Assembly (NCBI GenBank): GCA_002483765.1
Contig: DLIO01000109.1
Location: 2,455 to 66,454 of the forward strand
DNA from: Lentisphaeria bacterium UBA7640
GTDB lineage: Bacteria; Verrucomicrobiota; Lentisphaeria; Victivallales; Victivallaceae
Direction: 5' to 3'
Length of the DNA stretch: 64,000 nt
Shown: piece after piece, positions 1 through 64,000 of the stretch
Layout of the letters: the number at the start of each line of letters is the position of its first letter
How positions within the stretch are numbered: the first letter of the stretch is position 1
Made by a program: the position numbers and the translations under genes
Notes under the pieces: generated by a model
Told to the model about the DNA's origin: nothing
The model's database searches: none
Seen by the model: the letters and a program-made list of their open reading frames with translations, nothing else

Positions 1-2
1 GC

Positions 3-143
3 ATTGCCGGAATCAAACAGTTTTTCAAATTGCCGAAGAACCTGATTCCAATCTCGATAATCGCCGCCGGCCATCCAGACGAAACTAAGGAGCCGCGTAC
101 ACGCTACAATCCCGCTGCGGTTAAATTCAACACTTGGAATTAA
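3..143 (+). CDS. Nitroreductase-family protein, C-terminal fragment (5' end lies outside the window)
   Basis: Frame is open from the window edge to TAA at 141-143. Translation IAGIKQFFKLPKNLIPISIIAAGHPDETKEPRTRYNPAAVKFNTWN resembles the conserved C-terminal end of NfnB/NfsA-like nitroreductases. Absent from the ORF track because it has no start in the window. Confidence 0.4.
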   Translation: MAGIKQFFKLPKNLIPISIIAAGHPDETKEPRTRYNPAAVKFNTWN

Positions 144-146
144 ATT

Positions 147-1202
147 ATGATCAACGTCAAACTTGACGGCATTAGCAAATCATACACCCGCGGAAAAACC
201 GTTCTCGAACCGATTGACTTGGAAGTAAAAGGAGGCGAACTTTTTTTTCTACTCGGCCCCAGCGGTTGCGGCAAATCCACTTTATTGAGAATCATTGCTG
301 GGTTTGTGAAACCCGATGCCGGACAAATATTTTTTGACGGAATCGACATTTCCAATTTAACCCCGGAGAAACGTGGCGCCGCTATGGTATTTCAAAGTTA
401 CGCGCTGTGGCCGCACATGACTGTTCGAGAAAACATTGCTTTCGGTTTGGAAATTCAAGGAATTAAAGATGCCGAGAAAGAACGGCGAATCACTGAAGCA
501 CTGGAGCTTGTGCAGTTAAGTGATTTAACTAGTCGCAAACCACCTTCGCTCTCTGGTGGACAACAACAACGCGTGGCTCTCGCTCGTGCTATCGTCGTCA
601 GCCCAAAACTGCTATTGCTGGATGAACCGCTATCCAACCTTGATGCCAAGTTGCGTGACTCCATGCGAGTAGAAATTCGTCGCATTTGCAAAGAAGCACA
701 ACTAACTGCGATTTATGTGACTCATGACCGCAAAGAAGCGCTCAGTATGGCTGATCGTATCGCATTGCTTAACTGTGGCAATCTACAGCAAGTCGGAACT
801 CCGCGCGAAATCTACCGCCATCCCACAAACGTCTTCTCGGCTGGTTTTATTGGCGACTGCAATTTATTACCAGGAAAAGTCACAAAAACATCTTCACGCA
901 ACTGTGTAATCCAGACTGCGGCAGGATTGATGGTCGCGGAAAATTTTTCAGCTGGACTCCGCACTGGGGCTGAAGTGACTTTGATGATCCGCCCTGAAGC
1001 AATTAGTCTTGGCGTCGGAACAATTAACAATTTCACCGCATGCGCTACCGATGAAAGTTTTTTAGGTGAATCTGGACAATGGAAACTCCAAGGCGAAGGT
1101 TTTCAATTAAATTGGCTGGAATTAAATTCACGAGAAAGAAGCGCGGATAACAAGGTAAAATTTCACATTGCTGCTGAAAATATCGTCGTTTTGGATTCTT
1201 GA
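147..1202 (+). CDS. ABC transporter ATP-binding protein (PotA/FbpC/MalK-type importer ATPase)
   Basis: Walker A GPSGCGKST, signature LSGGQQQRV, Walker B LLLLDEP, H-loop VTHD, and a C-terminal TOBE-like extension. No permease or binding-protein gene is adjacent. Confidence 0.9.
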   Translation: MINVKLDGISKSYTRGKTVLEPIDLEVKGGELFFLLGPSGCGKSTLLRIIAGFVKPDAGQIFFDGIDISNLTPEKRGAAMVFQSYALWPHMTVRENIAFGLEIQGIKDAEKERRITEALELVQLSDLTSRKPPSLSGGQQQRVALARAIVVSPKLLLLDEPLSNLDAKLRDSMRVEIRRICKEAQLTAIYVTHDRKEALSMADRIALLNCGNLQQVGTPREIYRHPTNVFSAGFIGDCNLLPGKVTKTSSRNCVIQTAAGLMVAENFSAGLRTGAEVTLMIRPEAISLGVGTINNFTACATDESFLGESGQWKLQGEGFQLNWLELNSRERSADNKVKFHIAAENIVVLDS

Positions 1203-1234
1203 AATTAGCGCGCGCATAATGCGCGCGCTAATTT
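1202..1234. repeat. CG-rich palindromic element, copy 1 (aaattagcgcgcgcatAatgcgcgcgctaattt)
   Basis: Perfect 33-bp palindrome with an A at the centre. It overlaps the last base of the ABC ATPase stop codon. Member of the 9-copy family. Confidence 0.9.
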
Positions 1235-1288
1235 CAGCAAAAAAATAATTAAACATAAAAATGGCTTTGATTATTTTCCATTAACATG

Positions 1289-1316
1289 TTGAAAAATATC
1301 ATTTCGATTATATATT
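1289..1316 (+). promoter_or_regulatory. Candidate sigma70-type promoter for rplM-rpsI-argC
   Basis: TTGAAA (1289-1294), 16-nt spacer, TATATT (1311-1316), about 110 nt upstream of the rplM start. Pattern match only. Confidence 0.3.
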
Positions 1317-1425
1317 CATTGTTCTTGTTGTTTGCCGACCCGATCTCCGGCTTTCACTAAGATGTTGTAATATCTGTTAAAAGTTTGTAAACCTGAAAAA
1401 ATAACTAATTATTGAGAACTAAAAA

Positions 1426-1854
1426 ATGAAAACCTATCTCGCGAAAGTTGGAGAAATCGAACGCAAACATCTGCTATTCGACGCCTCCGAAGCACCACTC
1501 GGAAGGCTGGCGGTAAAAGTCGCTAACGCACTCCGCGGCAAAGACAAGCCAACCTATACACCACATATTGATACCGGAAATTTTGTTATCGTGGTTAACG
1601 CCGCTAACGTTGTTCTTAGTGGCAACAAAAGCACTGATAAAACCTATGAAAGCTACAGCGGATATCGCAGTGGACTGAAGATTGTCACCGCTGATGTGGT
1701 TCGTAAAAAGAACCCGGAACGCATGGTCAAAGAAGCTGTCTGGGGCATGCTCCCTAAAGGCCGTCTGGGCCGTTCAATCTTCCGTAAGCTCAAGGTCTAT
1801 CCTGGCCTAGAACATCCGCACTCCGCACAACAACCTGAAAAAGTATCTTTCTGA
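1426..1854 (+). CDS. rplM: 50S ribosomal protein L13
   Basis: 142 aa. The N-terminus MKTYLAKVGEIERKHLLFDASEAPLGRLAVKVANALRGKDKPTYTPHIDTGNFVIVVNA is a typical L13 sequence. It is followed by rpsI, as in the conserved rplM-rpsI operon. Confidence 0.97.
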   Translation: MKTYLAKVGEIERKHLLFDASEAPLGRLAVKVANALRGKDKPTYTPHIDTGNFVIVVNAANVVLSGNKSTDKTYESYSGYRSGLKIVTADVVRKKNPERMVKEAVWGMLPKGRLGRSIFRKLKVYPGLEHPHSAQQPEKVSF

Positions 1855-1866
1855 AGGAATTAAATT

Positions 1867-2265
1867 ATGGCTACTAAGACTACTGAAATTTGGGCCACCG
1901 GGCGTCGTAAATGCGCTGTGGCTAGAGTCCGTATCAAACCAGGAACTGGCAAAGTTGTTGTCAATGGCAAAGAAGCTATTGCCTATTTCGGCAGCGAAGC
2001 GCTGATTGGATTCTTATCCCAGCCGCTCGCAGTCACCGATATGATTGGAAAATTTGATATTGCAGCAAACATTCAAGGCGGCGGCCCCTGCGGTCAAGCT
2101 GGCGCGTTGCGTCATGGCATTTCTCGCGCCTTGGTTAAATATGAAGACTCATTGCGCGCAGTGTTGAAAAACAGTGGCATGATGACTCGTGATTCGCGCG
2201 TCAAAGAACGTAAGAAAAGCGGTCAACCCGGCGCACGTAAGCGTTTCCAATTCTCCAAACGCTAA
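1867..2265 (+). CDS. rpsI: 30S ribosomal protein S9
   Basis: 132 aa with GRRKCAVARVRIKPGTGKVVVNG and the S9 C-terminal tail GARKRFQFSKR. Confidence 0.97.
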   Translation: MATKTTEIWATGRRKCAVARVRIKPGTGKVVVNGKEAIAYFGSEALIGFLSQPLAVTDMIGKFDIAANIQGGGPCGQAGALRHGISRALVKYEDSLRAVLKNSGMMTRDSRVKERKKSGQPGARKRFQFSKR

Positions 2266-2287
2266 GATCTGCCGAGGGAATTCAATT

Positions 2288-3316
2288 ATGTCTAAAATTA
2301 AGGCCGCAATCGTTGGTGCTTCAGGTTATTCAGGCGAAGAACTTATTCGTCTGCTGTTGCGCCACCGCCAATGCCAAATCGGCGTGATTACCTCACGCCA
2401 GTATGATGGGCAAGCAGTGGAAACTGTTTTCCCCCGTTTTTCAGGTAGCGGCCTAGTTTTTTCTAATCCCGATGTCAAACAAATCGCTGAACAGTGTCAA
2501 GTGGCGTTTCTTGCCCTTCCACATGGTTTGGCGAGCGAGTTTGCGATCCCGCTTATCGAAGCAGGACTCAAAGTGATTGACATTAGCGCAGATTTCCGAC
2601 TCCGTAGTACGAAAAAATATCAAGAATACTACAATCAGGAACACCCTTCTCCAGAGCTTTTAAAGAAGGCGGTTTACGGACTTCCTGAACGTTATCGCGA
2701 ACAGATTAAATCAGCTGACATGATTGCTTGTCCTGGTTGTTATCCAACCAGCATCATTCTCGCGGTAGCGCCAATGTTGGAAGCTGGTTTGGCTTCAACA
2801 AAGGGCATTATTTCATCCAGTATCAGTGGTATTACCGGCGCCGGACGCAAGGTCGACTTGCCGTTTATTTTTCCGGAATGCAATGAAAGTGTTCGTGCTT
2901 ATGGCGTTGCCGGCCATCGTCATCTACCCGAAGTTGAACAGGAATTAGCAGTGGCAGCCGGAGTTCCCGAAGTTGCGATAAACTTTATTCCACACTTGGC
3001 TCCCATCAATCGTGGCATTAATTCGACGATTATCATGGACGCCGAACCCGGTTGTTCGATGGATAAGATCACAGAAGCTTATAACAACGCTTATGCTAAT
3101 GAACCTTTTGTACGGGTACTCAAGCCCGGCAAGCTTTCAGACACCAAATATGTAACAATGACTAACGTTTGCGAAATCGGTTATCAACTCGATCCGCACA
3201 CCAATAAACTGATCATAACTTCGACGATTGACAATCTGACCAAAGGAGCATCCGGCCAAGCGGTTCAAAATATGAATATCCGTTTCGGTTTCGACGAAAC
3301 CGAAGGCTTGCTCTAA
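2288..3316 (+). CDS. argC: N-acetyl-gamma-glutamyl-phosphate reductase
   Basis: MSKIKAAIVGASGYSGEELIRLL NAD-binding N-terminus, catalytic-Cys region IACPGCYPTS, and C-terminal DNLTKGASGQAVQNMN. The ATG at 2288 is preferred over the track start at 2189, which overlaps rpsI. Confidence 0.93.
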   Translation: MSKIKAAIVGASGYSGEELIRLLLRHRQCQIGVITSRQYDGQAVETVFPRFSGSGLVFSNPDVKQIAEQCQVAFLALPHGLASEFAIPLIEAGLKVIDISADFRLRSTKKYQEYYNQEHPSPELLKKAVYGLPERYREQIKSADMIACPGCYPTSIILAVAPMLEAGLASTKGIISSSISGITGAGRKVDLPFIFPECNESVRAYGVAGHRHLPEVEQELAVAAGVPEVAINFIPHLAPINRGINSTIIMDAEPGCSMDKITEAYNNAYANEPFVRVLKPGKLSDTKYVTMTNVCEIGYQLDPHTNKLIITSTIDNLTKGASGQAVQNMNIRFGFDETEGLL

Positions 3317-3327
3317 AAATTTTATAC

Positions 3328-3368
3328 AAAAAAAGCGTTGCCTGATTTTTTCTGGCAACGCTTTTTTT
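3328..3368. terminator. Bidirectional intrinsic terminator between convergent argC and arnD
   Basis: 8-bp GC-rich stem gcgttgcc (3335-3342) / ggcaacgc (3354-3361), flanked by an A7 run upstream and a T7 run downstream. Confidence 0.75.
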
Positions 3369-3387
3369 ATTTATAGTAACAATAGTT

Positions 3388-4275
3388 TTACAATGTTTCT
3401 TGGCAAGCCAACCAACCTTCGCGGCCAGGGAATGGCTTTTGAACAATCTTACCTAATGGTGGTTCGCCGGCCGCTTGCACTAAATCCCCTAACGGCACAA
3501 ACTCCCAGCCCTGCGCTTTAGCACGCACAATGAAATCATTGAACATCTCAAGGCATTTTCCACCCTCAGCTTCTGCGTGGATCGTCAGCACATTCAGTTC
3601 ATTCGGCCGAAGCAGTCCCAATAAATGGTCATTAAAGTTAGCGTCAGTAATGCCATTACGCCCGACGACTTCATCATAAGTCGGAAGCGTCACTGGCACT
3701 TGAATCTGTTCTAACGGCTCATCATTGACTACTGGACGAAAAATACTCGTTCCACGACAGTCACTGTTATAAATAAAAGGAAACTTTGCCTTTTCAAGCA
3801 ATAAGCTTTCTGTGCAACGCCAACCGGGAACCGCAGAACAGGTCGGCGAACGATCGCAAATCCCTGCCAACATGTCAAAGCCCTTTTGTAACTCCAAATA
3901 GATTTGGGCACTACTCATTTTTGAGATTTTCGCTTGTTCACGATGATGATCCCAAGCGTGAAGCCCAAGCTCATGACCATCATTGACCGTATCGATAATC
4001 ACTTTCGAGAGGCGTTTGCCAATCTGAGGTCCCGGCCATGCTGTTCCCATAAAAATAATTTCTGGACCATAAAGTCCAGCGGCATTGGTCCGTAACATCT
4101 TAATCAAAAAATCTGGCTTAAGTAGCCGCCACAGATGACGCCCCATATTATCAGGCCCAACCGAGAAGAAAAAAGATGCTTTAAAATGGTGTTTTTCAAA
4201 CAAACGACACAAAGCTGGAACGCCTTTCTTGGTGCCGCGAAATGTATCTACATCAACCCTCAAGCCAATCTTCAT
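3388..4275 (-). CDS. arnD: 4-deoxy-4-formamido-L-arabinose-phosphoundecaprenol deformylase (polysaccharide deacetylase family)
   Basis: MKIGLRVDVDTFRGTKKGVPALCRLF...FFFSVGPDNMGRHLWRLLKP...GLHAWDHH...IHAEAEG is colinear with E. coli ArnD as I recall it. Start placed at the ATG at 4275, which has AGAGGGA about 10 nt upstream; the track start at 4302 adds 9 aa. Confidence 0.9.
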   Translation of the reverse strand: MKIGLRVDVDTFRGTKKGVPALCRLFEKHHFKASFFFSVGPDNMGRHLWRLLKPDFLIKMLRTNAAGLYGPEIIFMGTAWPGPQIGKRLSKVIIDTVNDGHELGLHAWDHHREQAKISKMSSAQIYLELQKGFDMLAGICDRSPTCSAVPGWRCTESLLLEKAKFPFIYNSDCRGTSIFRPVVNDEPLEQIQVPVTLPTYDEVVGRNGITDANFNDHLLGLLRPNELNVLTIHAEAEGGKCLEMFNDFIVRAKAQGWEFVPLGDLVQAAGEPPLGKIVQKPFPGREGWLACQETL

Positions 4276-4431
4276 ATTTTTATATCCCTCTGAAATCATC
4301 ATATTTAGACAGCTATTGCGCGCTAAATCTTATTGTTTTAATATTAAAAGAACAGGTGCCACGCGCACTACAACGAGCACGTGCGGCACCAATTTTGAAA
4401 CTAATATTCACTTATCTTGTTAGTGCGAATA

Positions 4432-6429
4432 TTAGTCTAGAGTGAAAAACTCCTCCGATTCAATCGCTTCTTTAAGGAAAAAATCCAAAGTCGTCTCAAT
4501 CGACTGATCAAGTTTAATCTCGGGTTGCCATCCGAGCATTTTATTGGCATTTTTAATGCTCGGCTTACGATGCTGCACATCTTGATAGCCTTTGCCGTAA
4601 AAAGCTCCGCTCTCGACTACGATCGTACCAGCAAAAGGCGGGAACTTCGCGCGTGCTGGATGTTTGTCGAATTTGTCGACCAACATCTCGGCCATCTCTT
4701 TAATGCTCGCTTCGTTGTCAGGATTGCCAATATTGATGATCTGTCCATCACAATTGCCATCCTTGTTTTCGATAATCCGATAAAGGGCTTCAATTCCTTC
4801 AGAGATATCGACAAAACAGCGTTTTTGTTCGCCACCATCAACCAATTGAATCGGAGAACCTTGAACGAGGTTGAGAATCAATTGAGTGATTGCGCGGGAA
4901 CTGCCGATACGGGCAGAAGTTAAGCTATCGAGTTTCGGCCCAATCCAGTTGAATGGGCGGAACAACGTAAAGCGGAGTTGATTTTTGGCACCATAAGCCC
5001 AAATTACTCGATCCAACATCTGTTTGCTGCAGGAATATATCCAGCGCTGCATACGGATCGGCCCCGTAATTAAGCATGAATTGTCTTCGTCAAAATTTTC
5101 ATCCTGACACATTCCATAGACTTCAGAAGTCGATGGGAAAATAATCCGTTTATCATATTTCACGCAATATCGAACAATACGCAGGTTTTCTTCGAAGTCC
5201 AGTTCGAAAACCCGTAGCGGGTTGCGCGTGTATTCAATCGGAGTCGCGATTGCCACCAATGGAAGAATGATGTCACATTTGCGGATATGATACTCAATCC
5301 ATTCGCGATGGATAGAGATATCGCCCTCAAGATAATGAAAATTGGGCTGATCGAGTAGATGTTCGATGTAGTTCGCGCGAAGATCAAGCCCGTAAACTTC
5401 ATATTTACCACTGGCTAACAAACGATCACTGAGATGACTGCCGATAAAACCGTTAACACCAAGAATCAAAACACTTTTCTTACGAGATGCTTCTTTACGG
5501 CAACGAACATCGCCAGTGAAGACCATATTCTTAACAATTCGGGCTTCCGCGGCGAACTGCGAACCGGTCATTAACAAACCATCCGCCAACTGTGCGGACT
5601 CAACCTTTATTGCCCCTTTACCGCAAGCAATAATTAATGGATTAGCGTTAATCAGCGTGCCAGGAGCAGCGCCGTTATTATCTTCAACCGTGCTTACTGT
5701 CCAGAAAAAACATTTACGGTCGCCCATAAAACTGTAGGCGCCAGGATAAGGGCGGGTCACGGCACGAACCAAATTACGCACTTCAGTCGCAGATTTATTC
5801 CAGTCAATCTCACCGTCTGTGGGCTTGCGTCCACCGTAATAAGTAGCCTGCGCGTGATCTTGCGGGGTGCGTGGTGCCGTTCCTGACTTGATTAATGGCA
5901 AAACCTCTGCCAGCATTGCTGCCGCAGCATCAGTCGCTTTCAAATGAACCGATTTTGCGGTATCACAATCTTCAATCGTAATCTTGTTTTGTGCAACAAT
6001 ATCACCGGCGTCAGGTTTTGCGGTCATGTAATGCAAAGTCACTCCAGTCTCTTTTTCACCATTGACCAATGCCCAGTTAATCGGCACGCGCCCGCGATAT
6101 TTCGGCAATAATGAACCATGTAAATTCAAGCATCCGTGTTTTGGAATATCCAGGATCTCGGACTTGATCATATTGCGATAATAAAACGAAAAAATAATGT
6201 CAGGATTGATTGATTTTATTTTATTGACCCAAACTGGATGATTCACATCTTCCGGAGCAAATACTGGAATGCCATGCTTGAAAGCAGTTTCCGCGACAGA
6301 ATCGAACCAGATATTTTCGCCGGGATTGTCTTTGTGAGTGAACACCGCCGCGATTTCGAAACCATTTTTTAGCAGGGCTTCAATGCCGGCACAACCGATA
6401 TTGTGATACCCAAAAACAACACATTTCAT
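4432..6429 (-). CDS. arnA: Bifunctional UDP-4-amino-4-deoxy-L-arabinose formyltransferase / UDP-glucuronate C-4'' decarboxylase
   Basis: 665 aa. N-terminal formyltransferase motifs ([30 protein letters not shown]) and a C-terminal SDR decarboxylase domain ([12 protein letters not shown]; [50 protein letters not shown]), near-identical to remembered E. coli ArnA blocks. Confidence 0.95.
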
Positions 6430-6467
6430 AACACTCTCCAGATAATTTTTTTTAATAATTCTATATT

Positions 6468-7430
6468 TTAATTTTCTTTACGTCCAATCACATTTTCTAC
6501 GAAATAACGTGGCCTAGCGCGCACGTCATAATACATCCTTCCAAGGTATTCGCCAAGTAATCCAATTGCAATCAACTGCACTCCAGCAATAATAAACACG
6601 AAAGCCATTAGTGTGAAAACACCGTCTGCAGCCCATTCCGCATCATAATAAAAGCGCAAAAAAAGCACTATTAAACCAAACAAAATACCACCAGTAGACA
6701 CCAGACCTCCAACATAACTCATGATCCGCAGTGGGGCAGTCGTCATACAGGTCAAAAGGTTAAATTGTAGATTGATTAATTTCATAAATGAATACTTTGA
6801 CGTCCCAATAGTGCGTTCGCTGTGCCCAACGTCAATCTCGCAAGTTGAACGCGCAAAGCTGTTACCAAGTACAGGAATAAAGGTGCTGCGTTCATTGCAC
6901 GCGAGCATCGCTTTAACTATTGGCGCACGGTAAGCTCGCAGCATACAGCCGTAATCTTTCATTTTAACGCCAGTCGCCTTCTGGGCAATGCGATTTACCA
7001 CCCACGACGGAGCTCGGCGAAAAATACTATCCTTACGCTTGGCGCGCACTGTGCCGATCACATCATAGCCCTCTTCAGCTTTTTCGACTATTCGTGGAAA
7101 TTCTTCTGGTGGGTTCTGTAAATCTGCGTCAATCGTAATGATCAAATCGCCACGAGCTTCAGCGAAGCCAGCCATGATGGCAGCGTGTTGCCCATAATTA
7201 CGATTTAAAATAACCACAACAACTTTGCCGTCATTTTTTTCAGCAGCCTCAACCATAATCGGGATCGAACGATCAATACTACCATCATCGACCAATAATA
7301 ACTCATAATCTTTGTTAGTCTGCTCAAGTGATTTCAAACAACGCTCAATCAATTCTTCCAGACAACCTTCTTCGTTGTAAACCGGAACCACTACTGATAC
7401 TTTCTTTACTGAATAATCTTTTTTCAACAT
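6468..7430 (-). CDS. arnC: Undecaprenyl-phosphate 4-deoxy-4-formamido-L-arabinose transferase (GT2)
   Basis: 320 aa. GT2 motifs [21 protein letters not shown] and [11 protein letters not shown], two C-terminal TM helices, and its position inside the arn operon. Confidence 0.88.
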
Positions 7431-7434
7431 TTTG

Positions 7435-9150
7435 CTATTCCTTGCTTGGGATTAGTTTCCAACATTTTAATTTCCTGGCACCGGGTTTTTCAAATGGAAC
7501 ACCTTTTTCCTGATATTCCGCATTTTCAACCGGAAAGTCTGGGAATACGGTTAAGATACTCGCTAAAGTGCGATTTCTCGTTTCTGCAACCAAATACTTA
7601 GGCTCGTCGTTAGAATTCACAAAATCCTTCAACTCGTCCGCTGTTTGCAATACCGTTATTGGTTTCTTCGCATTCATATAAAAAATTATTTTAGGATATA
7701 TTTTCGGAAAAAAAGCAATATTTTCAGTCTTAATTCCGTTTAAACCATTTTTCAAGATATGTGCAAAATCCTTTTCATTACGTAAATTACTTGCTGCGGG
7801 ATAAAGTACCGCAAAAGCTGCGCCAATAATCAATGTGCTTGAAACGATAACGGCTGCCCACGGTAACGGTAACATGGTATAGCGAGCAATCAGTTTACGA
7901 CCAAAGACCAAAATAATGAAAGCCGGAATAGCCACAACGGGCATCGTCCAGATTATTACCCCCGGAATTAGTTTGATGTCGTCAGGCAAAAAATCTAACT
8001 TTAAGAAATATGGAGCAATGGGAATCGCGAGAACCGCTATTCCAGTTAAAACAATCAGTACCCAACGATGAACTTTTGCCCACCAGTCGCGCCATTTATA
8101 TTCCCCCGAGCCAGCGATATATTCCGCGATTAAAATCGTTAAAAATGGCACAATCGGTAAAATATAATACCAACGACGCGAGCCTGATGCGGAAAACATT
8201 AAAAAAACCACCAGATTCACCAGTAATAGCCAGCGAGTATTGAGATCAAGTTTTTTCCATTTCGTGCTTACCGCAGCGATTGCGATGAACAATAATACTG
8301 ACCACGGCGCCATGATTTTAGGAACGTGAAAAAGATAGATAAAAAAAGGTTCATCATTATGATCAAAGGGCTTGAATACTCGTACGATATTTTCACGCCA
8401 CACTAACTCTAAACCAGTCAACCCAGAGTTAGCAGTATCAAACCCAGCCGGCAACGGCAATCTTGCAGAGATAAGAAATGTTGAAAGAAAAACCCCTAGC
8501 CCAATTAAAAACGCCGCTCCATGAGAAATTTTAAGGTGTTTTTTCCATGTTCCGTCAAGCAACAAATAAATAATTACCAATATCGGAGGAAGTGCCAAAG
8601 CTGATAACCCTTTCGTCAATGCTCCACCAAAACAGATTACCCAAAACAGCAAGTAGCTCCAGAATCCCCCTTTCTCTTTTGTTTGAAAGAACCACAACAC
8701 TGCTAAAATCACTGCGGTCATATTCATCATGTCCGCAGCCGCCAAACGTCCCTGAAAAATGAATCCGTAGCCACAAAGCAATAGCCAACCGCTGGTAATA
8801 CCAACCGCCCTGCCCCATATTTTTGTCGCGAACTTAATAGTCGCATAAAGTGCGATCAATGCCGAAAGCGCGCTGGGCAGGCGAATTATAAATTCGTTGA
8901 GAATTCCGGTAATTTTAGCCAATAAAACAATCGGCCAATACGAAAGCAAAGGTTTATCAAAGTAAACTTCGCCGTTAATAGCTGGATGAAACCAATCACC
9001 GGTCATTAACATTTCGCGCGCCACTTCGGCCCAGCGATCTTCAGAAGCCCATAATTGATTAACGCCGAGCTGAAAAACCAGTATAAAGAGCGCCATTGTC
9101 CAAAAAGTGAAGACTTGAAAATTACTGGCTTTGGTTTCTGTTTTAATCAT
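7435..9150 (-). CDS. arnT: 4-amino-4-deoxy-L-arabinose-lipid A transferase (GT83/PMT-like, polytopic membrane protein)
   Basis: About 570 aa with more than 10 predicted TM helices. The N-terminal loop [35 protein letters not shown] is typical of ArnT/PMT_2 enzymes. Start placed at the ATG at 9150 (GAGGC RBS); the track start is a TTG at 9165. Confidence 0.82.
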
Positions 9151-9161
9151 TGGCCCTAGCC

Positions 9162-10307
9162 TCAATTCCCGCTCAACACGTCTTTAATTGCTTGAACTAC
9201 GTCATCTTGGTCGCGGTCACTCATTCCCGAAAACAGCGGTAAAGAACAGATCCGATCAGAATTGAATTCGGTATTCGGTAATGACCCGCGCTTGAAGCCC
9301 ATATTCTCGCGATAGTACTTTTGGACATGAGCAGCAGTAAAGTGCAATCCAGTACCGATATTTTTATTTTTCAATTTTTCCATAAATTCATTGCGTGTCA
9401 TTTTATCTGTAACAACTCGAACAATAAAGAGATGCCAAGCATTCTTAAAGTCATAACCTTCAGGATCGCACAGAGGTTCAATGCCATCAACTCCATCCAA
9501 AAGCTCTCGATAACGCAATGCTAGTTGTTCGCGCCGCGCATTATTTTCACTAAGACGTTTCAATTGCCCAAGACCAAGTGCGGCCTGCATATCAGTCAAA
9601 TTATATTTAAATCCGGGAAAAATCACTTCTGCTTGAGGAGATCTGCCACGGTTAGAGCGATCAAAAGCATCAACTCCCAAACCATGAAACTTCCAAGAAC
9701 GAAACTTTTTTGCAATCTCTTCGTCATCTGTGACCAAGGCTCCACCTTCTGCAGTGGTAACGTTCTTTATAGCATGAAATGAAAAAAGACCAGAGCCGTC
9801 GGCACAAACATGTCGACCTTTGTAATATGTGCCAATTGCATGAGCAGCATCATCAACAACTGGAATATCGCCAGCAACTGCTCTGATGCCATCAATATCA
9901 AAAGGAGCTCCTGCATAATGAACTGGAATGATTAATTTGGTTTTCGCAGTGATACAGGACTTCACTGATTGTGGAGTAACCATTAAAGTGTCGCGATCGA
10001 TTTCAGCAAAAACTGGGGTTGCGCCAGCCAAAACAATCATATTTACAGTAGAAACCCAAGTCAGTGAAGGAGTAATTACTTCATCTCCGGGACCAATATC
10101 CATCACCTTCATCAAGATATGCATTCCTGCAGTCGCGGAACTCAAAGCCACCGCATATTTATTACCGGTAATCCGACAGAGTTCTTCTTCAAACTCAATA
10201 TTTTTCGGCCCATTAGTGATCCAGCCTGAACGCAACACATCTACGACAGCTTCAATATCTGATTCTTTAATATCAGGTTTAGTGAAAGGCAAAAACTCGT
10301 TTCTCAT
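9162..10307 (-). CDS. arnB: UDP-4-amino-4-deoxy-L-arabinose--oxoglutarate aminotransferase (DegT/DnrJ/EryC1 family)
   Basis: MRNEFLPFTKPDI...GWITNGPKN...ITPSLTWVSTVNMIVLAGATPVFAEIDRDTLMVTP...FSFHAIKN (PLP-lysine region)...PGFKYNLTD is colinear with remembered E. coli ArnB. Confidence 0.93.
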   Translation of the reverse strand: MRNEFLPFTKPDIKESDIEAVVDVLRSGWITNGPKNIEFEEELCRITGNKYAVALSSATAGMHILMKVMDIGPGDEVITPSLTWVSTVNMIVLAGATPVFAEIDRDTLMVTPQSVKSCITAKTKLIIPVHYAGAPFDIDGIRAVAGDIPVVDDAAHAIGTYYKGRHVCADGSGLFSFHAIKNVTTAEGGALVTDDEEIAKKFRSWKFHGLGVDAFDRSNRGRSPQAEVIFPGFKYNLTDMQAALGLGQLKRLSENNARREQLALRYRELLDGVDGIEPLCDPEGYDFKNAWHLFIVRVVTDKMTRNEFMEKLKNKNIGTGLHFTAAHVQKYYRENMGFKRGSLPNTEFNSDRICSLPLFSGMSDRDQDDVVQAIKDVLSGN

Positions 10308-10337
10308 TTCAATTCCTCACATATTGTTAAGCTCCCT

Positions 10338-10365
10338 AATATATCAATAGAAGCTCAAAAATCAA
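10338..10365 (-). promoter_or_regulatory. Candidate promoter of the arn operon
   Basis: On the minus strand: TTGATT (10365-10360), 16 nt, TATATT (10343-10338), about 30 nt upstream of the arnB start. Pattern match only. Confidence 0.25.
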
Positions 10366-10675
10366 TCATTAATTCCTACAGATTTGAGAAAATGGCAACG
10401 GAGGTTTTTAACTCCAGATAGACACAAAATTATCGCCAATGGAAGAGAGTAATGTGAGTCTTTTATCCAATAGAGTAAGCCCAAATCTCTTTGCGTTCTT
10501 TGTTTTATTCGTGGTTACAACCCACCCTTTTTCCGTTATAACTTCTAATCTCAAGATTCCTATCCCCATTCAACAATGTAAAAAGGCAAAGATCTTTTTT
10601 TAATAGTTCTTCAATTGCAACCCAGACTAAAAAGCACTAGATTATATACCGAAATAAAAATATAAAGGAAATATT

Positions 10676-11227
10676 ATGAAGAATAAATTAATGTCGTCAT
10701 GTGGACTATTCGCTATCTTGTTTTTAGTTAGTGGTTGTTTTTCGGCCTTGACGCCAATCAAAATCAATTATTATGATCTAAACATGCCTGCCCCCAACCC
10801 CCTAACAGATACCCAAATTATAATTGAAAGTCTCGAAAACATGTCAGGTTCCGGCGAAAAAATGCGATACCGCACAAATAACAATCAACAATTGGTTGAC
10901 GATCAAAATAGATGGATTCAATTTCCAGATGAGATGATCGTCCGCTATCTTAACACCATACTTGGTGGCAACGCTTCGGATAAATCATTCCGAGTGAGAG
11001 GACAATTAGACGTTTTTGAAATTAATTTAACCCAAAACACCGCTTCTCTACAGTGCTCTTTCACTATTTTTGAAGCTGGAACCGAGCAGCAACAATCCAA
11101 AGTTTACCGTAAAACTCTTGAACTTAAAGAACAATCTCCACAAGCCTTTGCAGAAGCGTTCTCCAACGCTGCCGCTGGGCTATCTGACGAGATAAAAAAT
11201 CTGATTGAAAACTGGAGCAAGCGGTAG
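10676..11227 (+). CDS. Lipoprotein, possibly ABC-transport-auxiliary (PqiC/YmbA, DUF330-like)
   Basis: Signal peptide with lipobox LVSG|C, about 180 aa. The post-Cys segment ...INYYDL... resembles YmbA-family lipoproteins. The family assignment is tentative. Confidence 0.45.
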   Translation: MKNKLMSSCGLFAILFLVSGCFSALTPIKINYYDLNMPAPNPLTDTQIIIESLENMSGSGEKMRYRTNNNQQLVDDQNRWIQFPDEMIVRYLNTILGGNASDKSFRVRGQLDVFEINLTQNTASLQCSFTIFEAGTEQQQSKVYRKTLELKEQSPQAFAEAFSNAAAGLSDEIKNLIENWSKR

Positions 11228-11240
11228 TTCAAAAAGTAAG

Positions 11241-11999
11241 ATGAAACTGCTGATAATATCTCTCTGCTTGATCACGCTGGGCATACAAGCCCACGATATT
11301 CCTACGCTTCCAGAACTGCTCGAAAAAAATTATCAAGCATCGAAGCCGCTCACCGAAACCCATTCATACATTACGCGAACCGTCAATTTTGTCCCCAAAT
11401 CACCACCGTTTTATATTGATAAAATTTATAAATCAGGTGGAAAAATAAAAATCAGCACTCGTCTTCAAGATGGAACTACCACAGCGATCCTGGCCTTTAA
11501 TGGAAAAACTGCGTGGTCTCAAGATATCAATGGCCAAACTAATATCCTAGATAAATCCGAGGCTCAAAAACTACGATTTATTGCAGCCGCTAGCAATCCG
11601 AATGGAAAACTCAGCGACTACTTTGAAAAAATTGACTTGGCAGAAAAAACCGAAATCGTTGGCTCTGACGTCTGTTTTAAGTTAAATTGCATCACATTTT
11701 CTCAATACAATCAAATGCCAACGACTTATTATATTAGCACCAAAGATTTTTTAATCCGTCGCACTTATATGATCTCATTACAGCAAGGTTCAGCATTATC
11801 GATAAACTCGTTCTATTTAAATTACAAAAACTTTAACGGTCTAATATTGCCAGAGGAAACTCGTACCGACACTCCACAATCTCCAGTGGTGTCAAGGATA
11901 ATCTCAGTACAGATCAATCCTGAACTAAGGGATCAAGAGTTCGACCCGCCAACCCAAGCAAACTTGACGTCAGGAAAAAACTTTATCCAAGAACCATAA
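11241..11999 (+). CDS. Secreted hypothetical protein (LolA-like / outer-membrane lipoprotein-sorting fold suspected)
   Basis: ATG at 11241 gives the signal peptide MKLLIISLCLITLGIQA. About 250 aa with beta-rich composition. The track start at 11205 overlaps the previous gene. Confidence 0.5.
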   Translation: MKLLIISLCLITLGIQAHDIPTLPELLEKNYQASKPLTETHSYITRTVNFVPKSPPFYIDKIYKSGGKIKISTRLQDGTTTAILAFNGKTAWSQDINGQTNILDKSEAQKLRFIAAASNPNGKLSDYFEKIDLAEKTEIVGSDVCFKLNCITFSQYNQMPTTYYISTKDFLIRRTYMISLQQGSALSINSFYLNYKNFNGLILPEETRTDTPQSPVVSRIISVQINPELRDQEFDPPTQANLTSGKNFIQEP

Positions 12000-12018
12000 T
12001 TAATGTAATTATGGTTTT

Positions 12019-12049
12019 AATTCGCGCGCGCATAATGCGCGCGCGAATT
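12019..12049. repeat. CG-rich palindromic element, copy 2 (aattcgcgcgcgcatAatgcgcgcgcgaatt)
   Basis: Perfect 31-bp palindrome 20 nt downstream of the stop at 11999. Confidence 0.9.
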
Positions 12050-12163
12050 CAAGACTGTAGTTATAGAGTTTATGCCTCTCGATTACTCAATGATATACAC
12101 GAGCTGTATGGGCGATAACATGCTGTCCGACTCTCTACCCTCAGTCAATTACTCCCAATCAAT

Positions 12164-12191
12164 TTGACATTAAAAAAAAACTGTGTATGAT
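12164..12191 (+). promoter_or_regulatory. Candidate promoter upstream of methylaspartate ammonia-lyase
   Basis: TTGACA (12164-12169), 16 nt, TATGAT (12186-12191). It would give a 5' UTR of about 180 nt. Confidence 0.35.
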
Positions 12192-12378
12192 AATAATATT
12201 AAATCGGATTGGTAGAAAGTTTAAGCTCAAAACCTAAAATCAGGAGAAAGTCATAAGAAGATGAATTTTTGGTGGTGTTTTATAAAAAACCCATTAGATG
12301 CGCAAAGTGTATTTTACGTGTAAAAATAAAATTTCAAGCAAAAGAACCAATCTTTGAAAATTGGTTTGGGAGACTCAG

Positions 12379-13620
12379 ATGAAAATCAAAAAAATTCTTT
12401 ATTCGGCAGGCACTAGCGGTTTTTTCTTCGACGATCTTCGTGCCATCAAGCAAGGCCTCAGTCACGATGGGTTTATTTATAACGGCGCTCCAGTAACACC
12501 GGGATTCGACAGCGTCCGCCAAGCCGGTGAGAGTGTTTCAATTATTCTGGAACTGGAAGACGGACAATTTGCCATCGGCGATGCAGTAGCAGTACAATAT
12601 TCAGGCGCTGGCGGCCGTGATCCCTTGTTTTTGGCAGAAACTTATATCCCATTTCTCGAACAGCATGTTACACCAATCCTCCAAAACTTAGATATTGGAA
12701 GTTTCCGTGAAGCCGCCAAATCTTTAGATGAATTGAGGGTTAACGGCAAACGATTACACACCGCGTTGCGTTACGGCCTTAGCCAAGCGGTATTAGATGC
12801 AAAAGCCAAAAGTGAAAATCGCTTGATGTGCGAAGTGCTTTGCGATGAGTATTCGCTGCCGGTAATTGCGCAAGGGGTTCCGATATTCGGGCAAACCGGC
12901 GACGATCGTTATGACGGCGCAGATAAGATGATTCTCAAACAAACTGAGGTTCTACCTCACGCACTGATTAATAATGTTGATGAAAAGCTCGGACGCAAAG
13001 GGGAAAAACTTGAGGAATATTTATCTTGGTTGATCAAACGCATCGTCAAAATACGTACCAACGAGTCATATCACCCCACTTTGCACCTTGACTTATATGG
13101 CACTTTAGGCTTGATTTTTGATCAGCCCGCAAGAATAGCAGAATATCTGGCAGCCCTTGGTAAAAGAGCTGGAGAATTCCCGTTATACATTGAAGGCCCG
13201 GTTGACATGGATAGCAAAAATCAGCAGATAGATATCTTAACTCAAATCACACAACATCTGAGCAAACTCGGTTCTCCGGTTAAAATTGTCGCTGATGAAT
13301 GGTGCAATAACTACAATGACATTGTCGATTTTGCCGATGCCGCATGCTGTCACATGATCCAGATTAAAACTCCTGACCTTGGCAGTCTCCACAATGCCGT
13401 TGAAGCAGTTTTGTATTGCAAAAACAATGGGATTGAACCTTATCTGGGTGGAAGTTGTAACGAAACCGACATTTCAGTACGGGCCAGCATCCACGCAGCC
13501 CTTGCAGCACAAGCGCAACGCATCCTAGCTAGACCAGGATTAGGCTTTGACGTCGGATTTACGATTGCTCGTAATGAAATGGCGCGCGCAATCCAAATCA
13601 TAAAAATGAGACGCGGATAA
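12379..13620 (+). CDS. mal: Methylaspartate ammonia-lyase (3-methylaspartase)
   Basis: Colinear with remembered Clostridium tetanomorphum MAL: GFFFDDLRAIK, AVQYSGAGGRDPLFLAE, LHTALRYGLSQAVLDA, FGQTGDDRYD, KMILKQTEVLPHALINNVDEKLG, ADEWCN, HMIQIKTPDLGS, GGSCNET. Start at ATG 12379 with a GGGAGA RBS. Confidence 0.92.
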   Translation: MKIKKILYSAGTSGFFFDDLRAIKQGLSHDGFIYNGAPVTPGFDSVRQAGESVSIILELEDGQFAIGDAVAVQYSGAGGRDPLFLAETYIPFLEQHVTPILQNLDIGSFREAAKSLDELRVNGKRLHTALRYGLSQAVLDAKAKSENRLMCEVLCDEYSLPVIAQGVPIFGQTGDDRYDGADKMILKQTEVLPHALINNVDEKLGRKGEKLEEYLSWLIKRIVKIRTNESYHPTLHLDLYGTLGLIFDQPARIAEYLAALGKRAGEFPLYIEGPVDMDSKNQQIDILTQITQHLSKLGSPVKIVADEWCNNYNDIVDFADAACCHMIQIKTPDLGSLHNAVEAVLYCKNNGIEPYLGGSCNETDISVRASIHAALAAQAQRILARPGLGFDVGFTIARNEMARAIQIIKMRRG

Positions 13621-13792
13621 GCAAACTCAGGAAATTCCTTCTTTCATGTTTTGAACACTATTGAAGAATTAATTTTATCACTTACATTGGTATATTGTAA
13701 TTTGTCTTTTACTGCCAGAAAGGCATATTGATAACCCATGAACTTGACTGATTACAAAACTAAAATAAGTTATAAAAAACATCTTGATGACC

Positions 13793-13815
13793 GCTCGCGT
13801 ATTATGCGCGCGCAG
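13793..13815. repeat. CG-rich palindromic element, degenerate copy 3 (gctcgcgtatTatgcgcgcgcag)
   Basis: The right arm atgcgcgcgc is intact and the left arm is eroded to ctcgcgtat. Intergenic, upstream of the ROK kinase gene. Confidence 0.6.
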
Positions 13816-13851
13816 TCATTAGAACGAAATTAACAATAGAGAATCAAAATT

Positions 13852-14844
13852 ATGAAAGAAATTTTCCCTATATTAGGTTACGACGTCGGTGGAACAAAAA
13901 TCGCTTCTTCTTTGATGATGAGCGATGGTAAAGTTATCGCATCGGAACGTTTTGACAACAAAGACACTGACCCGAATGAAATGCTGCCCAAACTGGTGGC
14001 GGCTGGCAAAACCATGCTGCACGCCGCTAATATCCCACATACAGCAGTTCGTGGAATTGGAATCTCTACTCCAAGTCCTGCCGATATTCCAAATGGAATT
14101 ATCGTCGGACCACCAAATAATCCAAAATGGCGCAATGTCAAAATTGGCAGTTTCCTCTCCAATGCACTCGGAATCGAAGCCACAATGGAAAATGACGCCA
14201 ATGCGGGAATGCTGGCGGAATGGTTCTTCGGCGCAGGCAAAGGCTGTCGCAATGCTATTTATCTCACGATGAGCACTGGCATTGGAGGCGGAATTATCGC
14301 GAGTGGGCGTTTATTGCAAGGCAAGAGTTTTTATGCTGGTGAGATTGGGCACATTGTTATTGATCGCGACGGACCACTCTGCAACTGTGGATTGCGTGGT
14401 TGCTATGAGGCATTTTGCGGTGGCCGTGCGGTCGCTCAACGCTTACAATGCGAATTAGCAACAAAAACAGATCACGCTATTGTTCAAGCAGCCGGTGGAA
14501 AAGTAGAAGATATTGACTTTGTTGCGCTCGAAAAAGCCGTTATCGCTGGCGATGAATACGCGTTAAAAATCTGGGATGAAATTGCGCTACGCAATGCCCA
14601 AGGTATCGGCATTTTGATTAATATTTTCAACCCTGAAAAAGTCATCCTCGGTACCATTGCTTGGGCGGCGGGTGAACTATTCACCAAGCCTGTAAAGGCG
14701 TATTTACCACGTTTTTGCTGGCCAGAAATGCTAGATGGCTGTGAAATTACCACTAGCGCGTTACGTCGTGATATCGGCGCGTACGCTGGGCCTGCGATCG
14801 TTTTAAACCACCTTTACAACCAAGGCCTTTACAATCCGTTTTAA
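13852..14844 (+). CDS. ROK-family sugar kinase (glucokinase / N-acetylhexosamine kinase-like)
   Basis: ATP-binding start LGYDVGGTKIA, ROK signature region, and the zinc motif GHIVIDRDGPLCNCGLRGCYEAFCGG. No N-terminal HTH domain. Confidence 0.85.
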   Translation: MKEIFPILGYDVGGTKIASSLMMSDGKVIASERFDNKDTDPNEMLPKLVAAGKTMLHAANIPHTAVRGIGISTPSPADIPNGIIVGPPNNPKWRNVKIGSFLSNALGIEATMENDANAGMLAEWFFGAGKGCRNAIYLTMSTGIGGGIIASGRLLQGKSFYAGEIGHIVIDRDGPLCNCGLRGCYEAFCGGRAVAQRLQCELATKTDHAIVQAAGGKVEDIDFVALEKAVIAGDEYALKIWDEIALRNAQGIGILINIFNPEKVILGTIAWAAGELFTKPVKAYLPRFCWPEMLDGCEITTSALRRDIGAYAGPAIVLNHLYNQGLYNPF

Positions 14845-15079
14845 TAAACAAGTCAGATTCAAGTATTAAAAATAAAAGTCCAAGTTCTCTCTGGAACATA
14901 GATCTCGCCGTGGCGATCATAGTTCTAACCTTTCAAGCATTAATTGTTTAGAAATAGTTGGAATCTCTTTAATATGTTGCGAATAACACCATTTGCTCCT
15001 TGACAAATTTTTTTTGTTCGTTATTTTTAAGTATATTTTAAAACAATGCCAGAATTCCGTTATACTCAAGGATGGCTTT

Positions 15080-18000
15080 ATGAAAGAACCAAATGGCACT
15101 GATCCGGAAGTTCGCGAGCGAAGTCGCGTTAGGAGTGGAATAAAAGGTGTATCACTCATTATCGTTGTTGCTGTAGTCGCGATATTAATTGCTGGATTTT
15201 CTTATGTTTGGTGGGTGGTTGATTCAACCGAGCATGAAATGCGGGAAGACCTGCTCACACGGACAACTCTGATTGCAAAAGCTCTAAACTCAGATATAGT
15301 TAAGTCGTTTTCAGGCTCAGAACATGACTTGGAAAACCCTGAATACCACCGCCTCAAAGAACAGCTCAGCATTTTAAAACAAGCTAATAAGGATATTCGC
15401 TTTGTTTATCTCATAGGTCGTAAGCCTGACGGGAAAATATTTTTCTTTATTGATAGTGAACCGGCCGATTCTCCAGACTATTCCGCGCCAGGACATCTTT
15501 ATATCGGAGCATCTGCAGCGCTAAAGGATGCTCTCAAGAATTGGCGTAATGTAGTCATTAGCCCGGAAAACGACCAATGGGGTAGCTATTTGTCAGGAAT
15601 CGCTCCAGTCCGGGATTTACTGACGGGCGAACCGATCGCAGCGTTGGGAGTCGACATTAGCGTTCCCAATTGGAACGATAAATTGATCATCGCGGCATTA
15701 CCTGGCGCAATTACCACAATTCTGTTAATTGTGGTTGTGTTCATCTATACCCTCCTTTTTAGACGCCGCAATCGCTTAAAAAGTGGATCAGCAAACTGGT
15801 TGAATTATCTTGAACCTACGCTCGCCGCCGTATTAGGGATTATTCTTTCGTTATTTATTGCATGGAGTATACAAGAAGATGAGCATGACCAATGGCACGA
15901 CCTGTTTTCACAAATGGCTTCGGGTGCTTCAGAATTAGTGACGAACATCATCGATACTTTACAGTTCAAAGAGCTCGAAGGATTAGCTGGACTATTTGAA
16001 TCCAGCGAAGATGTGACCAAGGAGGAATTTGAAACTTTTTCACGCTATTTAATGAAAAATTCAGTGATAAAAATGTGGGGATGGGCTGAAGCGGTTCCAG
16101 AGAGTGAAAAAGCCAATTTTGAGAAAAAAATATTACAACAAGCAAGTAAATCCGCTATATGGCATGCCGATAGCAAAGGGGCAAGCACCAAGGTTCCTCC
16201 TCAAAACATCTATTATCCTGTACTTTTCTTGGTCAACAATGATGATAACAACTATGCGGTCGGACTCGAACTCGGCCAAGATGCACAACGCCGTGCCGCG
16301 ATTGAAATTGCGACAAAAACGCGACTGCCGACTGCGACTGGAGTCGTCACGCTGATTCTTGATTCGAAAGGCAATAATGGTATATCGATTATCCGTCCGG
16401 TATTTGACTCGAAAAATAAAACCCAGCTGCGCGGCTTCGTTTTGGCTGCGGTCAGGCTCAATGAATTGTTGGGATATGATCGACGAAAGTATAATATGCT
16501 AAAAATGACAGTTTCACTTTTGCATGATAATGCTCCGCCAGAGGTTTTGATTAGTTTTGGAGAAAGATCAAAAAAATGTCAATACAGCGTTCTAACGCGA
16601 CCAATCTTTGCCTTTGGAAAAGTCTTTACTGTAACGGTGCACCCTGGTTCAACATTCATGAAAGCTTACCCGGCATGGAAAGGCTTTATCGCATTCTTGT
16701 TCGGCTTATTATTAACCTCTGCTATCGTAATAATTGTGATTTTGACTGCCAAAAGACGTGCGACCTTAGAAAATTTGGTCAGTGACCGTACCGCAAAACT
16801 TGGTGAAAGTGAAAAACGTTTTAACCTGCTAGGAGAGCACAGCCGCACCGTATTTTGGGAATGTGATAATGAGGGGATTTATACCTATACCAGTCCAGCG
16901 ATCAAGAATGTTTTTGGTTATGACCCAGATGAGTTGGTTGGGCAAAAAAAAATCTATGATATCTGTTCGGAAACTGAGAAGGAAAACTTAAAAAAACAGG
17001 TGACTCTATTACTCAAAAAAGGAGAACCTGTTAATAATTTCATTAGTCCTTTTAAAACTAAAAACGGAAAAGATGTTATTGTCTTGAGCCATGCAATACC
17101 GCTGTTTGATGCTGAAGATAACTTCGCCGGATTTAGCGGTTCCAGCTATGATGTTACCGAGCGGGAACAGCTGGACGCCGAGCTAAAAAGAAGTCAAGCG
17201 GCAGCTGAGGATGCTAATCACGCAAAAAGTGAATTCCTGGCCAATATGAGTCATGAAATCAGAACCCCAATCAATGGCGTCATTGGGGCTGCCAATTTGC
17301 TGGGCGAAACCGAACTCAAAGATGAACAGCAAGAATATGTAGACATCATCAATTCTAGTGGTAAACTACTTTTGGGAGTGGTTAATGGATTATTGGATTT
17401 TTCACAAATTGAAGCTGGAAAAATCAAACTCTTCAATGCGGAATTCAACCTCAGAAGCATGCTGCACAACCTTGCCTGTAATTTATCAATAGCAGCCCAT
17501 GATAAAAATATTGAATTGATCTGCTCTGTGCCGCCCAATGCTCCAGTTCTGCTTTATGGTGACGAACTTCGTCTCCAGCAAATAATTATCAATCTCGCCA
17601 GCAATGCGATAAAATTTACCGATACTGGAGAAGTTGTCGTAAAAACCGAAGTCGAAAACGACACTGCTGAAATCGTATCATTCCGCTTTTCTGTACGCGA
17701 TACTGGCATCGGAATCGCCAAAGACCAACAAGAGATGCTGTGTACTGCGTTTTTCCAGGCAGATTCTTCGCCCAAACGCCGCCATGGCGGTACTGGGCTT
17801 GGCTTATCCATTTCGAAGCGCTTGATTGAACTTATGGGCGGGAAACTGGACTTCTCCAGTGAACTTGGTCACGGCTCGGAATTTTTCTTTACCTTGTCCT
17901 TTCGCAAGCAGCCAGATTCTCACGAAGAGGGGTTGCTTGTTCCTCCAGAATTATTGCACGCGAAGGCCTTAGTGATTGACCACAATGAAACCATACTGAA

Positions 18001-18814
18001 AGAATTGATGGAAAGGTTAGCCCTCAGATCATTACGTCCAATCGGCGTCACAGACATTCCAGCTGCTGAAAAACTTATTAAGCAGGCACAAGAAGATAGA
18101 GATCCGTTTAAGCTCATTCTGGTTGATATGCACTTGACTGGTCTTGGCAAAGATGCCAATCCGCTCGCCGAACTTGCAAAATCTGGCGTGTGTATGGTCG
18201 CGCTTTTGCCATTCGGCGAATTATTCAAAGCAGATGAACTGAAAGCCAATGGATTTACGGCGGTGTTAACTAAACCATTCAGAAGAAAGGATTTCTGGAA
18301 AATCTTACAAGCGGCGGTGAGTGAAAAAGCCCCAGAAACAGGACCTGCTACGCCAAAAACAATTGCGGACTTGCAATCTGTTCTAAAAGATACCAATGAT
18401 AAAACATCAACAAACCCAATAGTTAAAAATGCAGAGATTCTGCTCGTAGAAGATAATTTGATCAACCAAAAAATAGTATTGGCAATACTTAAAAAAATGG
18501 ACATACAGGCGGATATTGCCGTAAATGGAAAAATCGCTCTGGATATGTTGTCCCAAAAAACCTACCGTTTAGTGTTGATGGATATCCAAATGCCAGTTAT
18601 GGACGGTTTCGAGGCAACGGAAAAAATCCGTGATCCAAACACGCCGGTAAAAGATCATCAGATCCCAATTATCGCCATGACTGCCCATGCCATAGACGGT
18701 TATCGTGATAGTTGCATTAAAGCCGGAATGAATGATTATATCGCGAAACCGGTTACCCCGCAACAAATGCGCGAAAAGCTAGAGTTATGGCTAAGAAAAG
18801 ATCTAGAAACATAA
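15080..18814 (+). CDS. Hybrid sensor histidine kinase / response regulator with two extracytoplasmic sensor modules
   Basis: Order read from the sequence: TM, Cache/PDC-like domain, TM, TM, CHASE-like domain (WGWAEAVPESEKANFEKK...), TM, PAS, HisKA H-box SHEIRTPINGV, HATPase N/G1/G2 boxes (NLASNAIKFT, DTGIGI, GGTGLGLSI), an atypical receiver, then a canonical receiver (ILLVEDN...LVLMDIQMPVMDG...AMTAHA...YIAKP). Start taken as ATG 15080. Confidence 0.9.
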   Translation: MKEPNGTDPEVRERSRVRSGIKGVSLIIVVAVVAILIAGFSYVWWVVDSTEHEMREDLLTRTTLIAKALNSDIVKSFSGSEHDLENPEYHRLKEQLSILKQANKDIRFVYLIGRKPDGKIFFFIDSEPADSPDYSAPGHLYIGASAALKDALKNWRNVVISPENDQWGSYLSGIAPVRDLLTGEPIAALGVDISVPNWNDKLIIAALPGAITTILLIVVVFIYTLLFRRRNRLKSGSANWLNYLEPTLAAVLGIILSLFIAWSIQEDEHDQWHDLFSQMASGASELVTNIIDTLQFKELEGLAGLFESSEDVTKEEFETFSRYLMKNSVIKMWGWAEAVPESEKANFEKKILQQASKSAIWHADSKGASTKVPPQNIYYPVLFLVNNDDNNYAVGLELGQDAQRRAAIEIATKTRLPTATGVVTLILDSKGNNGISIIRPVFDSKNKTQLRGFVLAAVRLNELLGYDRRKYNMLKMTVSLLHDNAPPEVLISFGERSKKCQYSVLTRPIFAFGKVFTVTVHPGSTFMKAYPAWKGFIAFLFGLLLTSAIVIIVILTAKRRATLENLVSDRTAKLGESEKRFNLLGEHSRTVFWECDNEGIYTYTSPAIKNVFGYDPDELVGQKKIYDICSETEKENLKKQVTLLLKKGEPVNNFISPFKTKNGKDVIVLSHAIPLFDAEDNFAGFSGSSYDVTEREQLDAELKRSQAAAEDANHAKSEFLANMSHEIRTPINGVIGAANLLGETELKDEQQEYVDIINSSGKLLLGVVNGLLDFSQIEAGKIKLFNAEFNLRSMLHNLACNLSIAAHDKNIELICSVPPNAPVLLYGDELRLQQIIINLASNAIKFTDTGEVVVKTEVENDTAEIVSFRFSVRDTGIGIAKDQQEMLCTAFFQADSSPKRRHGGTGLGLSISKRLIELMGGKLDFSSELGHGSEFFFTLSFRKQPDSHEEGLLVPPELLHAKALVIDHNETILKELMERLALRSLRPIGVTDIPAAEKLIKQAQEDRDPFKLILVDMHLTGLGKDANPLAELAKSGVCMVALLPFGELFKADELKANGFTAVLTKPFRRKDFWKILQAAVSEKAPETGPATPKTIADLQSVLKDTNDKTSTNPIVKNAEILLVEDNLINQKIVLAILKKMDIQADIAVNGKIALDMLSQKTYRLVLMDIQMPVMDGFEATEKIRDPNTPVKDHQIPIIAMTAHAIDGYRDSCIKAGMNDYIAKPVTPQQMREKLELWLRKDLET

Positions 18815-18873
18815 CCAAATAAAGTTTTCCAAGATATAACATCACTACAGTCTGTGTCCGTAACTGCTGTCTT

Positions 18874-18906
18874 TAATTCGCGCGCGCATTATGCGCGCGC
18901 GAATTA
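18874..18906. repeat. CG-rich palindromic element, copy 4 (taattcgcgcgcgcatTatgcgcgcgcgaatta)
   Basis: Perfect 33-bp palindrome between the convergent kinase gene (+) and gcvPB (-). Confidence 0.9.
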
Positions 18907-18936
18907 CGAACTTGAATTACATTGTTTTCCGAGTTG

Positions 18937-20385
18937 CTATTTTGCGGCCAAATCAGGTTTTCTAGCGGCTTGAGTTTCATCCATACGCCTGACTGGCATA
19001 GTTATTGGCGCATCTTGCAGTGATACCGGATCGGTTTCCGCTAATTCTGCAATCTCAATCATCGCATCAACAAATTCATCCATTGTCTCTTTTGACTCGG
19101 TTTCGGTCGGCTCAATCATCAGCGCTTCAGGAATGATTAGCGGGAAATAGATAGTTGGAGGATGAATCCCACGATCAATTAATGCTTTGGCTATATCGAG
19201 CGCGTGAACACCATTAACGACTTGACGCGTTGCCGAAAATACACATTCGTGCATACACATCCGCGTGATTTTCTGGTCATAGTAAGGCGCCAGTTTGACA
19301 CGCAAATAATTGGCGTTTAGAACGGCGTTTTCGCTGACTCGGATCATCCCAACACGCCCGAGCATCAGCATATAGGCGCAACTGCGTATCAAGACGCCAA
19401 AATTACCGTAAAAAGGTGCCATTTTGCCGATAGATTGTGGGTGATTGCTTTCTAAAGTATAACTGCCATCAGTTCCTTGGACAACTCGCGGAACTGGTAA
19501 AAATGCTCGGAGTCTTTCAACGACGCCGACTGGACCGGCACCAGGACCGCCACCGCCATGCGGAGTAGAAAAAGTTTTATGCACATTGACATGCATTACA
19601 TCAAATCCAAGATCGCCGGGGCGCACGCGTCCGATAATAGCGTTGGCATTGGCGCCATCGCAATAACACAAACCACCAGCATCGTGAACCATAGCACAAA
19701 TTTTTTCGACGTTACGATCAAACATTCCAACCGTATTCGGGCAAGTCAGCATCAAACCCGCGACGTCATCGCCAAGTTTAGCCGCGAGATCGTCTAAGTC
19801 GACATTTCCTTCACTATCGGAAGCAACTTCGCGACAGGTAAAACCTGCTTGAATGGCGCTAGCTGGATTAGTACCATGGGCGGCGTCAGGAATCAGCATA
19901 ACAGTACGCTGAGTTTCGCCACGCGCTTTAAAATAAGCAGCGATCAGCATAACACCAGTAAATTCGCCGTTCGCTCCTGCCATCGGCTGCAAAGTAGTTT
20001 CTGCGAAGCCTAACAGCTCACTCAGAAAGCGTTCCTGCCGATATAGTGTTTCCAGCGTACCTTGGGAGAGTTTTTCACCACCCGGCAGTTGCCCTAACCA
20101 CGGATGTTGGTCAGTAAAACCCGCCATACGTGCGATAGTTTCATGCGATTTTGGATTGTACTTCATCGTACAAGAACCAAGCGGGTAAAAATGGGAATCA
20201 ACGCCGAAGTTCTTACGACTTAAATTGGTAAAATGCCGGACCGCGTCCAGTTCTGTTACTTCAGGTAACTGGGCAGAAATAGTACGGCGCATTTCGTCGG
20301 GAATTGCCGAAGCCATCGGCACATCACATATTGGCGCTCGATAAGCTCGGCGTCCGTCACGGCCTTTATCAAAAATCAGTTTCAT
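18937..20385 (-). CDS. gcvPB: Glycine dehydrogenase (aminomethyl-transferring) subunit 2
   Basis: 482 aa. PLP-lysine region HVNVHKTFSTPHGGGGPGAGPVGV, and pairing with gcvPA by a 4-nt overlap. Confidence 0.93.
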   Translation of the reverse strand: MKLIFDKGRDGRRAYRAPICDVPMASAIPDEMRRTISAQLPEVTELDAVRHFTNLSRKNFGVDSHFYPLGSCTMKYNPKSHETIARMAGFTDQHPWLGQLPGGEKLSQGTLETLYRQERFLSELLGFAETTLQPMAGANGEFTGVMLIAAYFKARGETQRTVMLIPDAAHGTNPASAIQAGFTCREVASDSEGNVDLDDLAAKLGDDVAGLMLTCPNTVGMFDRNVEKICAMVHDAGGLCYCDGANANAIIGRVRPGDLGFDVMHVNVHKTFSTPHGGGGPGAGPVGVVERLRAFLPVPRVVQGTDGSYTLESNHPQSIGKMAPFYGNFGVLIRSCAYMLMLGRVGMIRVSENAVLNANYLRVKLAPYYDQKITRMCMHECVFSATRQVVNGVHALDIAKALIDRGIHPPTIYFPLIIPEALMIEPTETESKETMDEFVDAMIEIAELAETDPVSLQDAPITMPVRRMDETQAARKPDLAAK

Positions 20386-21719
20386 AGTATCTCCTCCAAC
20401 GCTTTGACTAATCCGATAATTTCTACACGAGTGCGTTTTTCAGTCACCGCGATCAAAAGTTGTTTTTCACGCCCCGGATAATGGGTTCCAAGTGGGATTC
20501 CCGCCGCATATCCTCGCTCCAATAACTGCGCAACGACTTCATCAGCAGCAACTGGTAATTCAATGACAAATTCATTAAAGAAAACGCTTTTACCGACGCT
20601 TTTAACTCCGGGTAGCTTAACCAGTAGATCACGAGCGAACAATGCTTTAGCGGCGTTTTGCTCGGCAATCTCAGTTAGGCCTTTTTCCCCAGTTAGAGTC
20701 AGATAAACCACTGCGGTCAATGCGCATAAATTCTCGTTTGAACAGATATTGGACATCGCGCTTTCACGTCGAATATGCTGTTCCCGCGCTTGCAGTGTCA
20801 AAACAAAACCAGATTTTCCATCTTTATCGACGGTGCGACCGACAATACGTCCTGGCAGTTTGCGCATATAATTACTGCTACTAGCTATAAAACCCAAATA
20901 TGGGCCGCCACAGTTTAGCGCCATGCCCAAACACTGCCCTTCACCAATCGCAATATCAAAGCCGATTTCACCAGGAGAACGGAGCAAAGCCAAAGAGGTT
21001 GGATAACATACCGCAATTGAAAGTGCTTTCATTTTTTTAGTCTGTTCAATTAATTGATCCCAGACTTCAACCGTGCCGAGAAAATTAGGATATTGCACAA
21101 TAACAGCGGCGGTTTGGTCATTAATAGCAGCCAGTATCGCTTTTAAATTAGAATCGGTATCGCCAACATTGAGCGGTATTTCAATGATTTCCAACGGCTG
21201 ATTGGCTGCGTAAGATTTCAACATTGTCCGGTAAACCGGAGAAACCGCTTCGGAAATTATAAGCTGTTTTTTGCGGGTGACGCGCATTGCCATCAACGCC
21301 GCCTCGTAAACCGCAGAACCACCATCATAAAGCGAAGCATTAACCACATCCATACCGGTCAAACGTGCCATTGAGCTTTGATATTCGTAAATTGCCTGAA
21401 GCGTACCCTGTGAAGCTTCCGGTTGGTACGGCGTATATGAAGTATAAAACTCTGAACGACTGATCACCGTGTCAACTGCGGACGGAATCAAATGGTCATA
21501 AAAACCACCACCTAAAAAGTTGATAACTCCGGCATTTCGTTGTGATAGCTGTTGAAAATATTCAAGTAGTTCAGCTTCAGACATCCCATTCGGCAATCCC
21601 TCTAAAGCGGGCGCTGGCGAATTGACTTGGGCGGCAGCCCACATCCCGGCAAAGTCGCGGCAACCGATCACCTTGAACATCTCTGCTCGATCTGCATCAG
21701 TATTTGCAATATACGGCAT
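20382..21719 (-). CDS. gcvPA: Glycine dehydrogenase (aminomethyl-transferring) subunit 1
   Basis: 445 aa. N-terminal MPYIANTDADRAEM, then FLGGGFYDHLIPSAVD and YTPYQPEASQGTLQAIYEYQS, typical of a split P-protein. Confidence 0.93.
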   Translation of the reverse strand: MPYIANTDADRAEMFKVIGCRDFAGMWAAAQVNSPAPALEGLPNGMSEAELLEYFQQLSQRNAGVINFLGGGFYDHLIPSAVDTVISRSEFYTSYTPYQPEASQGTLQAIYEYQSSMARLTGMDVVNASLYDGGSAVYEAALMAMRVTRKKQLIISEAVSPVYRTMLKSYAANQPLEIIEIPLNVGDTDSNLKAILAAINDQTAAVIVQYPNFLGTVEVWDQLIEQTKKMKALSIAVCYPTSLALLRSPGEIGFDIAIGEGQCLGMALNCGGPYLGFIASSSNYMRKLPGRIVGRTVDKDGKSGFVLTLQAREQHIRRESAMSNICSNENLCALTAVVYLTLTGEKGLTEIAEQNAAKALFARDLLVKLPGVKSVGKSVFFNEFVIELPVAADEVVAQLLERGYAAGIPLGTHYPGREKQLLIAVTEKRTRVEIIGLVKALEEIL

Positions 21720-21864
21720 CTCTAATCCTCCTATATTTAATCATAATTCAAAACCTAAATAAACAGTTAAAATCAACTCATGTAAATTTTAAAAATACTA
21801 AGCCAACTTTCGCCATATATCGAATAAATCGTACTTTTATCTTAACGACAGCTCATCGAGTATT

Positions 21865-23025
21865 TTAGACATAATAGTAATCCGGCACTTCGAATATGCG
21901 AGCCAAAGGCAAAGTTGCCGCACCCATGGCATCCAAAAGTTCAATTTCCGAGATGTATATCTTAGTATTTTGAGCGCATCCACGCAAACTAGATTCAGTA
22001 ATGCCACGCCGAATCGATTTCAACAGCTCGTCTCCAAACAAAGTGACAACTGACCCGGTAAGAATAATGACGCGCGGCGAGAGGATATTAACCATCGCCG
22101 CCAAGCCGTGACCAATTGCCATTCCAGTACATTCACGTAAACGTTTGAACTCAGCTTGAGAGATTGAGCCAGTTTGGTAGTAATAAAGGCGATCAATGGG
22201 CTTCGGAAGCAATTTGTTGATTTCAAGAAGTAACGCCGTCTCAGAGGTATATGCTTCAAGACAGCCGTGATTCCCACACTGGCAGAGTTTTCCGCCCGGC
22301 GTGATTACTACGTGTCCAATCTCTCCAGCATATTTACCTGCTCCTTTAAACAAGCGACGTTGATAAATTATGCCAGAACCAATACCGCCGGAAACTTCGA
22401 CACAAACAAAATCATCATAATCACGACCACGTCCGAACCATTTTTCTGCCAAGGCAATTGCCGCAGAACCCTCTTCGACATAGAAAGGATGCTTGATAAT
22501 TTCTGCAAATGCCTCACGGTAATTAAGACCACGTATGCCAGGAAGATTGACCGACTCTAACACAATTCCGGATTCAAGATCAATAATGCCTGGCAAACAA
22601 AGGCCAATACCAGAAATTGCGCTATTACCAAAAGTCAACCGCACATAAACATTTTTTATGGCTTCAACAATGGTTTCGCGTGGGGAAAAAATCGGGTATT
22701 CTTCCTCATACGAGGAAACAATGTTGCCGTATAAATCCAGCAAAACTCCACGAGTAAAACGCGGGGCAATATGAATTCCAGCGACATAACTTTCACAAAA
22801 ACGCAACATAGTAAAAGGGCGTCCGGAAACATTTTCCTTACGCCCCGCTTCTTCAATCAATCCTTCCGTCAATAATTCATTGACAAAATTGGTGATGCTC
22901 TTCTTGTCTAAGCCGGTTTTTTGTGCAATTTGGGAACGTGCCACCATCGGATTTCGGCGGATAGTATCGAGAATTTTTGCACGGTTGATCTCTTTGATCA
23001 GTGAATGGTTTTTAAGGTCTTTCAT
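21865..23025 (-). CDS. ROK-family transcriptional regulator (NagC/XylR-like)
   Basis: N-terminal winged-HTH ILDTIRRNPMVARSQIAQKTGLDKKSITNFVNELLTEGLIEE, followed by a ROK sugar-binding domain with GHVVITPGGKLCQCGNHGCLEAY. Confidence 0.85.
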   Translation of the reverse strand: MKDLKNHSLIKEINRAKILDTIRRNPMVARSQIAQKTGLDKKSITNFVNELLTEGLIEEAGRKENVSGRPFTMLRFCESYVAGIHIAPRFTRGVLLDLYGNIVSSYEEEYPIFSPRETIVEAIKNVYVRLTFGNSAISGIGLCLPGIIDLESGIVLESVNLPGIRGLNYREAFAEIIKHPFYVEEGSAAIALAEKWFGRGRDYDDFVCVEVSGGIGSGIIYQRRLFKGAGKYAGEIGHVVITPGGKLCQCGNHGCLEAYTSETALLLEINKLLPKPIDRLYYYQTGSISQAEFKRLRECTGMAIGHGLAAMVNILSPRVIILTGSVVTLFGDELLKSIRRGITESSLRGCAQNTKIYISEIELLDAMGAATLPLARIFEVPDYYYV

Positions 23026-23114
23026 CGGTTCTTAGATAGTTCCCTTTTACTCTTAATAAAGGGGATAATATAGCACAGAGCCGATAAAAGGCTAGGTAAT
23101 TACTCGTCAAATCC

Positions 23115-23921
23115 TCAGTCGATAACCTCGAGCTTGACGTCTTTCAACTGAAGAACATCTGGTGATTTACCAGAATTCCAATTGGCAAGGATAAGGACTT
23201 GAGCATAAGCGGTTCCAGGTGGCCAAGCTTTGTATGCACTGTAACCATATTTGCCGTGTCCTTTGATTGAACCACTAAACTGCTTCCAATCATCTCCAGC
23301 CTTAGTCGCATGACTTCCGCCGGTATACATATAACCGCCACTGTTGTGAAGCCGAATTTTAGTGCCGGCCTTAGCCGCTTTTTTGGCAGGTTTATCCAGC
23401 GTAGCAATCCAAACGTCGCCGTCCTTTTTAACATCCGTGATTTCGTATGCTATATAATTAAAGTTTGGTAGATCACTGTAATCATCTGCAACACCGAGCA
23501 TAATTCTGGAATATTTAGTACGTTTTTCCCATTTCGAAGCATCTTTGACCTTCAACGTGGTGTCAGTCGGTTTAAGTTCCTCGACCAATTCTGTGTCAGT
23601 ACCAGGAATAGCGTTAAAATTCCATGCTGATATATTACGTTTTTTCTCATCAAGGGTTACAAACCCCACATAAGTACGGGTTGCTTCTCCAGCAGTCTGA
23701 CGCAACTCGCCAGAAATTTTATAGGTTTTAGCAGGGTCAACCTCAAAAACAGTCGAAGAGCGCAACTCTGTTCGGCCAGTCATCTCTAGAATATTGCCAT
23801 CTACCGCTTTGACATTTTTGGGATTACCCCATGATTCAGTTGTTTCAAGTTCAATATCCTGTGCATAAAGGGCCCCAGCCGCCAGCATCGCCGACGCGAT
23901 CAACATTTTTCTTGTTAACAT
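23115..23921 (-). CDS. Secreted hypothetical protein (beta-rich, possible carbohydrate-binding fold)
   Basis: Signal peptide MLTRKMLIASAMLAAGALYAQ. 268 aa. No motif I can name. Confidence 0.55.
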   Translation of the reverse strand: MLTRKMLIASAMLAAGALYAQDIELETTESWGNPKNVKAVDGNILEMTGRTELRSSTVFEVDPAKTYKISGELRQTAGEATRTYVGFVTLDEKKRNISAWNFNAIPGTDTELVEELKPTDTTLKVKDASKWEKRTKYSRIMLGVADDYSDLPNFNYIAYEITDVKKDGDVWIATLDKPAKKAAKAGTKIRLHNSGGYMYTGGSHATKAGDDWKQFSGSIKGHGKYGYSAYKAWPPGTAYAQVLILANWNSGKSPDVLQLKDVKLEVID

Positions 23922-24066
23922 AATTCTCTCCAGTTTTTTAAAACCTCTTCACCATGAAAAAGTCATACAATAAGATAACCGTTAACTCCTCAATGTCAAA
24001 AGCACAAAAGCACAAAGAAAAAACAGAAAAACGTGTGGGGAAAATATTGCTATTCGCGATTTTAGG

Positions 24067-24804
24067 TTAATTGATTTTTAATCTTTTTTCTGCCGCTATT
24101 AAGTCTTCTGGAGTGTCGACACCGATGCTATCTAGTTCTGATTCTAAAACATAGATCGCGATACCGTTTTCTAGCGCGCGAAGTTGTTCTAATTTTTCAC
24201 AGGTTTCTAGGATACCCGCAGGCAAACTGACGAAACGTTCCAAGATTGCGCGCCGATAAGCATAGATTCCCCAATGCAGGTATAGTTGAGAGTCCGAGCA
24301 TTGGTCGCGCATAAAGGGAATAGCAGAACGGCTAAAATAGAGTGCCATGTGATTGCCATCGAAAACTACTTTGACTTTATTAGGATCAGCGGCAATTTCT
24401 GCACGCGGACGCGCTACTGCCACGGTTGCCATTGGCGTTTCAGGGCAATTCAGCATTTTATCGACTAATTCGTTAATTACCGAGGTCGGGATCAGCGGTT
24501 CGTCGCCTTGCACGTTGATAATTATTTCGCAGTCTAATTTCTTAATCGCTTCAGCGATACGATCGGTACCTGATTGGTGTTCGGACGAAGTCATCACCGC
24601 CTGCCCGCCGAAACTCTCGACTGTCCGTTTAATACGTTCATCATCAGTCGCCACAATAACTGCATCAACTTTTGAAGCTTTAGCTTTTTCGTAAACCCAT
24701 TGAATCATCGGTTTCCCGGCGAGTAGAGCTAGTGGCTTACCGGGAAAACGCGTACTGGCCATGCGTGCGGGAATTACCGCTATAGTTTTTATTTTATTCT
24801 TCAC
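24067..24804 (-). CDS. kdsB: 3-deoxy-manno-octulosonate cytidylyltransferase (CMP-Kdo synthetase)
   Basis: AVIPARMASTRFPGKPLALLAGKPMIQWVYE, SGTDRIAEA and NVQGDEPLI motifs. 245 aa. Confidence 0.92.
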   Translation of the reverse strand: MKNKIKTIAVIPARMASTRFPGKPLALLAGKPMIQWVYEKAKASKVDAVIVATDDERIKRTVESFGGQAVMTSSEHQSGTDRIAEAIKKLDCEIIINVQGDEPLIPTSVINELVDKMLNCPETPMATVAVARPRAEIAADPNKVKVVFDGNHMALYFSRSAIPFMRDQCSDSQLYLHWGIYAYRRAILERFVSLPAGILETCEKLEQLRALENGIAIYVLESELDSIGVDTPEDLIAAEKRLKIN

Positions 24805-25819
24805 AATCTTGACTAAAACTCTTGATTAATTCATCTTTGGAAACGGTTACGGTTCCAATTTTACCAACCACAATACCGGCGGCAAAATTAGCGATTTGTG
24901 CGGCACTAGCGATATCTGCTCCGGTCGCTAAGGCCAAGGTTGACGCGGCAATAACGGTATCACCTGCGCCAGAAACGTCGAACACTTCTCTTGCCCGAGT
25001 TGGGATTACCGTCATTTTAACGTCGGAATTAAACAACGCCATACCGCGTGCAGCCAGTGAAATAATCAAGTAATCAGGTTCCCAATCGCGCATCAAAATC
25101 TTGGCAACTTGATAAAGTTCGGCGTCATCTTCTGGCGCTAAATCATGTTCATGCTGAACCACACCAGCCATTGCAAACGCCTCGTTGCGGTTTGGTTTCA
25201 TTGCAGTCAAACCTTTTACCGGGCGAATATGGCCAGGTTTAGGATCCAATGTTGTAACGATTCCCGCCGCCCGTGCCAAAGGGATTATCGCTTCTAAAAA
25301 AGACTCGTTCAACACACCTTTGCCGTAATCTTCGAAAACAATTGCATCAACGGCTTTTTGTTCGATTAAATCTACTAAACCATTGAGCATGATGGTGCGA
25401 TGCTCATCGCAAACTATACTAGTATCTTCGTAATCAATACGAAGCAGTTGCTGAGTACCGGCGATTACACGTTGTTTTTCCGTCGTGCGCCGAAGCGGGT
25501 CGCAAATTAACCCAGCGGAATTAATCCCGTGATCAGCAAGTTGGCTACTCAATTCTTTTCCATTTAAGTCGTCACCGACAACTCCGTAAGCATGAACACT
25601 ACCACCAAGCGTAATAACATTGCGCATAACGTTGGCAGCCCCGCCCAAGCAGCTATTTTCTCGCGAAACCCGAATAATTGGAACCGGTGCTTCTGGTGAG
25701 ATGCGAGTTGCATTACCCCAGATATAAACATCGAGCATTAAATCGCCCACGACCGCAACGCGACATCCTTTGAATTTCTCCACAGCTGCGGTCAGGCGTT
25801 CTTTATCAAAACTATTCAT
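24794..25819 (-). CDS. hldA: D-glycero-beta-D-manno-heptose-7-phosphate kinase (RfaE domain I / HldA, PfkB family)
   Basis: VAVVGDLMLDVYIWGNATRISPEAPVPIIRV and the C-terminal PfkB motif DVSGAGDTVIA. Kinase domain only, with no adenylyltransferase domain. Confidence 0.85.
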   Translation of the reverse strand: MNSFDKERLTAAVEKFKGCRVAVVGDLMLDVYIWGNATRISPEAPVPIIRVSRENSCLGGAANVMRNVITLGGSVHAYGVVGDDLNGKELSSQLADHGINSAGLICDPLRRTTEKQRVIAGTQQLLRIDYEDTSIVCDEHRTIMLNGLVDLIEQKAVDAIVFEDYGKGVLNESFLEAIIPLARAAGIVTTLDPKPGHIRPVKGLTAMKPNRNEAFAMAGVVQHEHDLAPEDDAELYQVAKILMRDWEPDYLIISLAARGMALFNSDVKMTVIPTRAREVFDVSGAGDTVIAASTLALATGADIASAAQIANFAAGIVVGKIGTVTVSKDELIKSFSQDCEE

Positions 25820-26304
25820 TCCTTCTCCGTTTTCATTTTTTCATTCATAATTTCCCAGAATTTACTAGCATCGATTTCCAATTGCGTACTAAACGGGACG
25901 GCTTTTTCGGCCCCCAGCTTACTTTGAATCGCTGCTATTTTGCGTAGCTCTTCATCAAATTCGGCAATCTGACGCTTGGTCAATTGTTCATGGTTTTTGC
26001 GCAGGTAAATTGCTTGGTCATCTAGTATATTCAACAGTAGTTTACTTTCTCCAGCGACGCGACGATCTTTAGAACCGGAACCTTTGCGCAAAGAATTACG
26101 CATATTGTCAAACATCGTTGACATATCCTGTCGAGCAACCTGTTTTGCCCAAACGGTTTCATTCTTTACTAAGATTGGGATTGAGGCCGCCACAATAAGT
26201 TCCATTACTACAATAGCAAAAAAGAAAATAATCGCCAACCAAGCAACATGATCACGCTTAAAGCGTGCCGATGCCAATTTAAAATCTTGATCGTTTGTAT
26301 TCAT
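25816..26304 (-). CDS. Hypothetical single-pass membrane protein
   Basis: One TM helix (HVAWLAIIFFFAIVVMELIVAASIPIL) followed by a charged, helical C-terminus. Overlaps hldA by 4 nt and lies 24 nt downstream of the large glucosidase gene. Confidence 0.5.
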   Translation of the reverse strand: MNTNDQDFKLASARFKRDHVAWLAIIFFFAIVVMELIVAASIPILVKNETVWAKQVARQDMSTMFDNMRNSLRKGSGSKDRRVAGESKLLLNILDDQAIYLRKNHEQLTKRQIAEFDEELRKIAAIQSKLGAEKAVPFSTQLEIDASKFWEIMNEKMKTEKE

Positions 26305-26328
26305 CAGTAATCCTTAATAATAGTTAAT

Positions 26329-29300
26329 TTAAAAATATTTACTCTTCGTGATTTTATCCTGCGTCAACAACGCGTAAACACGATACATCTCCGACATGCC
26401 CCAAGCTTGAGCCGCACATCCGCGCCAATGATGAGGAGCATTGCCATCGGTGATCTCTGGCAGCTGTCCGGGAATTCCTGCCCTCATCTGGCTAATGCCG
26501 GATAACAGCAGCGCCAAGGCGCGTTTGCGCGATGAGGGCTCCAACTTGAACATCGCTTCGCAATACGACGGGAAAGGCCAAGTCCACGCAGTGCCATTGT
26601 GATATGCTGGTTTACGTCGGGTATCTTCGTCACCCAAATATTGCCCCCAGTAAGGTAACTTCGAATTGTTCAACTGTTTTCCATGATGGTAGATCGGTTG
26701 AGGAAAACTTACTGGTGCGTCAGCCAAGCTGCGGATCGCGCCTGGTACAATCAGACATTCAGAGGAACGCACCACCGCAATCTCGACTTCGCGACTACGT
26801 AAAGCGTTCAAGGTAACAGCAAACAATTGATTAGAACGGCAAGCGTCATCAGGCCGTGCCTGTTTGGCGCTTTCACCCGATCGGGCGTGCAAACAATCAC
26901 TCAGATGCCGCTGTCCTGGTTGAATATAGTATTTTTCGATAGAATCAAGCACTTGCTCACGAAGCTTTTCCCACTCTTTGCTTCTTGGCTCACATTCAGC
27001 CATAAAACCTAGTGCCGCCGCCCATAATGCTTGAATTTCAATAGGATACCCTTCGCGCGGGGTGGACGCTGGGTAATTAGTATCCATCCAGGTAAAATGT
27101 GATGGACTGAAAATTAATCCGGATTCGGCATCCATCTTAATGCCGTTCTCAGTGCCTTTGCGATAATGTTCAATGATCGAGCGTAACGTTTCGAGCAGGG
27201 TTCGGCCATTACAATCCATGCTAAGAATATCGTTGTTTCCTGCATTTACGGTATAATCTTTCACCGCGGTAAAAAGCCACAACGGCGCGTCGCTAGTGTC
27301 ACGATTTGAGACATCTTTGCCATGAATAATATTCGGCAGAGTGCCATTATGTTCAAATTGCGCAAATTGATGAATAATCTCCCGGCTCTCATCGACGAAT
27401 CCGCACGGAATTAGCCCGCGCAAACAAATCAAAGTATCACGCCCCCAATCCAAGAACCACGGATAGCCAGCAATTACGGTATTCCACGCATCACGTTTAA
27501 CCACAAAATGGCGTAGCGCGTAACGCATTGCCACTTCTAATGGTAACTCTTCTGGCATCTTACGCACCATCGGATTTTCAACTGGTTTTGCACCGTTAAC
27601 CGTAGCATGAAGCACGCTGTGTTCATTGCCTTTTAATTCAAATTGAAAATATCCAGGGCTGAACAGATCGTTATGCGCATCAAGTCCACGCTCTTGCTCC
27701 AGCGGCAAAGGAATCATATATTGCCATTCCGGTTGACTGTGGAATTTACTTTTTTCCATAGTCAATTCCAAACGATGTCCCTTACCGGGGTCAAAAACAA
27801 ACCCATTCGCTTTAAGATTCACCGCTTTCGGAAAATTAACTTCGGGGCCGGCAAACGCTCTCGTCACTTCATGAACAGAGCGATCTTCAATATCTGGGCG
27901 CATAATAATTGTCACCGGAGCGAGATCATCAAGACAATCTGCTACTCCACAACCATTAAGCCGTTCAAATGCCAAGGCAATTGCGTTAGAATCCTCAGAC
28001 ATTCGCAACGTCAACTTCAGCATTATCGTCTTCCCTTGCCCAGCAACGACGGAAAAATCCCAAGCGACAATATTATTATGGCCAGAAACAAATTCCGATT
28101 GACAAGCCAGATTCAATTCTTGTGAATAGCCATGATAAACCACCCAAGCTCGGCATCGAGTCAACATCACCGTTGAGTCTATCGGATAGTCTGGATTGCA
28201 GTTAGCGGCCAAAAATGCATCATATTTACCACGTATTTGCCCCCAACAGCCTGAAACTAAACTATACCCGCTCAAATTCGTCGTGCACAAGCCAAAATAA
28301 TCGTCCTTGCTCAATTCGTGCTGCGGGATGGCAACCTGACAGGAGGCGTGCTCGTTGCCAATCAACAACATAACTTTACCAACAGAGTGAACGGCCTTAT
28401 TTTGGGCATAGGTAAAGGTGGTCAACTTTAAATCTAACACAATCGGGTGGGCATTGTTCTTGAGGCTGGTAATAACGGCGTAAAAACGACCATCTTTCAA
28501 TGGTAAAGCAACTGCGCGTGCGACAGTGGTGTCGCCATTTTTCAATTCAACTCTGAAAAAAGTGTGAGAGAAAACCATCAATACAGTTTTTTCCGGCAAC
28601 ATTACAATACGATTTTGATCAACGCCGTCATGCCATTCAGTAACGCCAGGAAAATCGCTACCTTGGATTTCAACACAAGCACGATATGGATCTTCACTCA
28701 AAACCTCATCAAACTTATCGAGATTAAGCGTCTTAAGATCACCATAACCGTTAAAAAATGTAATTAGTTCAACTGCCAGTGCACGCCGCTTTTGACGCAA
28801 AATTCTATTGGGAAATAACCAGAGCAGTTTCAATGCCTTTTGCAATTTAGTGTAATAGATATGGTCAGCAGCCAAACAGCGCGTTTCACCGGGTTTCATC
28901 AAATATCCTGCACTATCCAAATTGAATTGTTCGCCACTAAGTAGATCAATTAAACCAGATGACGGGAATCGGTTGGCATCCCATTTTATCTGTTGCTCAT
29001 TGACATCGTCAAGATTTACCAGTACAAGCACCGTGGTTTCATCATTCTCAGACACCCGTTTTAACGCTAATGTGTTGCCACCTTTTTCGTGAATCATCAT
29101 CAATTTAGCACCAACTGAAAATGCCGGATGGATCGACAGCAAGGTTTGCAATAACCTAATCTCGTCGACTTGATTGTCGGACGCACCCCAGTTCAGCGAC
29201 CCTGAACCGTGAACTTTAATCCGCTCAGTCGCCAGCCATTCCACTCCATTGGTGATTCCGAACGAGCCACCGACTGACAGTAACGCACTCATTGCTGTAC

Positions 29301-30603
29301 GCATTCTTGCATAAGTTTTAGACTTCGCCGCCAAGCGTTCATTATCATGCGTTTCTGCAAAATGGGTTTGTAAGCCTTTGCTGTTGCTGATGGGATAACA
29401 CCAGCCTTCGAGATAAAGCGTAACTTGATCGCGGTTATAGTTTTGGAAAAGTTCTGAATATGCCCAACTCAAACCGCCCTCACCTAATAGCCGTTCCACG
29501 ATCGACAATGCTCCACCAAGCCCTTCAAGCAGGAAAACGGTATCGGGGTATTCATGGCGAACTTTAGCGGTAATATAAATCCACGCTTCAAAAGGGATCA
29601 TGTAGCCGGCGTCACAACGGAAACCATCAACCCCTTTTCGACACCAAAACAAAAATACTTTGGCCATTAAATGATGCACTTCAGGAAGACGATAATCCAA
29701 TTTAGACAAATCTCGCCAAATCGTTCCCCAAGCGCCTGGACTTTCAAAAGTTCCATCGTCTTGACGTACGTACCAGTCTGGATGTTCATCGTGCAGCCGC
29801 GACGCCCAACCGGTGTGATTGACTGGAATGTCAAGAAACAACCGCGCGCCACGCGCATGGACTGCGTCAATTAATTCCATAAATTGTTCCATTGGCGTCG
29901 CTTTGATATCGAACTCCGCCAAGGCTGGCTCGACTGAAAAATAATCACGCGAAGCAAATGGACTGCCATAACGCCCCATCCGACCATAGGAGATAGGTAA
30001 TGGGTGAATCGGCAATAATTGAACGATTCTACTCCGCAGTGTGCCAACAATAAAGTCAAGTTGTTTAATAACATCGCGAAAAGTCCCAGACGGTGGAATT
30101 ACAGTATACCCCTGAGCATCGAGTTCCTTAAGCTTTTCTTCTGAAGCAGCATCGTGATTAGGTTTCATATCTTTGCTGAATTGCCGTGGAAATAACGAAT
30201 AAATGGTATTGGCGCAGCAATTTTCTGCTGGTTCAACTTTAACTATAGTATTGCCTGCACCTTCAGCCCATTGCGGCTCGGTAGTTCCAGAAACCTTGAA
30301 CCAGCATTTAGACTCAAAACAGCCCACTTCGAACAGCGCTAAACGTATTTCATACATGGTGTCTGAAATTTTGCGCATCGGCAAATCGTGCCAGGAGCGA
30401 CCAAGCACCGGTTTCTCGCGTTCGGTGAAATTAATACGTTCAACGCACTGAATATCCGCCCTGCCCAGTTCTGTCCGCAAAAAAGCTTCGCCTGTTTTTG
30501 ATTCTTTCAAAATCAATTGAAAGGTTACAGTGTCGCCACGGTGGTACATCAGCCGTGCGGATGACGCAGGTATTTGGGTTATCACGGTTGCTTTGCGCTC
30601 CAT
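26329..30603 (-). CDS. Fusion protein: GH13 alpha-amylase-family catalytic domain plus C-terminal amylo-alpha-1,6-glucosidase (GDE_C / GH133-like); putative bifunctional glycogen debranching enzyme
   Basis: 1424 aa. GH13 regions I-IV can be read as DIPVNHTG, GFRCDAGYM, FLLEGLGG and FAETHDN. The C-terminal (alpha/alpha)6-type domain carries GYPWFLDWGRDTLICLRG, YPIEIQALW, AYHNGTAWTWPF and CAAQAWGMSE. Confidence 0.8.
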   Translation of the reverse strand: MERKATVITQIPASSARLMYHRGDTVTFQLILKESKTGEAFLRTELGRADIQCVERINFTEREKPVLGRSWHDLPMRKISDTMYEIRLALFEVGCFESKCWFKVSGTTEPQWAEGAGNTIVKVEPAENCCANTIYSLFPRQFSKDMKPNHDAASEEKLKELDAQGYTVIPPSGTFRDVIKQLDFIVGTLRSRIVQLLPIHPLPISYGRMGRYGSPFASRDYFSVEPALAEFDIKATPMEQFMELIDAVHARGARLFLDIPVNHTGWASRLHDEHPDWYVRQDDGTFESPGAWGTIWRDLSKLDYRLPEVHHLMAKVFLFWCRKGVDGFRCDAGYMIPFEAWIYITAKVRHEYPDTVFLLEGLGGALSIVERLLGEGGLSWAYSELFQNYNRDQVTLYLEGWCYPISNSKGLQTHFAETHDNERLAAKSKTYARMRTAMSALLSVGGSFGITNGVEWLATERIKVHGSGSLNWGASDNQVDEIRLLQTLLSIHPAFSVGAKLMMIHEKGGNTLALKRVSENDETTVLVLVNLDDVNEQQIKWDANRFPSSGLIDLLSGEQFNLDSAGYLMKPGETRCLAADHIYYTKLQKALKLLWLFPNRILRQKRRALAVELITFFNGYGDLKTLNLDKFDEVLSEDPYRACVEIQGSDFPGVTEWHDGVDQNRIVMLPEKTVLMVFSHTFFRVELKNGDTTVARAVALPLKDGRFYAVITSLKNNAHPIVLDLKLTTFTYAQNKAVHSVGKVMLLIGNEHASCQVAIPQHELSKDDYFGLCTTNLSGYSLVSGCWGQIRGKYDAFLAANCNPDYPIDSTVMLTRCRAWVVYHGYSQELNLACQSEFVSGHNNIVAWDFSVVAGQGKTIMLKLTLRMSEDSNAIALAFERLNGCGVADCLDDLAPVTIIMRPDIEDRSVHEVTRAFAGPEVNFPKAVNLKANGFVFDPGKGHRLELTMEKSKFHSQPEWQYMIPLPLEQERGLDAHNDLFSPGYFQFELKGNEHSVLHATVNGAKPVENPMVRKMPEELPLEVAMRYALRHFVVKRDAWNTVIAGYPWFLDWGRDTLICLRGLIPCGFVDESREIIHQFAQFEHNGTLPNIIHGKDVSNRDTSDAPLWLFTAVKDYTVNAGNNDILSMDCNGRTLLETLRSIIEHYRKGTENGIKMDAESGLIFSPSHFTWMDTNYPASTPREGYPIEIQALWAAALGFMAECEPRSKEWEKLREQVLDSIEKYYIQPGQRHLSDCLHARSGESAKQARPDDACRSNQLFAVTLNALRSREVEIAVVRSSECLIVPGAIRSLADAPVSFPQPIYHHGKQLNNSKLPYWGQYLGDEDTRRKPAYHNGTAWTWPFPSYCEAMFKLEPSSRKRALALLLSGISQMRAGIPGQLPEITDGNAPHHWRGCAAQAWGMSEMYRVYALLTQDKITKSKYF

Positions 30604-30646
30604 CTAAAGTTATTGAAATTACTCCTGCAATATACATCTCCAGCAT

Positions 30647-30676
30647 AAAAAAAAAAGCCTTAAACCTTGGGTAGGC
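30647..30676 (-). terminator. Possible weak intrinsic terminator downstream of the AraC-family gene
   Basis: On the minus strand: gcctacccaaggtttaaggc followed by T10. The stem is only about 4 bp, so this is weak. Confidence 0.3.
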
Positions 30677-30687
30677 ATTAAATCACT

Positions 30688-31566
30688 TCAAGAAAGCGAA
30701 CGCCGATATTCTGTCGGGGTGATTTGGCGATACTTGCGATATATTCTAGAAAAATAAAATTGATCCCGGTAACCTGCTTGGTCACTGATCTCCTCAATAG
30801 TCTTCTCTGGATATTGTTTCATCAATTTTTCTGCATAATGCAATTTTCGATCAATTAACAGATTTTTAAAGGTTATACCGAGTTTGCGCCGCACTAAGTG
30901 GGAAACGGTGGAACGACTTCTGCCGACGTGTTCAGCCACCTGCTCCAAGGTGATACGTTCACTAACTCGCTCATCAATATAGCGTTCTATTTTATTCAAC
31001 AATTGATTTCGGCGTAGACCGACCAATTCTTTGGTGACAATATAATCCATCAACAGCGAAAACATTCCCAGCAAGTCATCGACGCGTTCCGGCGCAATAT
31101 ACGGCAAGTTAATAAACGCTTCCTCAACATTCGACAACAATTTCGTATTCTTGCATTTCAATTTCACGGCCGCGGGTAAAACTTTAACAGTGCGAAATTG
31201 ACCGATCATGACGAAACCAACTGGATAGCCACTCACCATCAACGGCGCAATGGCTTCGCGCAACCCAGCATGACATTTGTAGCAAACAATCGATCGTGCG
31301 GCAATACATTCCCGTTGTTTAGCTGAATCTAGCATAAAACAGCGTTCTGCGCCAAAAATTTTTTGTTGCATCAAACAACAATAATCTGAATTACGCCGAT
31401 CCAAGCCACGTTGTAACTCTTGACCTTTTTCGTCGTAAAACACAATACTGATATTCATGAGCGCCGCGAAGTGATCAAAAATATTCTTTACTTCATCGCG
31501 TAAAATTAGAGTCAATGTTGTTTTCATAGACAAAAAATAGCATAAACTGCACAAAAGTCCATTCAT
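30688..31566 (-). CDS. AraC-family transcriptional regulator with N-terminal PocR-type sensory domain
   Basis: PocR-like Cys/His pattern (CCLMQ...C...CYKCHAGL) and a C-terminal AraC HTH pair (LEQVAEHVGRSRSTVSHLVRRKLG...IEEISDQAGYRDQFYFSRIYRKY). An alternative start at 31527 is possible. Confidence 0.82.
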   Translation of the reverse strand: MNGLLCSLCYFLSMKTTLTLILRDEVKNIFDHFAALMNISIVFYDEKGQELQRGLDRRNSDYCCLMQQKIFGAERCFMLDSAKQRECIAARSIVCYKCHAGLREAIAPLMVSGYPVGFVMIGQFRTVKVLPAAVKLKCKNTKLLSNVEEAFINLPYIAPERVDDLLGMFSLLMDYIVTKELVGLRRNQLLNKIERYIDERVSERITLEQVAEHVGRSRSTVSHLVRRKLGITFKNLLIDRKLHYAEKLMKQYPEKTIEEISDQAGYRDQFYFSRIYRKYRQITPTEYRRSLS

Positions 31567-31652
31567 TTGCGCAATATTCCATTCAAAGCTAACAGCTTTA
31601 CGGTTATCTTATAATGTATTTAGTTTCAATAACCACAAAACAGGAGTTTTTT

Positions 31653-32699
31653 ATGGAAAAAGTCAGAGTTGGAATTATCGGGTTAGGTTTTATGGGAACC
31701 ACACACTTTGGAATTCATCAAGCAAATCCCAAAGCGCAAGTCGTTGCCGTTGCAGACATCGACAAAGTCAAGTTGACCGGCAACATCAGTGCAGTTGTCG
31801 GTAATATCGGCACTCGCGACAGTGATCAGCTGGATTTTAGCGGCATCAAAACTTATGAGAATGCCCTTGATCTGATCAACAGCCCTGATGTTGACATGGT
31901 CGATATCTGCGTTCCGACGTTTTTACACAAAAAATTCGCACTAGCAGCCATTAAAGCTGGCAAACACGTTTTTCTTGAAAAACCTTTTTCGCGTAATTTA
32001 GACGAAGTTAAAGAAATTGCAGCCGCGGCGCGCGCTTCCGATAAAAACTTCAATGTTGGCATGTGTGTAAGAGCTTGGCCGGAATATTTTGATGCCCGTA
32101 CCCGCTTTAAAGCTGGAGAATTCGGCGCGCTCAAAAGTGCTAATTTCCGCCGCTTATCCCCAAGTGTCGATGGCAATTCCTGGGAAAACTGGTTTATGAA
32201 TAACCAGCGCAGTGGTAGCGCCATTCTTGACCTACACATGCACGATATCGATTTAGTACGTTTTTTCTTTGGTAAACCTCGTGCCGTCAATGCATTCGGC
32301 CTGCGTGGCTTCCGTAGTGATGACGGTATTGATCATGTTTTAGCGCGTTATGACTTTGGTGATGGCACATTAGTATCCGCCGAAGGTGGCTGGGCTGGCA
32401 CTAAAAGCGTTCCTTTTGAAATGAGTTTCCAACTCATTTGCGAAAAAGCCACAGTTCGCTTTATGTCTGAGGGTTACAAAATCTATTGGGAAAACGGCGA
32501 AGTTGAGAGTCCTGAAGTTGGCGATGCCACGTTGCCGACCGGCTGGCATCAAGAATTGGCATATTTCGTCAACTGCATTCTTGATGGTAGCAAACCAGAA
32601 AAATATCAAAAGCTTGATGAATTAGTTGATTCATTCAAAATGTATGAAGCTGAATTAGCAGCAATTGAGTCCGGAAAAACTGTAACTATTAACTATTGA
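31653..32699 (+). CDS. Gfo/Idh/MocA-family NAD(P)-dependent oxidoreductase
   Basis: Rossmann start MEKVRVGIIGLGFMGTTH and the EKP motif (VFLEKPFS). AGGAG RBS before the ATG at 31653. Confidence 0.85.
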   Translation: MEKVRVGIIGLGFMGTTHFGIHQANPKAQVVAVADIDKVKLTGNISAVVGNIGTRDSDQLDFSGIKTYENALDLINSPDVDMVDICVPTFLHKKFALAAIKAGKHVFLEKPFSRNLDEVKEIAAAARASDKNFNVGMCVRAWPEYFDARTRFKAGEFGALKSANFRRLSPSVDGNSWENWFMNNQRSGSAILDLHMHDIDLVRFFFGKPRAVNAFGLRGFRSDDGIDHVLARYDFGDGTLVSAEGGWAGTKSVPFEMSFQLICEKATVRFMSEGYKIYWENGEVESPEVGDATLPTGWHQELAYFVNCILDGSKPEKYQKLDELVDSFKMYEAELAAIESGKTVTINY

Positions 32700-32708
32700 G
32701 GTGTTCAC

Positions 32709-33578
32709 ATGGAATTTTATAAAGCATTAAATTATTGGGTATTCGGTGGATTTGATGGCGTGAAAACGCCTTACGAACTGATTGATTTCGTAAAAGAACA
32801 AGGTCTCGACGGGGCAGAATTGACCGTTGGCGATGCTCTGAAAATCGATATTACCGAAGCAGAGTGCAAAAAAATTCGCGATTACGCCGCAGCAAAATCA
32901 ATTGGTCTGCGTAGCCTCGCCACTGGCTTTTACTGGGGAAAATCGCTCGGCACAGATGATGAAGCGGTACGCGCGGAAGCATTGGAGTTTACTCGTAAGT
33001 ATCTTCAAATCGCCAACTGGATTGGTGCTGAAGTGATTTTGGCTGTGCCTGGCGCAACCTGTGTAAAATGGGATCCGTCTGTCCCTGTAGTGCCATACAA
33101 AACGGTCTGGAATAAATCGATAGAATCATTGAAAGAACTACTACCATTAGCAGAAAAACTCAACGTAACTATCGCGCTGGAAAACGTCTGGAATCGTTTT
33201 TTATTGTCGCCAATGGAGTGGAAACTCTATCTCGACCAATTCGATTCTCCGAATATCGGCATTTATTTTGACATGGCAAATGGTCTGATTTATGCGCCAG
33301 CTGAAGATTTTGTTAGCATTTTGGGTAAACGTATCAAAGCTATTCACATCAAAAACTGGACAGGTGAAGATTCCGGCGGTGGATTGCATGGCTTTGGTGA
33401 TGATATCGCCGTCGGCGAAGTCAACTTCCCAGCGCTGTTGGATGAATTGAAAAAGCTCAATTACAGCGGCCCTATTTCGGCAGAAATGATTCCATTCTGT
33501 CGCCTGCCTGATCTGGTATTACCCGATCACGAACTAGCAGTCGCAACCGCCAAACGTGTCAAAGAAATATTGGGCTGA
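32709..33578 (+). CDS. Sugar phosphate isomerase/epimerase (xylose isomerase-like TIM barrel)
   Basis: 289 aa. Pattern ...IALENVWNRF...IYFDMANG...HIKN... is typical of the AP_endonuc_2/TIM-barrel family. Lies 10 nt after the oxidoreductase gene. Confidence 0.75.
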   Translation: MEFYKALNYWVFGGFDGVKTPYELIDFVKEQGLDGAELTVGDALKIDITEAECKKIRDYAAAKSIGLRSLATGFYWGKSLGTDDEAVRAEALEFTRKYLQIANWIGAEVILAVPGATCVKWDPSVPVVPYKTVWNKSIESLKELLPLAEKLNVTIALENVWNRFLLSPMEWKLYLDQFDSPNIGIYFDMANGLIYAPAEDFVSILGKRIKAIHIKNWTGEDSGGGLHGFGDDIAVGEVNFPALLDELKKLNYSGPISAEMIPFCRLPDLVLPDHELAVATAKRVKEILG

Positions 33579-33668
33579 AAACGGTTTGCAAGAGCAAACT
33601 TTAACCACAAAGTGAATTGATGTTTTAAAGACTTTAAGGACTTGGACATTGATGTAATTGATCGTTTA

Positions 33669-33699
33669 AATTTGCGCGCGCATTATGCGCGCGCGAATT
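33669..33699. repeat. CG-rich palindromic element, copy 5 (aatttgcgcgcgcatTatgcgcgcgcgaatt)
   Basis: 31-bp palindrome with one arm mismatch, between convergent genes ending at 33578 (+) and 33842 (-). Confidence 0.9.
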
Positions 33700-33841
33700 A
33701 AACATTCACTTTACACAATTATTTTAGCCAAACTTCTATCGAAATATAAAGCCTGAATTGTTCTCCGCGTTCCCATTAGTGAAATCTGTGAACAATACTC
33801 CCTTCCCTTATAGGAATTATTTGCGAGTACAATAATGGAGT

Positions 33842-34495
33842 TTATTTTCTGCCGATTGGCTGAGTAAACTGGATACGATGCGATTCTGGTAATTTCATCT
33901 CTATTGCCAGTTTATCGATCTCAACTAAGCCGCAAACCACGGTGGACAAATTAGCAGAAGCCGCATAAAGATAAACATTTTGTGACATGCTGCCAGCATG
34001 AAATGCGCCATACTTCGTAAACCCTGATTCGGGAATATTGACACGCTTCATCCGTTCATTGTCGGAAACATAGATCAAAACAACTGGCGCAGTCGTATGC
34101 ATTTTTTTCTGCGTGCCGGTGAACTCGCGAAAGTCGCGGGGTTGTTCCAATTCGAGCTGATGCGCTTCTGGATTGTAGCGATACAGACCGTCAGGCATTG
34201 CCGCGAACAAAATCATTGAACGAGCGTCACGAGCAGTCGGAATGGTGAGTTTGCCGTTCTTGCGGGTCACGCCAGTCGCGGCAAAGAAAAGGTCTGACAA
34301 CTCTTGTCTATTTAGCGGCGCCGCCGATATATTGCGTTTGGACTGACGTTCATCGAGCGCAGCCATTAACGGTTTGCCACCTTTGCGATTAGGCGCGGGT
34401 AATTTTATAACTTTATCCGCAGCAAAACTATTCACCGCCAAAATGGCGATTAACGACATCATCAAGAATATCTGTTTCTTCAAATTAAACCTCAT
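33842..34495 (-). CDS. Nitroreductase-family (SagB/ThcOx-like) protein with N-terminal signal or anchor sequence
   Basis: ATG at 34495 gives MRFNLKKQIFLMMSLIAILAVNSFA. The body (LMAALDERQSKRNISAAPLNRQELSDLFFAATGV...) matches the nitroreductase fold N-terminus. The track start at 34552 would overlap metG. Confidence 0.65.
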   Translation of the reverse strand: MRFNLKKQIFLMMSLIAILAVNSFAADKVIKLPAPNRKGGKPLMAALDERQSKRNISAAPLNRQELSDLFFAATGVTRKNGKLTIPTARDARSMILFAAMPDGLYRYNPEAHQLELEQPRDFREFTGTQKKMHTTAPVVLIYVSDNERMKRVNIPESGFTKYGAFHAGSMSQNVYLYAASANLSTVVCGLVEIDKLAIEMKLPESHRIQFTQPIGRK

Positions 34496-34514
34496 GTTAT
34501 TTAGGAAATATAGC

Positions 34515-36500
34515 TCAACCGACGCTGGCTCCGGATGGGATTTCTCCGTCAACAGTGATCAAGCGCAATGCGCCATCTTTGCTCTTTGCGCAGAGCAGCA
34601 TACCGTGCGATTCAACGCCACGGATTTTTGCCGGCTTTAAGTTTGCAACCAAAACAATGGTTCGGCCTGGAAGTTGTTCCGGAGTATAAAACTGCGCAAT
34701 TCCAGAAATAATTTGTCGCTCTTCGCCTCCGACATCCAATTTTAGCTGCAATAATTTATCGGCTCCTTTAACTTTTTGTGCCTCAATTACTTGAGCAGTC
34801 AACAACTGCACTTTGGTGAAGTCTTCAATACCAATTAAGCTCACGCCTTTTGGGGCCTTTGGGGCAGCTTTGCAAGTGGGTTTCGCGACCGGTTCTGCAG
34901 TTTTCTTTGGCAAAGCATAACGTGGGAATAGCACGTCGATATCACGAACTTTAAGACCGCTCAATACGTTATTGGTGTGAAACTTACGTAATTCGACAAC
35001 ATTAAAATGTACTGGTTGATCTTTATCAAGCCCCAGCGCTTCGCGGATTTCTGCCATCTTCTCTGGCATTACCGGATCAAGCAAGATTGAAACAATGCGC
35101 AAAAGTTCAGCGGAGCTATAAAGAACCGTATTCAAACGTTCAGTTTCACCTTTTTTGGCTAAACTCCAGGGCGCGGTCTGTTCGAGATAGCGGTTTCCTG
35201 CGCGAACCGCATTCATGACCTGTTCCATGCCAGAATCGAGGCGCATGGTATTAACCGCCACACTCGCTGAAATGATAGCGTTATCGATCGCCGCCGCTAA
35301 GTCACGCTCTTCGTCTTGAAACTGGCCGGGTTTTGGAATAACTCCATCACCAACTCGCAGCGTCATTTTGATGACACGGCTCAGCAGGTTCCCCAGATCG
35401 TTAACTAGGTCCGTATTATAACGGGTAATAAATACTTCTTGTGAAAACGATGCGTCCTGCCCCGGCGTCATCGCTGAAGTCAAGAAATAGCGAAAAGCGT
35501 CGACTCCGACTAAATCAATCATAGTCATCGGATTAACAACATTGCCGATACTTTTGCTCATCTTCATTTCGTCGAACATCCACCAACCATGAGCGAAAAT
35601 TGTTTTAGGCATCTCGACGCCCATTGCTTTTAACATAGTTGGCCAGTAAACTGTGTGAGTGGTCAAAATATCTTTGCCAATCAGATGGCATGAAGCTGGC
35701 CACCATTTTTTGAATTTCTGTTCATCCTGTCTGTAGCCTACGCCAGAGATATAATTAATCAAAGCATCAAACCAAACATAACAGACATAATCATGGTCGA
35801 AAGGTAATTCAATTCCCCAACTCAAACGTGATTTTGGGCGTGAAATACATAAATCACCCAACTTCCCGCTTTTAAGGAAACCGAGCGTTTCGTTAGCACG
35901 GAATGCCGGGCGAATGAAAAGCGGATTGTCATTGATATAATCAATCAACCATTCCTGATATTTCCCCATGCGGAAAAAATAGTTTGACTCGATAATTTCA
36001 TTAGTCTCACGTTCGCAATCGGGGCAAAGTCGCTCGTCTTTAAGATCTTTGTCGGTAAAAAAACGCTCGCATGGTACGCAATAGTGACCTTTGTAATGAT
36101 CTTTGTAAATTTCACCACGATCAAAAAGATCTTGTAGAATTTCTTGGACGACTTTTTTGTGTTCATCTTCAGTTGTGCGAATAAAAGCATCATTTGAGAT
36201 GCCAAGACGTTGCCACAGTTCTTGAAAACGCACAACGGTGGTGTCGCATTGTTCCTGTGGCGTGATCCCTTGAGCCTCTGCCGCGCGCTGAACCTTTTGA
36301 CCGTGTTCATCGGTTCCAGTCAGGAAAAACGTTGGAATATTCTCCGAGCGGTGGTAACGTGCCAGAACATCTGCCAAAATAGTCGTATACGAATGACCAA
36401 TATGCGGTTTATCGTTTACGTAATAGATCGGAGTAGTTACGTAATACTTCTCTGGTAGGTTGAAAATTTCCGTTTTTCCCGTCATTCCGGTTTTACTCAT
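34515..36500 (-). CDS. metG: Methionine--tRNA ligase with C-terminal tRNA-binding (EMAP-II-like) domain
   Basis: HIGH motif (KPHIGHSYTT), KMSKS motif, a zinc knuckle (CVPCERF...CPDCE), and the C-terminal GADKLLQLKLDVGGEERQIISGI tRNA-binding domain. Start at ATG 36500 with a GAGGA RBS. Confidence 0.95.
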   Translation of the reverse strand: MSKTGMTGKTEIFNLPEKYYVTTPIYYVNDKPHIGHSYTTILADVLARYHRSENIPTFFLTGTDEHGQKVQRAAEAQGITPQEQCDTTVVRFQELWQRLGISNDAFIRTTEDEHKKVVQEILQDLFDRGEIYKDHYKGHYCVPCERFFTDKDLKDERLCPDCERETNEIIESNYFFRMGKYQEWLIDYINDNPLFIRPAFRANETLGFLKSGKLGDLCISRPKSRLSWGIELPFDHDYVCYVWFDALINYISGVGYRQDEQKFKKWWPASCHLIGKDILTTHTVYWPTMLKAMGVEMPKTIFAHGWWMFDEMKMSKSIGNVVNPMTMIDLVGVDAFRYFLTSAMTPGQDASFSQEVFITRYNTDLVNDLGNLLSRVIKMTLRVGDGVIPKPGQFQDEERDLAAAIDNAIISASVAVNTMRLDSGMEQVMNAVRAGNRYLEQTAPWSLAKKGETERLNTVLYSSAELLRIVSILLDPVMPEKMAEIREALGLDKDQPVHFNVVELRKFHTNNVLSGLKVRDIDVLFPRYALPKKTAEPVAKPTCKAAPKAPKGVSLIGIEDFTKVQLLTAQVIEAQKVKGADKLLQLKLDVGGEERQIISGIAQFYTPEQLPGRTIVLVANLKPAKIRGVESHGMLLCAKSKDGALRLITVDGEIPSGASVG

Positions 36501-36635
36501 GGATATATTCCTCAATATTTATAGTGGTTTAAATTCAAAAAATCATCTTTTAATATAAATCCCGGCGGTAGCTTTTCAAAGTCACGAAGCGAAACTATAT
36601 TATCATTTAACTTTTCACTCGATCAAGGAGAAAAT

Positions 36636-38432
36636 ATGTCTGGACTACCATTGCACAACGAATTACCAATAAACGAAACCTGGAACCTCGAATTACTCTA
36701 TGCGGATATCGCTACCTGGGAAAAGGATTTTAATAAAATTGACGGATTATCAACTGAATTTAACCGCTATCGCGGCCGTCTACATGAATCCCCTGAAACG
36801 ATGTTGCGTGCCTTCGAAGCCTCCGACGCACTTCAGCGCATGGCGGAAAAAGTTTATTGTTATGCCCACCTCAAAGCTGACGAAAACACCGCACATTCAG
36901 AAAACCGTGCCAGAGTCGGTCGGATTGAAAGCAAATTCGCTGCAATATCTGGTGAAACCGCGTGGTTTGAACCCGAATTTATGGCCATTGACGATGCCAA
37001 AATACAACAGTTTGCGAACTCCAAAACGCTGGCTTTTTACCGTAAAAGTATTGATGAATTGTTACGTGAACGTGCCCATGTGTTATCTGAAAAAGAGGAA
37101 CGCTTACTTGGCTTGAGTTCAGATGCGATGGGTTCCGCCAGCAAAGTTTTCTCCACTTTGAACAACGCTGACTTGACCTTTCCCAAAATCACTGACGAAA
37201 ATCAGAAGAAAAAGGAGTTAACCCACGGCAACTATATCAACTTCATGGAGAACGGCAATCGGCTCGTGCGCAAACGCGCTTTTAATGCAATGTTCGACAC
37301 CTACAAAAAATATCGCAATACTATGGCTGCGACGCTCGATGGCACAGTGAAACGACACGTTTTTCATGCAAAAATACGCAATTATCCCTCTTCTTTGGAG
37401 GCGTCGTTGTTTTCCGACAATGTTCCAGTTGCAGTTTACAATAACCTGATTCAAGCAGTACATGAAAAGCTTCCACATCTGCACCGGTACCTGAAAGTGC
37501 GTCAAAAAGCGCTCAAGATCCGCAAAATGGATATGTACGACCTTTATAACCCGCTAGTGCCTGATTATCGCATGGAAGTAAGTTTCGAACAAGCTGCCGA
37601 ATGGGTTAAAGGAGCACTAAAACCGCTCGGTGAAGAGTATCAGAATATTTTGAATCAAGCTTTTGAACAACGTTGGATTGACATCAAAGAGTGTAAGGGC
37701 AAACGTTCCGGAGCCTATTCGAGCGGTTGCTATGACAGTGTTCCATATATTTTGTTGAACTTCAATAATACACTCAACGACGTGTTTACGCTCGCGCACG
37801 AACTGGGTCATTCAATGCACAGTTATTATTCAAATCACGCCCAAAATTATCATTATGCCAATTACAGTATTTTTGTCGCAGAAGTAGCGTCGACTACCAA
37901 TGAACTGTTGTTGCACGAACATCTGATGAAACAGAATAACGATACCGAATGGCACACTTATCTGCTCTCCCATCTGGCCGACGGAATCCGTGGAACCATC
38001 TACCGCCAAACCATGTTCGCCGAATTTGAGAAACATATCCACGAAGCTGGCGAAAAATCAATCACGCTGACCGCTGACCAATTGTCCGCAGATTACTACA
38101 AGTTGAACAATGATTATTTCGGAGCGGTTATCAAAGCAAATCGTCGGGTTGAAATGGAATGGGCACGAATTCCCCATTTTTATTATAATTTTTATGTTTA
38201 CAAATATGCGACCGGCATGTCAGCGGCGGCGCAGTTGTCACAAAATATACTAAGTGGCGATGCGACTAAACTTCGAGCATATCTAGGCTTTTTGAAAGCC
38301 GGTGATTCCAAAGATGTTTTGGATATTATGAAAGATGCTGGAGTAGATTTGACCACTCCAGCGCCAGTACATGCGGCATTAGACAAATTCAACGATATCG
38401 TCACCGAACTGGAGACGAAACTAAAACTTTAA
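36636..38432 (+). CDS. pepF: Oligoendopeptidase F (M3B metallopeptidase)
   Basis: 598 aa with the zinc motif HELGHSMH and a downstream E ligand region (FVAEVASTTNE). Confidence 0.9.
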   Translation: MSGLPLHNELPINETWNLELLYADIATWEKDFNKIDGLSTEFNRYRGRLHESPETMLRAFEASDALQRMAEKVYCYAHLKADENTAHSENRARVGRIESKFAAISGETAWFEPEFMAIDDAKIQQFANSKTLAFYRKSIDELLRERAHVLSEKEERLLGLSSDAMGSASKVFSTLNNADLTFPKITDENQKKKELTHGNYINFMENGNRLVRKRAFNAMFDTYKKYRNTMAATLDGTVKRHVFHAKIRNYPSSLEASLFSDNVPVAVYNNLIQAVHEKLPHLHRYLKVRQKALKIRKMDMYDLYNPLVPDYRMEVSFEQAAEWVKGALKPLGEEYQNILNQAFEQRWIDIKECKGKRSGAYSSGCYDSVPYILLNFNNTLNDVFTLAHELGHSMHSYYSNHAQNYHYANYSIFVAEVASTTNELLLHEHLMKQNNDTEWHTYLLSHLADGIRGTIYRQTMFAEFEKHIHEAGEKSITLTADQLSADYYKLNNDYFGAVIKANRRVEMEWARIPHFYYNFYVYKYATGMSAAAQLSQNILSGDATKLRAYLGFLKAGDSKDVLDIMKDAGVDLTTPAPVHAALDKFNDIVTELETKLKL

Positions 38433-38461
38433 ATGGAAAGTGTTGTAAAGTTTTGAGCAGA

Positions 38462-38875
38462 TTATGGAGCACGAACATACTTTGGCATGTCATTAAACAT
38501 CACGCCGTTTTTGCCGGACAGGATAGGATTCCCGCCGGTGACGGCTGGTTCGTTTACGTAGTTAGTTTTCCCGCGCTTGATTAGCGCCAAACCGTCCCAG
38601 ATGAAATCTTCCTGTTTGCCTTGCGCAGTGGCGGAAGCGATCTGACCGTTGACCGAATAACTATAGCTATTGATAATCTTGTCGTTTTCAGTGATGGACA
38701 TCACTTTGTTTAGCCAGTTGTAAGCATAGGTTTTGTCGCCCTCTTTAACCATACGGCCTGCCGCGTCATATTCGTATTGAGTGGTTTTGCCATCAGTGGT
38801 ACTGGAAAGTAACTGATTACTTTTGCCATAGCTGTGCAAATAAAAATCTCTCGAGATAAAACTTGAGTAATTCAT
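38462..38875 (-). CDS. Orphan YD/RHS-repeat fragment (137 aa)
   Basis: YD-repeat units (TQYEYDAAGRMV, YAYNWLNKV, YSYSVNGQI) and a core-like stretch FIWDGLALIKRGKTNYVNEP. No N-terminal domain, no long repeat shell, and no PxxxxDPxGL/toxin end. It has its own GAGGG RBS. Confidence 0.55.
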   Translation of the reverse strand: MNYSSFISRDFYLHSYGKSNQLLSSTTDGKTTQYEYDAAGRMVKEGDKTYAYNWLNKVMSITENDKIINSYSYSVNGQIASATAQGKQEDFIWDGLALIKRGKTNYVNEPAVTGGNPILSGKNGVMFNDMPKYVRAP

Positions 38876-39016
38876 GGTACCCTCATTTGATATGAACGCG
38901 ATTCGTATCCTGAATATAACCTTTAAAAATTAAAGCACAACTTTATCTGAGAGAATTATTTTGCAACGAAAAAATAGACATTTCTCGCAACCCAAAATCT
39001 TCATAACTTGTTATTC

Positions 39017-39034
39017 TAATGCGCGCGCTAATTT
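39017..39034. repeat. CG-rich palindromic element, half copy 6 (taatgcgcgcgctaattt)
   Basis: Only the right arm is retained. Intergenic, between the RHS fragment and the GT4 gene. Confidence 0.55.
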
Positions 39035-39076
39035 AAGAGATAAATTACAATATTTTCTTTCGTGATTATAAAGCCT

Positions 39077-40258
39077 TTAATTTTTTGTTTTGGTCAGCCG
39101 TAGGAACTCGGTCTCCAAAATGTCGCACATGGTTTGCGCGGCGAATTGCGCGGCCACTTTTTGCCGGCCATTTTTGCCCATTTGCAAAGCTAACGCGGGA
39201 TCATTCAAGATTTTATTGACGCCCTCCGCTGCTTCAGCGATGGAACCAGCACTGGCTAGAAATCCAGTTTCTCCGGGAATAATCACCTCGGGAGTGCCGT
39301 CGAGAGCAAATCCCACTGCTGGTTTGCCGCATGCTAACGCCTGCACCACACAGCGCGGTAATCCTTCGTGAAGCGAAAGATGCAGCAAAATATCCATTAG
39401 CGCGGTGTAACGACAGACCTGTGACGGCGCCACCAATCCAGCGAAATGGAATTTATCTTTCATGTTCAATTTAACGATTTCGGCATCTATGCTGGCGCGC
39501 ATCGGTCCATCGCCAACAATCAAAAAATGGGTTTCGGGATGAACGTCAAGAACTTTTCTTGCTACAGGAATAAAATATTCATAACCTTTTTGTTCAAAAA
39601 GCCGGGCAATGGCACCGACCACTTTGACATTCGCTGGGATATTGAGTTCAGCCCGCAATTCGGATTCAGGGAGAGCATTGATAAAATCTTCAATATCCAT
39701 GCCGCTGTAAACTACTTGGTATTTTTCACGCGGAGCAATGTTCGCTTCGACACATTGGTCAATCATCGCTTGAGCGACCGCATAAATTCGGTGACAGCGT
39801 TTCGCGGCAAAACGTTCGGCAGTGCGATAAAGCCAATTATTAAATTTACTTTGGTATGGGTGAAACGCCTGACCATGCACGGTGTGAACAACGGCCTTCA
39901 CTCCAGCGTGCCAAGCGGCGGCGCGCCCGATCACTCCGGCCTTAGAAGTGTGGGTGTGAACGACGTCAAAGCCACGTTCACGGCAAAGTTTTTTGATATG
40001 GCGATACGCCTGAAAATCTTTCAATGGATTAATTTCACGCACTAGCGATGGAATTTCAATAATCTCAAACTCCGGTAGATTAGTATTTTTAAATAGATTA
40101 CCTTCAGTTCCAGAAGTTGGCCCAGTAATCAACACCACTTCGTGACCTTTGTTCAGGTGCCCGACAATGGTTAACAAAGTATTTTCCTGCGCGCCACCAA
40201 CAATCATACGAGTGATTACGTGGGCTATTTTAAGTTTTCTATCGTCGTTCGAAGACAT
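39077..40258 (-). CDS. Glycosyltransferase family 4 (GT-B, RfaG/WbuB-like)
   Basis: KIAHVITRMIVGGAQENT N-terminus and the C-terminal E-x7-E region (SLHEGLPRCVVQALACGKPAV). ATG at 40258 overlaps the ComEC stop by 20 nt. Confidence 0.8.
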   Translation of the reverse strand: MSSNDDRKLKIAHVITRMIVGGAQENTLLTIVGHLNKGHEVVLITGPTSGTEGNLFKNTNLPEFEIIEIPSLVREINPLKDFQAYRHIKKLCRERGFDVVHTHTSKAGVIGRAAAWHAGVKAVVHTVHGQAFHPYQSKFNNWLYRTAERFAAKRCHRIYAVAQAMIDQCVEANIAPREKYQVVYSGMDIEDFINALPESELRAELNIPANVKVVGAIARLFEQKGYEYFIPVARKVLDVHPETHFLIVGDGPMRASIDAEIVKLNMKDKFHFAGLVAPSQVCRYTALMDILLHLSLHEGLPRCVVQALACGKPAVGFALDGTPEVIIPGETGFLASAGSIAEAAEGVNKILNDPALALQMGKNGRQKVAAQFAAQTMCDILETEFLRLTKTKN

Positions 40259-42482
40259 ATTCAGTGACCTCCAAAATATTGCTGTTGGTGAAATCCATCT
40301 CGTACGGTTCAAACCCGGGCTGTTGCAGAATCATTTTAACGCGCCCACGGTTGATCCGAATTATATCAAGGTTAATATTGAAGTTATTATGACGGTATTC
40401 AATACGATTGCTAGTGTTTTTACTAATAAACTTTAATTTGTCGGCGTGCTCGACGATTGGAATCCGCATTGAAACAGCACTATTCGCTACCCGATAAAGA
40501 TACTGCCGTCCGGTTGGTTGAGCTGTAATAACCATCTTACCGACGGCCATTGAGCTTAACAATTTTTGGCCACCGCCGCACTGTTTTTTTAGATTGCCAG
40601 TAAAAAACAGGGTTCCAATGTTGAATACTCCTTTGATGCGCAACTGATCGACGGCAGCGTTAGCTAATTCATAAGTTGGGGCGTTGATGGCAATGGTTTC
40701 GTCTTGGCTTAAAAACAAAATCATCGACGCAGTTACGTCGTCACCATTGATAATCAGCACGGATGGGGGCATCGAGAGCGCTTGCCAACGCCAGAAACCG
40801 AACAGAGTCAAGATCACAATAATGGCTGCCGTCGGCATAAAACGTTTTCGTACCGTTAATAACATCGTAAACGCGAAGAAAAACAACAATATCATCCACA
40901 CTTCTGGTCTAGCGCATGAAATACTGTCAAAGTTTAGATAAAAACCGTTACAAATCATTTTTATCGTTTCCAAAATAAATTCGATTGCGGAAGCGCAGGA
41001 TTGGGAGAACGACGCAAATAGAATTAATGGATACAGTGGCCAAATCAGCGGTATCAGAAGGATATTTGTCGCTACTGATAACGGAAAAAGAATCCCTTGA
41101 TAATATAACGAAAGAACACTTCCGGCGAGCCAGGCAACCGTGCAACCAAAAAGGATTTCGCCAAACCTGCCGAATATTTGTAATCTTATTCTACTTAAAA
41201 AAGTGTGACGCGAAGACGGTATCCAGCGCCAGCGTTCAAAAGCCAAATCGCGCCAACGTCCAACACAATTGCTTGAAATCAATAAAAATGTTACGACAAG
41301 AAATGAATACTGAAAGCCCATATCGTAGAGATAACCTGGATTGTAAAGTAAAAGTAACGCCGCCACCAAAAAGACGGTATTCAGGCCCGGCGTTCGCAAC
41401 ATAAACGCGCGACTCCAACTCCACAGCGCAATCATCAAAAACGCGCGTACCGATGGCGCGTTCATGCCTGTAGCTGCCACATAAATAAATAACGCTACCG
41501 GGATTACCAAATAACGTATTCGAAAAGGTAACGGACGAAAACAAAAACCAAGCAACAATGCTAAAATCCCGACATGTAATCCGGAAACAGTAAATAGATG
41601 AACGGTGCCACTAAAAATAAAGCTTTTGCGTACGTCACGGCTGACTCCTTGAGGACAACCAAATAGCAGTGTCGCAATCATCTGTTTGTTTTCAATGCTT
41701 TTGAGATGCTGCGTGACACCATTCAAAACACTTCCGCGCAACTGCAATATTTTACGATAAAAATGGGAATATAAACTTGTTTGATATTCAATTGGCGTGT
41801 ATTCAGATGCGTAAAACACTCGTTGAATGCCACGATTTTTAAGAAAATCGGCGTAATCAAAGCCGATAACACCGTAAGTTTTATCCGTTTTTATAATGTG
41901 GTTACGCTGAAAAATAATTTTCTGATAAATGGAATCTCGCCGGGAATCCTGAAAAAAACCTTTGAGTTCTAGGGTATCTCCATAGAACGGATTTAGTTCT
42001 TTCGCGCGGATGATTATCGAACCAGTCGAAGGTTTAAAGTCATTTTCGCCTGACAATTTGACTGCAGCTATTTCTGCTTTGATCATTCGCGGCGGCGGTA
42101 ACCATGGCGAATTTTCACCCACACATGATGGATCACTAATTCGTACTTTTATGGTAGCGGCGGCATCACGATTATTTAGTAGTTTCAAATACTGGTCATG
42201 AGGCAACTGCCACTGCAAGAAAACACCTATCAAACTAAGTGTTAGTGCTGTAATGAAAATTAATTTATGACGTCGCTTCAACAACCATAATGCCAACAAT
42301 AAAGTTCCAGTAATGACCCGCCAATCAGCAGTATTGCCACAAATAACGCCGCATAAAACAATAATTCCAGGATGAGTATTTGCCGGCAGGATTTTACTAC
42401 GCCAAACCTTAGCGATATTTTTCAGCGCGCACCAAAAGTTGTTCATAAAATTCAAATGGCACGCGTAAGCCGCCGTTGCCAA
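40239..42482 (-). CDS. comEC: ComEC/Rec2-family DNA internalization channel protein (C-terminal metallo-beta-lactamase domain appears degenerate)
   Basis: Competence-domain signature LLFGCPQGVSRDVRKSFIFSGTVHLFTVSGLHVGILA and many TM helices. The start codon is uncertain. Confidence 0.8.
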   Translation of the reverse strand: MATAAYACHLNFMNNFWCALKNIAKVWRSKILPANTHPGIIVLCGVICGNTADWRVITGTLLLALWLLKRRHKLIFITALTLSLIGVFLQWQLPHDQYLKLLNNRDAAATIKVRISDPSCVGENSPWLPPPRMIKAEIAAVKLSGENDFKPSTGSIIIRAKELNPFYGDTLELKGFFQDSRRDSIYQKIIFQRNHIIKTDKTYGVIGFDYADFLKNRGIQRVFYASEYTPIEYQTSLYSHFYRKILQLRGSVLNGVTQHLKSIENKQMIATLLFGCPQGVSRDVRKSFIFSGTVHLFTVSGLHVGILALLLGFCFRPLPFRIRYLVIPVALFIYVAATGMNAPSVRAFLMIALWSWSRAFMLRTPGLNTVFLVAALLLLYNPGYLYDMGFQYSFLVVTFLLISSNCVGRWRDLAFERWRWIPSSRHTFLSRIRLQIFGRFGEILFGCTVAWLAGSVLSLYYQGILFPLSVATNILLIPLIWPLYPLILFASFSQSCASAIEFILETIKMICNGFYLNFDSISCARPEVWMILLFFFAFTMLLTVRKRFMPTAAIIVILTLFGFWRWQALSMPPSVLIINGDDVTASMILFLSQDETIAINAPTYELANAAVDQLRIKGVFNIGTLFFTGNLKKQCGGGQKLLSSMAVGKMVITAQPTGRQYLYRVANSAVSMRIPIVEHADKLKFISKNTSNRIEYRHNNFNINLDIIRINRGRVKMILQQPGFEPYEMDFTNSNILEVTEYVFERR

Positions 42483-43275
42483 TTCCTATCGTTGATTCAT
42501 GGTTATCGCCATGAAAATCGGAACCACCAGACATCCCAAGGTCAAATTCGACGGCATAATCAATCAAAGCGTTACTTTGTTCTTCATTGAACGACGAATA
42601 GTAAACCTCAAGTGCGTCCAAGCCGTGACGTTTTAAATACTTGATGGCTTTGCGACACCATGGATATTCACCCGCTTGTCGAAAAATAGGATGTGCCCAA
42701 ACCGCGACTCCACCTGCGCCATGAATCTGCGCGATCGCCTCTGGAGGCGAGGTCAATGGGCGCGCTACATAACCCGGACGTCCTCTTTTTAGTAATCGGT
42801 CAAAAACATCATTCATAGATTCAAAACCACCTTTATTCAACAATGTTTTGGCGATATGTGGCCGTCCAACGATATCTCCACCGGCTTGTTCGGCCGCTTC
42901 TTTTAAGGTTATGTCATAACCTCGTGCCTGAAGCTTGGCGATGATTCCTTGATTGCGTTCATGACGCCCATCGGCGATTTTCTTGAGAAAATTATTTAGA
43001 TCACTTGATTTATGATCAATAAACAGCCCAACAATATGCACTTCACGCCGTTCAAAAGTCGTGGAAATCTCGACGCCGGGAATCGCGATAATTGAACGTC
43101 CTTCAGCGGCAGTTAAAAACTCATCAACACCTGCAGTGGTGTCGTGGTCAGTCAACGCTACTGCTCCCAGATTTTGGCGTTCCGCCAGTTCCAAAACTTG
43201 CGTCGGCGTACAAGAACCGTCAGATTCAGTAGAGTGTGTGTGAAGATCGATGAGTGTTGTTGCTTGAATTGTCAT
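42409..43275 (-). CDS. PHP-domain phosphoesterase (TrpH/YciV-like)
   Basis: LIDLHTHSTESDGS, ALTDHDT, GVEIS and GGSDFHG metal-ligand motifs of the PHP family. Confidence 0.85.
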   Translation of the reverse strand: MTIQATTLIDLHTHSTESDGSCTPTQVLELAERQNLGAVALTDHDTTAGVDEFLTAAEGRSIIAIPGVEISTTFERREVHIVGLFIDHKSSDLNNFLKKIADGRHERNQGIIAKLQARGYDITLKEAAEQAGGDIVGRPHIAKTLLNKGGFESMNDVFDRLLKRGRPGYVARPLTSPPEAIAQIHGAGGVAVWAHPIFRQAGEYPWCRKAIKYLKRHGLDALEVYYSSFNEEQSNALIDYAVEFDLGMSGGSDFHGDNHESTIGIGNGGLRVPFEFYEQLLVRAEKYR

Positions 43276-43381
43276 TATTTTCCTAGCTGTTTAAATATCA
43301 TAAACTACTATCAGCGGATAAAAATACCATTGCAAAGGTAGCATTTTCAACTATATTAGTTGGCTAAACCTTAACGAGGAA

Positions 43382-43789
43382 ATGATTATGACCAAGAATA
43401 ATGATAAAAAAAAGAAGCATTCTGCCGCTTTTCGAAAAAAATATTATAATCTTTTGATGAAAACGCGTGAGCAGTTTGTCTCGCAAATGAATGTCCGCAG
43501 AGAAGAAGCTCTGAATACGGCGGACCTTGATAAAAGTAGTATTTCAAACCACATCGCTGATAGTGCCAACAACGAAATGGAGCTCCATTTATTAACCCAG
43601 GATGGCAATGTTCTTGAACTAATCGATTTAGCCCTAAAACGCCTTGAAGATGGCGAATACGGAACATGCATGGATTGTAGTTGCGATATTGGAGACCCTC
43701 GCTTGGAATTCCGTCCATACTCAATGTATTGCATTCAATGCAAGTCTATTCGGGAAAAAAACAACGGAATTAATCCCAATGTGGGGTGA
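43382..43789 (+). CDS. TraR/DksA-family C4 zinc-finger protein
   Basis: Coiled-coil N-terminal part, then CMDCSCDIGDPRLEFRPYSMYCIQC (a CxxC-x17-CxxC zinc finger). Confidence 0.8.
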   Translation: MIMTKNNDKKKKHSAAFRKKYYNLLMKTREQFVSQMNVRREEALNTADLDKSSISNHIADSANNEMELHLLTQDGNVLELIDLALKRLEDGEYGTCMDCSCDIGDPRLEFRPYSMYCIQCKSIREKNNGINPNVG

Positions 43790-44312
43790 GCCGAAAGATT
43801 TTAGACACAATCCTAAAGAATCGCTCATTGTCAGTTGTTCCGCAGGATTGGCGGCATTGCTCTTAATCATTGATCAAGTCACCAAGGTTTTGGTGACCCA
43901 TCATTTCATTCTTCATGAGCGAAAAACCATCATTCCAGGATTTTTCGATTTAACCTACATCGTAAATCGTGGAGCAGCTTGGGGCATATTCCAAGGTCAA
44001 GTATTTATACTGTTGGCTATTGGCATCTTGGTTGGTGCGGCGGTAATAATTTTCATGCGCTGGTTAACCGAAGGTTATACTGAGCGTTATTGGGCAATTT
44101 TCATCGTACTCAGTGGAATTATCGGCAATTCAATTGACCGCATCTGGCGCGGTGAAGTTGTCGATTTTTTAGATTTCTACATTGGTCAACGGCATTGGCC
44201 AGCATTCAATGTAGCCGACATCTCAATCTGCGTCGGCCTATCCCTTTACTTCCTATCGCTACTCTTACATCCGCAGAAAAAAACTAATCCACCAGAAAAA
44301 ACTACAGAATAG
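43779..44312 (+). CDS. lspA: Lipoprotein signal peptidase (signal peptidase II)
   Basis: IDQVTKVLV, NRGAAWG, GNSIDRIWRGEVVDFLDF and FNVADISI motifs. ATG at 43779 overlaps the dksA-like stop by 11 nt. The upstream part of the track ORF is an out-of-frame overlap with dksA. Confidence 0.9.
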   Translation: MWGEPKDFRHNPKESLIVSCSAGLAALLLIIDQVTKVLVTHHFILHERKTIIPGFFDLTYIVNRGAAWGIFQGQVFILLAIGILVGAAVIIFMRWLTEGYTERYWAIFIVLSGIIGNSIDRIWRGEVVDFLDFYIGQRHWPAFNVADISICVGLSLYFLSLLLHPQKKTNPPEKTTE

Positions 44313-44423
44313 TCCATCCTCGTCCCACGTTAGTAATAATATGAATGTTATTAACTGGATTCATTGAGACTAAAGAATATCGAGCGCAAACAACTTGAGT
44401 TTTTTGCGTCAACAAGAGAGAGA

Positions 44424-44509
44424 TGGTACCGAAGGTGGGAGTTGAACCCACACGCCCTTGCGGACACCAGATTTTGAATCTAGCGCGTCTGCCATTCCGC
44501 CACTTCGGC
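44424..44509 (-). tRNA. tRNA-Leu (anticodon CAA)
   Basis: Reverse complement GCCGAAGTGGCGGAATGGCAGACGCGCTAGATTCAAAATCTGGTGTCCGCAAGGGCGTGTGGGTTCAACTCCCACCTTCGGTACCA folds as a cloverleaf: 7-bp acceptor stem, anticodon loop TTCAAAA, long variable arm, T-loop GTTCAACTC, encoded CCA. Confidence 0.93.
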
Positions 44510-44661
44510 ACGAGTTCTTAAAATAGAACATTTCGGCTTAATTTCAAACAAGATATCAGATTTTTTAGAAATATTATCCGAATATTTTAATGTGGGTTGA
44601 AAATCAGCGTGCCGTTAACTAAAGTATCTGGTTAAAACATGAATTTATCACGGGAGATAAT

Positions 44662-45372
44662 ATGAAAAAGGTACTTTTTGACTTGATTGCCCTTCAAGAT
44701 GTTGATATGAAAGTTCGTGGACTAAAAACTCGCCTCGGCATGATTCCAAAAGAGCGCAAAAAATTTGAACAAGCTCTTGATGACGCAGAGAGCGCTATTA
44801 AAGACAAACGCAATAAACTTAAAGCAATTGAGCTCAACATTAATAAAACTGAATCAGAGATTGCCAAATTTGATGATAGCGTTAGGAAACTCCAAAGCAA
44901 TTCCGCTTTGGTTAAAAAAAATAATGAATATCAGGCGATGCTCTTGGAGATTGAACATAACAAAGAGAAAATAAGCAATCTAGAAACTGAATTACTGGAG
45001 ATGATGGATCAGGCCGACGCAATGAAAAAATCCCTCTCTACTGAAGAATGCCAAGGCGCCGCCCGTATAAAATCGATAAAAGATGAATTAGATGAATTAG
45101 TTACCTTGGAACGCGAAATAAAAGAACAGGGGCGCGCATTGCTAGCCAAAAGCAAGGAGTTTACCGCACATGTTAGACCAGAACTTCTGGAGCGCTACCA
45201 GCACTTGCTCAAGGGCGAAGGGCAGCCGTTGGTCAAATTAAAAGGTGAGATCTGTGGAAACTGTAATTTCAAAATAACTCCACAAACTCGCAACAATTGT
45301 CTTAGTGGCAATATCGTCAATTGCGACAACTGTTCGCACATGCTTTATCACGATCCAAACAGTAGTGAATAA
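44662..45372 (+). CDS. Zinc-ribbon/coiled-coil protein (COG1579, zf-RING_7 family)
   Basis: Long coiled-coil followed by a C-terminal CGNCNFKI...CDNCSHMLY zinc ribbon. Confidence 0.75.
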   Translation: MKKVLFDLIALQDVDMKVRGLKTRLGMIPKERKKFEQALDDAESAIKDKRNKLKAIELNINKTESEIAKFDDSVRKLQSNSALVKKNNEYQAMLLEIEHNKEKISNLETELLEMMDQADAMKKSLSTEECQGAARIKSIKDELDELVTLEREIKEQGRALLAKSKEFTAHVRPELLERYQHLLKGEGQPLVKLKGEICGNCNFKITPQTRNNCLSGNIVNCDNCSHMLYHDPNSSE

Positions 45373-45390
45373 TTCGTAACTCTTGTTCTA

Positions 45391-45421
45391 AATTAGCGCG
45401 CGCATAATGCGCGCGCGAATT
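45391..45421. repeat. CG-rich palindromic element, copy 7 (aattagcgcgcgcatAatgcgcgcgcgaatt)
   Basis: 31-bp palindrome with one arm mismatch, 19 nt after the stop at 45372. Confidence 0.9.
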
Positions 45422-45723
45422 AACAATGCAAAGTTACCCAGAAATTTATGAATAAAATTTCTCTATTGGTTTAGTGAACAGGATAAAAATATCCATTCAC
45501 CTGTGTGCCCAGCTATAGTTAGATCCGCCATTTCTCCATATTTTCGATAATTCAGTTTTTTCCTTCTAAATTTTTATGTATCTTTACTAACGTGAAAATT
45601 AAATTATACTTTTTCATGCAGGCTTTATTTAAAAATTCTTGTTTGAATTGACGTTAATGCCAGTTATATTTGAGGTAGTTGTGTATTTTACACGTAATAA
45701 TAATCACTAAAAATGGGTGAAAA

Positions 45724-47214
45724 ATGAAAGAATCAATTCAAAACACTTGGACAATGATTGTGGACAGTAATCTGCTACCGGTAATTAGCGCGCTCTTGGT
45801 GCTTATTCTCGGTTGGCTATTGGCGGTAGTAATATCGCGCGCAGCTAGAAACGGCGTATCTAAGCTTGGAAGAGATGAAAAAATCGGTAAATGGGTATCA
45901 AACGAGCACGGACATTATGAAAAAGGTGCAAAATTGGTTGGAGCTCTTATTTATTATACCATTCTCCTTTTTACTGTCGTTTGTTGCCTTAGCGTGCTTA
46001 ATCTTTCGCAAGCCGCTGAACCTATTCAAAACTTCATTTCGCAACTAACCGGCTATATTCCCAATCTAATCGGGGCGGCTCTGCTGGGTTTGATTGCATT
46101 TTTTGTGGCAAAAGCTCTTGAAATGCTGTCTTCTTCACTGGCGAAAAGTTTAAAAATTGATGAACGTACTCCGGGCAAAGCGCCAGCAAAGCCACTCAGT
46201 AGCACCGTCTCAGAAGTTGTATACTGGACTACGTGGTTGTTTTTCTTGCCGGCGATTCTTAATGCTTTGAAAATTGAGGGAATTACTGAGCCGCTTCAGC
46301 AGATGCTAAGTAAAGTTATGGCTTATGTGCCAAACTTGATAGCGGCAGCTGCAATCCTTTTCTTTGGTCTTCTAGCCGCCAAAATCGTTCGCAATGCAGT
46401 CAATGGACTGCTCGCGGTCGTTCGCCTCGATGAACTGGGCAAGAAAGCAGGTACACAGAGGATTTTAGGCGACAAAGGGATCACTAACCTTGTTGGGCTC
46501 ATTGCCTACATCTTAGTAGCAATCCCGGTTATTACGGCGGCGTTGCACGCATTAAAAATTGAAGCCCTAACCAACATGGTTTCAGGTTTCTTCAACAAAA
46601 TTCTGGGTGCCACTGCGAACTTGATTGGTGCAGGACTCTTAATCATCGCTGCATTCATAATTGCTGGCCTAGTTTCCGGCATGGTTGCACAATTGGTTGA
46701 AGGTATGGGATTCAACAAATTAATTGCCCGTCTCGGTTTTGGCTCCAAAGTAACGGCGGAAAACACTACAGTGCCTACGACTACACCAGCCAATGTTGTC
46801 GGCAAATTGACCTTCTTGGCGATTATGCTTTTTGCTGCAATCTCTGCAGCAGAAATGCTCGGCTTCCTGGGACTTTCTGATCTCCTGAAGAAATTCACCG
46901 AGTTTGGTGGCAATATCATTATTGCAGCTATTGTGATGGTGATTGGTATGTTCTTGGCGAATTTTGCTGCTGACGCTGTTCGCGGGAAAGGAGCAAACTC
47001 TGAGCTTATCGCATTCATAATCAAAATCACAGTCTGGATTTTTACTGGTGCGATTGCAATTCACAATCTTGGCATCGGTGGACCGATTGTCCAAACTGCA
47101 TTCACTTTGATTCTTGGCGCAGTCTGCGTAGCGATAGCGATTGCCTTTGGCATTGGCGGACGCGAATTCGCAGCTGGAAAACTAAATGAATGGAGTGATA
47201 AATTCAAGAAATAA
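45724..47214 (+). CDS. Polytopic membrane protein built from repeated 'conserved TM helix' units (MscS N-terminal-like), with no recognisable channel or beta domain
   Basis: Five recurring units of the type (I/V)PNLI(G/A)AxxLxxxxFxxAxxV, e.g. IPNLIGAALLGLIAFFVAKALE, VPNLIAAAAILFFGLLAAKIVRNAV, ATANLIGAGLLIIAAFIIAGLV, GGNIIIAAIVMVIGMFLANFAADAV. Confidence 0.55.
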   Translation: MKESIQNTWTMIVDSNLLPVISALLVLILGWLLAVVISRAARNGVSKLGRDEKIGKWVSNEHGHYEKGAKLVGALIYYTILLFTVVCCLSVLNLSQAAEPIQNFISQLTGYIPNLIGAALLGLIAFFVAKALEMLSSSLAKSLKIDERTPGKAPAKPLSSTVSEVVYWTTWLFFLPAILNALKIEGITEPLQQMLSKVMAYVPNLIAAAAILFFGLLAAKIVRNAVNGLLAVVRLDELGKKAGTQRILGDKGITNLVGLIAYILVAIPVITAALHALKIEALTNMVSGFFNKILGATANLIGAGLLIIAAFIIAGLVSGMVAQLVEGMGFNKLIARLGFGSKVTAENTTVPTTTPANVVGKLTFLAIMLFAAISAAEMLGFLGLSDLLKKFTEFGGNIIIAAIVMVIGMFLANFAADAVRGKGANSELIAFIIKITVWIFTGAIAIHNLGIGGPIVQTAFTLILGAVCVAIAIAFGIGGREFAAGKLNEWSDKFKK

Positions 47215-47233
47215 TATTTTAAATATTAATTCC

Positions 47234-47265
47234 AAGCCGGAGCCATAAAGCTCCGGCTTTTTTAT
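47234..47265 (+). terminator. Intrinsic terminator
   Basis: Stem agccggagc (47235-47243) / gctccggct (47250-47258), 6-nt loop, then a T-run. Confidence 0.78.
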
Positions 47266-47411
47266 TGGTCAGGAAAGAGAATAGAGTCGCCTTGGACGGT
47301 GCAAACTTTTATTATCCGGAATAAATGTTTGTCTTTGGGCATTGGTAGTGAAACCATTAAACCATCTTGAGCTCAAATCTTCGTAAAAGTTACAACGCGT
47401 AGTAATAAAAT

Positions 47412-48197
47412 TTATATTATGTTTGGTGGCAATTTACCGTGTACTTTTTTGTACAATTCGGTCGCGGTCCTTTGGACATCATTCCAGAATTGCGGGGTCA
47501 TTCTACCGTAAAACAGAATAAAATATAAGATATCGCGGCGATTTAAGCCGGCATCCATTGAGGAGAAAAATAGTCCTGCGACATCTTTTACTCGGTAGCG
47601 GTACGGAATATTCTTTCTAATTTGCGCACGATGCAAGTCAATCACATATAATTCGGGGAAATGTCCGATTAGCGATCTTTTTAACATGAAGTGACAAATA
47701 TAGCAATCGCGGTGGTTTAGCCCGGCATTGTGCATAAGAAAGACCATTTGTGTCAATTCTTTAATTAATGCGCGCTTGGTGGCCTGTAATGGTGGTTTTA
47801 CTGCCCAATCGCGACAGTAGTCCTCTAACGTCACAATATCGGTCAACTCTTTGGTAATTAAAAACGAAGCGATTTTTGCAGGGTTTTTACCACGCGAACC
47901 GTAGGCGCAAGGCGTCATGGTATTGACGCCGATTTTTTCCAGCAATCTTATTGCGTGATATTCGTTGGACGCGCCAAGTATGGGAAGCTTAAGTTGGAAA
48001 AGATTTTTAAAAATCTCACGCCAACTGGAACCACGGTGGATTTTAGCAAAATAGCCACGTCCCTCGAGCTCAAATCGAAAAGTACGACGGGTTTTCACCT
48101 CGCGAAAAACCTCGCCATCAAGGCATTCAGCCTCAGCAAAAGGATCACAGCCATCCCATAATTCTTGGAATGTTTGATCTAAAAATATTTCATACAT
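47412..48197 (-). CDS. waaP: Lipopolysaccharide core heptose(I) kinase
   Basis: Colinear with remembered E. coli WaaP: LWDGCDPFAE..LDGEVFREVKTRRTFRFE..YFAKIHRG...GLNHRDCYICHFML...VIDLHRAQIR...GLFFSSM. Start at ATG 48197 with a GGGAGA RBS; the track start is a GTG at 48215. Confidence 0.9.
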   Translation of the reverse strand: MYEIFLDQTFQELWDGCDPFAEAECLDGEVFREVKTRRTFRFELEGRGYFAKIHRGSSWREIFKNLFQLKLPILGASNEYHAIRLLEKIGVNTMTPCAYGSRGKNPAKIASFLITKELTDIVTLEDYCRDWAVKPPLQATKRALIKELTQMVFLMHNAGLNHRDCYICHFMLKRSLIGHFPELYVIDLHRAQIRKNIPYRYRVKDVAGLFFSSMDAGLNRRDILYFILFYGRMTPQFWNDVQRTATELYKKVHGKLPPNII

Positions 48198-48211
48198 ATA
48201 ATTTCTCCCGT

Positions 48212-49366
48212 TCACTCCGAAGAGTAACTCTGCTCATTACAAACCTTTCTTGCATGGTGCTCAATTATTTCAGCGGCAACCTTGGGTCTTTCGTAGAAAT
48301 TAACGCTAGCAGCATAATTTACAATCTTTTCGCGCATAGTTTTCAGACCTTCTGGATTTTGCAATAATTCAATTACAGCCTTGTTCCACGTATCTTGATG
48401 GAACGGTTCCGCCAAAACTACTCCGCCAGCGGACACTACAATATCTTCATAACCACAAACACTACTGCAAATCATCGGCAGTCCAGCAGTTAACCCCTCA
48501 ATCAATACAGTTCCGGTGGCCTCTTTGCGGGCCGGATGAATCATCAAATCGGCGGCTAACAATAGATCCCCAATGTCATCGCGTCCGCCAGCAAAAATTA
48601 CACGATTAGAGAGTTTCAATGCTTCTGCGAGTTTATTGAATCGATTACTACTGTCACGACCAGCAATTAATAGACGTACTGGAATTTCCGATGGTATTAC
48701 CGCAATCGTCTGTAGTGTACGATCGACACCTTTAGTTGCGAAACCAGAACAAACTTGGATTAATAAGAACTCGTCGGGGCGTATTTGGAACTCAGAACGT
48801 ACAGCATTACGAATACTAATAATTTTAGCGGGATCTTCTGGCGGTTTGCGATCTTCTTCAATGCCTGGTGGTAAAAGATGAAAACGCTCGTCTGGAGTGC
48901 CATAAGTATCGATAAAATCTTTTTTCTGTCGTTCAGTCAAATACATTATGGCTGTCTTGGCATCTGGGGTAAAAACCTTTTCTTCCATTGCGCGGTAAAT
49001 TCGATAGCGATTGGTAAAAAAGCGTTTAAAGCCTGCAGTTGCGGCAGATTCGGTGGCGAAACAGTTATCAGCGGCAAAATAAACATCGAGTCCACCCATG
49101 CGGTTGAATCCAACCGTTAAACCTGGCGGATTATTGGCTAGTTCGGACAACACAAGTCGCTCGAAGGAAACCGCTTTCGCATGGTTGCTAAAACCTTTGG
49201 CATTAATAATTTCAAGCTCTACACCAGCTAAAGCGGGCCCATTCCATTCTCGTGTATAAACCGTTATTTTATGTCCGCGCTTTAAACATTCGATGGCGAT
49301 GCGCCGAAAGTCTAGCTGAAGACCACCATGTGGAAAAAATTTAAATATTACAAATGCTAATTTCAT
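48212..49366 (-). CDS. waaG: Lipopolysaccharide core glucosyltransferase I-like GT4
   Basis: Colinear with remembered E. coli WaaG: KFFPHGGLQLDFRRIA, GFNRMGGLDVYFAAD, ERFHLLPPGI, HPARKEATGTVLIEGLTAGLPMICSSVCGY. The ATG at 49366 forms an ATGA overlap with the upstream stop. Confidence 0.88.
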   Translation of the reverse strand: MKLAFVIFKFFPHGGLQLDFRRIAIECLKRGHKITVYTREWNGPALAGVELEIINAKGFSNHAKAVSFERLVLSELANNPPGLTVGFNRMGGLDVYFAADNCFATESAATAGFKRFFTNRYRIYRAMEEKVFTPDAKTAIMYLTERQKKDFIDTYGTPDERFHLLPPGIEEDRKPPEDPAKIISIRNAVRSEFQIRPDEFLLIQVCSGFATKGVDRTLQTIAVIPSEIPVRLLIAGRDSSNRFNKLAEALKLSNRVIFAGGRDDIGDLLLAADLMIHPARKEATGTVLIEGLTAGLPMICSSVCGYEDIVVSAGGVVLAEPFHQDTWNKAVIELLQNPEGLKTMREKIVNYAASVNFYERPKVAAEIIEHHARKVCNEQSYSSE

Positions 49367-50199
49367 TTGGACCAATCCGGTTTTCGCCAATTTCGTTGTC
49401 GAGCGGCCTCATATAAGAGAATAGTGGCGGCGGCAGTGACATTCAGAGAATCTATTTTGCCGAGCATTGGGATTCTAACCTTGATGTCGGCATTGTCGAG
49501 CCAAAATGGCGTCAAGCCAGTTTGTTCGCGCCCTACAACTATGGCAACGCCATTAGTCATATCAGATTCGGTATAATTTAATTCGGTATGCGGCGTCGCG
49601 GATAAGATTTGAATATTATTGCCACGCAACCAGTTTAATGCAGTCACGGAATCAGTTTCAACGAGTGGAACGCAAAACAATGCGCCGGTGCTGGCACGGA
49701 TAACGTTTGGATTATAGATATCAGTTCCTTTGTCGCAGACAATCAATCCATCAACGCCAGCGGCATCGGCTGAACGCAACATTGAACCCAGATTGCCGGG
49801 TTTTTCTATCGCTTCGGCAATCAGATAAAAACCGTTCTTTTTTGCGGGCATATCTTCCATGCGATGCTGTTTCATAACCGCTGTTGCGATCAACCCTTCA
49901 GGGCGTTCGCGATAAGCCATTTTTTCCAACACCGTTGGGGCGACTTGAAAATTACAAACCCCAGCCGTCGCGAGTTGTTGCAGGAGAGGAAATTCATTCT
50001 CTCCTAGAAACATCTCAGGGCAATAAAAACACTCAACCAATTTCATGCCGTATTCAAATGCACGGGTCAATTCGCGGTAACCTTCAAGTAGAGTCAAACG
50101 ACTACTTTCACGTTCACTACGATTACGCAAAGCGCATGCGGCTTTTATTGTCGAATTTTGGCGGCTGGTAATAATAATTTGATTGCCCTCAAAACTCAT
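49363..50199 (-). CDS. TrmH/SpoU-family RNA 2'-O-methyltransferase (RlmB-like)
   Basis: SpoU motifs: EAIEKPGNLGSMLRSADAAG, VVGREQTGL, IPMLGKIDSLNVTAAATILLYE. Confidence 0.85.
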   Translation of the reverse strand: MSFEGNQIIITSRQNSTIKAACALRNRSERESSRLTLLEGYRELTRAFEYGMKLVECFYCPEMFLGENEFPLLQQLATAGVCNFQVAPTVLEKMAYRERPEGLIATAVMKQHRMEDMPAKKNGFYLIAEAIEKPGNLGSMLRSADAAGVDGLIVCDKGTDIYNPNVIRASTGALFCVPLVETDSVTALNWLRGNNIQILSATPHTELNYTESDMTNGVAIVVGREQTGLTPFWLDNADIKVRIPMLGKIDSLNVTAAATILLYEAARQRNWRKPDWSK

Positions 50200-51553
50200 T
50201 GGCTAATTCGCGCCAAGTCTTAATCAATTTTTCTGAAGTTTTCTTCTCTGGGGGGCTGGAGCGCGGCGTTGTTTCATAACCGCCGCGGCCATAGTTCCAA
50301 GCATTTGGAATATAGCCTCCGCCGGTCTTGAGATTTCCGGTGCCATTGCTGTGCGAAACTACCATCGCCAGATAATCGCCGAAGATTGCTTTACGGACAG
50401 TCATACCAATTTCGATAAACGGTTCAGATGGCAGTGATGCGATAACCGCTTCATCTCCGAACTTAATCCCAGTCAGAAGATAATTCATGACTTCCTTTGT
50501 TTCACGCATTTGCAATAACTTTACTGCGAAAAATTTTAATGCAAAAGGGGTCTTTTTGGCTAAATCTTCAGAAGTCAAATCTTGACCTGACACTCCGTCA
50601 ACTTGAATATCGGGATACTGGTCAACAATGGCTTGGGCGGTGGCGATCTCGTCCGCTTCAAGCTGTCGCGAATTAACCGCGATTGTGCGATGAACCGTTT
50701 TGACGCTGTTTGAAACCAATGGGTTCAAGTTTGGCAGCTCTTTTGAAATGGCGTTGGCATAACCGATACCAATACGTTCCGCTTCTGCATAATTTGTTTG
50801 GTTGTTATCATTTTTAATATCAAAATGATTGATGTTACCAGCGCAACCGATTAACGGCATCACCATACTGCCAGCGCCCAACTCACTTTGCAATGCCCGG
50901 ATAGTAAAACCAGCCCAGTCGCCGGAAACATCGTTTCCTCCGATGGTATCAGTATGATTGATGATATTCGCCAACAGCACTTTTAACTTTCCATGTTGAC
51001 GAATCGCGATCAATGGGATCTCTGGATCGATATCCCCTTCTGAAGTCAGGACGTCGGGATTCAGTTTTCCAGGGTTGGTAACAACTTGCCCATCTTTCAT
51101 CCAGTAACGGCGATTGAACATAAAACGGTGTTCGGCTGCCAATCCTGACTCTAGCGATCCAGGTTGCATTTTTGCGAGCGCATCTTGGAGAGCTTCGGCA
51201 GCTTTGAAGGCGACAAATTTTATATATTCAGGATCGGAACCAACTTTGGGATTACGTACTTCCGGTGCAGTGTGAGTGTGGGTTGCGGTCATAATCAAAT
51301 TAGCGCTGTTAACCTCATTGATTCCAGCGTCGGCAAATGCTTTAGTCGTCGCTTCGTAGATCTCGGTTGAAACCGTAATCAAGTCAAACTGGACAATAAA
51401 TGCATACTGTCCATCGCTGTAAAGCGCCAATGCGCGAACCTCAATATCATCAAGCACCTTTTCCCACATTCTAGTATTAAAATAGCCAGCCAATGTGATT
51501 GGCATTTCAGGGTTGATGCAACGTCTTCCAATACCGAAATGAAATCCTTTCAT
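50189..51553 (-). CDS. Neutral/alkaline ceramidase N-terminal-domain-like hydrolase
   Basis: GIGRRCINPEMPITLAGY...DDIEVRALAL and TATHTHTAPE follow the pattern of the Ceramidase_alk family. 454 aa, and lacks the C-terminal tail domain of the 670-aa bacterial ceramidases. Confidence 0.55.
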   Translation of the reverse strand: MKGFHFGIGRRCINPEMPITLAGYFNTRMWEKVLDDIEVRALALYSDGQYAFIVQFDLITVSTEIYEATTKAFADAGINEVNSANLIMTATHTHTAPEVRNPKVGSDPEYIKFVAFKAAEALQDALAKMQPGSLESGLAAEHRFMFNRRYWMKDGQVVTNPGKLNPDVLTSEGDIDPEIPLIAIRQHGKLKVLLANIINHTDTIGGNDVSGDWAGFTIRALQSELGAGSMVMPLIGCAGNINHFDIKNDNNQTNYAEAERIGIGYANAISKELPNLNPLVSNSVKTVHRTIAVNSRQLEADEIATAQAIVDQYPDIQVDGVSGQDLTSEDLAKKTPFALKFFAVKLLQMRETKEVMNYLLTGIKFGDEAVIASLPSEPFIEIGMTVRKAIFGDYLAMVVSHSNGTGNLKTGGGYIPNAWNYGRGGYETTPRSSPPEKKTSEKLIKTWRELANEF

Positions 51554-53727
51554 TTTTCAATTTCCTTATCTTGAGTTATTTTCTCATTTATTACTTTTAC
51601 ATTTTCAGTTGATTCTGGCGAAAACTTATAAACATATATGTAGTATCCTCCAATTAGAGCGGCAATAGCCAAGCCTATCATGATCACAACCACCAACCAT
51701 TTGCGCCCGGTGTTTCGAGAGTTTTTCTTTAATTTAATCGAGGCAGTATCAATTCGGATAAACCGGGATTCCTTTGGATATGCAGGAAAATATGAGAAAA
51801 ACCGACCTGCAATGCTATCGAGTTTCATGCGTAAGTTGATAGCCCAACCGGCAGCCTCAAAAAACACACCGAGATTTCGCTTGTAAAGCTTAATCAGCGA
51901 ATAAATAATCAAAGGGGACATAAGACAAAGAAAAATCAACAACGCATAGTACGCTAAGTGCAACCCTGGCATACTGCTGAGCTGCTTAAAAACATAAGTT
52001 ATGCCACTAAAAACTGCTGCAAAACCCACACCACCAGCTAATAATAACATCGGACCATTCACCATCCCCGGTTTGGCGGTGGCGGGTGTTTTCCCTGCAG
52101 CTTGCAAGGTGTTAGCAAATTCATTACTGATGGCATCCGCAGATGCTAACTTTTCGAGTTTTTGCGAAAGCGTGTTGCCAAGTTTTAAAAACGGCAGGGT
52201 CAAGCTCTGCCAAAAGCAGATGGGACCAGGTAAAATATCAACGATTGTCGTATCCCATAAATTCCCATCCCATCCTTCGAGCAATCCGGGTTTCCCACGA
52301 TAAAACACATTACTGCTACCAGCAGTTATCGCGACGGCAATTAACTGTTCAATGATTTGATTATTTGTACTGCGGCGTGCTTTCATGTAAATAATAAATA
52401 AATTTGATTGGATTGAGATTTTCTTATGAGCTTCGATATCATTAATTCTGATACATAAATCAAAATGTTTGCCATCCATTATCAATGAACCCGCCTGCAT
52501 CATCGAGAGACGTTCAGGGTTGAACAGCTCAAAAAACGAAATATAACTCTGGACAAAACGGAAATAATACTGTTTAAATAGCAACAAGCGTTCAACGAGG
52601 TTAATGAGCTTGAGGTTATCCATGATTGTGCTGTCCTTAGCCATCAATTCGCGAAGAAGTTCTATTGCAAATTGATTGGCCACGTCATCTTTCAGACGTT
52701 CTGTCCCAAGTTTTTCCGTGGAGAGCGCGCTTTTTTCGTTAAGATAAGCTTCATAAGGAGCAAATTTATTTTTGATCTCATTCCACTCTTTGATCGAAAT
52801 TTCATCAAAGTCAAAAATCTCTGCCAATTTAATCATGTTGTCGCGATAATGTGGATTCAGGTCGCCAGAAATTTTCAATAAACCATCGAATGAAGGATGC
52901 GTTAATGGCGCGTCCGCTAAGGCTTTGGCAACTGCTGAATCATCTACCAAGTCCAACGGCGACAGTTTTTTGGGATCTTCCTCAAAACGCAACGCATTTG
53001 CTGGGTCTATTTGCAATAATTGACTGAATGAAAAATATTGATCGATTTTGGATGCCACTGCGCGATATATCGCATACGCTGGTGGCATATCTACACCGGG
53101 CATTAACATTGAATAGCTGTCGTTTTTAGCTGCCCACTCTAAATATGCATTAGCTTCCTTTAAAAATCTATCAAGCATTGGAGCGGTAATGCCAGTAATT
53201 CCAGCTGCATTTGGGGTGCCACCGAGCACCGTCACAATATCATTGAATAGTCCTTTAGCCGCTGTTCCTTCAACCGCTGATTCATTGATAATACCATCAC
53301 CTTTTAAATGCCCTGACTGGAGCCGCGCCATCGCTGAGCGTGTTTCTGCCAAAGTTATAACATTATCATCTAACTCTTTGCGGAATAACGTTTGTATCCC
53401 TTTCAACAGCTCCATGCCGATTTTAGTGTTTTGGTTAATCTCATCTGGAGAAATGGCCGGTTCTTCTTGTTCGAGAATATCTGGCGAAACTAAAACCTCA
53501 TCAAGCCACTGGAAAGCACTTTTAATGTCGTCAACGCGGATCGAACCACTCTTCGATGAATCAAGATGTTTAAAAAAAAGAGGATCACCGTTTAAAGTAT
53601 GAATTGGAGCAGAAAGTGCTGCCCACAACGCATTGTCATGATTCATGATTTCGCGTAAATCCTCAGGGGATTTAATCAAGTATTGGTAAGAGCCGCAAAG
53701 TTTTTGTAAAGTCAGATGTTTCTTCAT
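51550..53727 (-). CDS. Large hypothetical protein with an N-terminal EF-hand-like Ca-binding loop and a C-terminal multi-TM region
   Basis: 725 aa. FFKHLDSSKSGSIRVDDIKSAF fits the 12-residue EF-hand loop D-x-S-x-S-G-x-I-x-x-x-D flanked by helices. At least 3 hydrophobic helices lie in the last 170 aa. ATGA overlap with the next gene. Confidence 0.6.
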   Translation of the reverse strand: MKKHLTLQKLCGSYQYLIKSPEDLREIMNHDNALWAALSAPIHTLNGDPLFFKHLDSSKSGSIRVDDIKSAFQWLDEVLVSPDILEQEEPAISPDEINQNTKIGMELLKGIQTLFRKELDDNVITLAETRSAMARLQSGHLKGDGIINESAVEGTAAKGLFNDIVTVLGGTPNAAGITGITAPMLDRFLKEANAYLEWAAKNDSYSMLMPGVDMPPAYAIYRAVASKIDQYFSFSQLLQIDPANALRFEEDPKKLSPLDLVDDSAVAKALADAPLTHPSFDGLLKISGDLNPHYRDNMIKLAEIFDFDEISIKEWNEIKNKFAPYEAYLNEKSALSTEKLGTERLKDDVANQFAIELLRELMAKDSTIMDNLKLINLVERLLLFKQYYFRFVQSYISFFELFNPERLSMMQAGSLIMDGKHFDLCIRINDIEAHKKISIQSNLFIIYMKARRSTNNQIIEQLIAVAITAGSSNVFYRGKPGLLEGWDGNLWDTTIVDILPGPICFWQSLTLPFLKLGNTLSQKLEKLASADAISNEFANTLQAAGKTPATAKPGMVNGPMLLLAGGVGFAAVFSGITYVFKQLSSMPGLHLAYYALLIFLCLMSPLIIYSLIKLYKRNLGVFFEAAGWAINLRMKLDSIAGRFFSYFPAYPKESRFIRIDTASIKLKKNSRNTGRKWLVVVIMIGLAIAALIGGYYIYVYKFSPESTENVKVINEKITQDKEIEK

Positions 53728-53944
53728 GCTTTTCTCATAAATTAAAGTTAAATTGCATTGTTATAACTTGCCATCATTACAGAGTTTTTCCAGTCAAATA
53801 TCCAGCGATATGACGACAATAACGTTCAAACCAGATCGACATTTTCTCATTTCTCGAGTATCCTTAGGCTATCCACAAAGCTACTCAAACCACTAATATC
53901 GTTGAATCATTGAATCATTCTCTGCACAAAAACTGAAAACTAGA

Positions 53945-53985
53945 GAAATATTGCCGAATGGAAATGCCGAATGGAAATGCCGTTT
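53945..53985. repeat. 13-nt tandem repeat (tgccgaatggaaa, about 2.5-3 units)
   Basis: Units at 53952-53964 and 53965-53977, a partial third unit at 53978-53982, and an eroded partial unit upstream from about 53945. Lies in the divergent intergenic region between the 725-aa gene and the metal-efflux cluster. Confidence 0.85.
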
Positions 53986-54064
53986 ACAAACTGCTTTATC
54001 CAGCGGTTCGTACATTTTGGCCTACTCAAAGAAAAAAAAAGTACGCTTTCCACCCATAGATTTT

Positions 54065-54076
54065 AACGGCATTTCC
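54065..54076. repeat. Inverted copy (aacggcatttcc) of the last tandem unit
   Basis: Exact reverse complement of ggaaatgccgtt at 53973-53984, 80 nt away. Confidence 0.8.
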
Positions 54077-54265
54077 TAAAAAACGTGTCTGTGTACGCCG
54101 AAACAAGTGATAAATTGGAATATTGTTTTAAACAATGAATGAAATCTTTTACACAACACGATTGGTACAACCGACGCGACGTCCGTACCCAACAAAACAA
54201 TTTTTTCTTAACCTTTAAAACTCATTTCATTGTATTTTTATTTTTTGGAATTATCTTGGCTAGTC

Positions 54266-54667
54266 ATGAAAAATGTTTTGAAAAAAATTTCTATAGTACT
54301 GATTTTTACACTGGGTTTGTGTGGCGTTATCCAATTATTGCCAGCATGTCACTGCACTGAGAATGTTCTAAATCCGACTACAATCGAGTGTATTACCCAG
54401 AGCTGTTTTGAACATCTCATCGAATTTGGCGCGCCTTCAGACCAAGACTGCGCGCAATGTCGGCAGTGTCCGCATCAAGCAGAAAATAAAACCGTATTCG
54501 ATATAAATCTACAAAATAATTCTAGATACTATAAAAGTACACTCGCCGCAAAAAGTCTCGAGTCATTCCAAATAGCACACCAGTCGTTCACGCAAAAATA
54601 TCCGAACCGCAATGCTCGGATTTTCTATTTCACCGAAACCCTACGAACCGTCATCATCAGATCCTGA
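54266..54667 (+). CDS. Small exported Cys-rich hypothetical protein
   Basis: ATG at 54266 gives the signal-like MKNVLKKISIVLIFTLGLCGVIQLLPA. The mature part starts with a CHC...C...C...CAQCRQCPH cluster. Sits directly upstream of czcB/czcA. Confidence 0.5.
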   Translation: MKNVLKKISIVLIFTLGLCGVIQLLPACHCTENVLNPTTIECITQSCFEHLIEFGAPSDQDCAQCRQCPHQAENKTVFDINLQNNSRYYKSTLAAKSLESFQIAHQSFTQKYPNRNARIFYFTETLRTVIIRS

Positions 54668-54687
54668 TTGCGTTAAATTGTTTCTTT

Positions 54688-54720
54688 AAGTTCGCGCGCG
54701 CATTATGCGCGCGCGAACTT
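54688..54720. repeat. CG-rich palindromic element, copy 8 (aagttcgcgcgcgcatTatgcgcgcgcgaactt)
   Basis: Perfect 33-bp palindrome between the Cys-rich ORF and the efflux adaptor gene. The flank is AAGTT rather than AATT. Confidence 0.9.
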
Positions 54721-54765
54721 AACAACTCGATTTACGTGTATTACAAAAACAATCAAGGATCCAAA

Positions 54766-56097
54766 ATGAAGAAGAAAACTAATCTCCGTTATCTATTGAT
54801 GGTCACTTTGGCCATTATCGCAATTTTAATTATTGTCGCTTTTAAAAATCACGAACTATTTGAAAGTAAGCAAGACAAACATAACCATACTTCGGCTAAA
54901 AGCACAGAACATGCTCATGGAATAAAATGTGAGGACGATCACGATAAAGATCACGACGCCGAGAAAAAAGATGATCATACCCAAAAAGATGATCACTCAA
55001 AATGTTCGGATGAAGAGCCACAAGGCTTAAAACTTAATACCGAACAACAGCATATTGCTGGAATAAAAGTCGTTGCAGCAACAATTGGCAAAGTCGCCAA
55101 AGAACTGCATTTAAACGGTGAAATAAAATATAATGCAGAAAGAATTGCTAGAATAATGCCACGTTTACCAGGGTTTGTCAGTAAGATCAATGCGGTCACT
55201 GGACAACAGGTCAAGCAAGGTGAAATCTTGGCGGTCTTGCAAAGCCAGATGCTTGGCGAACTTTATTCAGCTTATAACGCGTCCAAAGAGCTGGAGGTAT
55301 TAAATCTTTCAGAACTAAAAATCGCTGAGCGGCTGCGTGGCACTGGTGCCATGGCTGAAGTGGATTATTTGCGAGTCAAGCGCCAATATGCGGATACCAG
55401 AATCGCTCGACGACGCAGCGAAGGAATTCTCAAATCATTGAATTACAATCCTGAACACACCCAACATGATTACCACGATGACGATTTGGCCACTATTTGT
55501 ACCGACTATGAAATGAAATCACCAATGTCTGGGGTGATTATTGAACGCGATATCGCGTTGGGTGAAAATTATGCTGAAGACAACGAAAAGCCATCATTTA
55601 TTATTGCTGACTTGAGTACATTATGGTTAGAGTTGCGAGCGCGGCAAGATGACTTATTAGAGTTAACCATCGGACAAAAAGTCAGCGTTAATATAGGTTT
55701 TGGCGCTGGTTTGTATTCCGGAAAAATTACGTATATCGGCCCTGCCCTAAACCAATCAACTCGTACGTTAACAGTCCGGGTAGAGCTTCCAAATGAAGAC
55801 GAAAAATTAAAACCAGGAATATTTGTCGGTGCAACCGTTCACCTAAATGGTGGCGAAGAGATGGTGGTGGTGCCACGTGAAGCTGTACAATTGCTGGATG
55901 GCGAGATGGTAATTTTTGTTCCAGACGGCACGGGTTTTACCCCTAAACCGGTCAAGATTGGCCGTTCGAACCGTAATTTCGTTGAAATTTTATCGGGCCT
56001 GGAAGTTGGCGATAAATTCGTCGCCAGTGGCTCATTCGCGCTGAAATCGACGATATTGCTGGAAGGGATGGATCCGCATGCTGGTCATGGTCATTAA
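54766..56097 (+). CDS. RND efflux periplasmic adaptor (CzcB/CusB-like) with His/Asp-rich N-terminal segment
   Basis: TM anchor, then KHNHTSAKSTEHAHGIKCEDDHDKDHDAEKKDDHTQKDDHSKCSDEE, then barrel-sandwich/beta-barrel MFP regions, and C-terminal HAGHGH. ATG at 54766 with an AAGGA RBS. Confidence 0.85.
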   Translation: MKKKTNLRYLLMVTLAIIAILIIVAFKNHELFESKQDKHNHTSAKSTEHAHGIKCEDDHDKDHDAEKKDDHTQKDDHSKCSDEEPQGLKLNTEQQHIAGIKVVAATIGKVAKELHLNGEIKYNAERIARIMPRLPGFVSKINAVTGQQVKQGEILAVLQSQMLGELYSAYNASKELEVLNLSELKIAERLRGTGAMAEVDYLRVKRQYADTRIARRRSEGILKSLNYNPEHTQHDYHDDDLATICTDYEMKSPMSGVIIERDIALGENYAEDNEKPSFIIADLSTLWLELRARQDDLLELTIGQKVSVNIGFGAGLYSGKITYIGPALNQSTRTLTVRVELPNEDEKLKPGIFVGATVHLNGGEEMVVVPREAVQLLDGEMVIFVPDGTGFTPKPVKIGRSNRNFVEILSGLEVGDKFVASGSFALKSTILLEGMDPHAGHGH

Positions 56098-56112
56098 AAA
56101 GGAGAATTTCGC

Positions 56113-59100
56113 ATGATTGAAAAAATTATTAAAACTGTAGTTCAATTCAGAGCTTTGACTCTCATCATAATCCTAGCCTTGACGAGCTATGGAGTTTATT
56201 CATATATCGATTCGCCACGCGATGCGTTCCCAGATATTTCGCCAGTAATGGTGCCGATTTTTGCTGAAGCCGATGGTATGGCACCGGAGGAGATTGAACG
56301 CTTAATCACTATTCCGATTGAAACCTCAATGAGCGGATTGCCTGATGTCAGCCTAGTTAAATCAACTTCAGCTTTTGGAATGGCGGTGATTTATGTATAT
56401 TTCGAAGATCAGGTTGATACCTATTTCGCACGACAGCTGGTGTCAGAACGCTTATCCGCGACAGTATTACCAGAAAATGTCCAAGCGCCGGCACTTGGCC
56501 CGATTTCTAGTGGACTCGGCCAGGTTTTTATCTATTATCTGGACGTCGATAAAAGTGTCGATACTACTGGCAAAGATGTCGGCGCGTATCTGCGTGAATT
56601 AAATGATTTTGTCGTTAAACGCCAACTACAAACGGTTTCTGGAGTGACTACGATATTGTCAATGGGCGGACATGTGCTTCAATATCAGATTTCGCTAAAT
56701 CCAGATCAGATGCGGCGATACGATATTTCTCTCGATGATGTAACCAGAACTGTAGTCGCTAACAATCGCAATGTTGGCGGTCAATATGTTGTGCTGGGTG
56801 CTGAAGAATTCCTAGTTCGAGGCATCGGATTACTGGAAAACATGGACGATATTCGTAATTTGCCATTGAGAACTGCAGATGGCATCACCGTTACTATCGC
56901 TGACATTGGCACCGTGGAATATGGTCATGAAGTGCGCCGCGGTTTAGTCAGCCTTAACGGAGAAAAAGAGATCGTCGCTGGAATTGTGCTGAAACTTAAT
57001 AGTGCAAACACGCTGGAAGTTATCACTGCATTGCACCAAAAGATTGACGAAATTCAAACAGGCTTGCCTAAAGGTGTAAAGATTGTCCCTTACTACGACC
57101 AAGCCAACTTAGTCGAAAACGCGGCAAAAACTATGGAAAACGCGCTTCTTCAGGGCGTGATTTTAGTCGTGATTCTGTTAGCGTTATCGATGTGGAACTG
57201 GCGAGCTGCGCTGATTGTGACCTTCACCATGCCATTTTGTGCGGCGGTCGCGATCATTGCAATGCGCCAATTCAATATTTCCGCAAACTTGATGTCGCTT
57301 GGTGGCATCGCGGTCGCGCTCGGGATGTTGGTGGATGGTTCGATCATTGTGGTGGAAAATATTTCAAGACACTTAAATCTTCCCGAAAACCACGGCTTCA
57401 GTCGTTCAGAAATAATTATAAAATCAACGATTGAAGTTGGCCGTCCGATTGTTTTCGCGTTGTTAATCGTCATTTCGGTATTTATTCCATTATTCATGCT
57501 TGAAGGCGTGGAAGGAAAGATGTTCAAACCGATGGCTTTCTCGGTAGTAGTGGCATTATTTGGTTCCATTTTCGCCGCAGTGGTTTGCGTTCCAGTATTA
57601 GCTACATTTATGATGAGAAGCTCTAATCGCGCCAAAGGTTTGCGTCGAACTATGACAAACCGTTTTTATCGCCCGCTGTTGCAACAAGCTTTGCGGATTC
57701 GTTGGATTTTATTTTTGATAATGTCGGTAGGAATTATTTTTAGTGTGTTTACACTTCAAAGAACGGGCCGCGAATTTATGCCTACACTGGAAGAGGGATC
57801 GTTATGGGTAACCGTCATGATGGCGCCCTCAATCAGCCTGAATGAGGCGGAAAAAGTAATCCGTGTACTTGATCGGATAATTCTGGAACATGATGAAGTA
57901 AAAAGCACGGTTTCGCGGATTGGACGCCCTGAAGCTGGCAGCCATCCGCATCCAGTTAATTTTGCGGAAATCCAGGTTGAATTGAGCCCGAAAGACGGGA
58001 AAATTGCTGGGGCAATTAAACGGCAACAGATCGTCGCGGAACTGCGGAAAAAGCTCAAAATTTATCCTGGAGTTAATATTAATTTTTCACAACCGATTCA
58101 AAATGTCTTTGAAGAGCTGTTGTCTGGAACCCGTGCTTATTTTGCGATTAAACTTTATGGCGAAAATCTTGATATCTTGCAAACCAAAGCTGAAGAAATT
58201 CGACACGCCGTAGCAGAGGTCCCTGGAGTCGTCGATCTAGCGACAGAGCAAAATTACGGTCAACCGCAGATTCAAGTTGTTTTGAACCGCGACAAAGCTG
58301 CGCGACTGGGGGTGTCTGGCAGCGAAGTGATGCAATTGATCGAGAGTGCAGTTGGAGGCGAAAACATCAGCACAATTTATCAAAACACCCGCCGTTACCA
58401 TATCAATATGCGGGTGGCTGAACAATTTCGAAACGACCCTGCTGCGCTTGGAGAATTGCCAATCAAAATAGGTAACGACACAATACCGCTGCGGCATGTC
58501 GCCGAAATTAAGATCACAACTGGCCCAATTCAGATAAACCGTGAAAAAAATCAACGATGCTGGGCGGTTCAGGGAAATATCTCAGGACGTTCCGCCAGTC
58601 ATATAGTGACCGACATGCGCCAGGTAATAGCGGATAAAATCGTATTACCTCCGGGCTATTTTGTGGAGTTTGGAGGTCAGTTTGAAAATCAGGAACGGGT
58701 AATGCGTAAACTAGCAATCATCGTTCCACTGGTAATCTCAATGATTTTCATGTTACTTTGGGGATCGTTCAAATCGTTGCGCAGCGCGATGATTGTAATT
58801 ACCAATGTGCCACTAGCCTTGATTGGCGGCGTTATCGGCTTATGGATGACTGGCCAAGCGCTGTCGGTGCCGGCAGCGGTAGGGTTTATTGCTTTATTAG
58901 GAATTGCAATGCAGGACGGGGTCGTTATGGTTAGCGAATTCGATGAGTTGCGACGTTCTGGAACGCCGCTTCAGGAAGCGATTTTCCACGGTAGTGAAAT
59001 TCGATTTCGTTCCGTGATTTTAACCACTTTGACCACACTTCTAGGCTTACTACCATTGTTGCTGTCGCAGGGGATCGGAGCGGAGGTGCAGCGTCCATTA

Positions 59101-59199
59101 GCGGCAATTGTCATCTTTGGTTTGTCGTCCTCGACGTTATTAACACTATTTGTGCTACCGTCGTTATACTACGAAGTCGAGCGCAGGTTTATAAAATGA
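56113..59199 (+). CDS. Heavy-metal efflux RND pump, CzcA/CusA family
   Basis: 1028 aa with a 12-TM RND layout. Typical HME-family blocks: N-terminal IIEKIIKTVVQFRALTLII, GGIAVALGMLVDGSIIVVENI, GLLPLLLSQGIGAEVQRPLA. Confidence 0.92.
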   Translation: MIEKIIKTVVQFRALTLIIILALTSYGVYSYIDSPRDAFPDISPVMVPIFAEADGMAPEEIERLITIPIETSMSGLPDVSLVKSTSAFGMAVIYVYFEDQVDTYFARQLVSERLSATVLPENVQAPALGPISSGLGQVFIYYLDVDKSVDTTGKDVGAYLRELNDFVVKRQLQTVSGVTTILSMGGHVLQYQISLNPDQMRRYDISLDDVTRTVVANNRNVGGQYVVLGAEEFLVRGIGLLENMDDIRNLPLRTADGITVTIADIGTVEYGHEVRRGLVSLNGEKEIVAGIVLKLNSANTLEVITALHQKIDEIQTGLPKGVKIVPYYDQANLVENAAKTMENALLQGVILVVILLALSMWNWRAALIVTFTMPFCAAVAIIAMRQFNISANLMSLGGIAVALGMLVDGSIIVVENISRHLNLPENHGFSRSEIIIKSTIEVGRPIVFALLIVISVFIPLFMLEGVEGKMFKPMAFSVVVALFGSIFAAVVCVPVLATFMMRSSNRAKGLRRTMTNRFYRPLLQQALRIRWILFLIMSVGIIFSVFTLQRTGREFMPTLEEGSLWVTVMMAPSISLNEAEKVIRVLDRIILEHDEVKSTVSRIGRPEAGSHPHPVNFAEIQVELSPKDGKIAGAIKRQQIVAELRKKLKIYPGVNINFSQPIQNVFEELLSGTRAYFAIKLYGENLDILQTKAEEIRHAVAEVPGVVDLATEQNYGQPQIQVVLNRDKAARLGVSGSEVMQLIESAVGGENISTIYQNTRRYHINMRVAEQFRNDPAALGELPIKIGNDTIPLRHVAEIKITTGPIQINREKNQRCWAVQGNISGRSASHIVTDMRQVIADKIVLPPGYFVEFGGQFENQERVMRKLAIIVPLVISMIFMLLWGSFKSLRSAMIVITNVPLALIGGVIGLWMTGQALSVPAAVGFIALLGIAMQDGVVMVSEFDELRRSGTPLQEAIFHGSEIRFRSVILTTLTTLLGLLPLLLSQGIGAEVQRPLAAIVIFGLSSSTLLTLFVLPSLYYEVERRFIK

Positions 59200-59205
59200 G
59201 CTATA

Positions 59206-59223
59206 AATTCGCGCGCGAATTTT
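59206..59223. repeat. CG-rich palindromic element, collapsed copy 9 (aaattcgcgcgcgaattt)
   Basis: 18-bp perfect palindrome with the same flanks as the family but without the central CATWATG core. Lies 7 nt after the czcA stop. Confidence 0.75.
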
Positions 59224-59507
59224 ATGTGGTACTTTTAGTGCGGAATTTTACTTGGGGACGTCATTTATGATTAGGTTATTTGATCTTGTTGGCATTTTTT
59301 ATGTCCGACTCCATTTCGATCTGTAGTGTTTTTTTGCCAGCACTGGAATTTTCGACCTGAAATAGTAAAGTATAATCTTGATAGATCGTTCATTGTTACA
59401 TCCATCTGATTTGAGGATGAAGTAAACTTTCCGCCAAGTTTTCCAACTTAATCGCCATTTAAAAAAATTGAAATTAGCCATTATATCTAGCTAACGCGAG
59501 GAAAAAA

Positions 59508-59837
59508 ATGAAGAGTACCCTTCACAAATTAGGATTACATCCATTAGTTGCTTTCGTGATGATTGCTGTTGATTGGATGCTTTTTGGAGCCGATATAACG
59601 GGAGTGGGATGGGGGATCTCCTGTGCTGTTGCTATAGCGCTAACTCTTCCGGTCATTCTGGCGCAAAAATATGCTTACAAAGATAACTGGGGCACCGCGA
59701 TTGCAAAAGGCTTTATTGTTTGCATAATAACCGCAATTCCAACCGCATTACCTTCAGTCATTACAGGAATAAGTGGAATTCTAGGGATTATTGGCGGAAA
59801 TAAAGCAATTGATATTGAGAATAAAAATATGGATTGA
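59508..59837 (+). CDS. Small hypothetical membrane protein (3 predicted TM helices)
   Basis: 109 aa and hydrophobic. AGGAAAAAAA lies upstream of the ATG. Confidence 0.5.
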   Translation: MKSTLHKLGLHPLVAFVMIAVDWMLFGADITGVGWGISCAVAIALTLPVILAQKYAYKDNWGTAIAKGFIVCIITAIPTALPSVITGISGILGIIGGNKAIDIENKNMD

Positions 59838-60143
59838 ATGTCAAATACAGCAAGACTATTTTCTCCGTCTGCCATAACTCCTCTAATGTAATTTATTTCT
59901 GATACTTATCAATTTTACTGTTGAACTATATTTTCGTCGTTGATATTTTCTTTATTCATCAGATACCGAGGATATATGCGATAATTGGCCGAGTTATTCA
60001 AGATCAGTTGTTTTCGAAACTGACAACAAATCCAGAGGTTTTCGGGAAAATTCAAATCAGATTGAATTTATCTTGACGCGCTAATTCCAGAGTTGGCCAG
60101 TTCTATCCTCCGTTACAACCGAAAAAGAATAAAACCGCAATAT

Positions 60144-60172
60144 GTCAGTGGATATTCACTGACTGATTTTTA
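60144..60172 (+). terminator. Terminator-like hairpin in an otherwise gene-free stretch
   Basis: gtcagtg (60144-60150), loop gatatt, cactgac (60157-60163), followed by tgattttta. No annotated gene ends nearby. Confidence 0.3.
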
Positions 60173-60205
60173 TGCAGATACAGAAAAAATTTGAGGAGGT
60201 GGGGA

Positions 60206-60271
60206 ATGTTTTTATTTTTATCGCTATTTTTTATTCATTGCCTATTGACAATTCTTTTATTTGTTGTATAA
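60206..60271 (+). CDS. Candidate 21-aa hydrophobic mini-protein (MFLFLSLFFIHCLLTILLFVV)
   Basis: Near-perfect SD GAGGAGGTG at 60193-60201, 4 nt upstream of the ATG at 60206. Stop TAA at 60269-60271. The ORF is too short for the supplied track. Confidence 0.3.
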   Translation: MFLFLSLFFIHCLLTILLFVV

Positions 60272-60272
60272 T
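60245..60272 (+). promoter_or_regulatory. Consensus sigma70 promoter of the LacI-family gene
   Basis: TTGACA (60245-60250), 16 nt, TATAAT (60267-60272). Both hexamers are perfect. Confidence 0.6.
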
Positions 60273-60278
60273 AGTCAT

Positions 60279-60292
60279 GTAAACGTTTTATT
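60279..60292 (+). promoter_or_regulatory. LacI-type operator candidate O1 (gtaaacgttttatt)
   Basis: CG-centred pseudo-palindrome AAACGTTT, 7 nt downstream of the -10 box. Resembles the LacI/GalR operator consensus TGnAAnCGnTTnCA. Confidence 0.5.
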
Positions 60293-60336
60293 GAGGCTTA
60301 AAGTGAGGCTTAATAGATATTTAACTTGCAATTTTA

Positions 60337-60350
60337 GGTAAACGTTTTAT
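60337..60350 (+). promoter_or_regulatory. LacI-type operator candidate O2 (ggtaaacgttttat)
   Basis: The 13-nt string gtaaacgttttat of O1 (60279-60291) recurs exactly at 60338-60350, 59 nt downstream of O1 and 28 nt before the regulator start codon. Confidence 0.5.
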
Positions 60351-60377
60351 TTAAGTTTTAACAGGATATGCCGAATC

Positions 60378-61478
60378 ATGAATACAGTAAAGAAGAAAAG
60401 AGCGTCAATAACTAATGTCGCTGATTACGCAAACGTCAGTATCGCGACAGTATCCCGCGTCTTGAACAAAGCTCCAAACATCCTTCCGGCAACAGAAAAA
60501 AAGGTAATGCTGGCATTGAAAATGCTGGATTACACACCTAATGCACAGGCACAGAGCCTTCGCGGAAGTTGCCAGGATATTTTCGGATTTCTGTTGTCAC
60601 CAGACATTATTAAAGTAGACGACTTTTCGCTGATGTTAACGGTTCAACATCTACTAGCGGAAGTAATTTTCGAAAAAGGCTATCACCTTATCCCTGAAAA
60701 ACTGGAGATAAACAGCGAGACTGGTGAACTGATTGTGCCACGAATACTGAAACAGCAACGCTGTTGCGGTTGTTTTCTCTTAGGTTATATGCCACCAAAA
60801 AACCTAAAGTCTTTGGCTTTAGAAGGCATTCCGGTAGGATTACTGGGAGAAGTCGACGTGATGCCTGATAATTTTTTCTCGATAGATTTCGATTTTGAAA
60901 GCGGTATGAGTCAAGCGGTACAATATCTTTCGGCGCTTGGACATCGTAGAATCGGATTTATCAACGGTAGTTTGAATTATCCAGGCAATAGAAAAAAACT
61001 CAACGGCCTGAAACAGGGATTGAGTGAGTTCGCGCTGGATTGTGATCCAGAACTATTTTTCCAACTTGATGATGAACAAAATTTTGCCGGAGCCAGAAAG
61101 GCTACTGCTGTACTGCTTGAACTGAAGTCGCCTCCATCCGCGATCTGCTATGGAAATGACTGGATGGCGCTGGGCGGAATGCTTGAAGCGGAGTCACGCG
61201 GACTGAATATCCCGCGAGATTTGAGCTTGATCGGTTTTGATAATTCATTTATGGCTCAGCAATGTAGACCTAGTCTAACTTCCATTTCCACTGATTTCAG
61301 GATAATGGCAGACATGGCGGCAAATGCGTTGATAAAAAAAGTCCACAATGTAAAAAGTAAAAACGTCGATAACAAAAAAACACTAATCCCCACTAAACTG
61401 ATAAGGCGGGAATCGTGCAGGGTTCGAAGTTTTATGACAATTCCCCACAATACATTGCTAAACAATAATTTAAAATAA
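60378..61478 (+). CDS. LacI-family transcriptional regulator
   Basis: HTH ITNVADYANVSIATVSRVLN, hinge YTPNAQAQSLRG, and a periplasmic-binding-protein-like effector domain. Confidence 0.9.
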   Translation: MNTVKKKRASITNVADYANVSIATVSRVLNKAPNILPATEKKVMLALKMLDYTPNAQAQSLRGSCQDIFGFLLSPDIIKVDDFSLMLTVQHLLAEVIFEKGYHLIPEKLEINSETGELIVPRILKQQRCCGCFLLGYMPPKNLKSLALEGIPVGLLGEVDVMPDNFFSIDFDFESGMSQAVQYLSALGHRRIGFINGSLNYPGNRKKLNGLKQGLSEFALDCDPELFFQLDDEQNFAGARKATAVLLELKSPPSAICYGNDWMALGGMLEAESRGLNIPRDLSLIGFDNSFMAQQCRPSLTSISTDFRIMADMAANALIKKVHNVKSKNVDNKKTLIPTKLIRRESCRVRSFMTIPHNTLLNNNLK

Positions 61479-61685
61479 ATGGAAAATAAGCCTATAAGCA
61501 ATATATCGGAAATTGATGGTTTTGCAGTCAAAGTGTCAAAATCAGTATCAACCAAAATAAAAAAATAAAAAAGGTATAAGATGCTGGTTACGGAAAAAAC
61601 TGCTACAGTCGAGCGGATCAAATAATTTTCAGCCAATCAATTAACAAAAAAATCTTTCGTGATTTCAAAAACAAGGATACGCAAA

Positions 61686-62345
61686 ATGAAAACAAAAACA
61701 AAAACAGAAACAATCTGCAACTCGTTGACAATAAGAACTTTTACTCTTATCGAACTTCTCATAACGATTGCAATTATAGCAATCCTCGCCTCAATGTTAT
61801 TACCAACACTTAATAAAGCTAGAGAAAAAGCAAAAAGCATAAAGTGTACCGCGAACTTGACACAATTAGGTTTAGGGCTAGCTTTTTATGCTGATGCTTG
61901 GGATGACTATCTACCATCTTTTTATATTGCTGATCAAACTCACTGGTACGCCCTTGATGAATTTATGGAAGGAGTTGGCAGCAAAAGATATTCTAAAAAA
62001 CCAGGTAGTATCTTTACTTGCCCTAGTAGTCCTGACGGTTTTTTCCCAAATGACAGTTTTGTTAATAATGGAATCTATTTGAATTACGGTGGAAACCGTT
62101 ATATGAGTCATCGCAAACAATCAAGACTCAAACAACCTTCTAAAACCTCAACATTAATGGATGCTATCTATTTTTATACTACTTGGGGAAGTGACGTGAA
62201 TGGTCTGGACAGTAATACCAATTTTGTTCACCAGAAGGCAATGAATGTATTATTTGTAGATGGACACGCTAGAGCTCTCATCAAAAACGAAGTCCCATGG
62301 GGCTGGGCAAATCGCTATGCCCCATTCTGGGATTACCAGCTATAA
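61686..62345 (+). CDS. Prepilin-type N-terminal cleavage/methylation-domain protein (DUF1559 / H-X9-DG-like pseudopilin)
   Basis: FTLIELLITIAIIAILASMLLPTLNKAREKAKSIKCTANLTQLGLGLAFYADAWDDYLP, plus a C-terminal VLFVDGHA motif. Confidence 0.85.
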   Translation: MKTKTKTETICNSLTIRTFTLIELLITIAIIAILASMLLPTLNKAREKAKSIKCTANLTQLGLGLAFYADAWDDYLPSFYIADQTHWYALDEFMEGVGSKRYSKKPGSIFTCPSSPDGFFPNDSFVNNGIYLNYGGNRYMSHRKQSRLKQPSKTSTLMDAIYFYTTWGSDVNGLDSNTNFVHQKAMNVLFVDGHARALIKNEVPWGWANRYAPFWDYQL

Positions 62346-62583
62346 TAGTGGAACCTTTTAAGGCAAAAGCTATATGCAGACAAAGGAATTCTGTAAAGTA
62401 TTAAGTTGCAAAAGTTGAGTAATAAATCTAGAATACTACAATAAATATAAAAATCAAATAAAATGATTTACTTACATTATCCAAATAAAAAAGCGTAAAT
62501 CATGATAAAAAAACAACAAAATAATCGTTAAAGAGTAGCTTCCCTACCAGAACGAAGTTTGTTTAGAGAAGAACAGTAACTTT

Positions 62584-62948
62584 AAATGGAAAGCCATTAT
62601 GACATAGCAAATTATTCAAACACACCGGTCTGAAAAAGAGTTTTCAGAAAATCGACTTTCAATGCCAAACTATTACAATGAATTTTCCCAAAAAGACAAC
62701 CGTAATATTTCGGAGGAATTATGGCGGGGAAAATTACTCAGAGACAATCGGTCTAGAAAATGAAAATGTTTAGAAAAATTAACACTAAACTATCACTACC
62801 AAACCATCACCACAATTTTAAAAAATGCAATCGCAAATATTTTGGAGGAATTATGACAAAGAAAATTATTCAAACATGTAGGACTGAAAAAAATAAAACT
62901 TTCAGCAAAAATAACCTTTTAAACTTAAACTATTACGGAATTTTTATG
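62584..62948 (+). repeat. Three tandem, diverged copies (about 125-130 bp each) of an RBS/ATG/N-terminal coding module
   Basis: Copy starts: ccATTATGACAtAGcAAATTATTCAAACA (ATG at 62599), gaATTATGgCggGGaAAATTAcTCAgAgACA (ATG at 62721), gaATTATGACAaAGaAAATTATTCAAACA (ATG at 62853). Each copy also ends with AAACTAT(T/C)AC. Confidence 0.75.
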
Positions 62949-64000
62949 TCTAAGACTAAGCTGATTTGTGCTGTTCTTTTAGGGTTTTTAATATTTCAAG
63001 TTCAGGCAATTGAACTTAAAGAGACATTTGACACTCCAGTTAGTTATAACAAGGAAATGCTGACTAGAAGTGTAATTGCTACAAAAAAAGGTAACATTGG
63101 TTTTATTTTTCACTATAAAAAAGAAAATGAAAAACGTCTTCCTTTGTCTACAATAAAAGGTTGGGAACTCGGCATGATGCCTCCAGGAAACTGGTATCAT
63201 AATGGATTTTTTCGTATTTATGTAAATCAACGTCATGTACCCATGGAATCTCCAGTACTGAAAGATATTATCAAAGTTGTAAAAAACACAGATAAAGAAA
63301 CTGAAATGATATCTATAATGAACACTGAATATGGAGAACTACACATTAGAATACGATTTAAATCTGGCCGAAATTATGCTAATGTTAAGTTGTCCTTCCC
63401 AAAACCTAAAATGAAAATAGATTCTTTGCGCTATGAGTTTATATGCCTTCCCGATCACTGCCGTAAAGATAAATCATATTTACGCTGTCTGATTGCCGGT
63501 GACAAAAGTATTGAACTTAAAGCAGAAGAGGCCGTTAATTTCATTCCGTCCGAAAACAACTGGATGGTGTTCTATGATAAAGGCTATCAATCGTACGGCC
63601 CATGTGCTATCATGTTTGATCCAGACCAAATCGCAACAGTTGATATATTGCCTGACAAACGAAATTATGGCGTATTTAACTCTGTTACTTTAAAACCCAA
63701 TATAAATAGTACAAATTTTCTGTTCTGGCACTTTCCGAAATCTACGCATTCCGCGAATTCCTTAAGCAAATACATTAAAGACAACAGTTCAACGTTACTC
63801 AAAGAAATGCGGACATCATCAAACATAGAAGCTAGTGCAGAGAGTGATGATGTCTTTGCTCTTAACCGCCAGATCCCTGTTTACCGTTTTAAAACAGGGA
63901 AAGACTGGGAATCTGTAAAGTGGAGTGAAGGATTTAATTATTTACATAGTAGGGAAACAGCCAATCCGACAACTAAATTTAAGATTTTGCGTGATGATGA
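62853..64000 (+). CDS. Secreted hypothetical protein, 3' end outside the window (not in the supplied ORF track)
   Basis: I translated the frame by eye and it stays open from ATG 62853 (GGAGGA RBS at 62844-62849) to the window edge. An in-frame ATG at 62946 starts a classical signal peptide, MSKTKLICAVLLGFLIFQVQA. The antisense 82-aa track ORF (62988-63236) is a shadow of this gene. Confidence 0.7.
   Translation, partial: MTKKIIQTCRTEKNKTFSKNNLLNLNYYGIFMSKTKLICAVLLGFLIFQVQAIELKETFDTPVSYNKEMLTRSVIATKKGNIGFIFHYKKENEKRLPLSTIKGWELGMMPPGNWYHNGFFRIYVNQRHVPMESPVLKDIIKVVKNTDKETEMISIMNTEYGELHIRIRFKSGRNYANVKLSFPKPKMKIDSLRYEFICLPDHCRKDKSYLRCLIAGDKSIELKAEEAVNFIPSENNWMVFYDKGYQSYGPCAIMFDPDQIATVDILPDKRNYGVFNSVTLKPNINSTNFLFWHFPKSTHSANSLSKYIKDNSSTLLKEMRTSSNIEASAESDDVFALNRQIPVYRFKTGKDWESVKWSEGFNYLHSRETANPTTKFKILRDD

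Follow-up and report, generated by a model that had tools for sequence, protein, structure and literature searches.

REP/PU/BIME elements of E. coli and other proteobacteria are short (~35 bp), hairpin-forming repeats of high copy number. They are strictly extragenic, located in 3' UTRs and intercistronic gaps at positions that are stable among relatives, and some copies lie less than 15 nt from a stop codon or provide the stop themselves. They are proposed to protect mRNA 3' ends and to act in attenuation and termination. In all of these respects they resemble the palindrome described here, which was found in a 64-kb stretch of Victivallaceae DNA (the window). Di Nocera et al. (2013, PMC3733652) reported that stop codons are often provided by REP termini, that GTAG REPs occur in the PVC superphylum and that CGTC REPs lack a dedicated transposase. 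Untagged REP-like families were also described in several phyla, with the remark that "many more likely occur".

The Victivallaceae palindrome differs from REP/PU/BIME elements in having no GTAG tag at the stem and in being near-perfect with a strictly alternating (GC)4 core, whereas REPs are imperfect. It occurs as singlets and not in BIME/REPIN clusters, no RAYT was found near ~200 copies, and the host phylum is Lentisphaerota. Unlike the GTAG and CGTC superfamilies it carries neither tag; instead, a GTAA...TTAC motif is set off from the stem by a variable spacer of 8-10 nt. The palindrome fits the untagged REP-like class of Di Nocera et al. (2013). It is not among the families of that paper (PMC3733652), and a literature search found no mention of the sequence as a bacterial repeat. 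It is a new, untagged member of the known REP-like class; the kind of system itself is not new. The best explanation overall, held at somewhat better than even confidence, is an untagged REP-like family with a putative hairpin role at transcript 3' ends.

Copies in the 64-kb window

The nine palindrome copies originally described were recovered, with sequences and flanks agreeing at all nine, and a search of the window for further copies found none (Table 1). Matches to CGCGCGCGCATWATGCGCGCGCG with up to three mismatches were observed at seven positions (1207, 12023, 13792, 18879, 33673, 45395 and 54693), compared to none in 100 dinucleotide-preserving shuffles of the window. All nine copies were intergenic on the ORF map, the gene calls behind this and the other context counts coming from a crude ORF picker. 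The nearest upstream stop codons were 0, 19, 59/30, 90/142, 18, 20, 6, 43 and 172 nt away, so that the proposed marking of gene ends applies to eight of nine copies (0-90 nt 3' of a stop). The full copies at 18874 and 33669 were, as claimed, located between convergent genes.

Table 1. Palindrome copies in the window, with their surroundings and predicted folds.
Copy	Position	Sequence features	Surroundings	Fold
Full copy, A:T pair at +-11	1199..1237	GAAATTA-(GC)4-ATAAT-(GC)4-TAATTTC; no outer GTAA/TTAC motif	Left arm contains TGA stop (1200-1202) of ABC-ATPase gene; orthologous copy at this gene end in two further species	-29.5 kcal/mol
Full 61-nt unit	12005..12064	Perfect core palindrome 12019-12049; GTAA 12005-12008, TTAT 12061-12064	19 nt past stop of ORF 11205-11999; tandem (same-strand) genes	-38.6 kcal/mol (whole unit)
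Diverged copy	13785..13821	Left core arm GCTCGCGT, three changes; outer stem TGATGAC/GTCATTA	Next start codon (13852) 30 nt downstream	-19.1 kcal/mol, z -4.1
Full 61-nt unit	18860..18920	Perfect core palindrome 18874-18906; GTAA 18860, TTAC 18917-18920	Convergent histidine-kinase gene (ends 18814) and gcvPB (ends 18937)	
Full 61-nt unit	33654..33714	Core 33669-33699, T.G mismatch at +-11; GTAA 33654, TTAC 33711-33714	Convergent genes ending at 33578 and 33842; same copy in locus L167 (flanks 98.4% identical)	
Half copy, loop and right arm only	39017..39034	TAATGCGCGCGCTAATTT = TAAT-GCGCGCGC-TAATTT; left arm deleted; among very few solo arms	43 nt downstream of minus-strand ORF ending 39077	No hairpin predicted
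Full unit	45376..45437	Core 45391-45421, A..G mismatch at +-11; GTAA 45376, TTAC 45434-45437	TAA within GTAA is stop codon of ORF 44662-45372	
Full copy, G:C pair at +-14	54686..54735	TTAAGTTC...GAACTTAA; core 54688-54720; TTAC 54732-54735	20 nt past stop of ORF 54230-54667; ~50 nt before likely ATG of RND efflux operon, thus intercistronic	-30.3 kcal/mol
Collapsed copy	59206..59223	AATTCGCGCGCGAATT; shape as expected from a central deletion	6 nt past AcrB-family gene stop (59199)	-6.5 kcal/mol

The description of the full copies as perfect palindromes was correct for four of six, the centre aside; the copies at 33669 and 45391 have one mismatch each at +-11. The copy at 13793, regarded as eroded, is diverged by its three left-core changes, but its outer stem is fully paired and the predicted fold reaches -19 kcal/mol. 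The unit was found to be longer than first stated, 61 nt with GTAA/TTAC about 30 nt from the centre. In four copies this outer motif comprised a left GTAA and a right TTAC or TTAT; a fifth had only the right-hand TTAC. The predicted hairpins were strong, at -19 to -30 kcal/mol for RNA (z -3 to -7) and -20 to -24 kcal/mol for DNA. Inspection of the flanks showed no U-tract after any window copy, and the two canonical terminators reported at about 3328-3368 and 47234-47265 were both present. GCGCGC, GCGC and CGCG were not avoided elsewhere in the window, giving no hint of a link to restriction-modification.

Stem pairing, spread and mobility

Copies of the palindrome are near-identical over 31-37 bp, with an invariant (GC)4-ATWAT-(GC)4 core and a strongly covarying, AT-rich outer stem of 7-8 bp. 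Only two loop sequences occurred, ATAAT in 96 copies and ATTAT in 83. Many copies carry the GTAA...TTAC motif 30 nt from the centre, which completes the 61-nt unit; GTAA/TTAC was observed on 21-23% of arms compared to a background of 2.3%. The ancestral unit is reconstructed as a palindrome of about 61 nt, GTAAC-N8-10-TAAAMTTC-(GC)4-ATWAT-(GC)4-GAAKTTTA-N8-10-GTTAC. Pairing statistics were obtained from 131 non-redundant copies, in which 94.8% of cells pair. Cells changed on both sides numbered 117, compared to 37.5+-4.4 in shuffles (0 of 500 reached 117), and slid controls scored far lower. Positions +-12 to +-15 were 100% Watson-Crick despite A:U, C:G, G:C and U:A variants, and +-11 was mismatched in 43% of copies.

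The two-fold symmetry of the whole 37-mer, including the loop ATWAT, together with its invariant core, could also indicate a double-stranded or cruciform site for a dimeric protein (nucleoid-associated, gyrase or a regulator), or a Z-DNA/cruciform supercoiling barrier between transcription units. The position at transcription-unit borders suits such a role, as does the analogy with E. coli BIMEs, which are bound by gyrase and IHF, and the core is an alternating CG tract of the kind that favours Z-DNA. However, covariation of the outer stem is unexpected if half-sites are read independently on duplex DNA, (CG)4 is short as a Z-DNA tract, there is no known candidate protein, and the tight placement at stop codons is left unexplained. 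A site of this type is therefore considered very improbable.

The family was found to be dispersed genome-wide and clade-wide and is not confined to the window, in agreement with the original reading as a dispersed family. A related Lentisphaerae MAG contains at least 53 loci, and 120 loci were returned from digester, landfill and fermentation metagenomes, about 100 of them with family flanks. No copies were found in relatives with a GC content of 52-59% (9-21 kb each examined) or in the viral contigs scanned, and the family is absent from Rfam. By this distribution, the palindrome is a lineage-specific dispersed extragenic repeat of a subclade with low GC content among the uncultured Victivallaceae (Lentisphaerota). 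Copies occur about once per 7 kb. Copies were not frequent in coding sequence, and genic copies were not as common as intergenic ones.

As a dispersed hairpin-forming repeat 3' of genes, the palindrome resembles the inverted pairs of Neisseria DUS, which double as terminators, and Correia elements. It shares with the former an inverted pair of a conserved 13-16-mer, but an origin as paired DNA uptake sequences is hardly credible: only 16 solo arms were found against 413 arms in full palindromes, most of the 16 being mutated full copies or unrelated, and there were 0 copies in coding sequence. USS/DUS densities are, furthermore, far above the ~1 per 7 kb observed here. Unlike these known repeats, the palindrome also has no TA-flanked unit of 100-150 bp.

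Sub-variants of the palindrome are spread across many loci within one genome, which indicates that copies arose by copying or conversion. Copying by a Y1 HUH transposase (TnpA_REP) encoded elsewhere would make the palindrome a RAYT-mobilised REP/REPIN, with any cellular function secondary; the hairpin and the flanking GTAA/TTAC would then be recognised on single-stranded DNA. The sub-variants are in accordance with this, as is a hairpin of constant core with covarying outer pairs. The tetranucleotide is conserved on both sides at a fixed ~10 nt from the hairpin foot, resembling the hairpin-plus-cleavage-site layout of IS200/IS605, and IS608 cleaves 3' of TTAC. Recognition of such ends would be structure-dependent and tolerant of covarying stems. 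Unlike IS200/IS605-type ends or miniature derivatives, the palindrome is fully symmetric, a left-hand GTAA being mirrored by a right-hand TTAC, and consists of one hairpin and not of distinct left and right ends, and no TnpA was found near ~200 copies. The TTAC layout is thus a lead by analogy. Stop codons are supplied by the element ends as in GTAG REPs, and the PVC superphylum already has GTAG REPs (PMC3733652).

No Y1/RAYT gene was found in the window, as originally noted. Searches for a RAYT/IS200 transposase were extended with phmmer --max to 1.28 Mb around ~200 copies, using the verified E. coli RAYT (4ER8), IS608, ISDra2 and Sulfolobus TnpA as queries. The best result was only E=0.2-0.3, in single-sequence searches that can miss distant RAYTs and in DNA centred on the copies, where a REPtron would be expected, and not in whole genomes. 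Profiling of the copies showed no GTAG or CGTC tag adjoining the stem, and singlets without inverted doublets; the genes between neighbouring copies were housekeeping genes. The label "REP-like" consequently stands as a descriptive class, whereas the hallmarks of a RAYT-mobilised REP (tag, REPtron and doublets) were looked for and not found around the copies. Mobilisation by a RAYT is regarded as distinctly unlikely.

Conservation and change of the palindrome

At the end of the ABC-ATPase gene the element was present in species A, B and C, although the gene itself is only 78% (A-B) and 72% (A-C) identical at the nucleotide level. Third-codon identity was 55% (A-B) and 46% (A-C), synonymous sites being nearly saturated. 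Only four positions distinguish the 37-mers of A and C; these constitute two compensated pairs, and core and loop are unchanged. Positional conservation across species was followed at this one site. At the end of gcvPB, where the window has the element, a canonical terminator (hairpin and T7) is located in a relative whose GcvPB is 93% identical.

Change was rapid at the centre of the palindrome. A<->T flips of the central base were observed in four of 37 orthologous groups (flank divergence 0.29%) compared to 0.12 expected, a rate about 30x that of flanking-site change in near-identical strains. Between loci L080 and L146 (1.7% flank divergence), a centre flip was accompanied by a double change at +-10 from G:C to A:T. 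Fast centre flips and compensated arm changes at such short divergence indicate that, as DNA, the palindrome behaves like a hairpin, probably via template switching during replication.

The same observations would be expected of selfish or neutral palindromic DNA without a cellular role, kept by hairpin-templated correction and gene conversion, the bias towards 3' ends then reflecting the purging by selection of insertions elsewhere. Ongoing decay, visible as collapsed copies, half copies and mutated cores, is consistent with this explanation, as are the CpG transitions found in the core of about half of the copies not chosen by the search pattern and the turnover between close relatives at gcvPB. 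However, arm-to-arm correction keeps symmetry and not sequence, and an unchanged core and loop in three species at near-saturated synonymous divergence therefore count against it. So do the nearness to stop codons and the peak occupancy of convergent gaps, which parallel terminator placement, and the substitution of a canonical terminator for the element at the gcvPB end in a close relative. A purely selfish or neutral nature was judged unlikely.

Placement at gene ends

Flanking genes were arranged in tandem for 65 copies, convergently for 33 and divergently for about 5-6. The element occupied 42% of convergent, 25% of tandem and 6% of divergent intergenic gaps. Copies were located almost exclusively 3' of genes, typically 0-30 nt beyond the stop codon (median 19 nt), and 9 of 98 contained that codon within the element itself. 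Four convergent pairs in the window have a gap fit for a hairpin; two contain the element and two contain the canonical terminators. Consensus terminators in the first 20 kb of the window numbered 14, compared to 21 expected by chance.

This placement resembles that of bidirectional intrinsic (Rho-independent) terminators, which are GC-rich symmetric hairpins right after stops and favour convergent gaps. The palindrome complements the two canonical terminators in the window and, at gcvPB, is exchanged with one in a close relative. Unlike intrinsic terminators, it has a single common sequence at hundreds of sites and not independently evolved stems, and it has no U-tract: copies from the window finish with ...GAATT, and those of the related MAG show only GAAUUUUA. 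Canonical intrinsic termination is for this reason unlikely. Many gaps are also too short for full termination followed by re-initiation; for 19 of the 65 tandem copies the next start codon was <30 nt away, so read-through is needed in some. The copy in locus L066 of a relative (4340-4380) lies ~95 nt past a canonical terminator and is thus not itself the terminator there. The copies between divergent genes and the frequent mismatch at +-11 likewise count against a transcript-end role.

A role in RNA predicts strand asymmetry. G.U-type mismatches were distributed 25 vs 17 in favour of the sense strand (p=0.28), and A was the centre base on the sense strand in 40 vs 25 cases (p=0.08), both being weak tests; that asymmetry was never significant agrees with the neutral explanation. 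Since the loop is itself palindromic and DNA template switching can produce the covariation, the pairing is no proof of selection on RNA.

The most likely role of the palindrome is that of a hairpin at transcript 3' ends. Once transcribed, it would form a very stable 3'-UTR stem-loop, functional on both strands, which may pause or stop RNA polymerase or, once transcription has terminated further downstream, shield the transcript from 3'-exonucleases. Where intercistronic gaps are short, it could serve as an attenuator or as a stabiliser of the upstream segment, like E. coli REPs. Selection for the 3'-end role and hairpin-templated correction would together keep the copies alike, and in this genome, in which canonical terminators are scarce, the element would take the place of a bidirectional one.

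Structure and copies of the palindrome

All nine copies that the original prediction had placed in the window were found at their coordinates, the collapsed copy and the half copy included, and their flanks were inspected. A relaxed scan of the window gave no copies beyond these nine. Seven sites in the window matched the search pattern CGCGCGCGCATWATGCGCGCGCG with at most three mismatches, compared to 0 in 100 dinucleotide-preserving shuffles used as the control. The 8-mer CGCGCGCG occurred nine times in the window against 1.5 expected, and each occurrence was located within an element. Predicted hairpin energies of -19 to -30 kcal/mol (RNA) and -20 to -24 kcal/mol (DNA) were far below those of shuffled controls. 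The copies had been described as perfect palindromes and, the centre base aside, this was true for four of the six full copies, while the other two had one mismatch at ±11, counted from the palindrome centre. The coordinates of the features discussed are collected in the table.

Coordinates of palindrome copies, terminators and neighbouring features
Feature	Sequence	Position	Strand
Canonical terminator between convergent genes	window	3328-3368	
gcvPB end with CG palindrome	window	18815-18936	
Half (one-armed) copy	window	39017	
tRNA-Leu(CAA)	window	44424-44509	-
Copy at the end of the gene downstream of the tRNA gap	window	45391	
Canonical terminator between convergent genes	window	47234-47265	
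Region of the likely ATG start codon	window	54721-54775	
ORF with the probably wrong GTG start	window	54736-56097	
Centrally collapsed copy	window	59206	
gcvPB end with canonical terminator	L192	1766-1850	
Copy beyond the PTS-EIIA terminator	L066	4340-4380	
Orthologous element of the L080/L146 pair	L080	~10314-10350	
Orthologous element of the L080/L146 pair	L146	~7853-7889	
Solitary 21-nt core in a GC-rich contig	L056	130-150	

The element is a palindrome of 31-37 bp with a 16-bp stem. The palindromic unit in JAAYPP01, a related Lentisphaerae MAG, spans 37 bp and reads TAAA[A/C]TT[C/T]-(GC)4-ATWAT-(GC)4-[G/A]AA[T/G]TTTA. The loop was without exception ATAAT (n=96) or ATTAT (n=83). In 131 non-redundant copies the 16-bp stem was 94.8% paired, and changes on both sides were observed for all eight variable stem pairs. 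The number of doubly changed cells was 117, compared to 37.5±4.4 after shuffling; none of 500 shuffles reached 117 and slid controls were far lower. Positions ±12 to ±15 are variable, yet had no mismatches at all in the 131 copies, the pairs at ±14 being 91 A:U, 39 C:G and one G:C. Even wholly different outer stems were still paired (CCATT/GATGG, CCGCT/AGCGG and AACATC/GATGTT), as was the TGATGAC/GTCATTA outer stem of one window copy. Position ±11 was weak, with a non-Watson-Crick pair in 43% of the copies, chiefly caused by CpG transitions. Gapless pairing in the spacer from ±19 to ±26 was no better than chance.

Both flanks were folded onto each other, resulting in a profile of 121 arms. An (A/G)TTAC motif was observed to the left and right of the centre at a distance of 27-31 nt, and was present even on sides without a gene end. 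Four of the six full window copies have GTAA to the left and TTAC or TTAT to the right at a distance of 30 nt; one further full copy has TTAC on the right side only. GTAA/TTAC at 30 nt from the centre defines a unit of 61 nt. Strict GTAA/TTAC was found on 21-23% of the arms of 132 non-redundant copies, against a background of 2.3%. The best-preserved outer arms, GAAKTTTAGAAACAAAGTTAC, suggest that the ancestral palindrome was longer and that its outer part has since decayed.

The GC content of the window is ~43%. With the elements masked, CpG and GpC were in excess throughout the window (observed/expected 1.24 and 1.32) and TpA was in deficit (0.70). Outside the elements GCGCGC was counted 27 times in the window, compared to 6 expected from base composition.

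Position at gene ends and relation to intrinsic terminators

The window copies had been predicted to be intergenic and to follow stop codons closely, and all nine were located outside genes. The distance of 0-90 nt past a stop codon was correct, and the number of copies so placed is eight of nine rather than seven. As predicted, two of the full copies are flanked by convergent genes. One ORF product of the window has an identical counterpart encoded on ENA contig ERZ724028 NODE_115, a protein assigned by NCBI to a Victivallaceae MAG. The neighbouring genes in the window are ordinary chromosomal genes, encoding an rpoD-like sigma factor, rplM/rpsI, gcvP and an AcrB-family pump.

The same arrangement was seen among the 132 non-redundant copies. 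Genes were called with an in-house greedy ORF picker, for which stop codons are reliable and start codons approximate. Gaps holding a copy were tandem in 65 cases, convergent in 33 and divergent in six; eight of the 132 copies were called 'CDS', mostly in short or over-extended ORFs. Among intergenic gaps of 30 nt or more, occupancy was 42% where the genes converge, 25% where they are in tandem and 6% where they diverge. A median of 19 nt separated the element from the stop codon, which was inside the element in 9 of 98 cases. For 19 of the 65 tandem copies the following start codon was less than 30 nt away, and copies at these sites must therefore allow read-through. All genes between neighbouring copies were housekeeping genes, with BamD-LptE, NadE and CorA as examples of the units flanked, and none was related to mobile elements. 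The reading of a REP-like family marking gene ends is supported.

The listed GTG start of the ORF in the table is probably wrong; the likely ATG, with AAGGA before it, is located ~50 nt past the element (…caaggatccaaaATGaagaag). With this ATG, the RND efflux operon would start about 50 nt past a very stable hairpin, leaving no room for a promoter of its own. The tRNA-Leu(CAA), the sole RNA gene detected in the window, is found in a gap of 349 nt upstream of the gene ending at a copy.

Two canonical terminators, also part of the original prediction, were recovered and are the only strong ones seen at gene ends in the window. Each is composed of an A-tract, a GC stem and a T-tract, for example AAAAAAAGCGTTGCC...GGCAACGCTTTTTTT. 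Four convergent gene pairs in the window have room for a hairpin, two of which have the element and two a textbook bidirectional terminator. Canonical terminators and CG palindromes take the same kind of site. Intrinsic terminators were defined as a GC-rich hairpin followed by at least 5 U in 8. The predicted lack of a U-tract was confirmed for the window copies, which end in GAATT followed by mixed sequence, and the JAAYPP01 copies have GAATTTTA after the hairpin, with 4 T at most. Over the first 20 kb of the window, terminators fitting the consensus were not above chance, and the terminator consensus scan of positions 1-20000 reported no element copy.

Relatives may have a different structure at the same gene. 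The window gcvPB ends in a CG palindrome and has a histidine-kinase gene as its convergent neighbour. On contig L192 the gcvPB gene, with 93% amino-acid identity, has a different convergent neighbour and ends in a canonical terminator with a 10-bp stem and T7 (GCAGAGTTGC-AGCCC-GCAATTCTGC, then GCCTGTTTTTTTG). Another hairpin is present at the gcvPB end of a relative with 87% identical GcvPB. After the PTS-EIIA gene on L066, another hairpin precedes the element: a copy is located ~95 nt beyond the canonical terminator of this gene and ~90 nt upstream of the start of the next. On L065, an 84% relative, the PTS-EIIA terminator is present and there is no copy.

Hairpin events, copying and persistence in DNA

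Orthologous copies in near-identical strains, their flanks diverging by 0.29%, were compared in 37 groups. In four of the 37 groups the centre base was flipped between A and T, compared to 0.12 expected, while only 3 differences in 1512 were observed at the other 36 element positions. The flanks of the L080 and L146 elements are 98.3% identical, and between the two elements G:C has given way to A:T on both sides at ±10 and, at the same time, the centre is flipped. These three changes fit a single hairpin-templated event. Intrastrand template switching or recombination between the arms would yield such flips and paired changes, and population mixtures or library artefacts may contribute to the centre flips. 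The copies undergo hairpin-mediated events as DNA, and because of these dynamics the covariation in the stem, taken alone, is no demonstration of selection on RNA. In strand tests for RNA versus DNA, the G.U bias and the centre base both gave non-significant trends.

The copies can persist for a very long time. The end of an ABC-ATPase gene bears the element in three species, represented by the window (A), L065 (B) and L066 (C). Amino-acid identity to A is 84% for B and 73% for C, and nucleotide identity is 78% (A-B) and 72% (A-C), falling to 55% and 46% at third codon positions. Between A and C only four positions of the 37-mer differ, and these make up two compensated pairs. A derived A:T pair at ±11 is common to A and B, and A and B differ at the centre base.

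The A:T and C:G variants at ±14 were each found at many different loci of one genome, which requires copying or conversion instead of independent double mutation; the copies arose by copying. The intergenic regions of L065 and L066 were too diverged to align and no target-site duplication was definable. An empty-versus-filled comparison attempted at locus L019 met a synteny break. An all-against-all flank search for orthologous empty sites, at loci chosen by the presence of the element, recovered filled sites only, because the loci were fetched via the element itself. Decay was observed as well. Among the copies that the search pattern had not selected, about half had 1-3 changes in the core. 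Most were CpG transitions at ±10, and compensation was seen for two. In the window, decay has resulted in one centrally collapsed and one one-armed copy.

Affinities, distribution and proposed role

The element has the generic features of a REP, being a short palindrome (20-40 bp in REPs) with a stable stem-loop and many dispersed copies, extragenic at gene 3' ends. RAYT-type REPs and REPINs are further defined by a GTAG/CGTC tag, by doublets and by a RAYT gene with copies on its flanks, the REPtron (PMC3733652). GTAG or CGTC abutting the stem was absent from the position profiles, where the stem ends in TAAAMTTC/GAAKTTTA, and the copies were singlets with nearest neighbours 1.3-4 kb apart and no inverted doublets or clusters. 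The family thus lacks the tag and the doublets of the RAYT type. The GTAA/TTAC motif is found 8-10 nt off the stem in a subset of copies only; a tetranucleotide at a fixed distance from a hairpin is reminiscent of the recognition sites of HUH enzymes and is regarded as a lead rather than a result. RAYT and IS200 genes were searched for among all stop-to-stop ORFs no shorter than 60 aa, first in 0.54 Mb and later in 1.28 Mb of sequence centred on ~200 copies, and no such transposase was recovered there. Single-sequence queries with RAYT, IS608, ISDra2 and Sulfolobus TnpA gave best E values of 0.2-0.3 in the 1.28 Mb; the identity of the queries was checked for E. coli RAYT (PDB 4ER8) and IS608 TnpA (PDB 2A6M). 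The best RAYT match, on L150 (E=0.3), was a 68-aa non-coding fragment.

Other classes of repeat were also considered. A MITE or IS whose terminal inverted repeats are formed by these arms was rejected, as no solo arms flanking a gene were found, and a DNA uptake sequence (DUS/USS) was rejected, as solo arms were essentially absent, with none in coding sequence. Only 16 solo arms were counted, compared to 413 arms within palindromes, and this argues against both. Restriction-modification was rejected because GCGCGC, GCGC and CGCG were not depleted in the window outside the elements. Integron attC sites were rejected on inspection because the elements are dispersed by housekeeping genes on both strands and their motif is unlike RYYYAAC/GTTRRRY. 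At the Rfam gathering threshold the tRNA was the sole match in the window, and a permissive scan gave nothing overlapping the elements at E≤1. No description of this palindrome family was found in the literature searched.

The 21-nt core was scanned against one genome per species and found at no fewer than 60 loci, at least 53 of them in JAAYPP01, which is a different species from the window organism with one shared gene 65-77% identical in nucleotides. The metagenome scan gave at least 120 core loci, and ~100 of the matches listed have the AT-rich paired flanks of the family; these were mostly from digester, landfill and fermentation samples. No element was found in the viral contigs scanned. 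Relatives with 68-81% identical ABC-ATPase or GcvPB, with DNA of 52-59% GC, had no copy in 9-21 kb, so the family belongs to a low-GC subclade. Its members are extragenic, hairpin-forming palindromes specific to this clade.

Independent metagenome contigs (L062-L065, L067 and L193) begin or end exactly within a copy; L065 finishes with ...ATTATGCGCGCG and L193 opens with GCGCGCATTATGCGCGCGTG. Short-read assemblies of these organisms seem to break at the palindrome. The same 21-nt core was also found singly in unrelated GC-rich contigs (L056, L108, L120, L177 and L161/L170), with quite different yet paired flanks. Examples are CTACC...GGTAG in a Lentisphaeria MAG of 68% GC, resembling a GTAG tag, CCTTACGC...GCGTAAGG in soil contigs, and CCCTC...GAGGG. 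Such cores represent either related families or convergence.

Transcription of the element from either strand would result in a very stable 3' stem-loop. This could define or protect transcript ends, either by pausing or stopping the polymerase, or by blocking 3'-exonucleases after termination further downstream. REPs in E. coli act as attenuators or stabilisers in intercistronic gaps, and the element could do the same where such gaps are short. The chances that this account of the role is correct are considered about even. Long retention, together with the ordinary terminators used elsewhere by close relatives, argues for a role at transcript ends. A hairpin beginning 0-15 nt past the stop codon would have to be unwound by the terminating ribosome, and in E. 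coli such a hairpin lowers expression of the upstream gene.

A more specific explanation is that the invariant (GC)4-ATWAT-(GC)4 stem-loop, in a Victivallaceae subclade poor in canonical terminators, is a sequence-specific 3'-end signal read as RNA or ssDNA by a dedicated protein, and is copied and kept alike by transposase-independent hairpin template switching and not by a RAYT. This is considered improbable; if true, it would be a bacterial counterpart of a conserved mRNA 3' stem-loop system.

The family is new, and its kind is already known, namely the untagged REP-like repeat that Di Nocera et al. predicted in more lineages (PMC3733652). A well-defined REP-like family, with a consensus precise enough for annotation, is hereby added to the Lentisphaerota, where none has been described. 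Template switching mediated by the hairpin has left a natural record in the excess of A/T flips at the centre and the paired arm changes between near-identical strains, which also serves as a warning that covariation in DNA palindromes is no evidence for RNA structure. The most informative features are the retention across species and the fast flipping of the centre. Such a repeat can keep its position at a gene end even when synonymous sites have become nearly saturated, with ordinary terminators in use elsewhere in close relatives.
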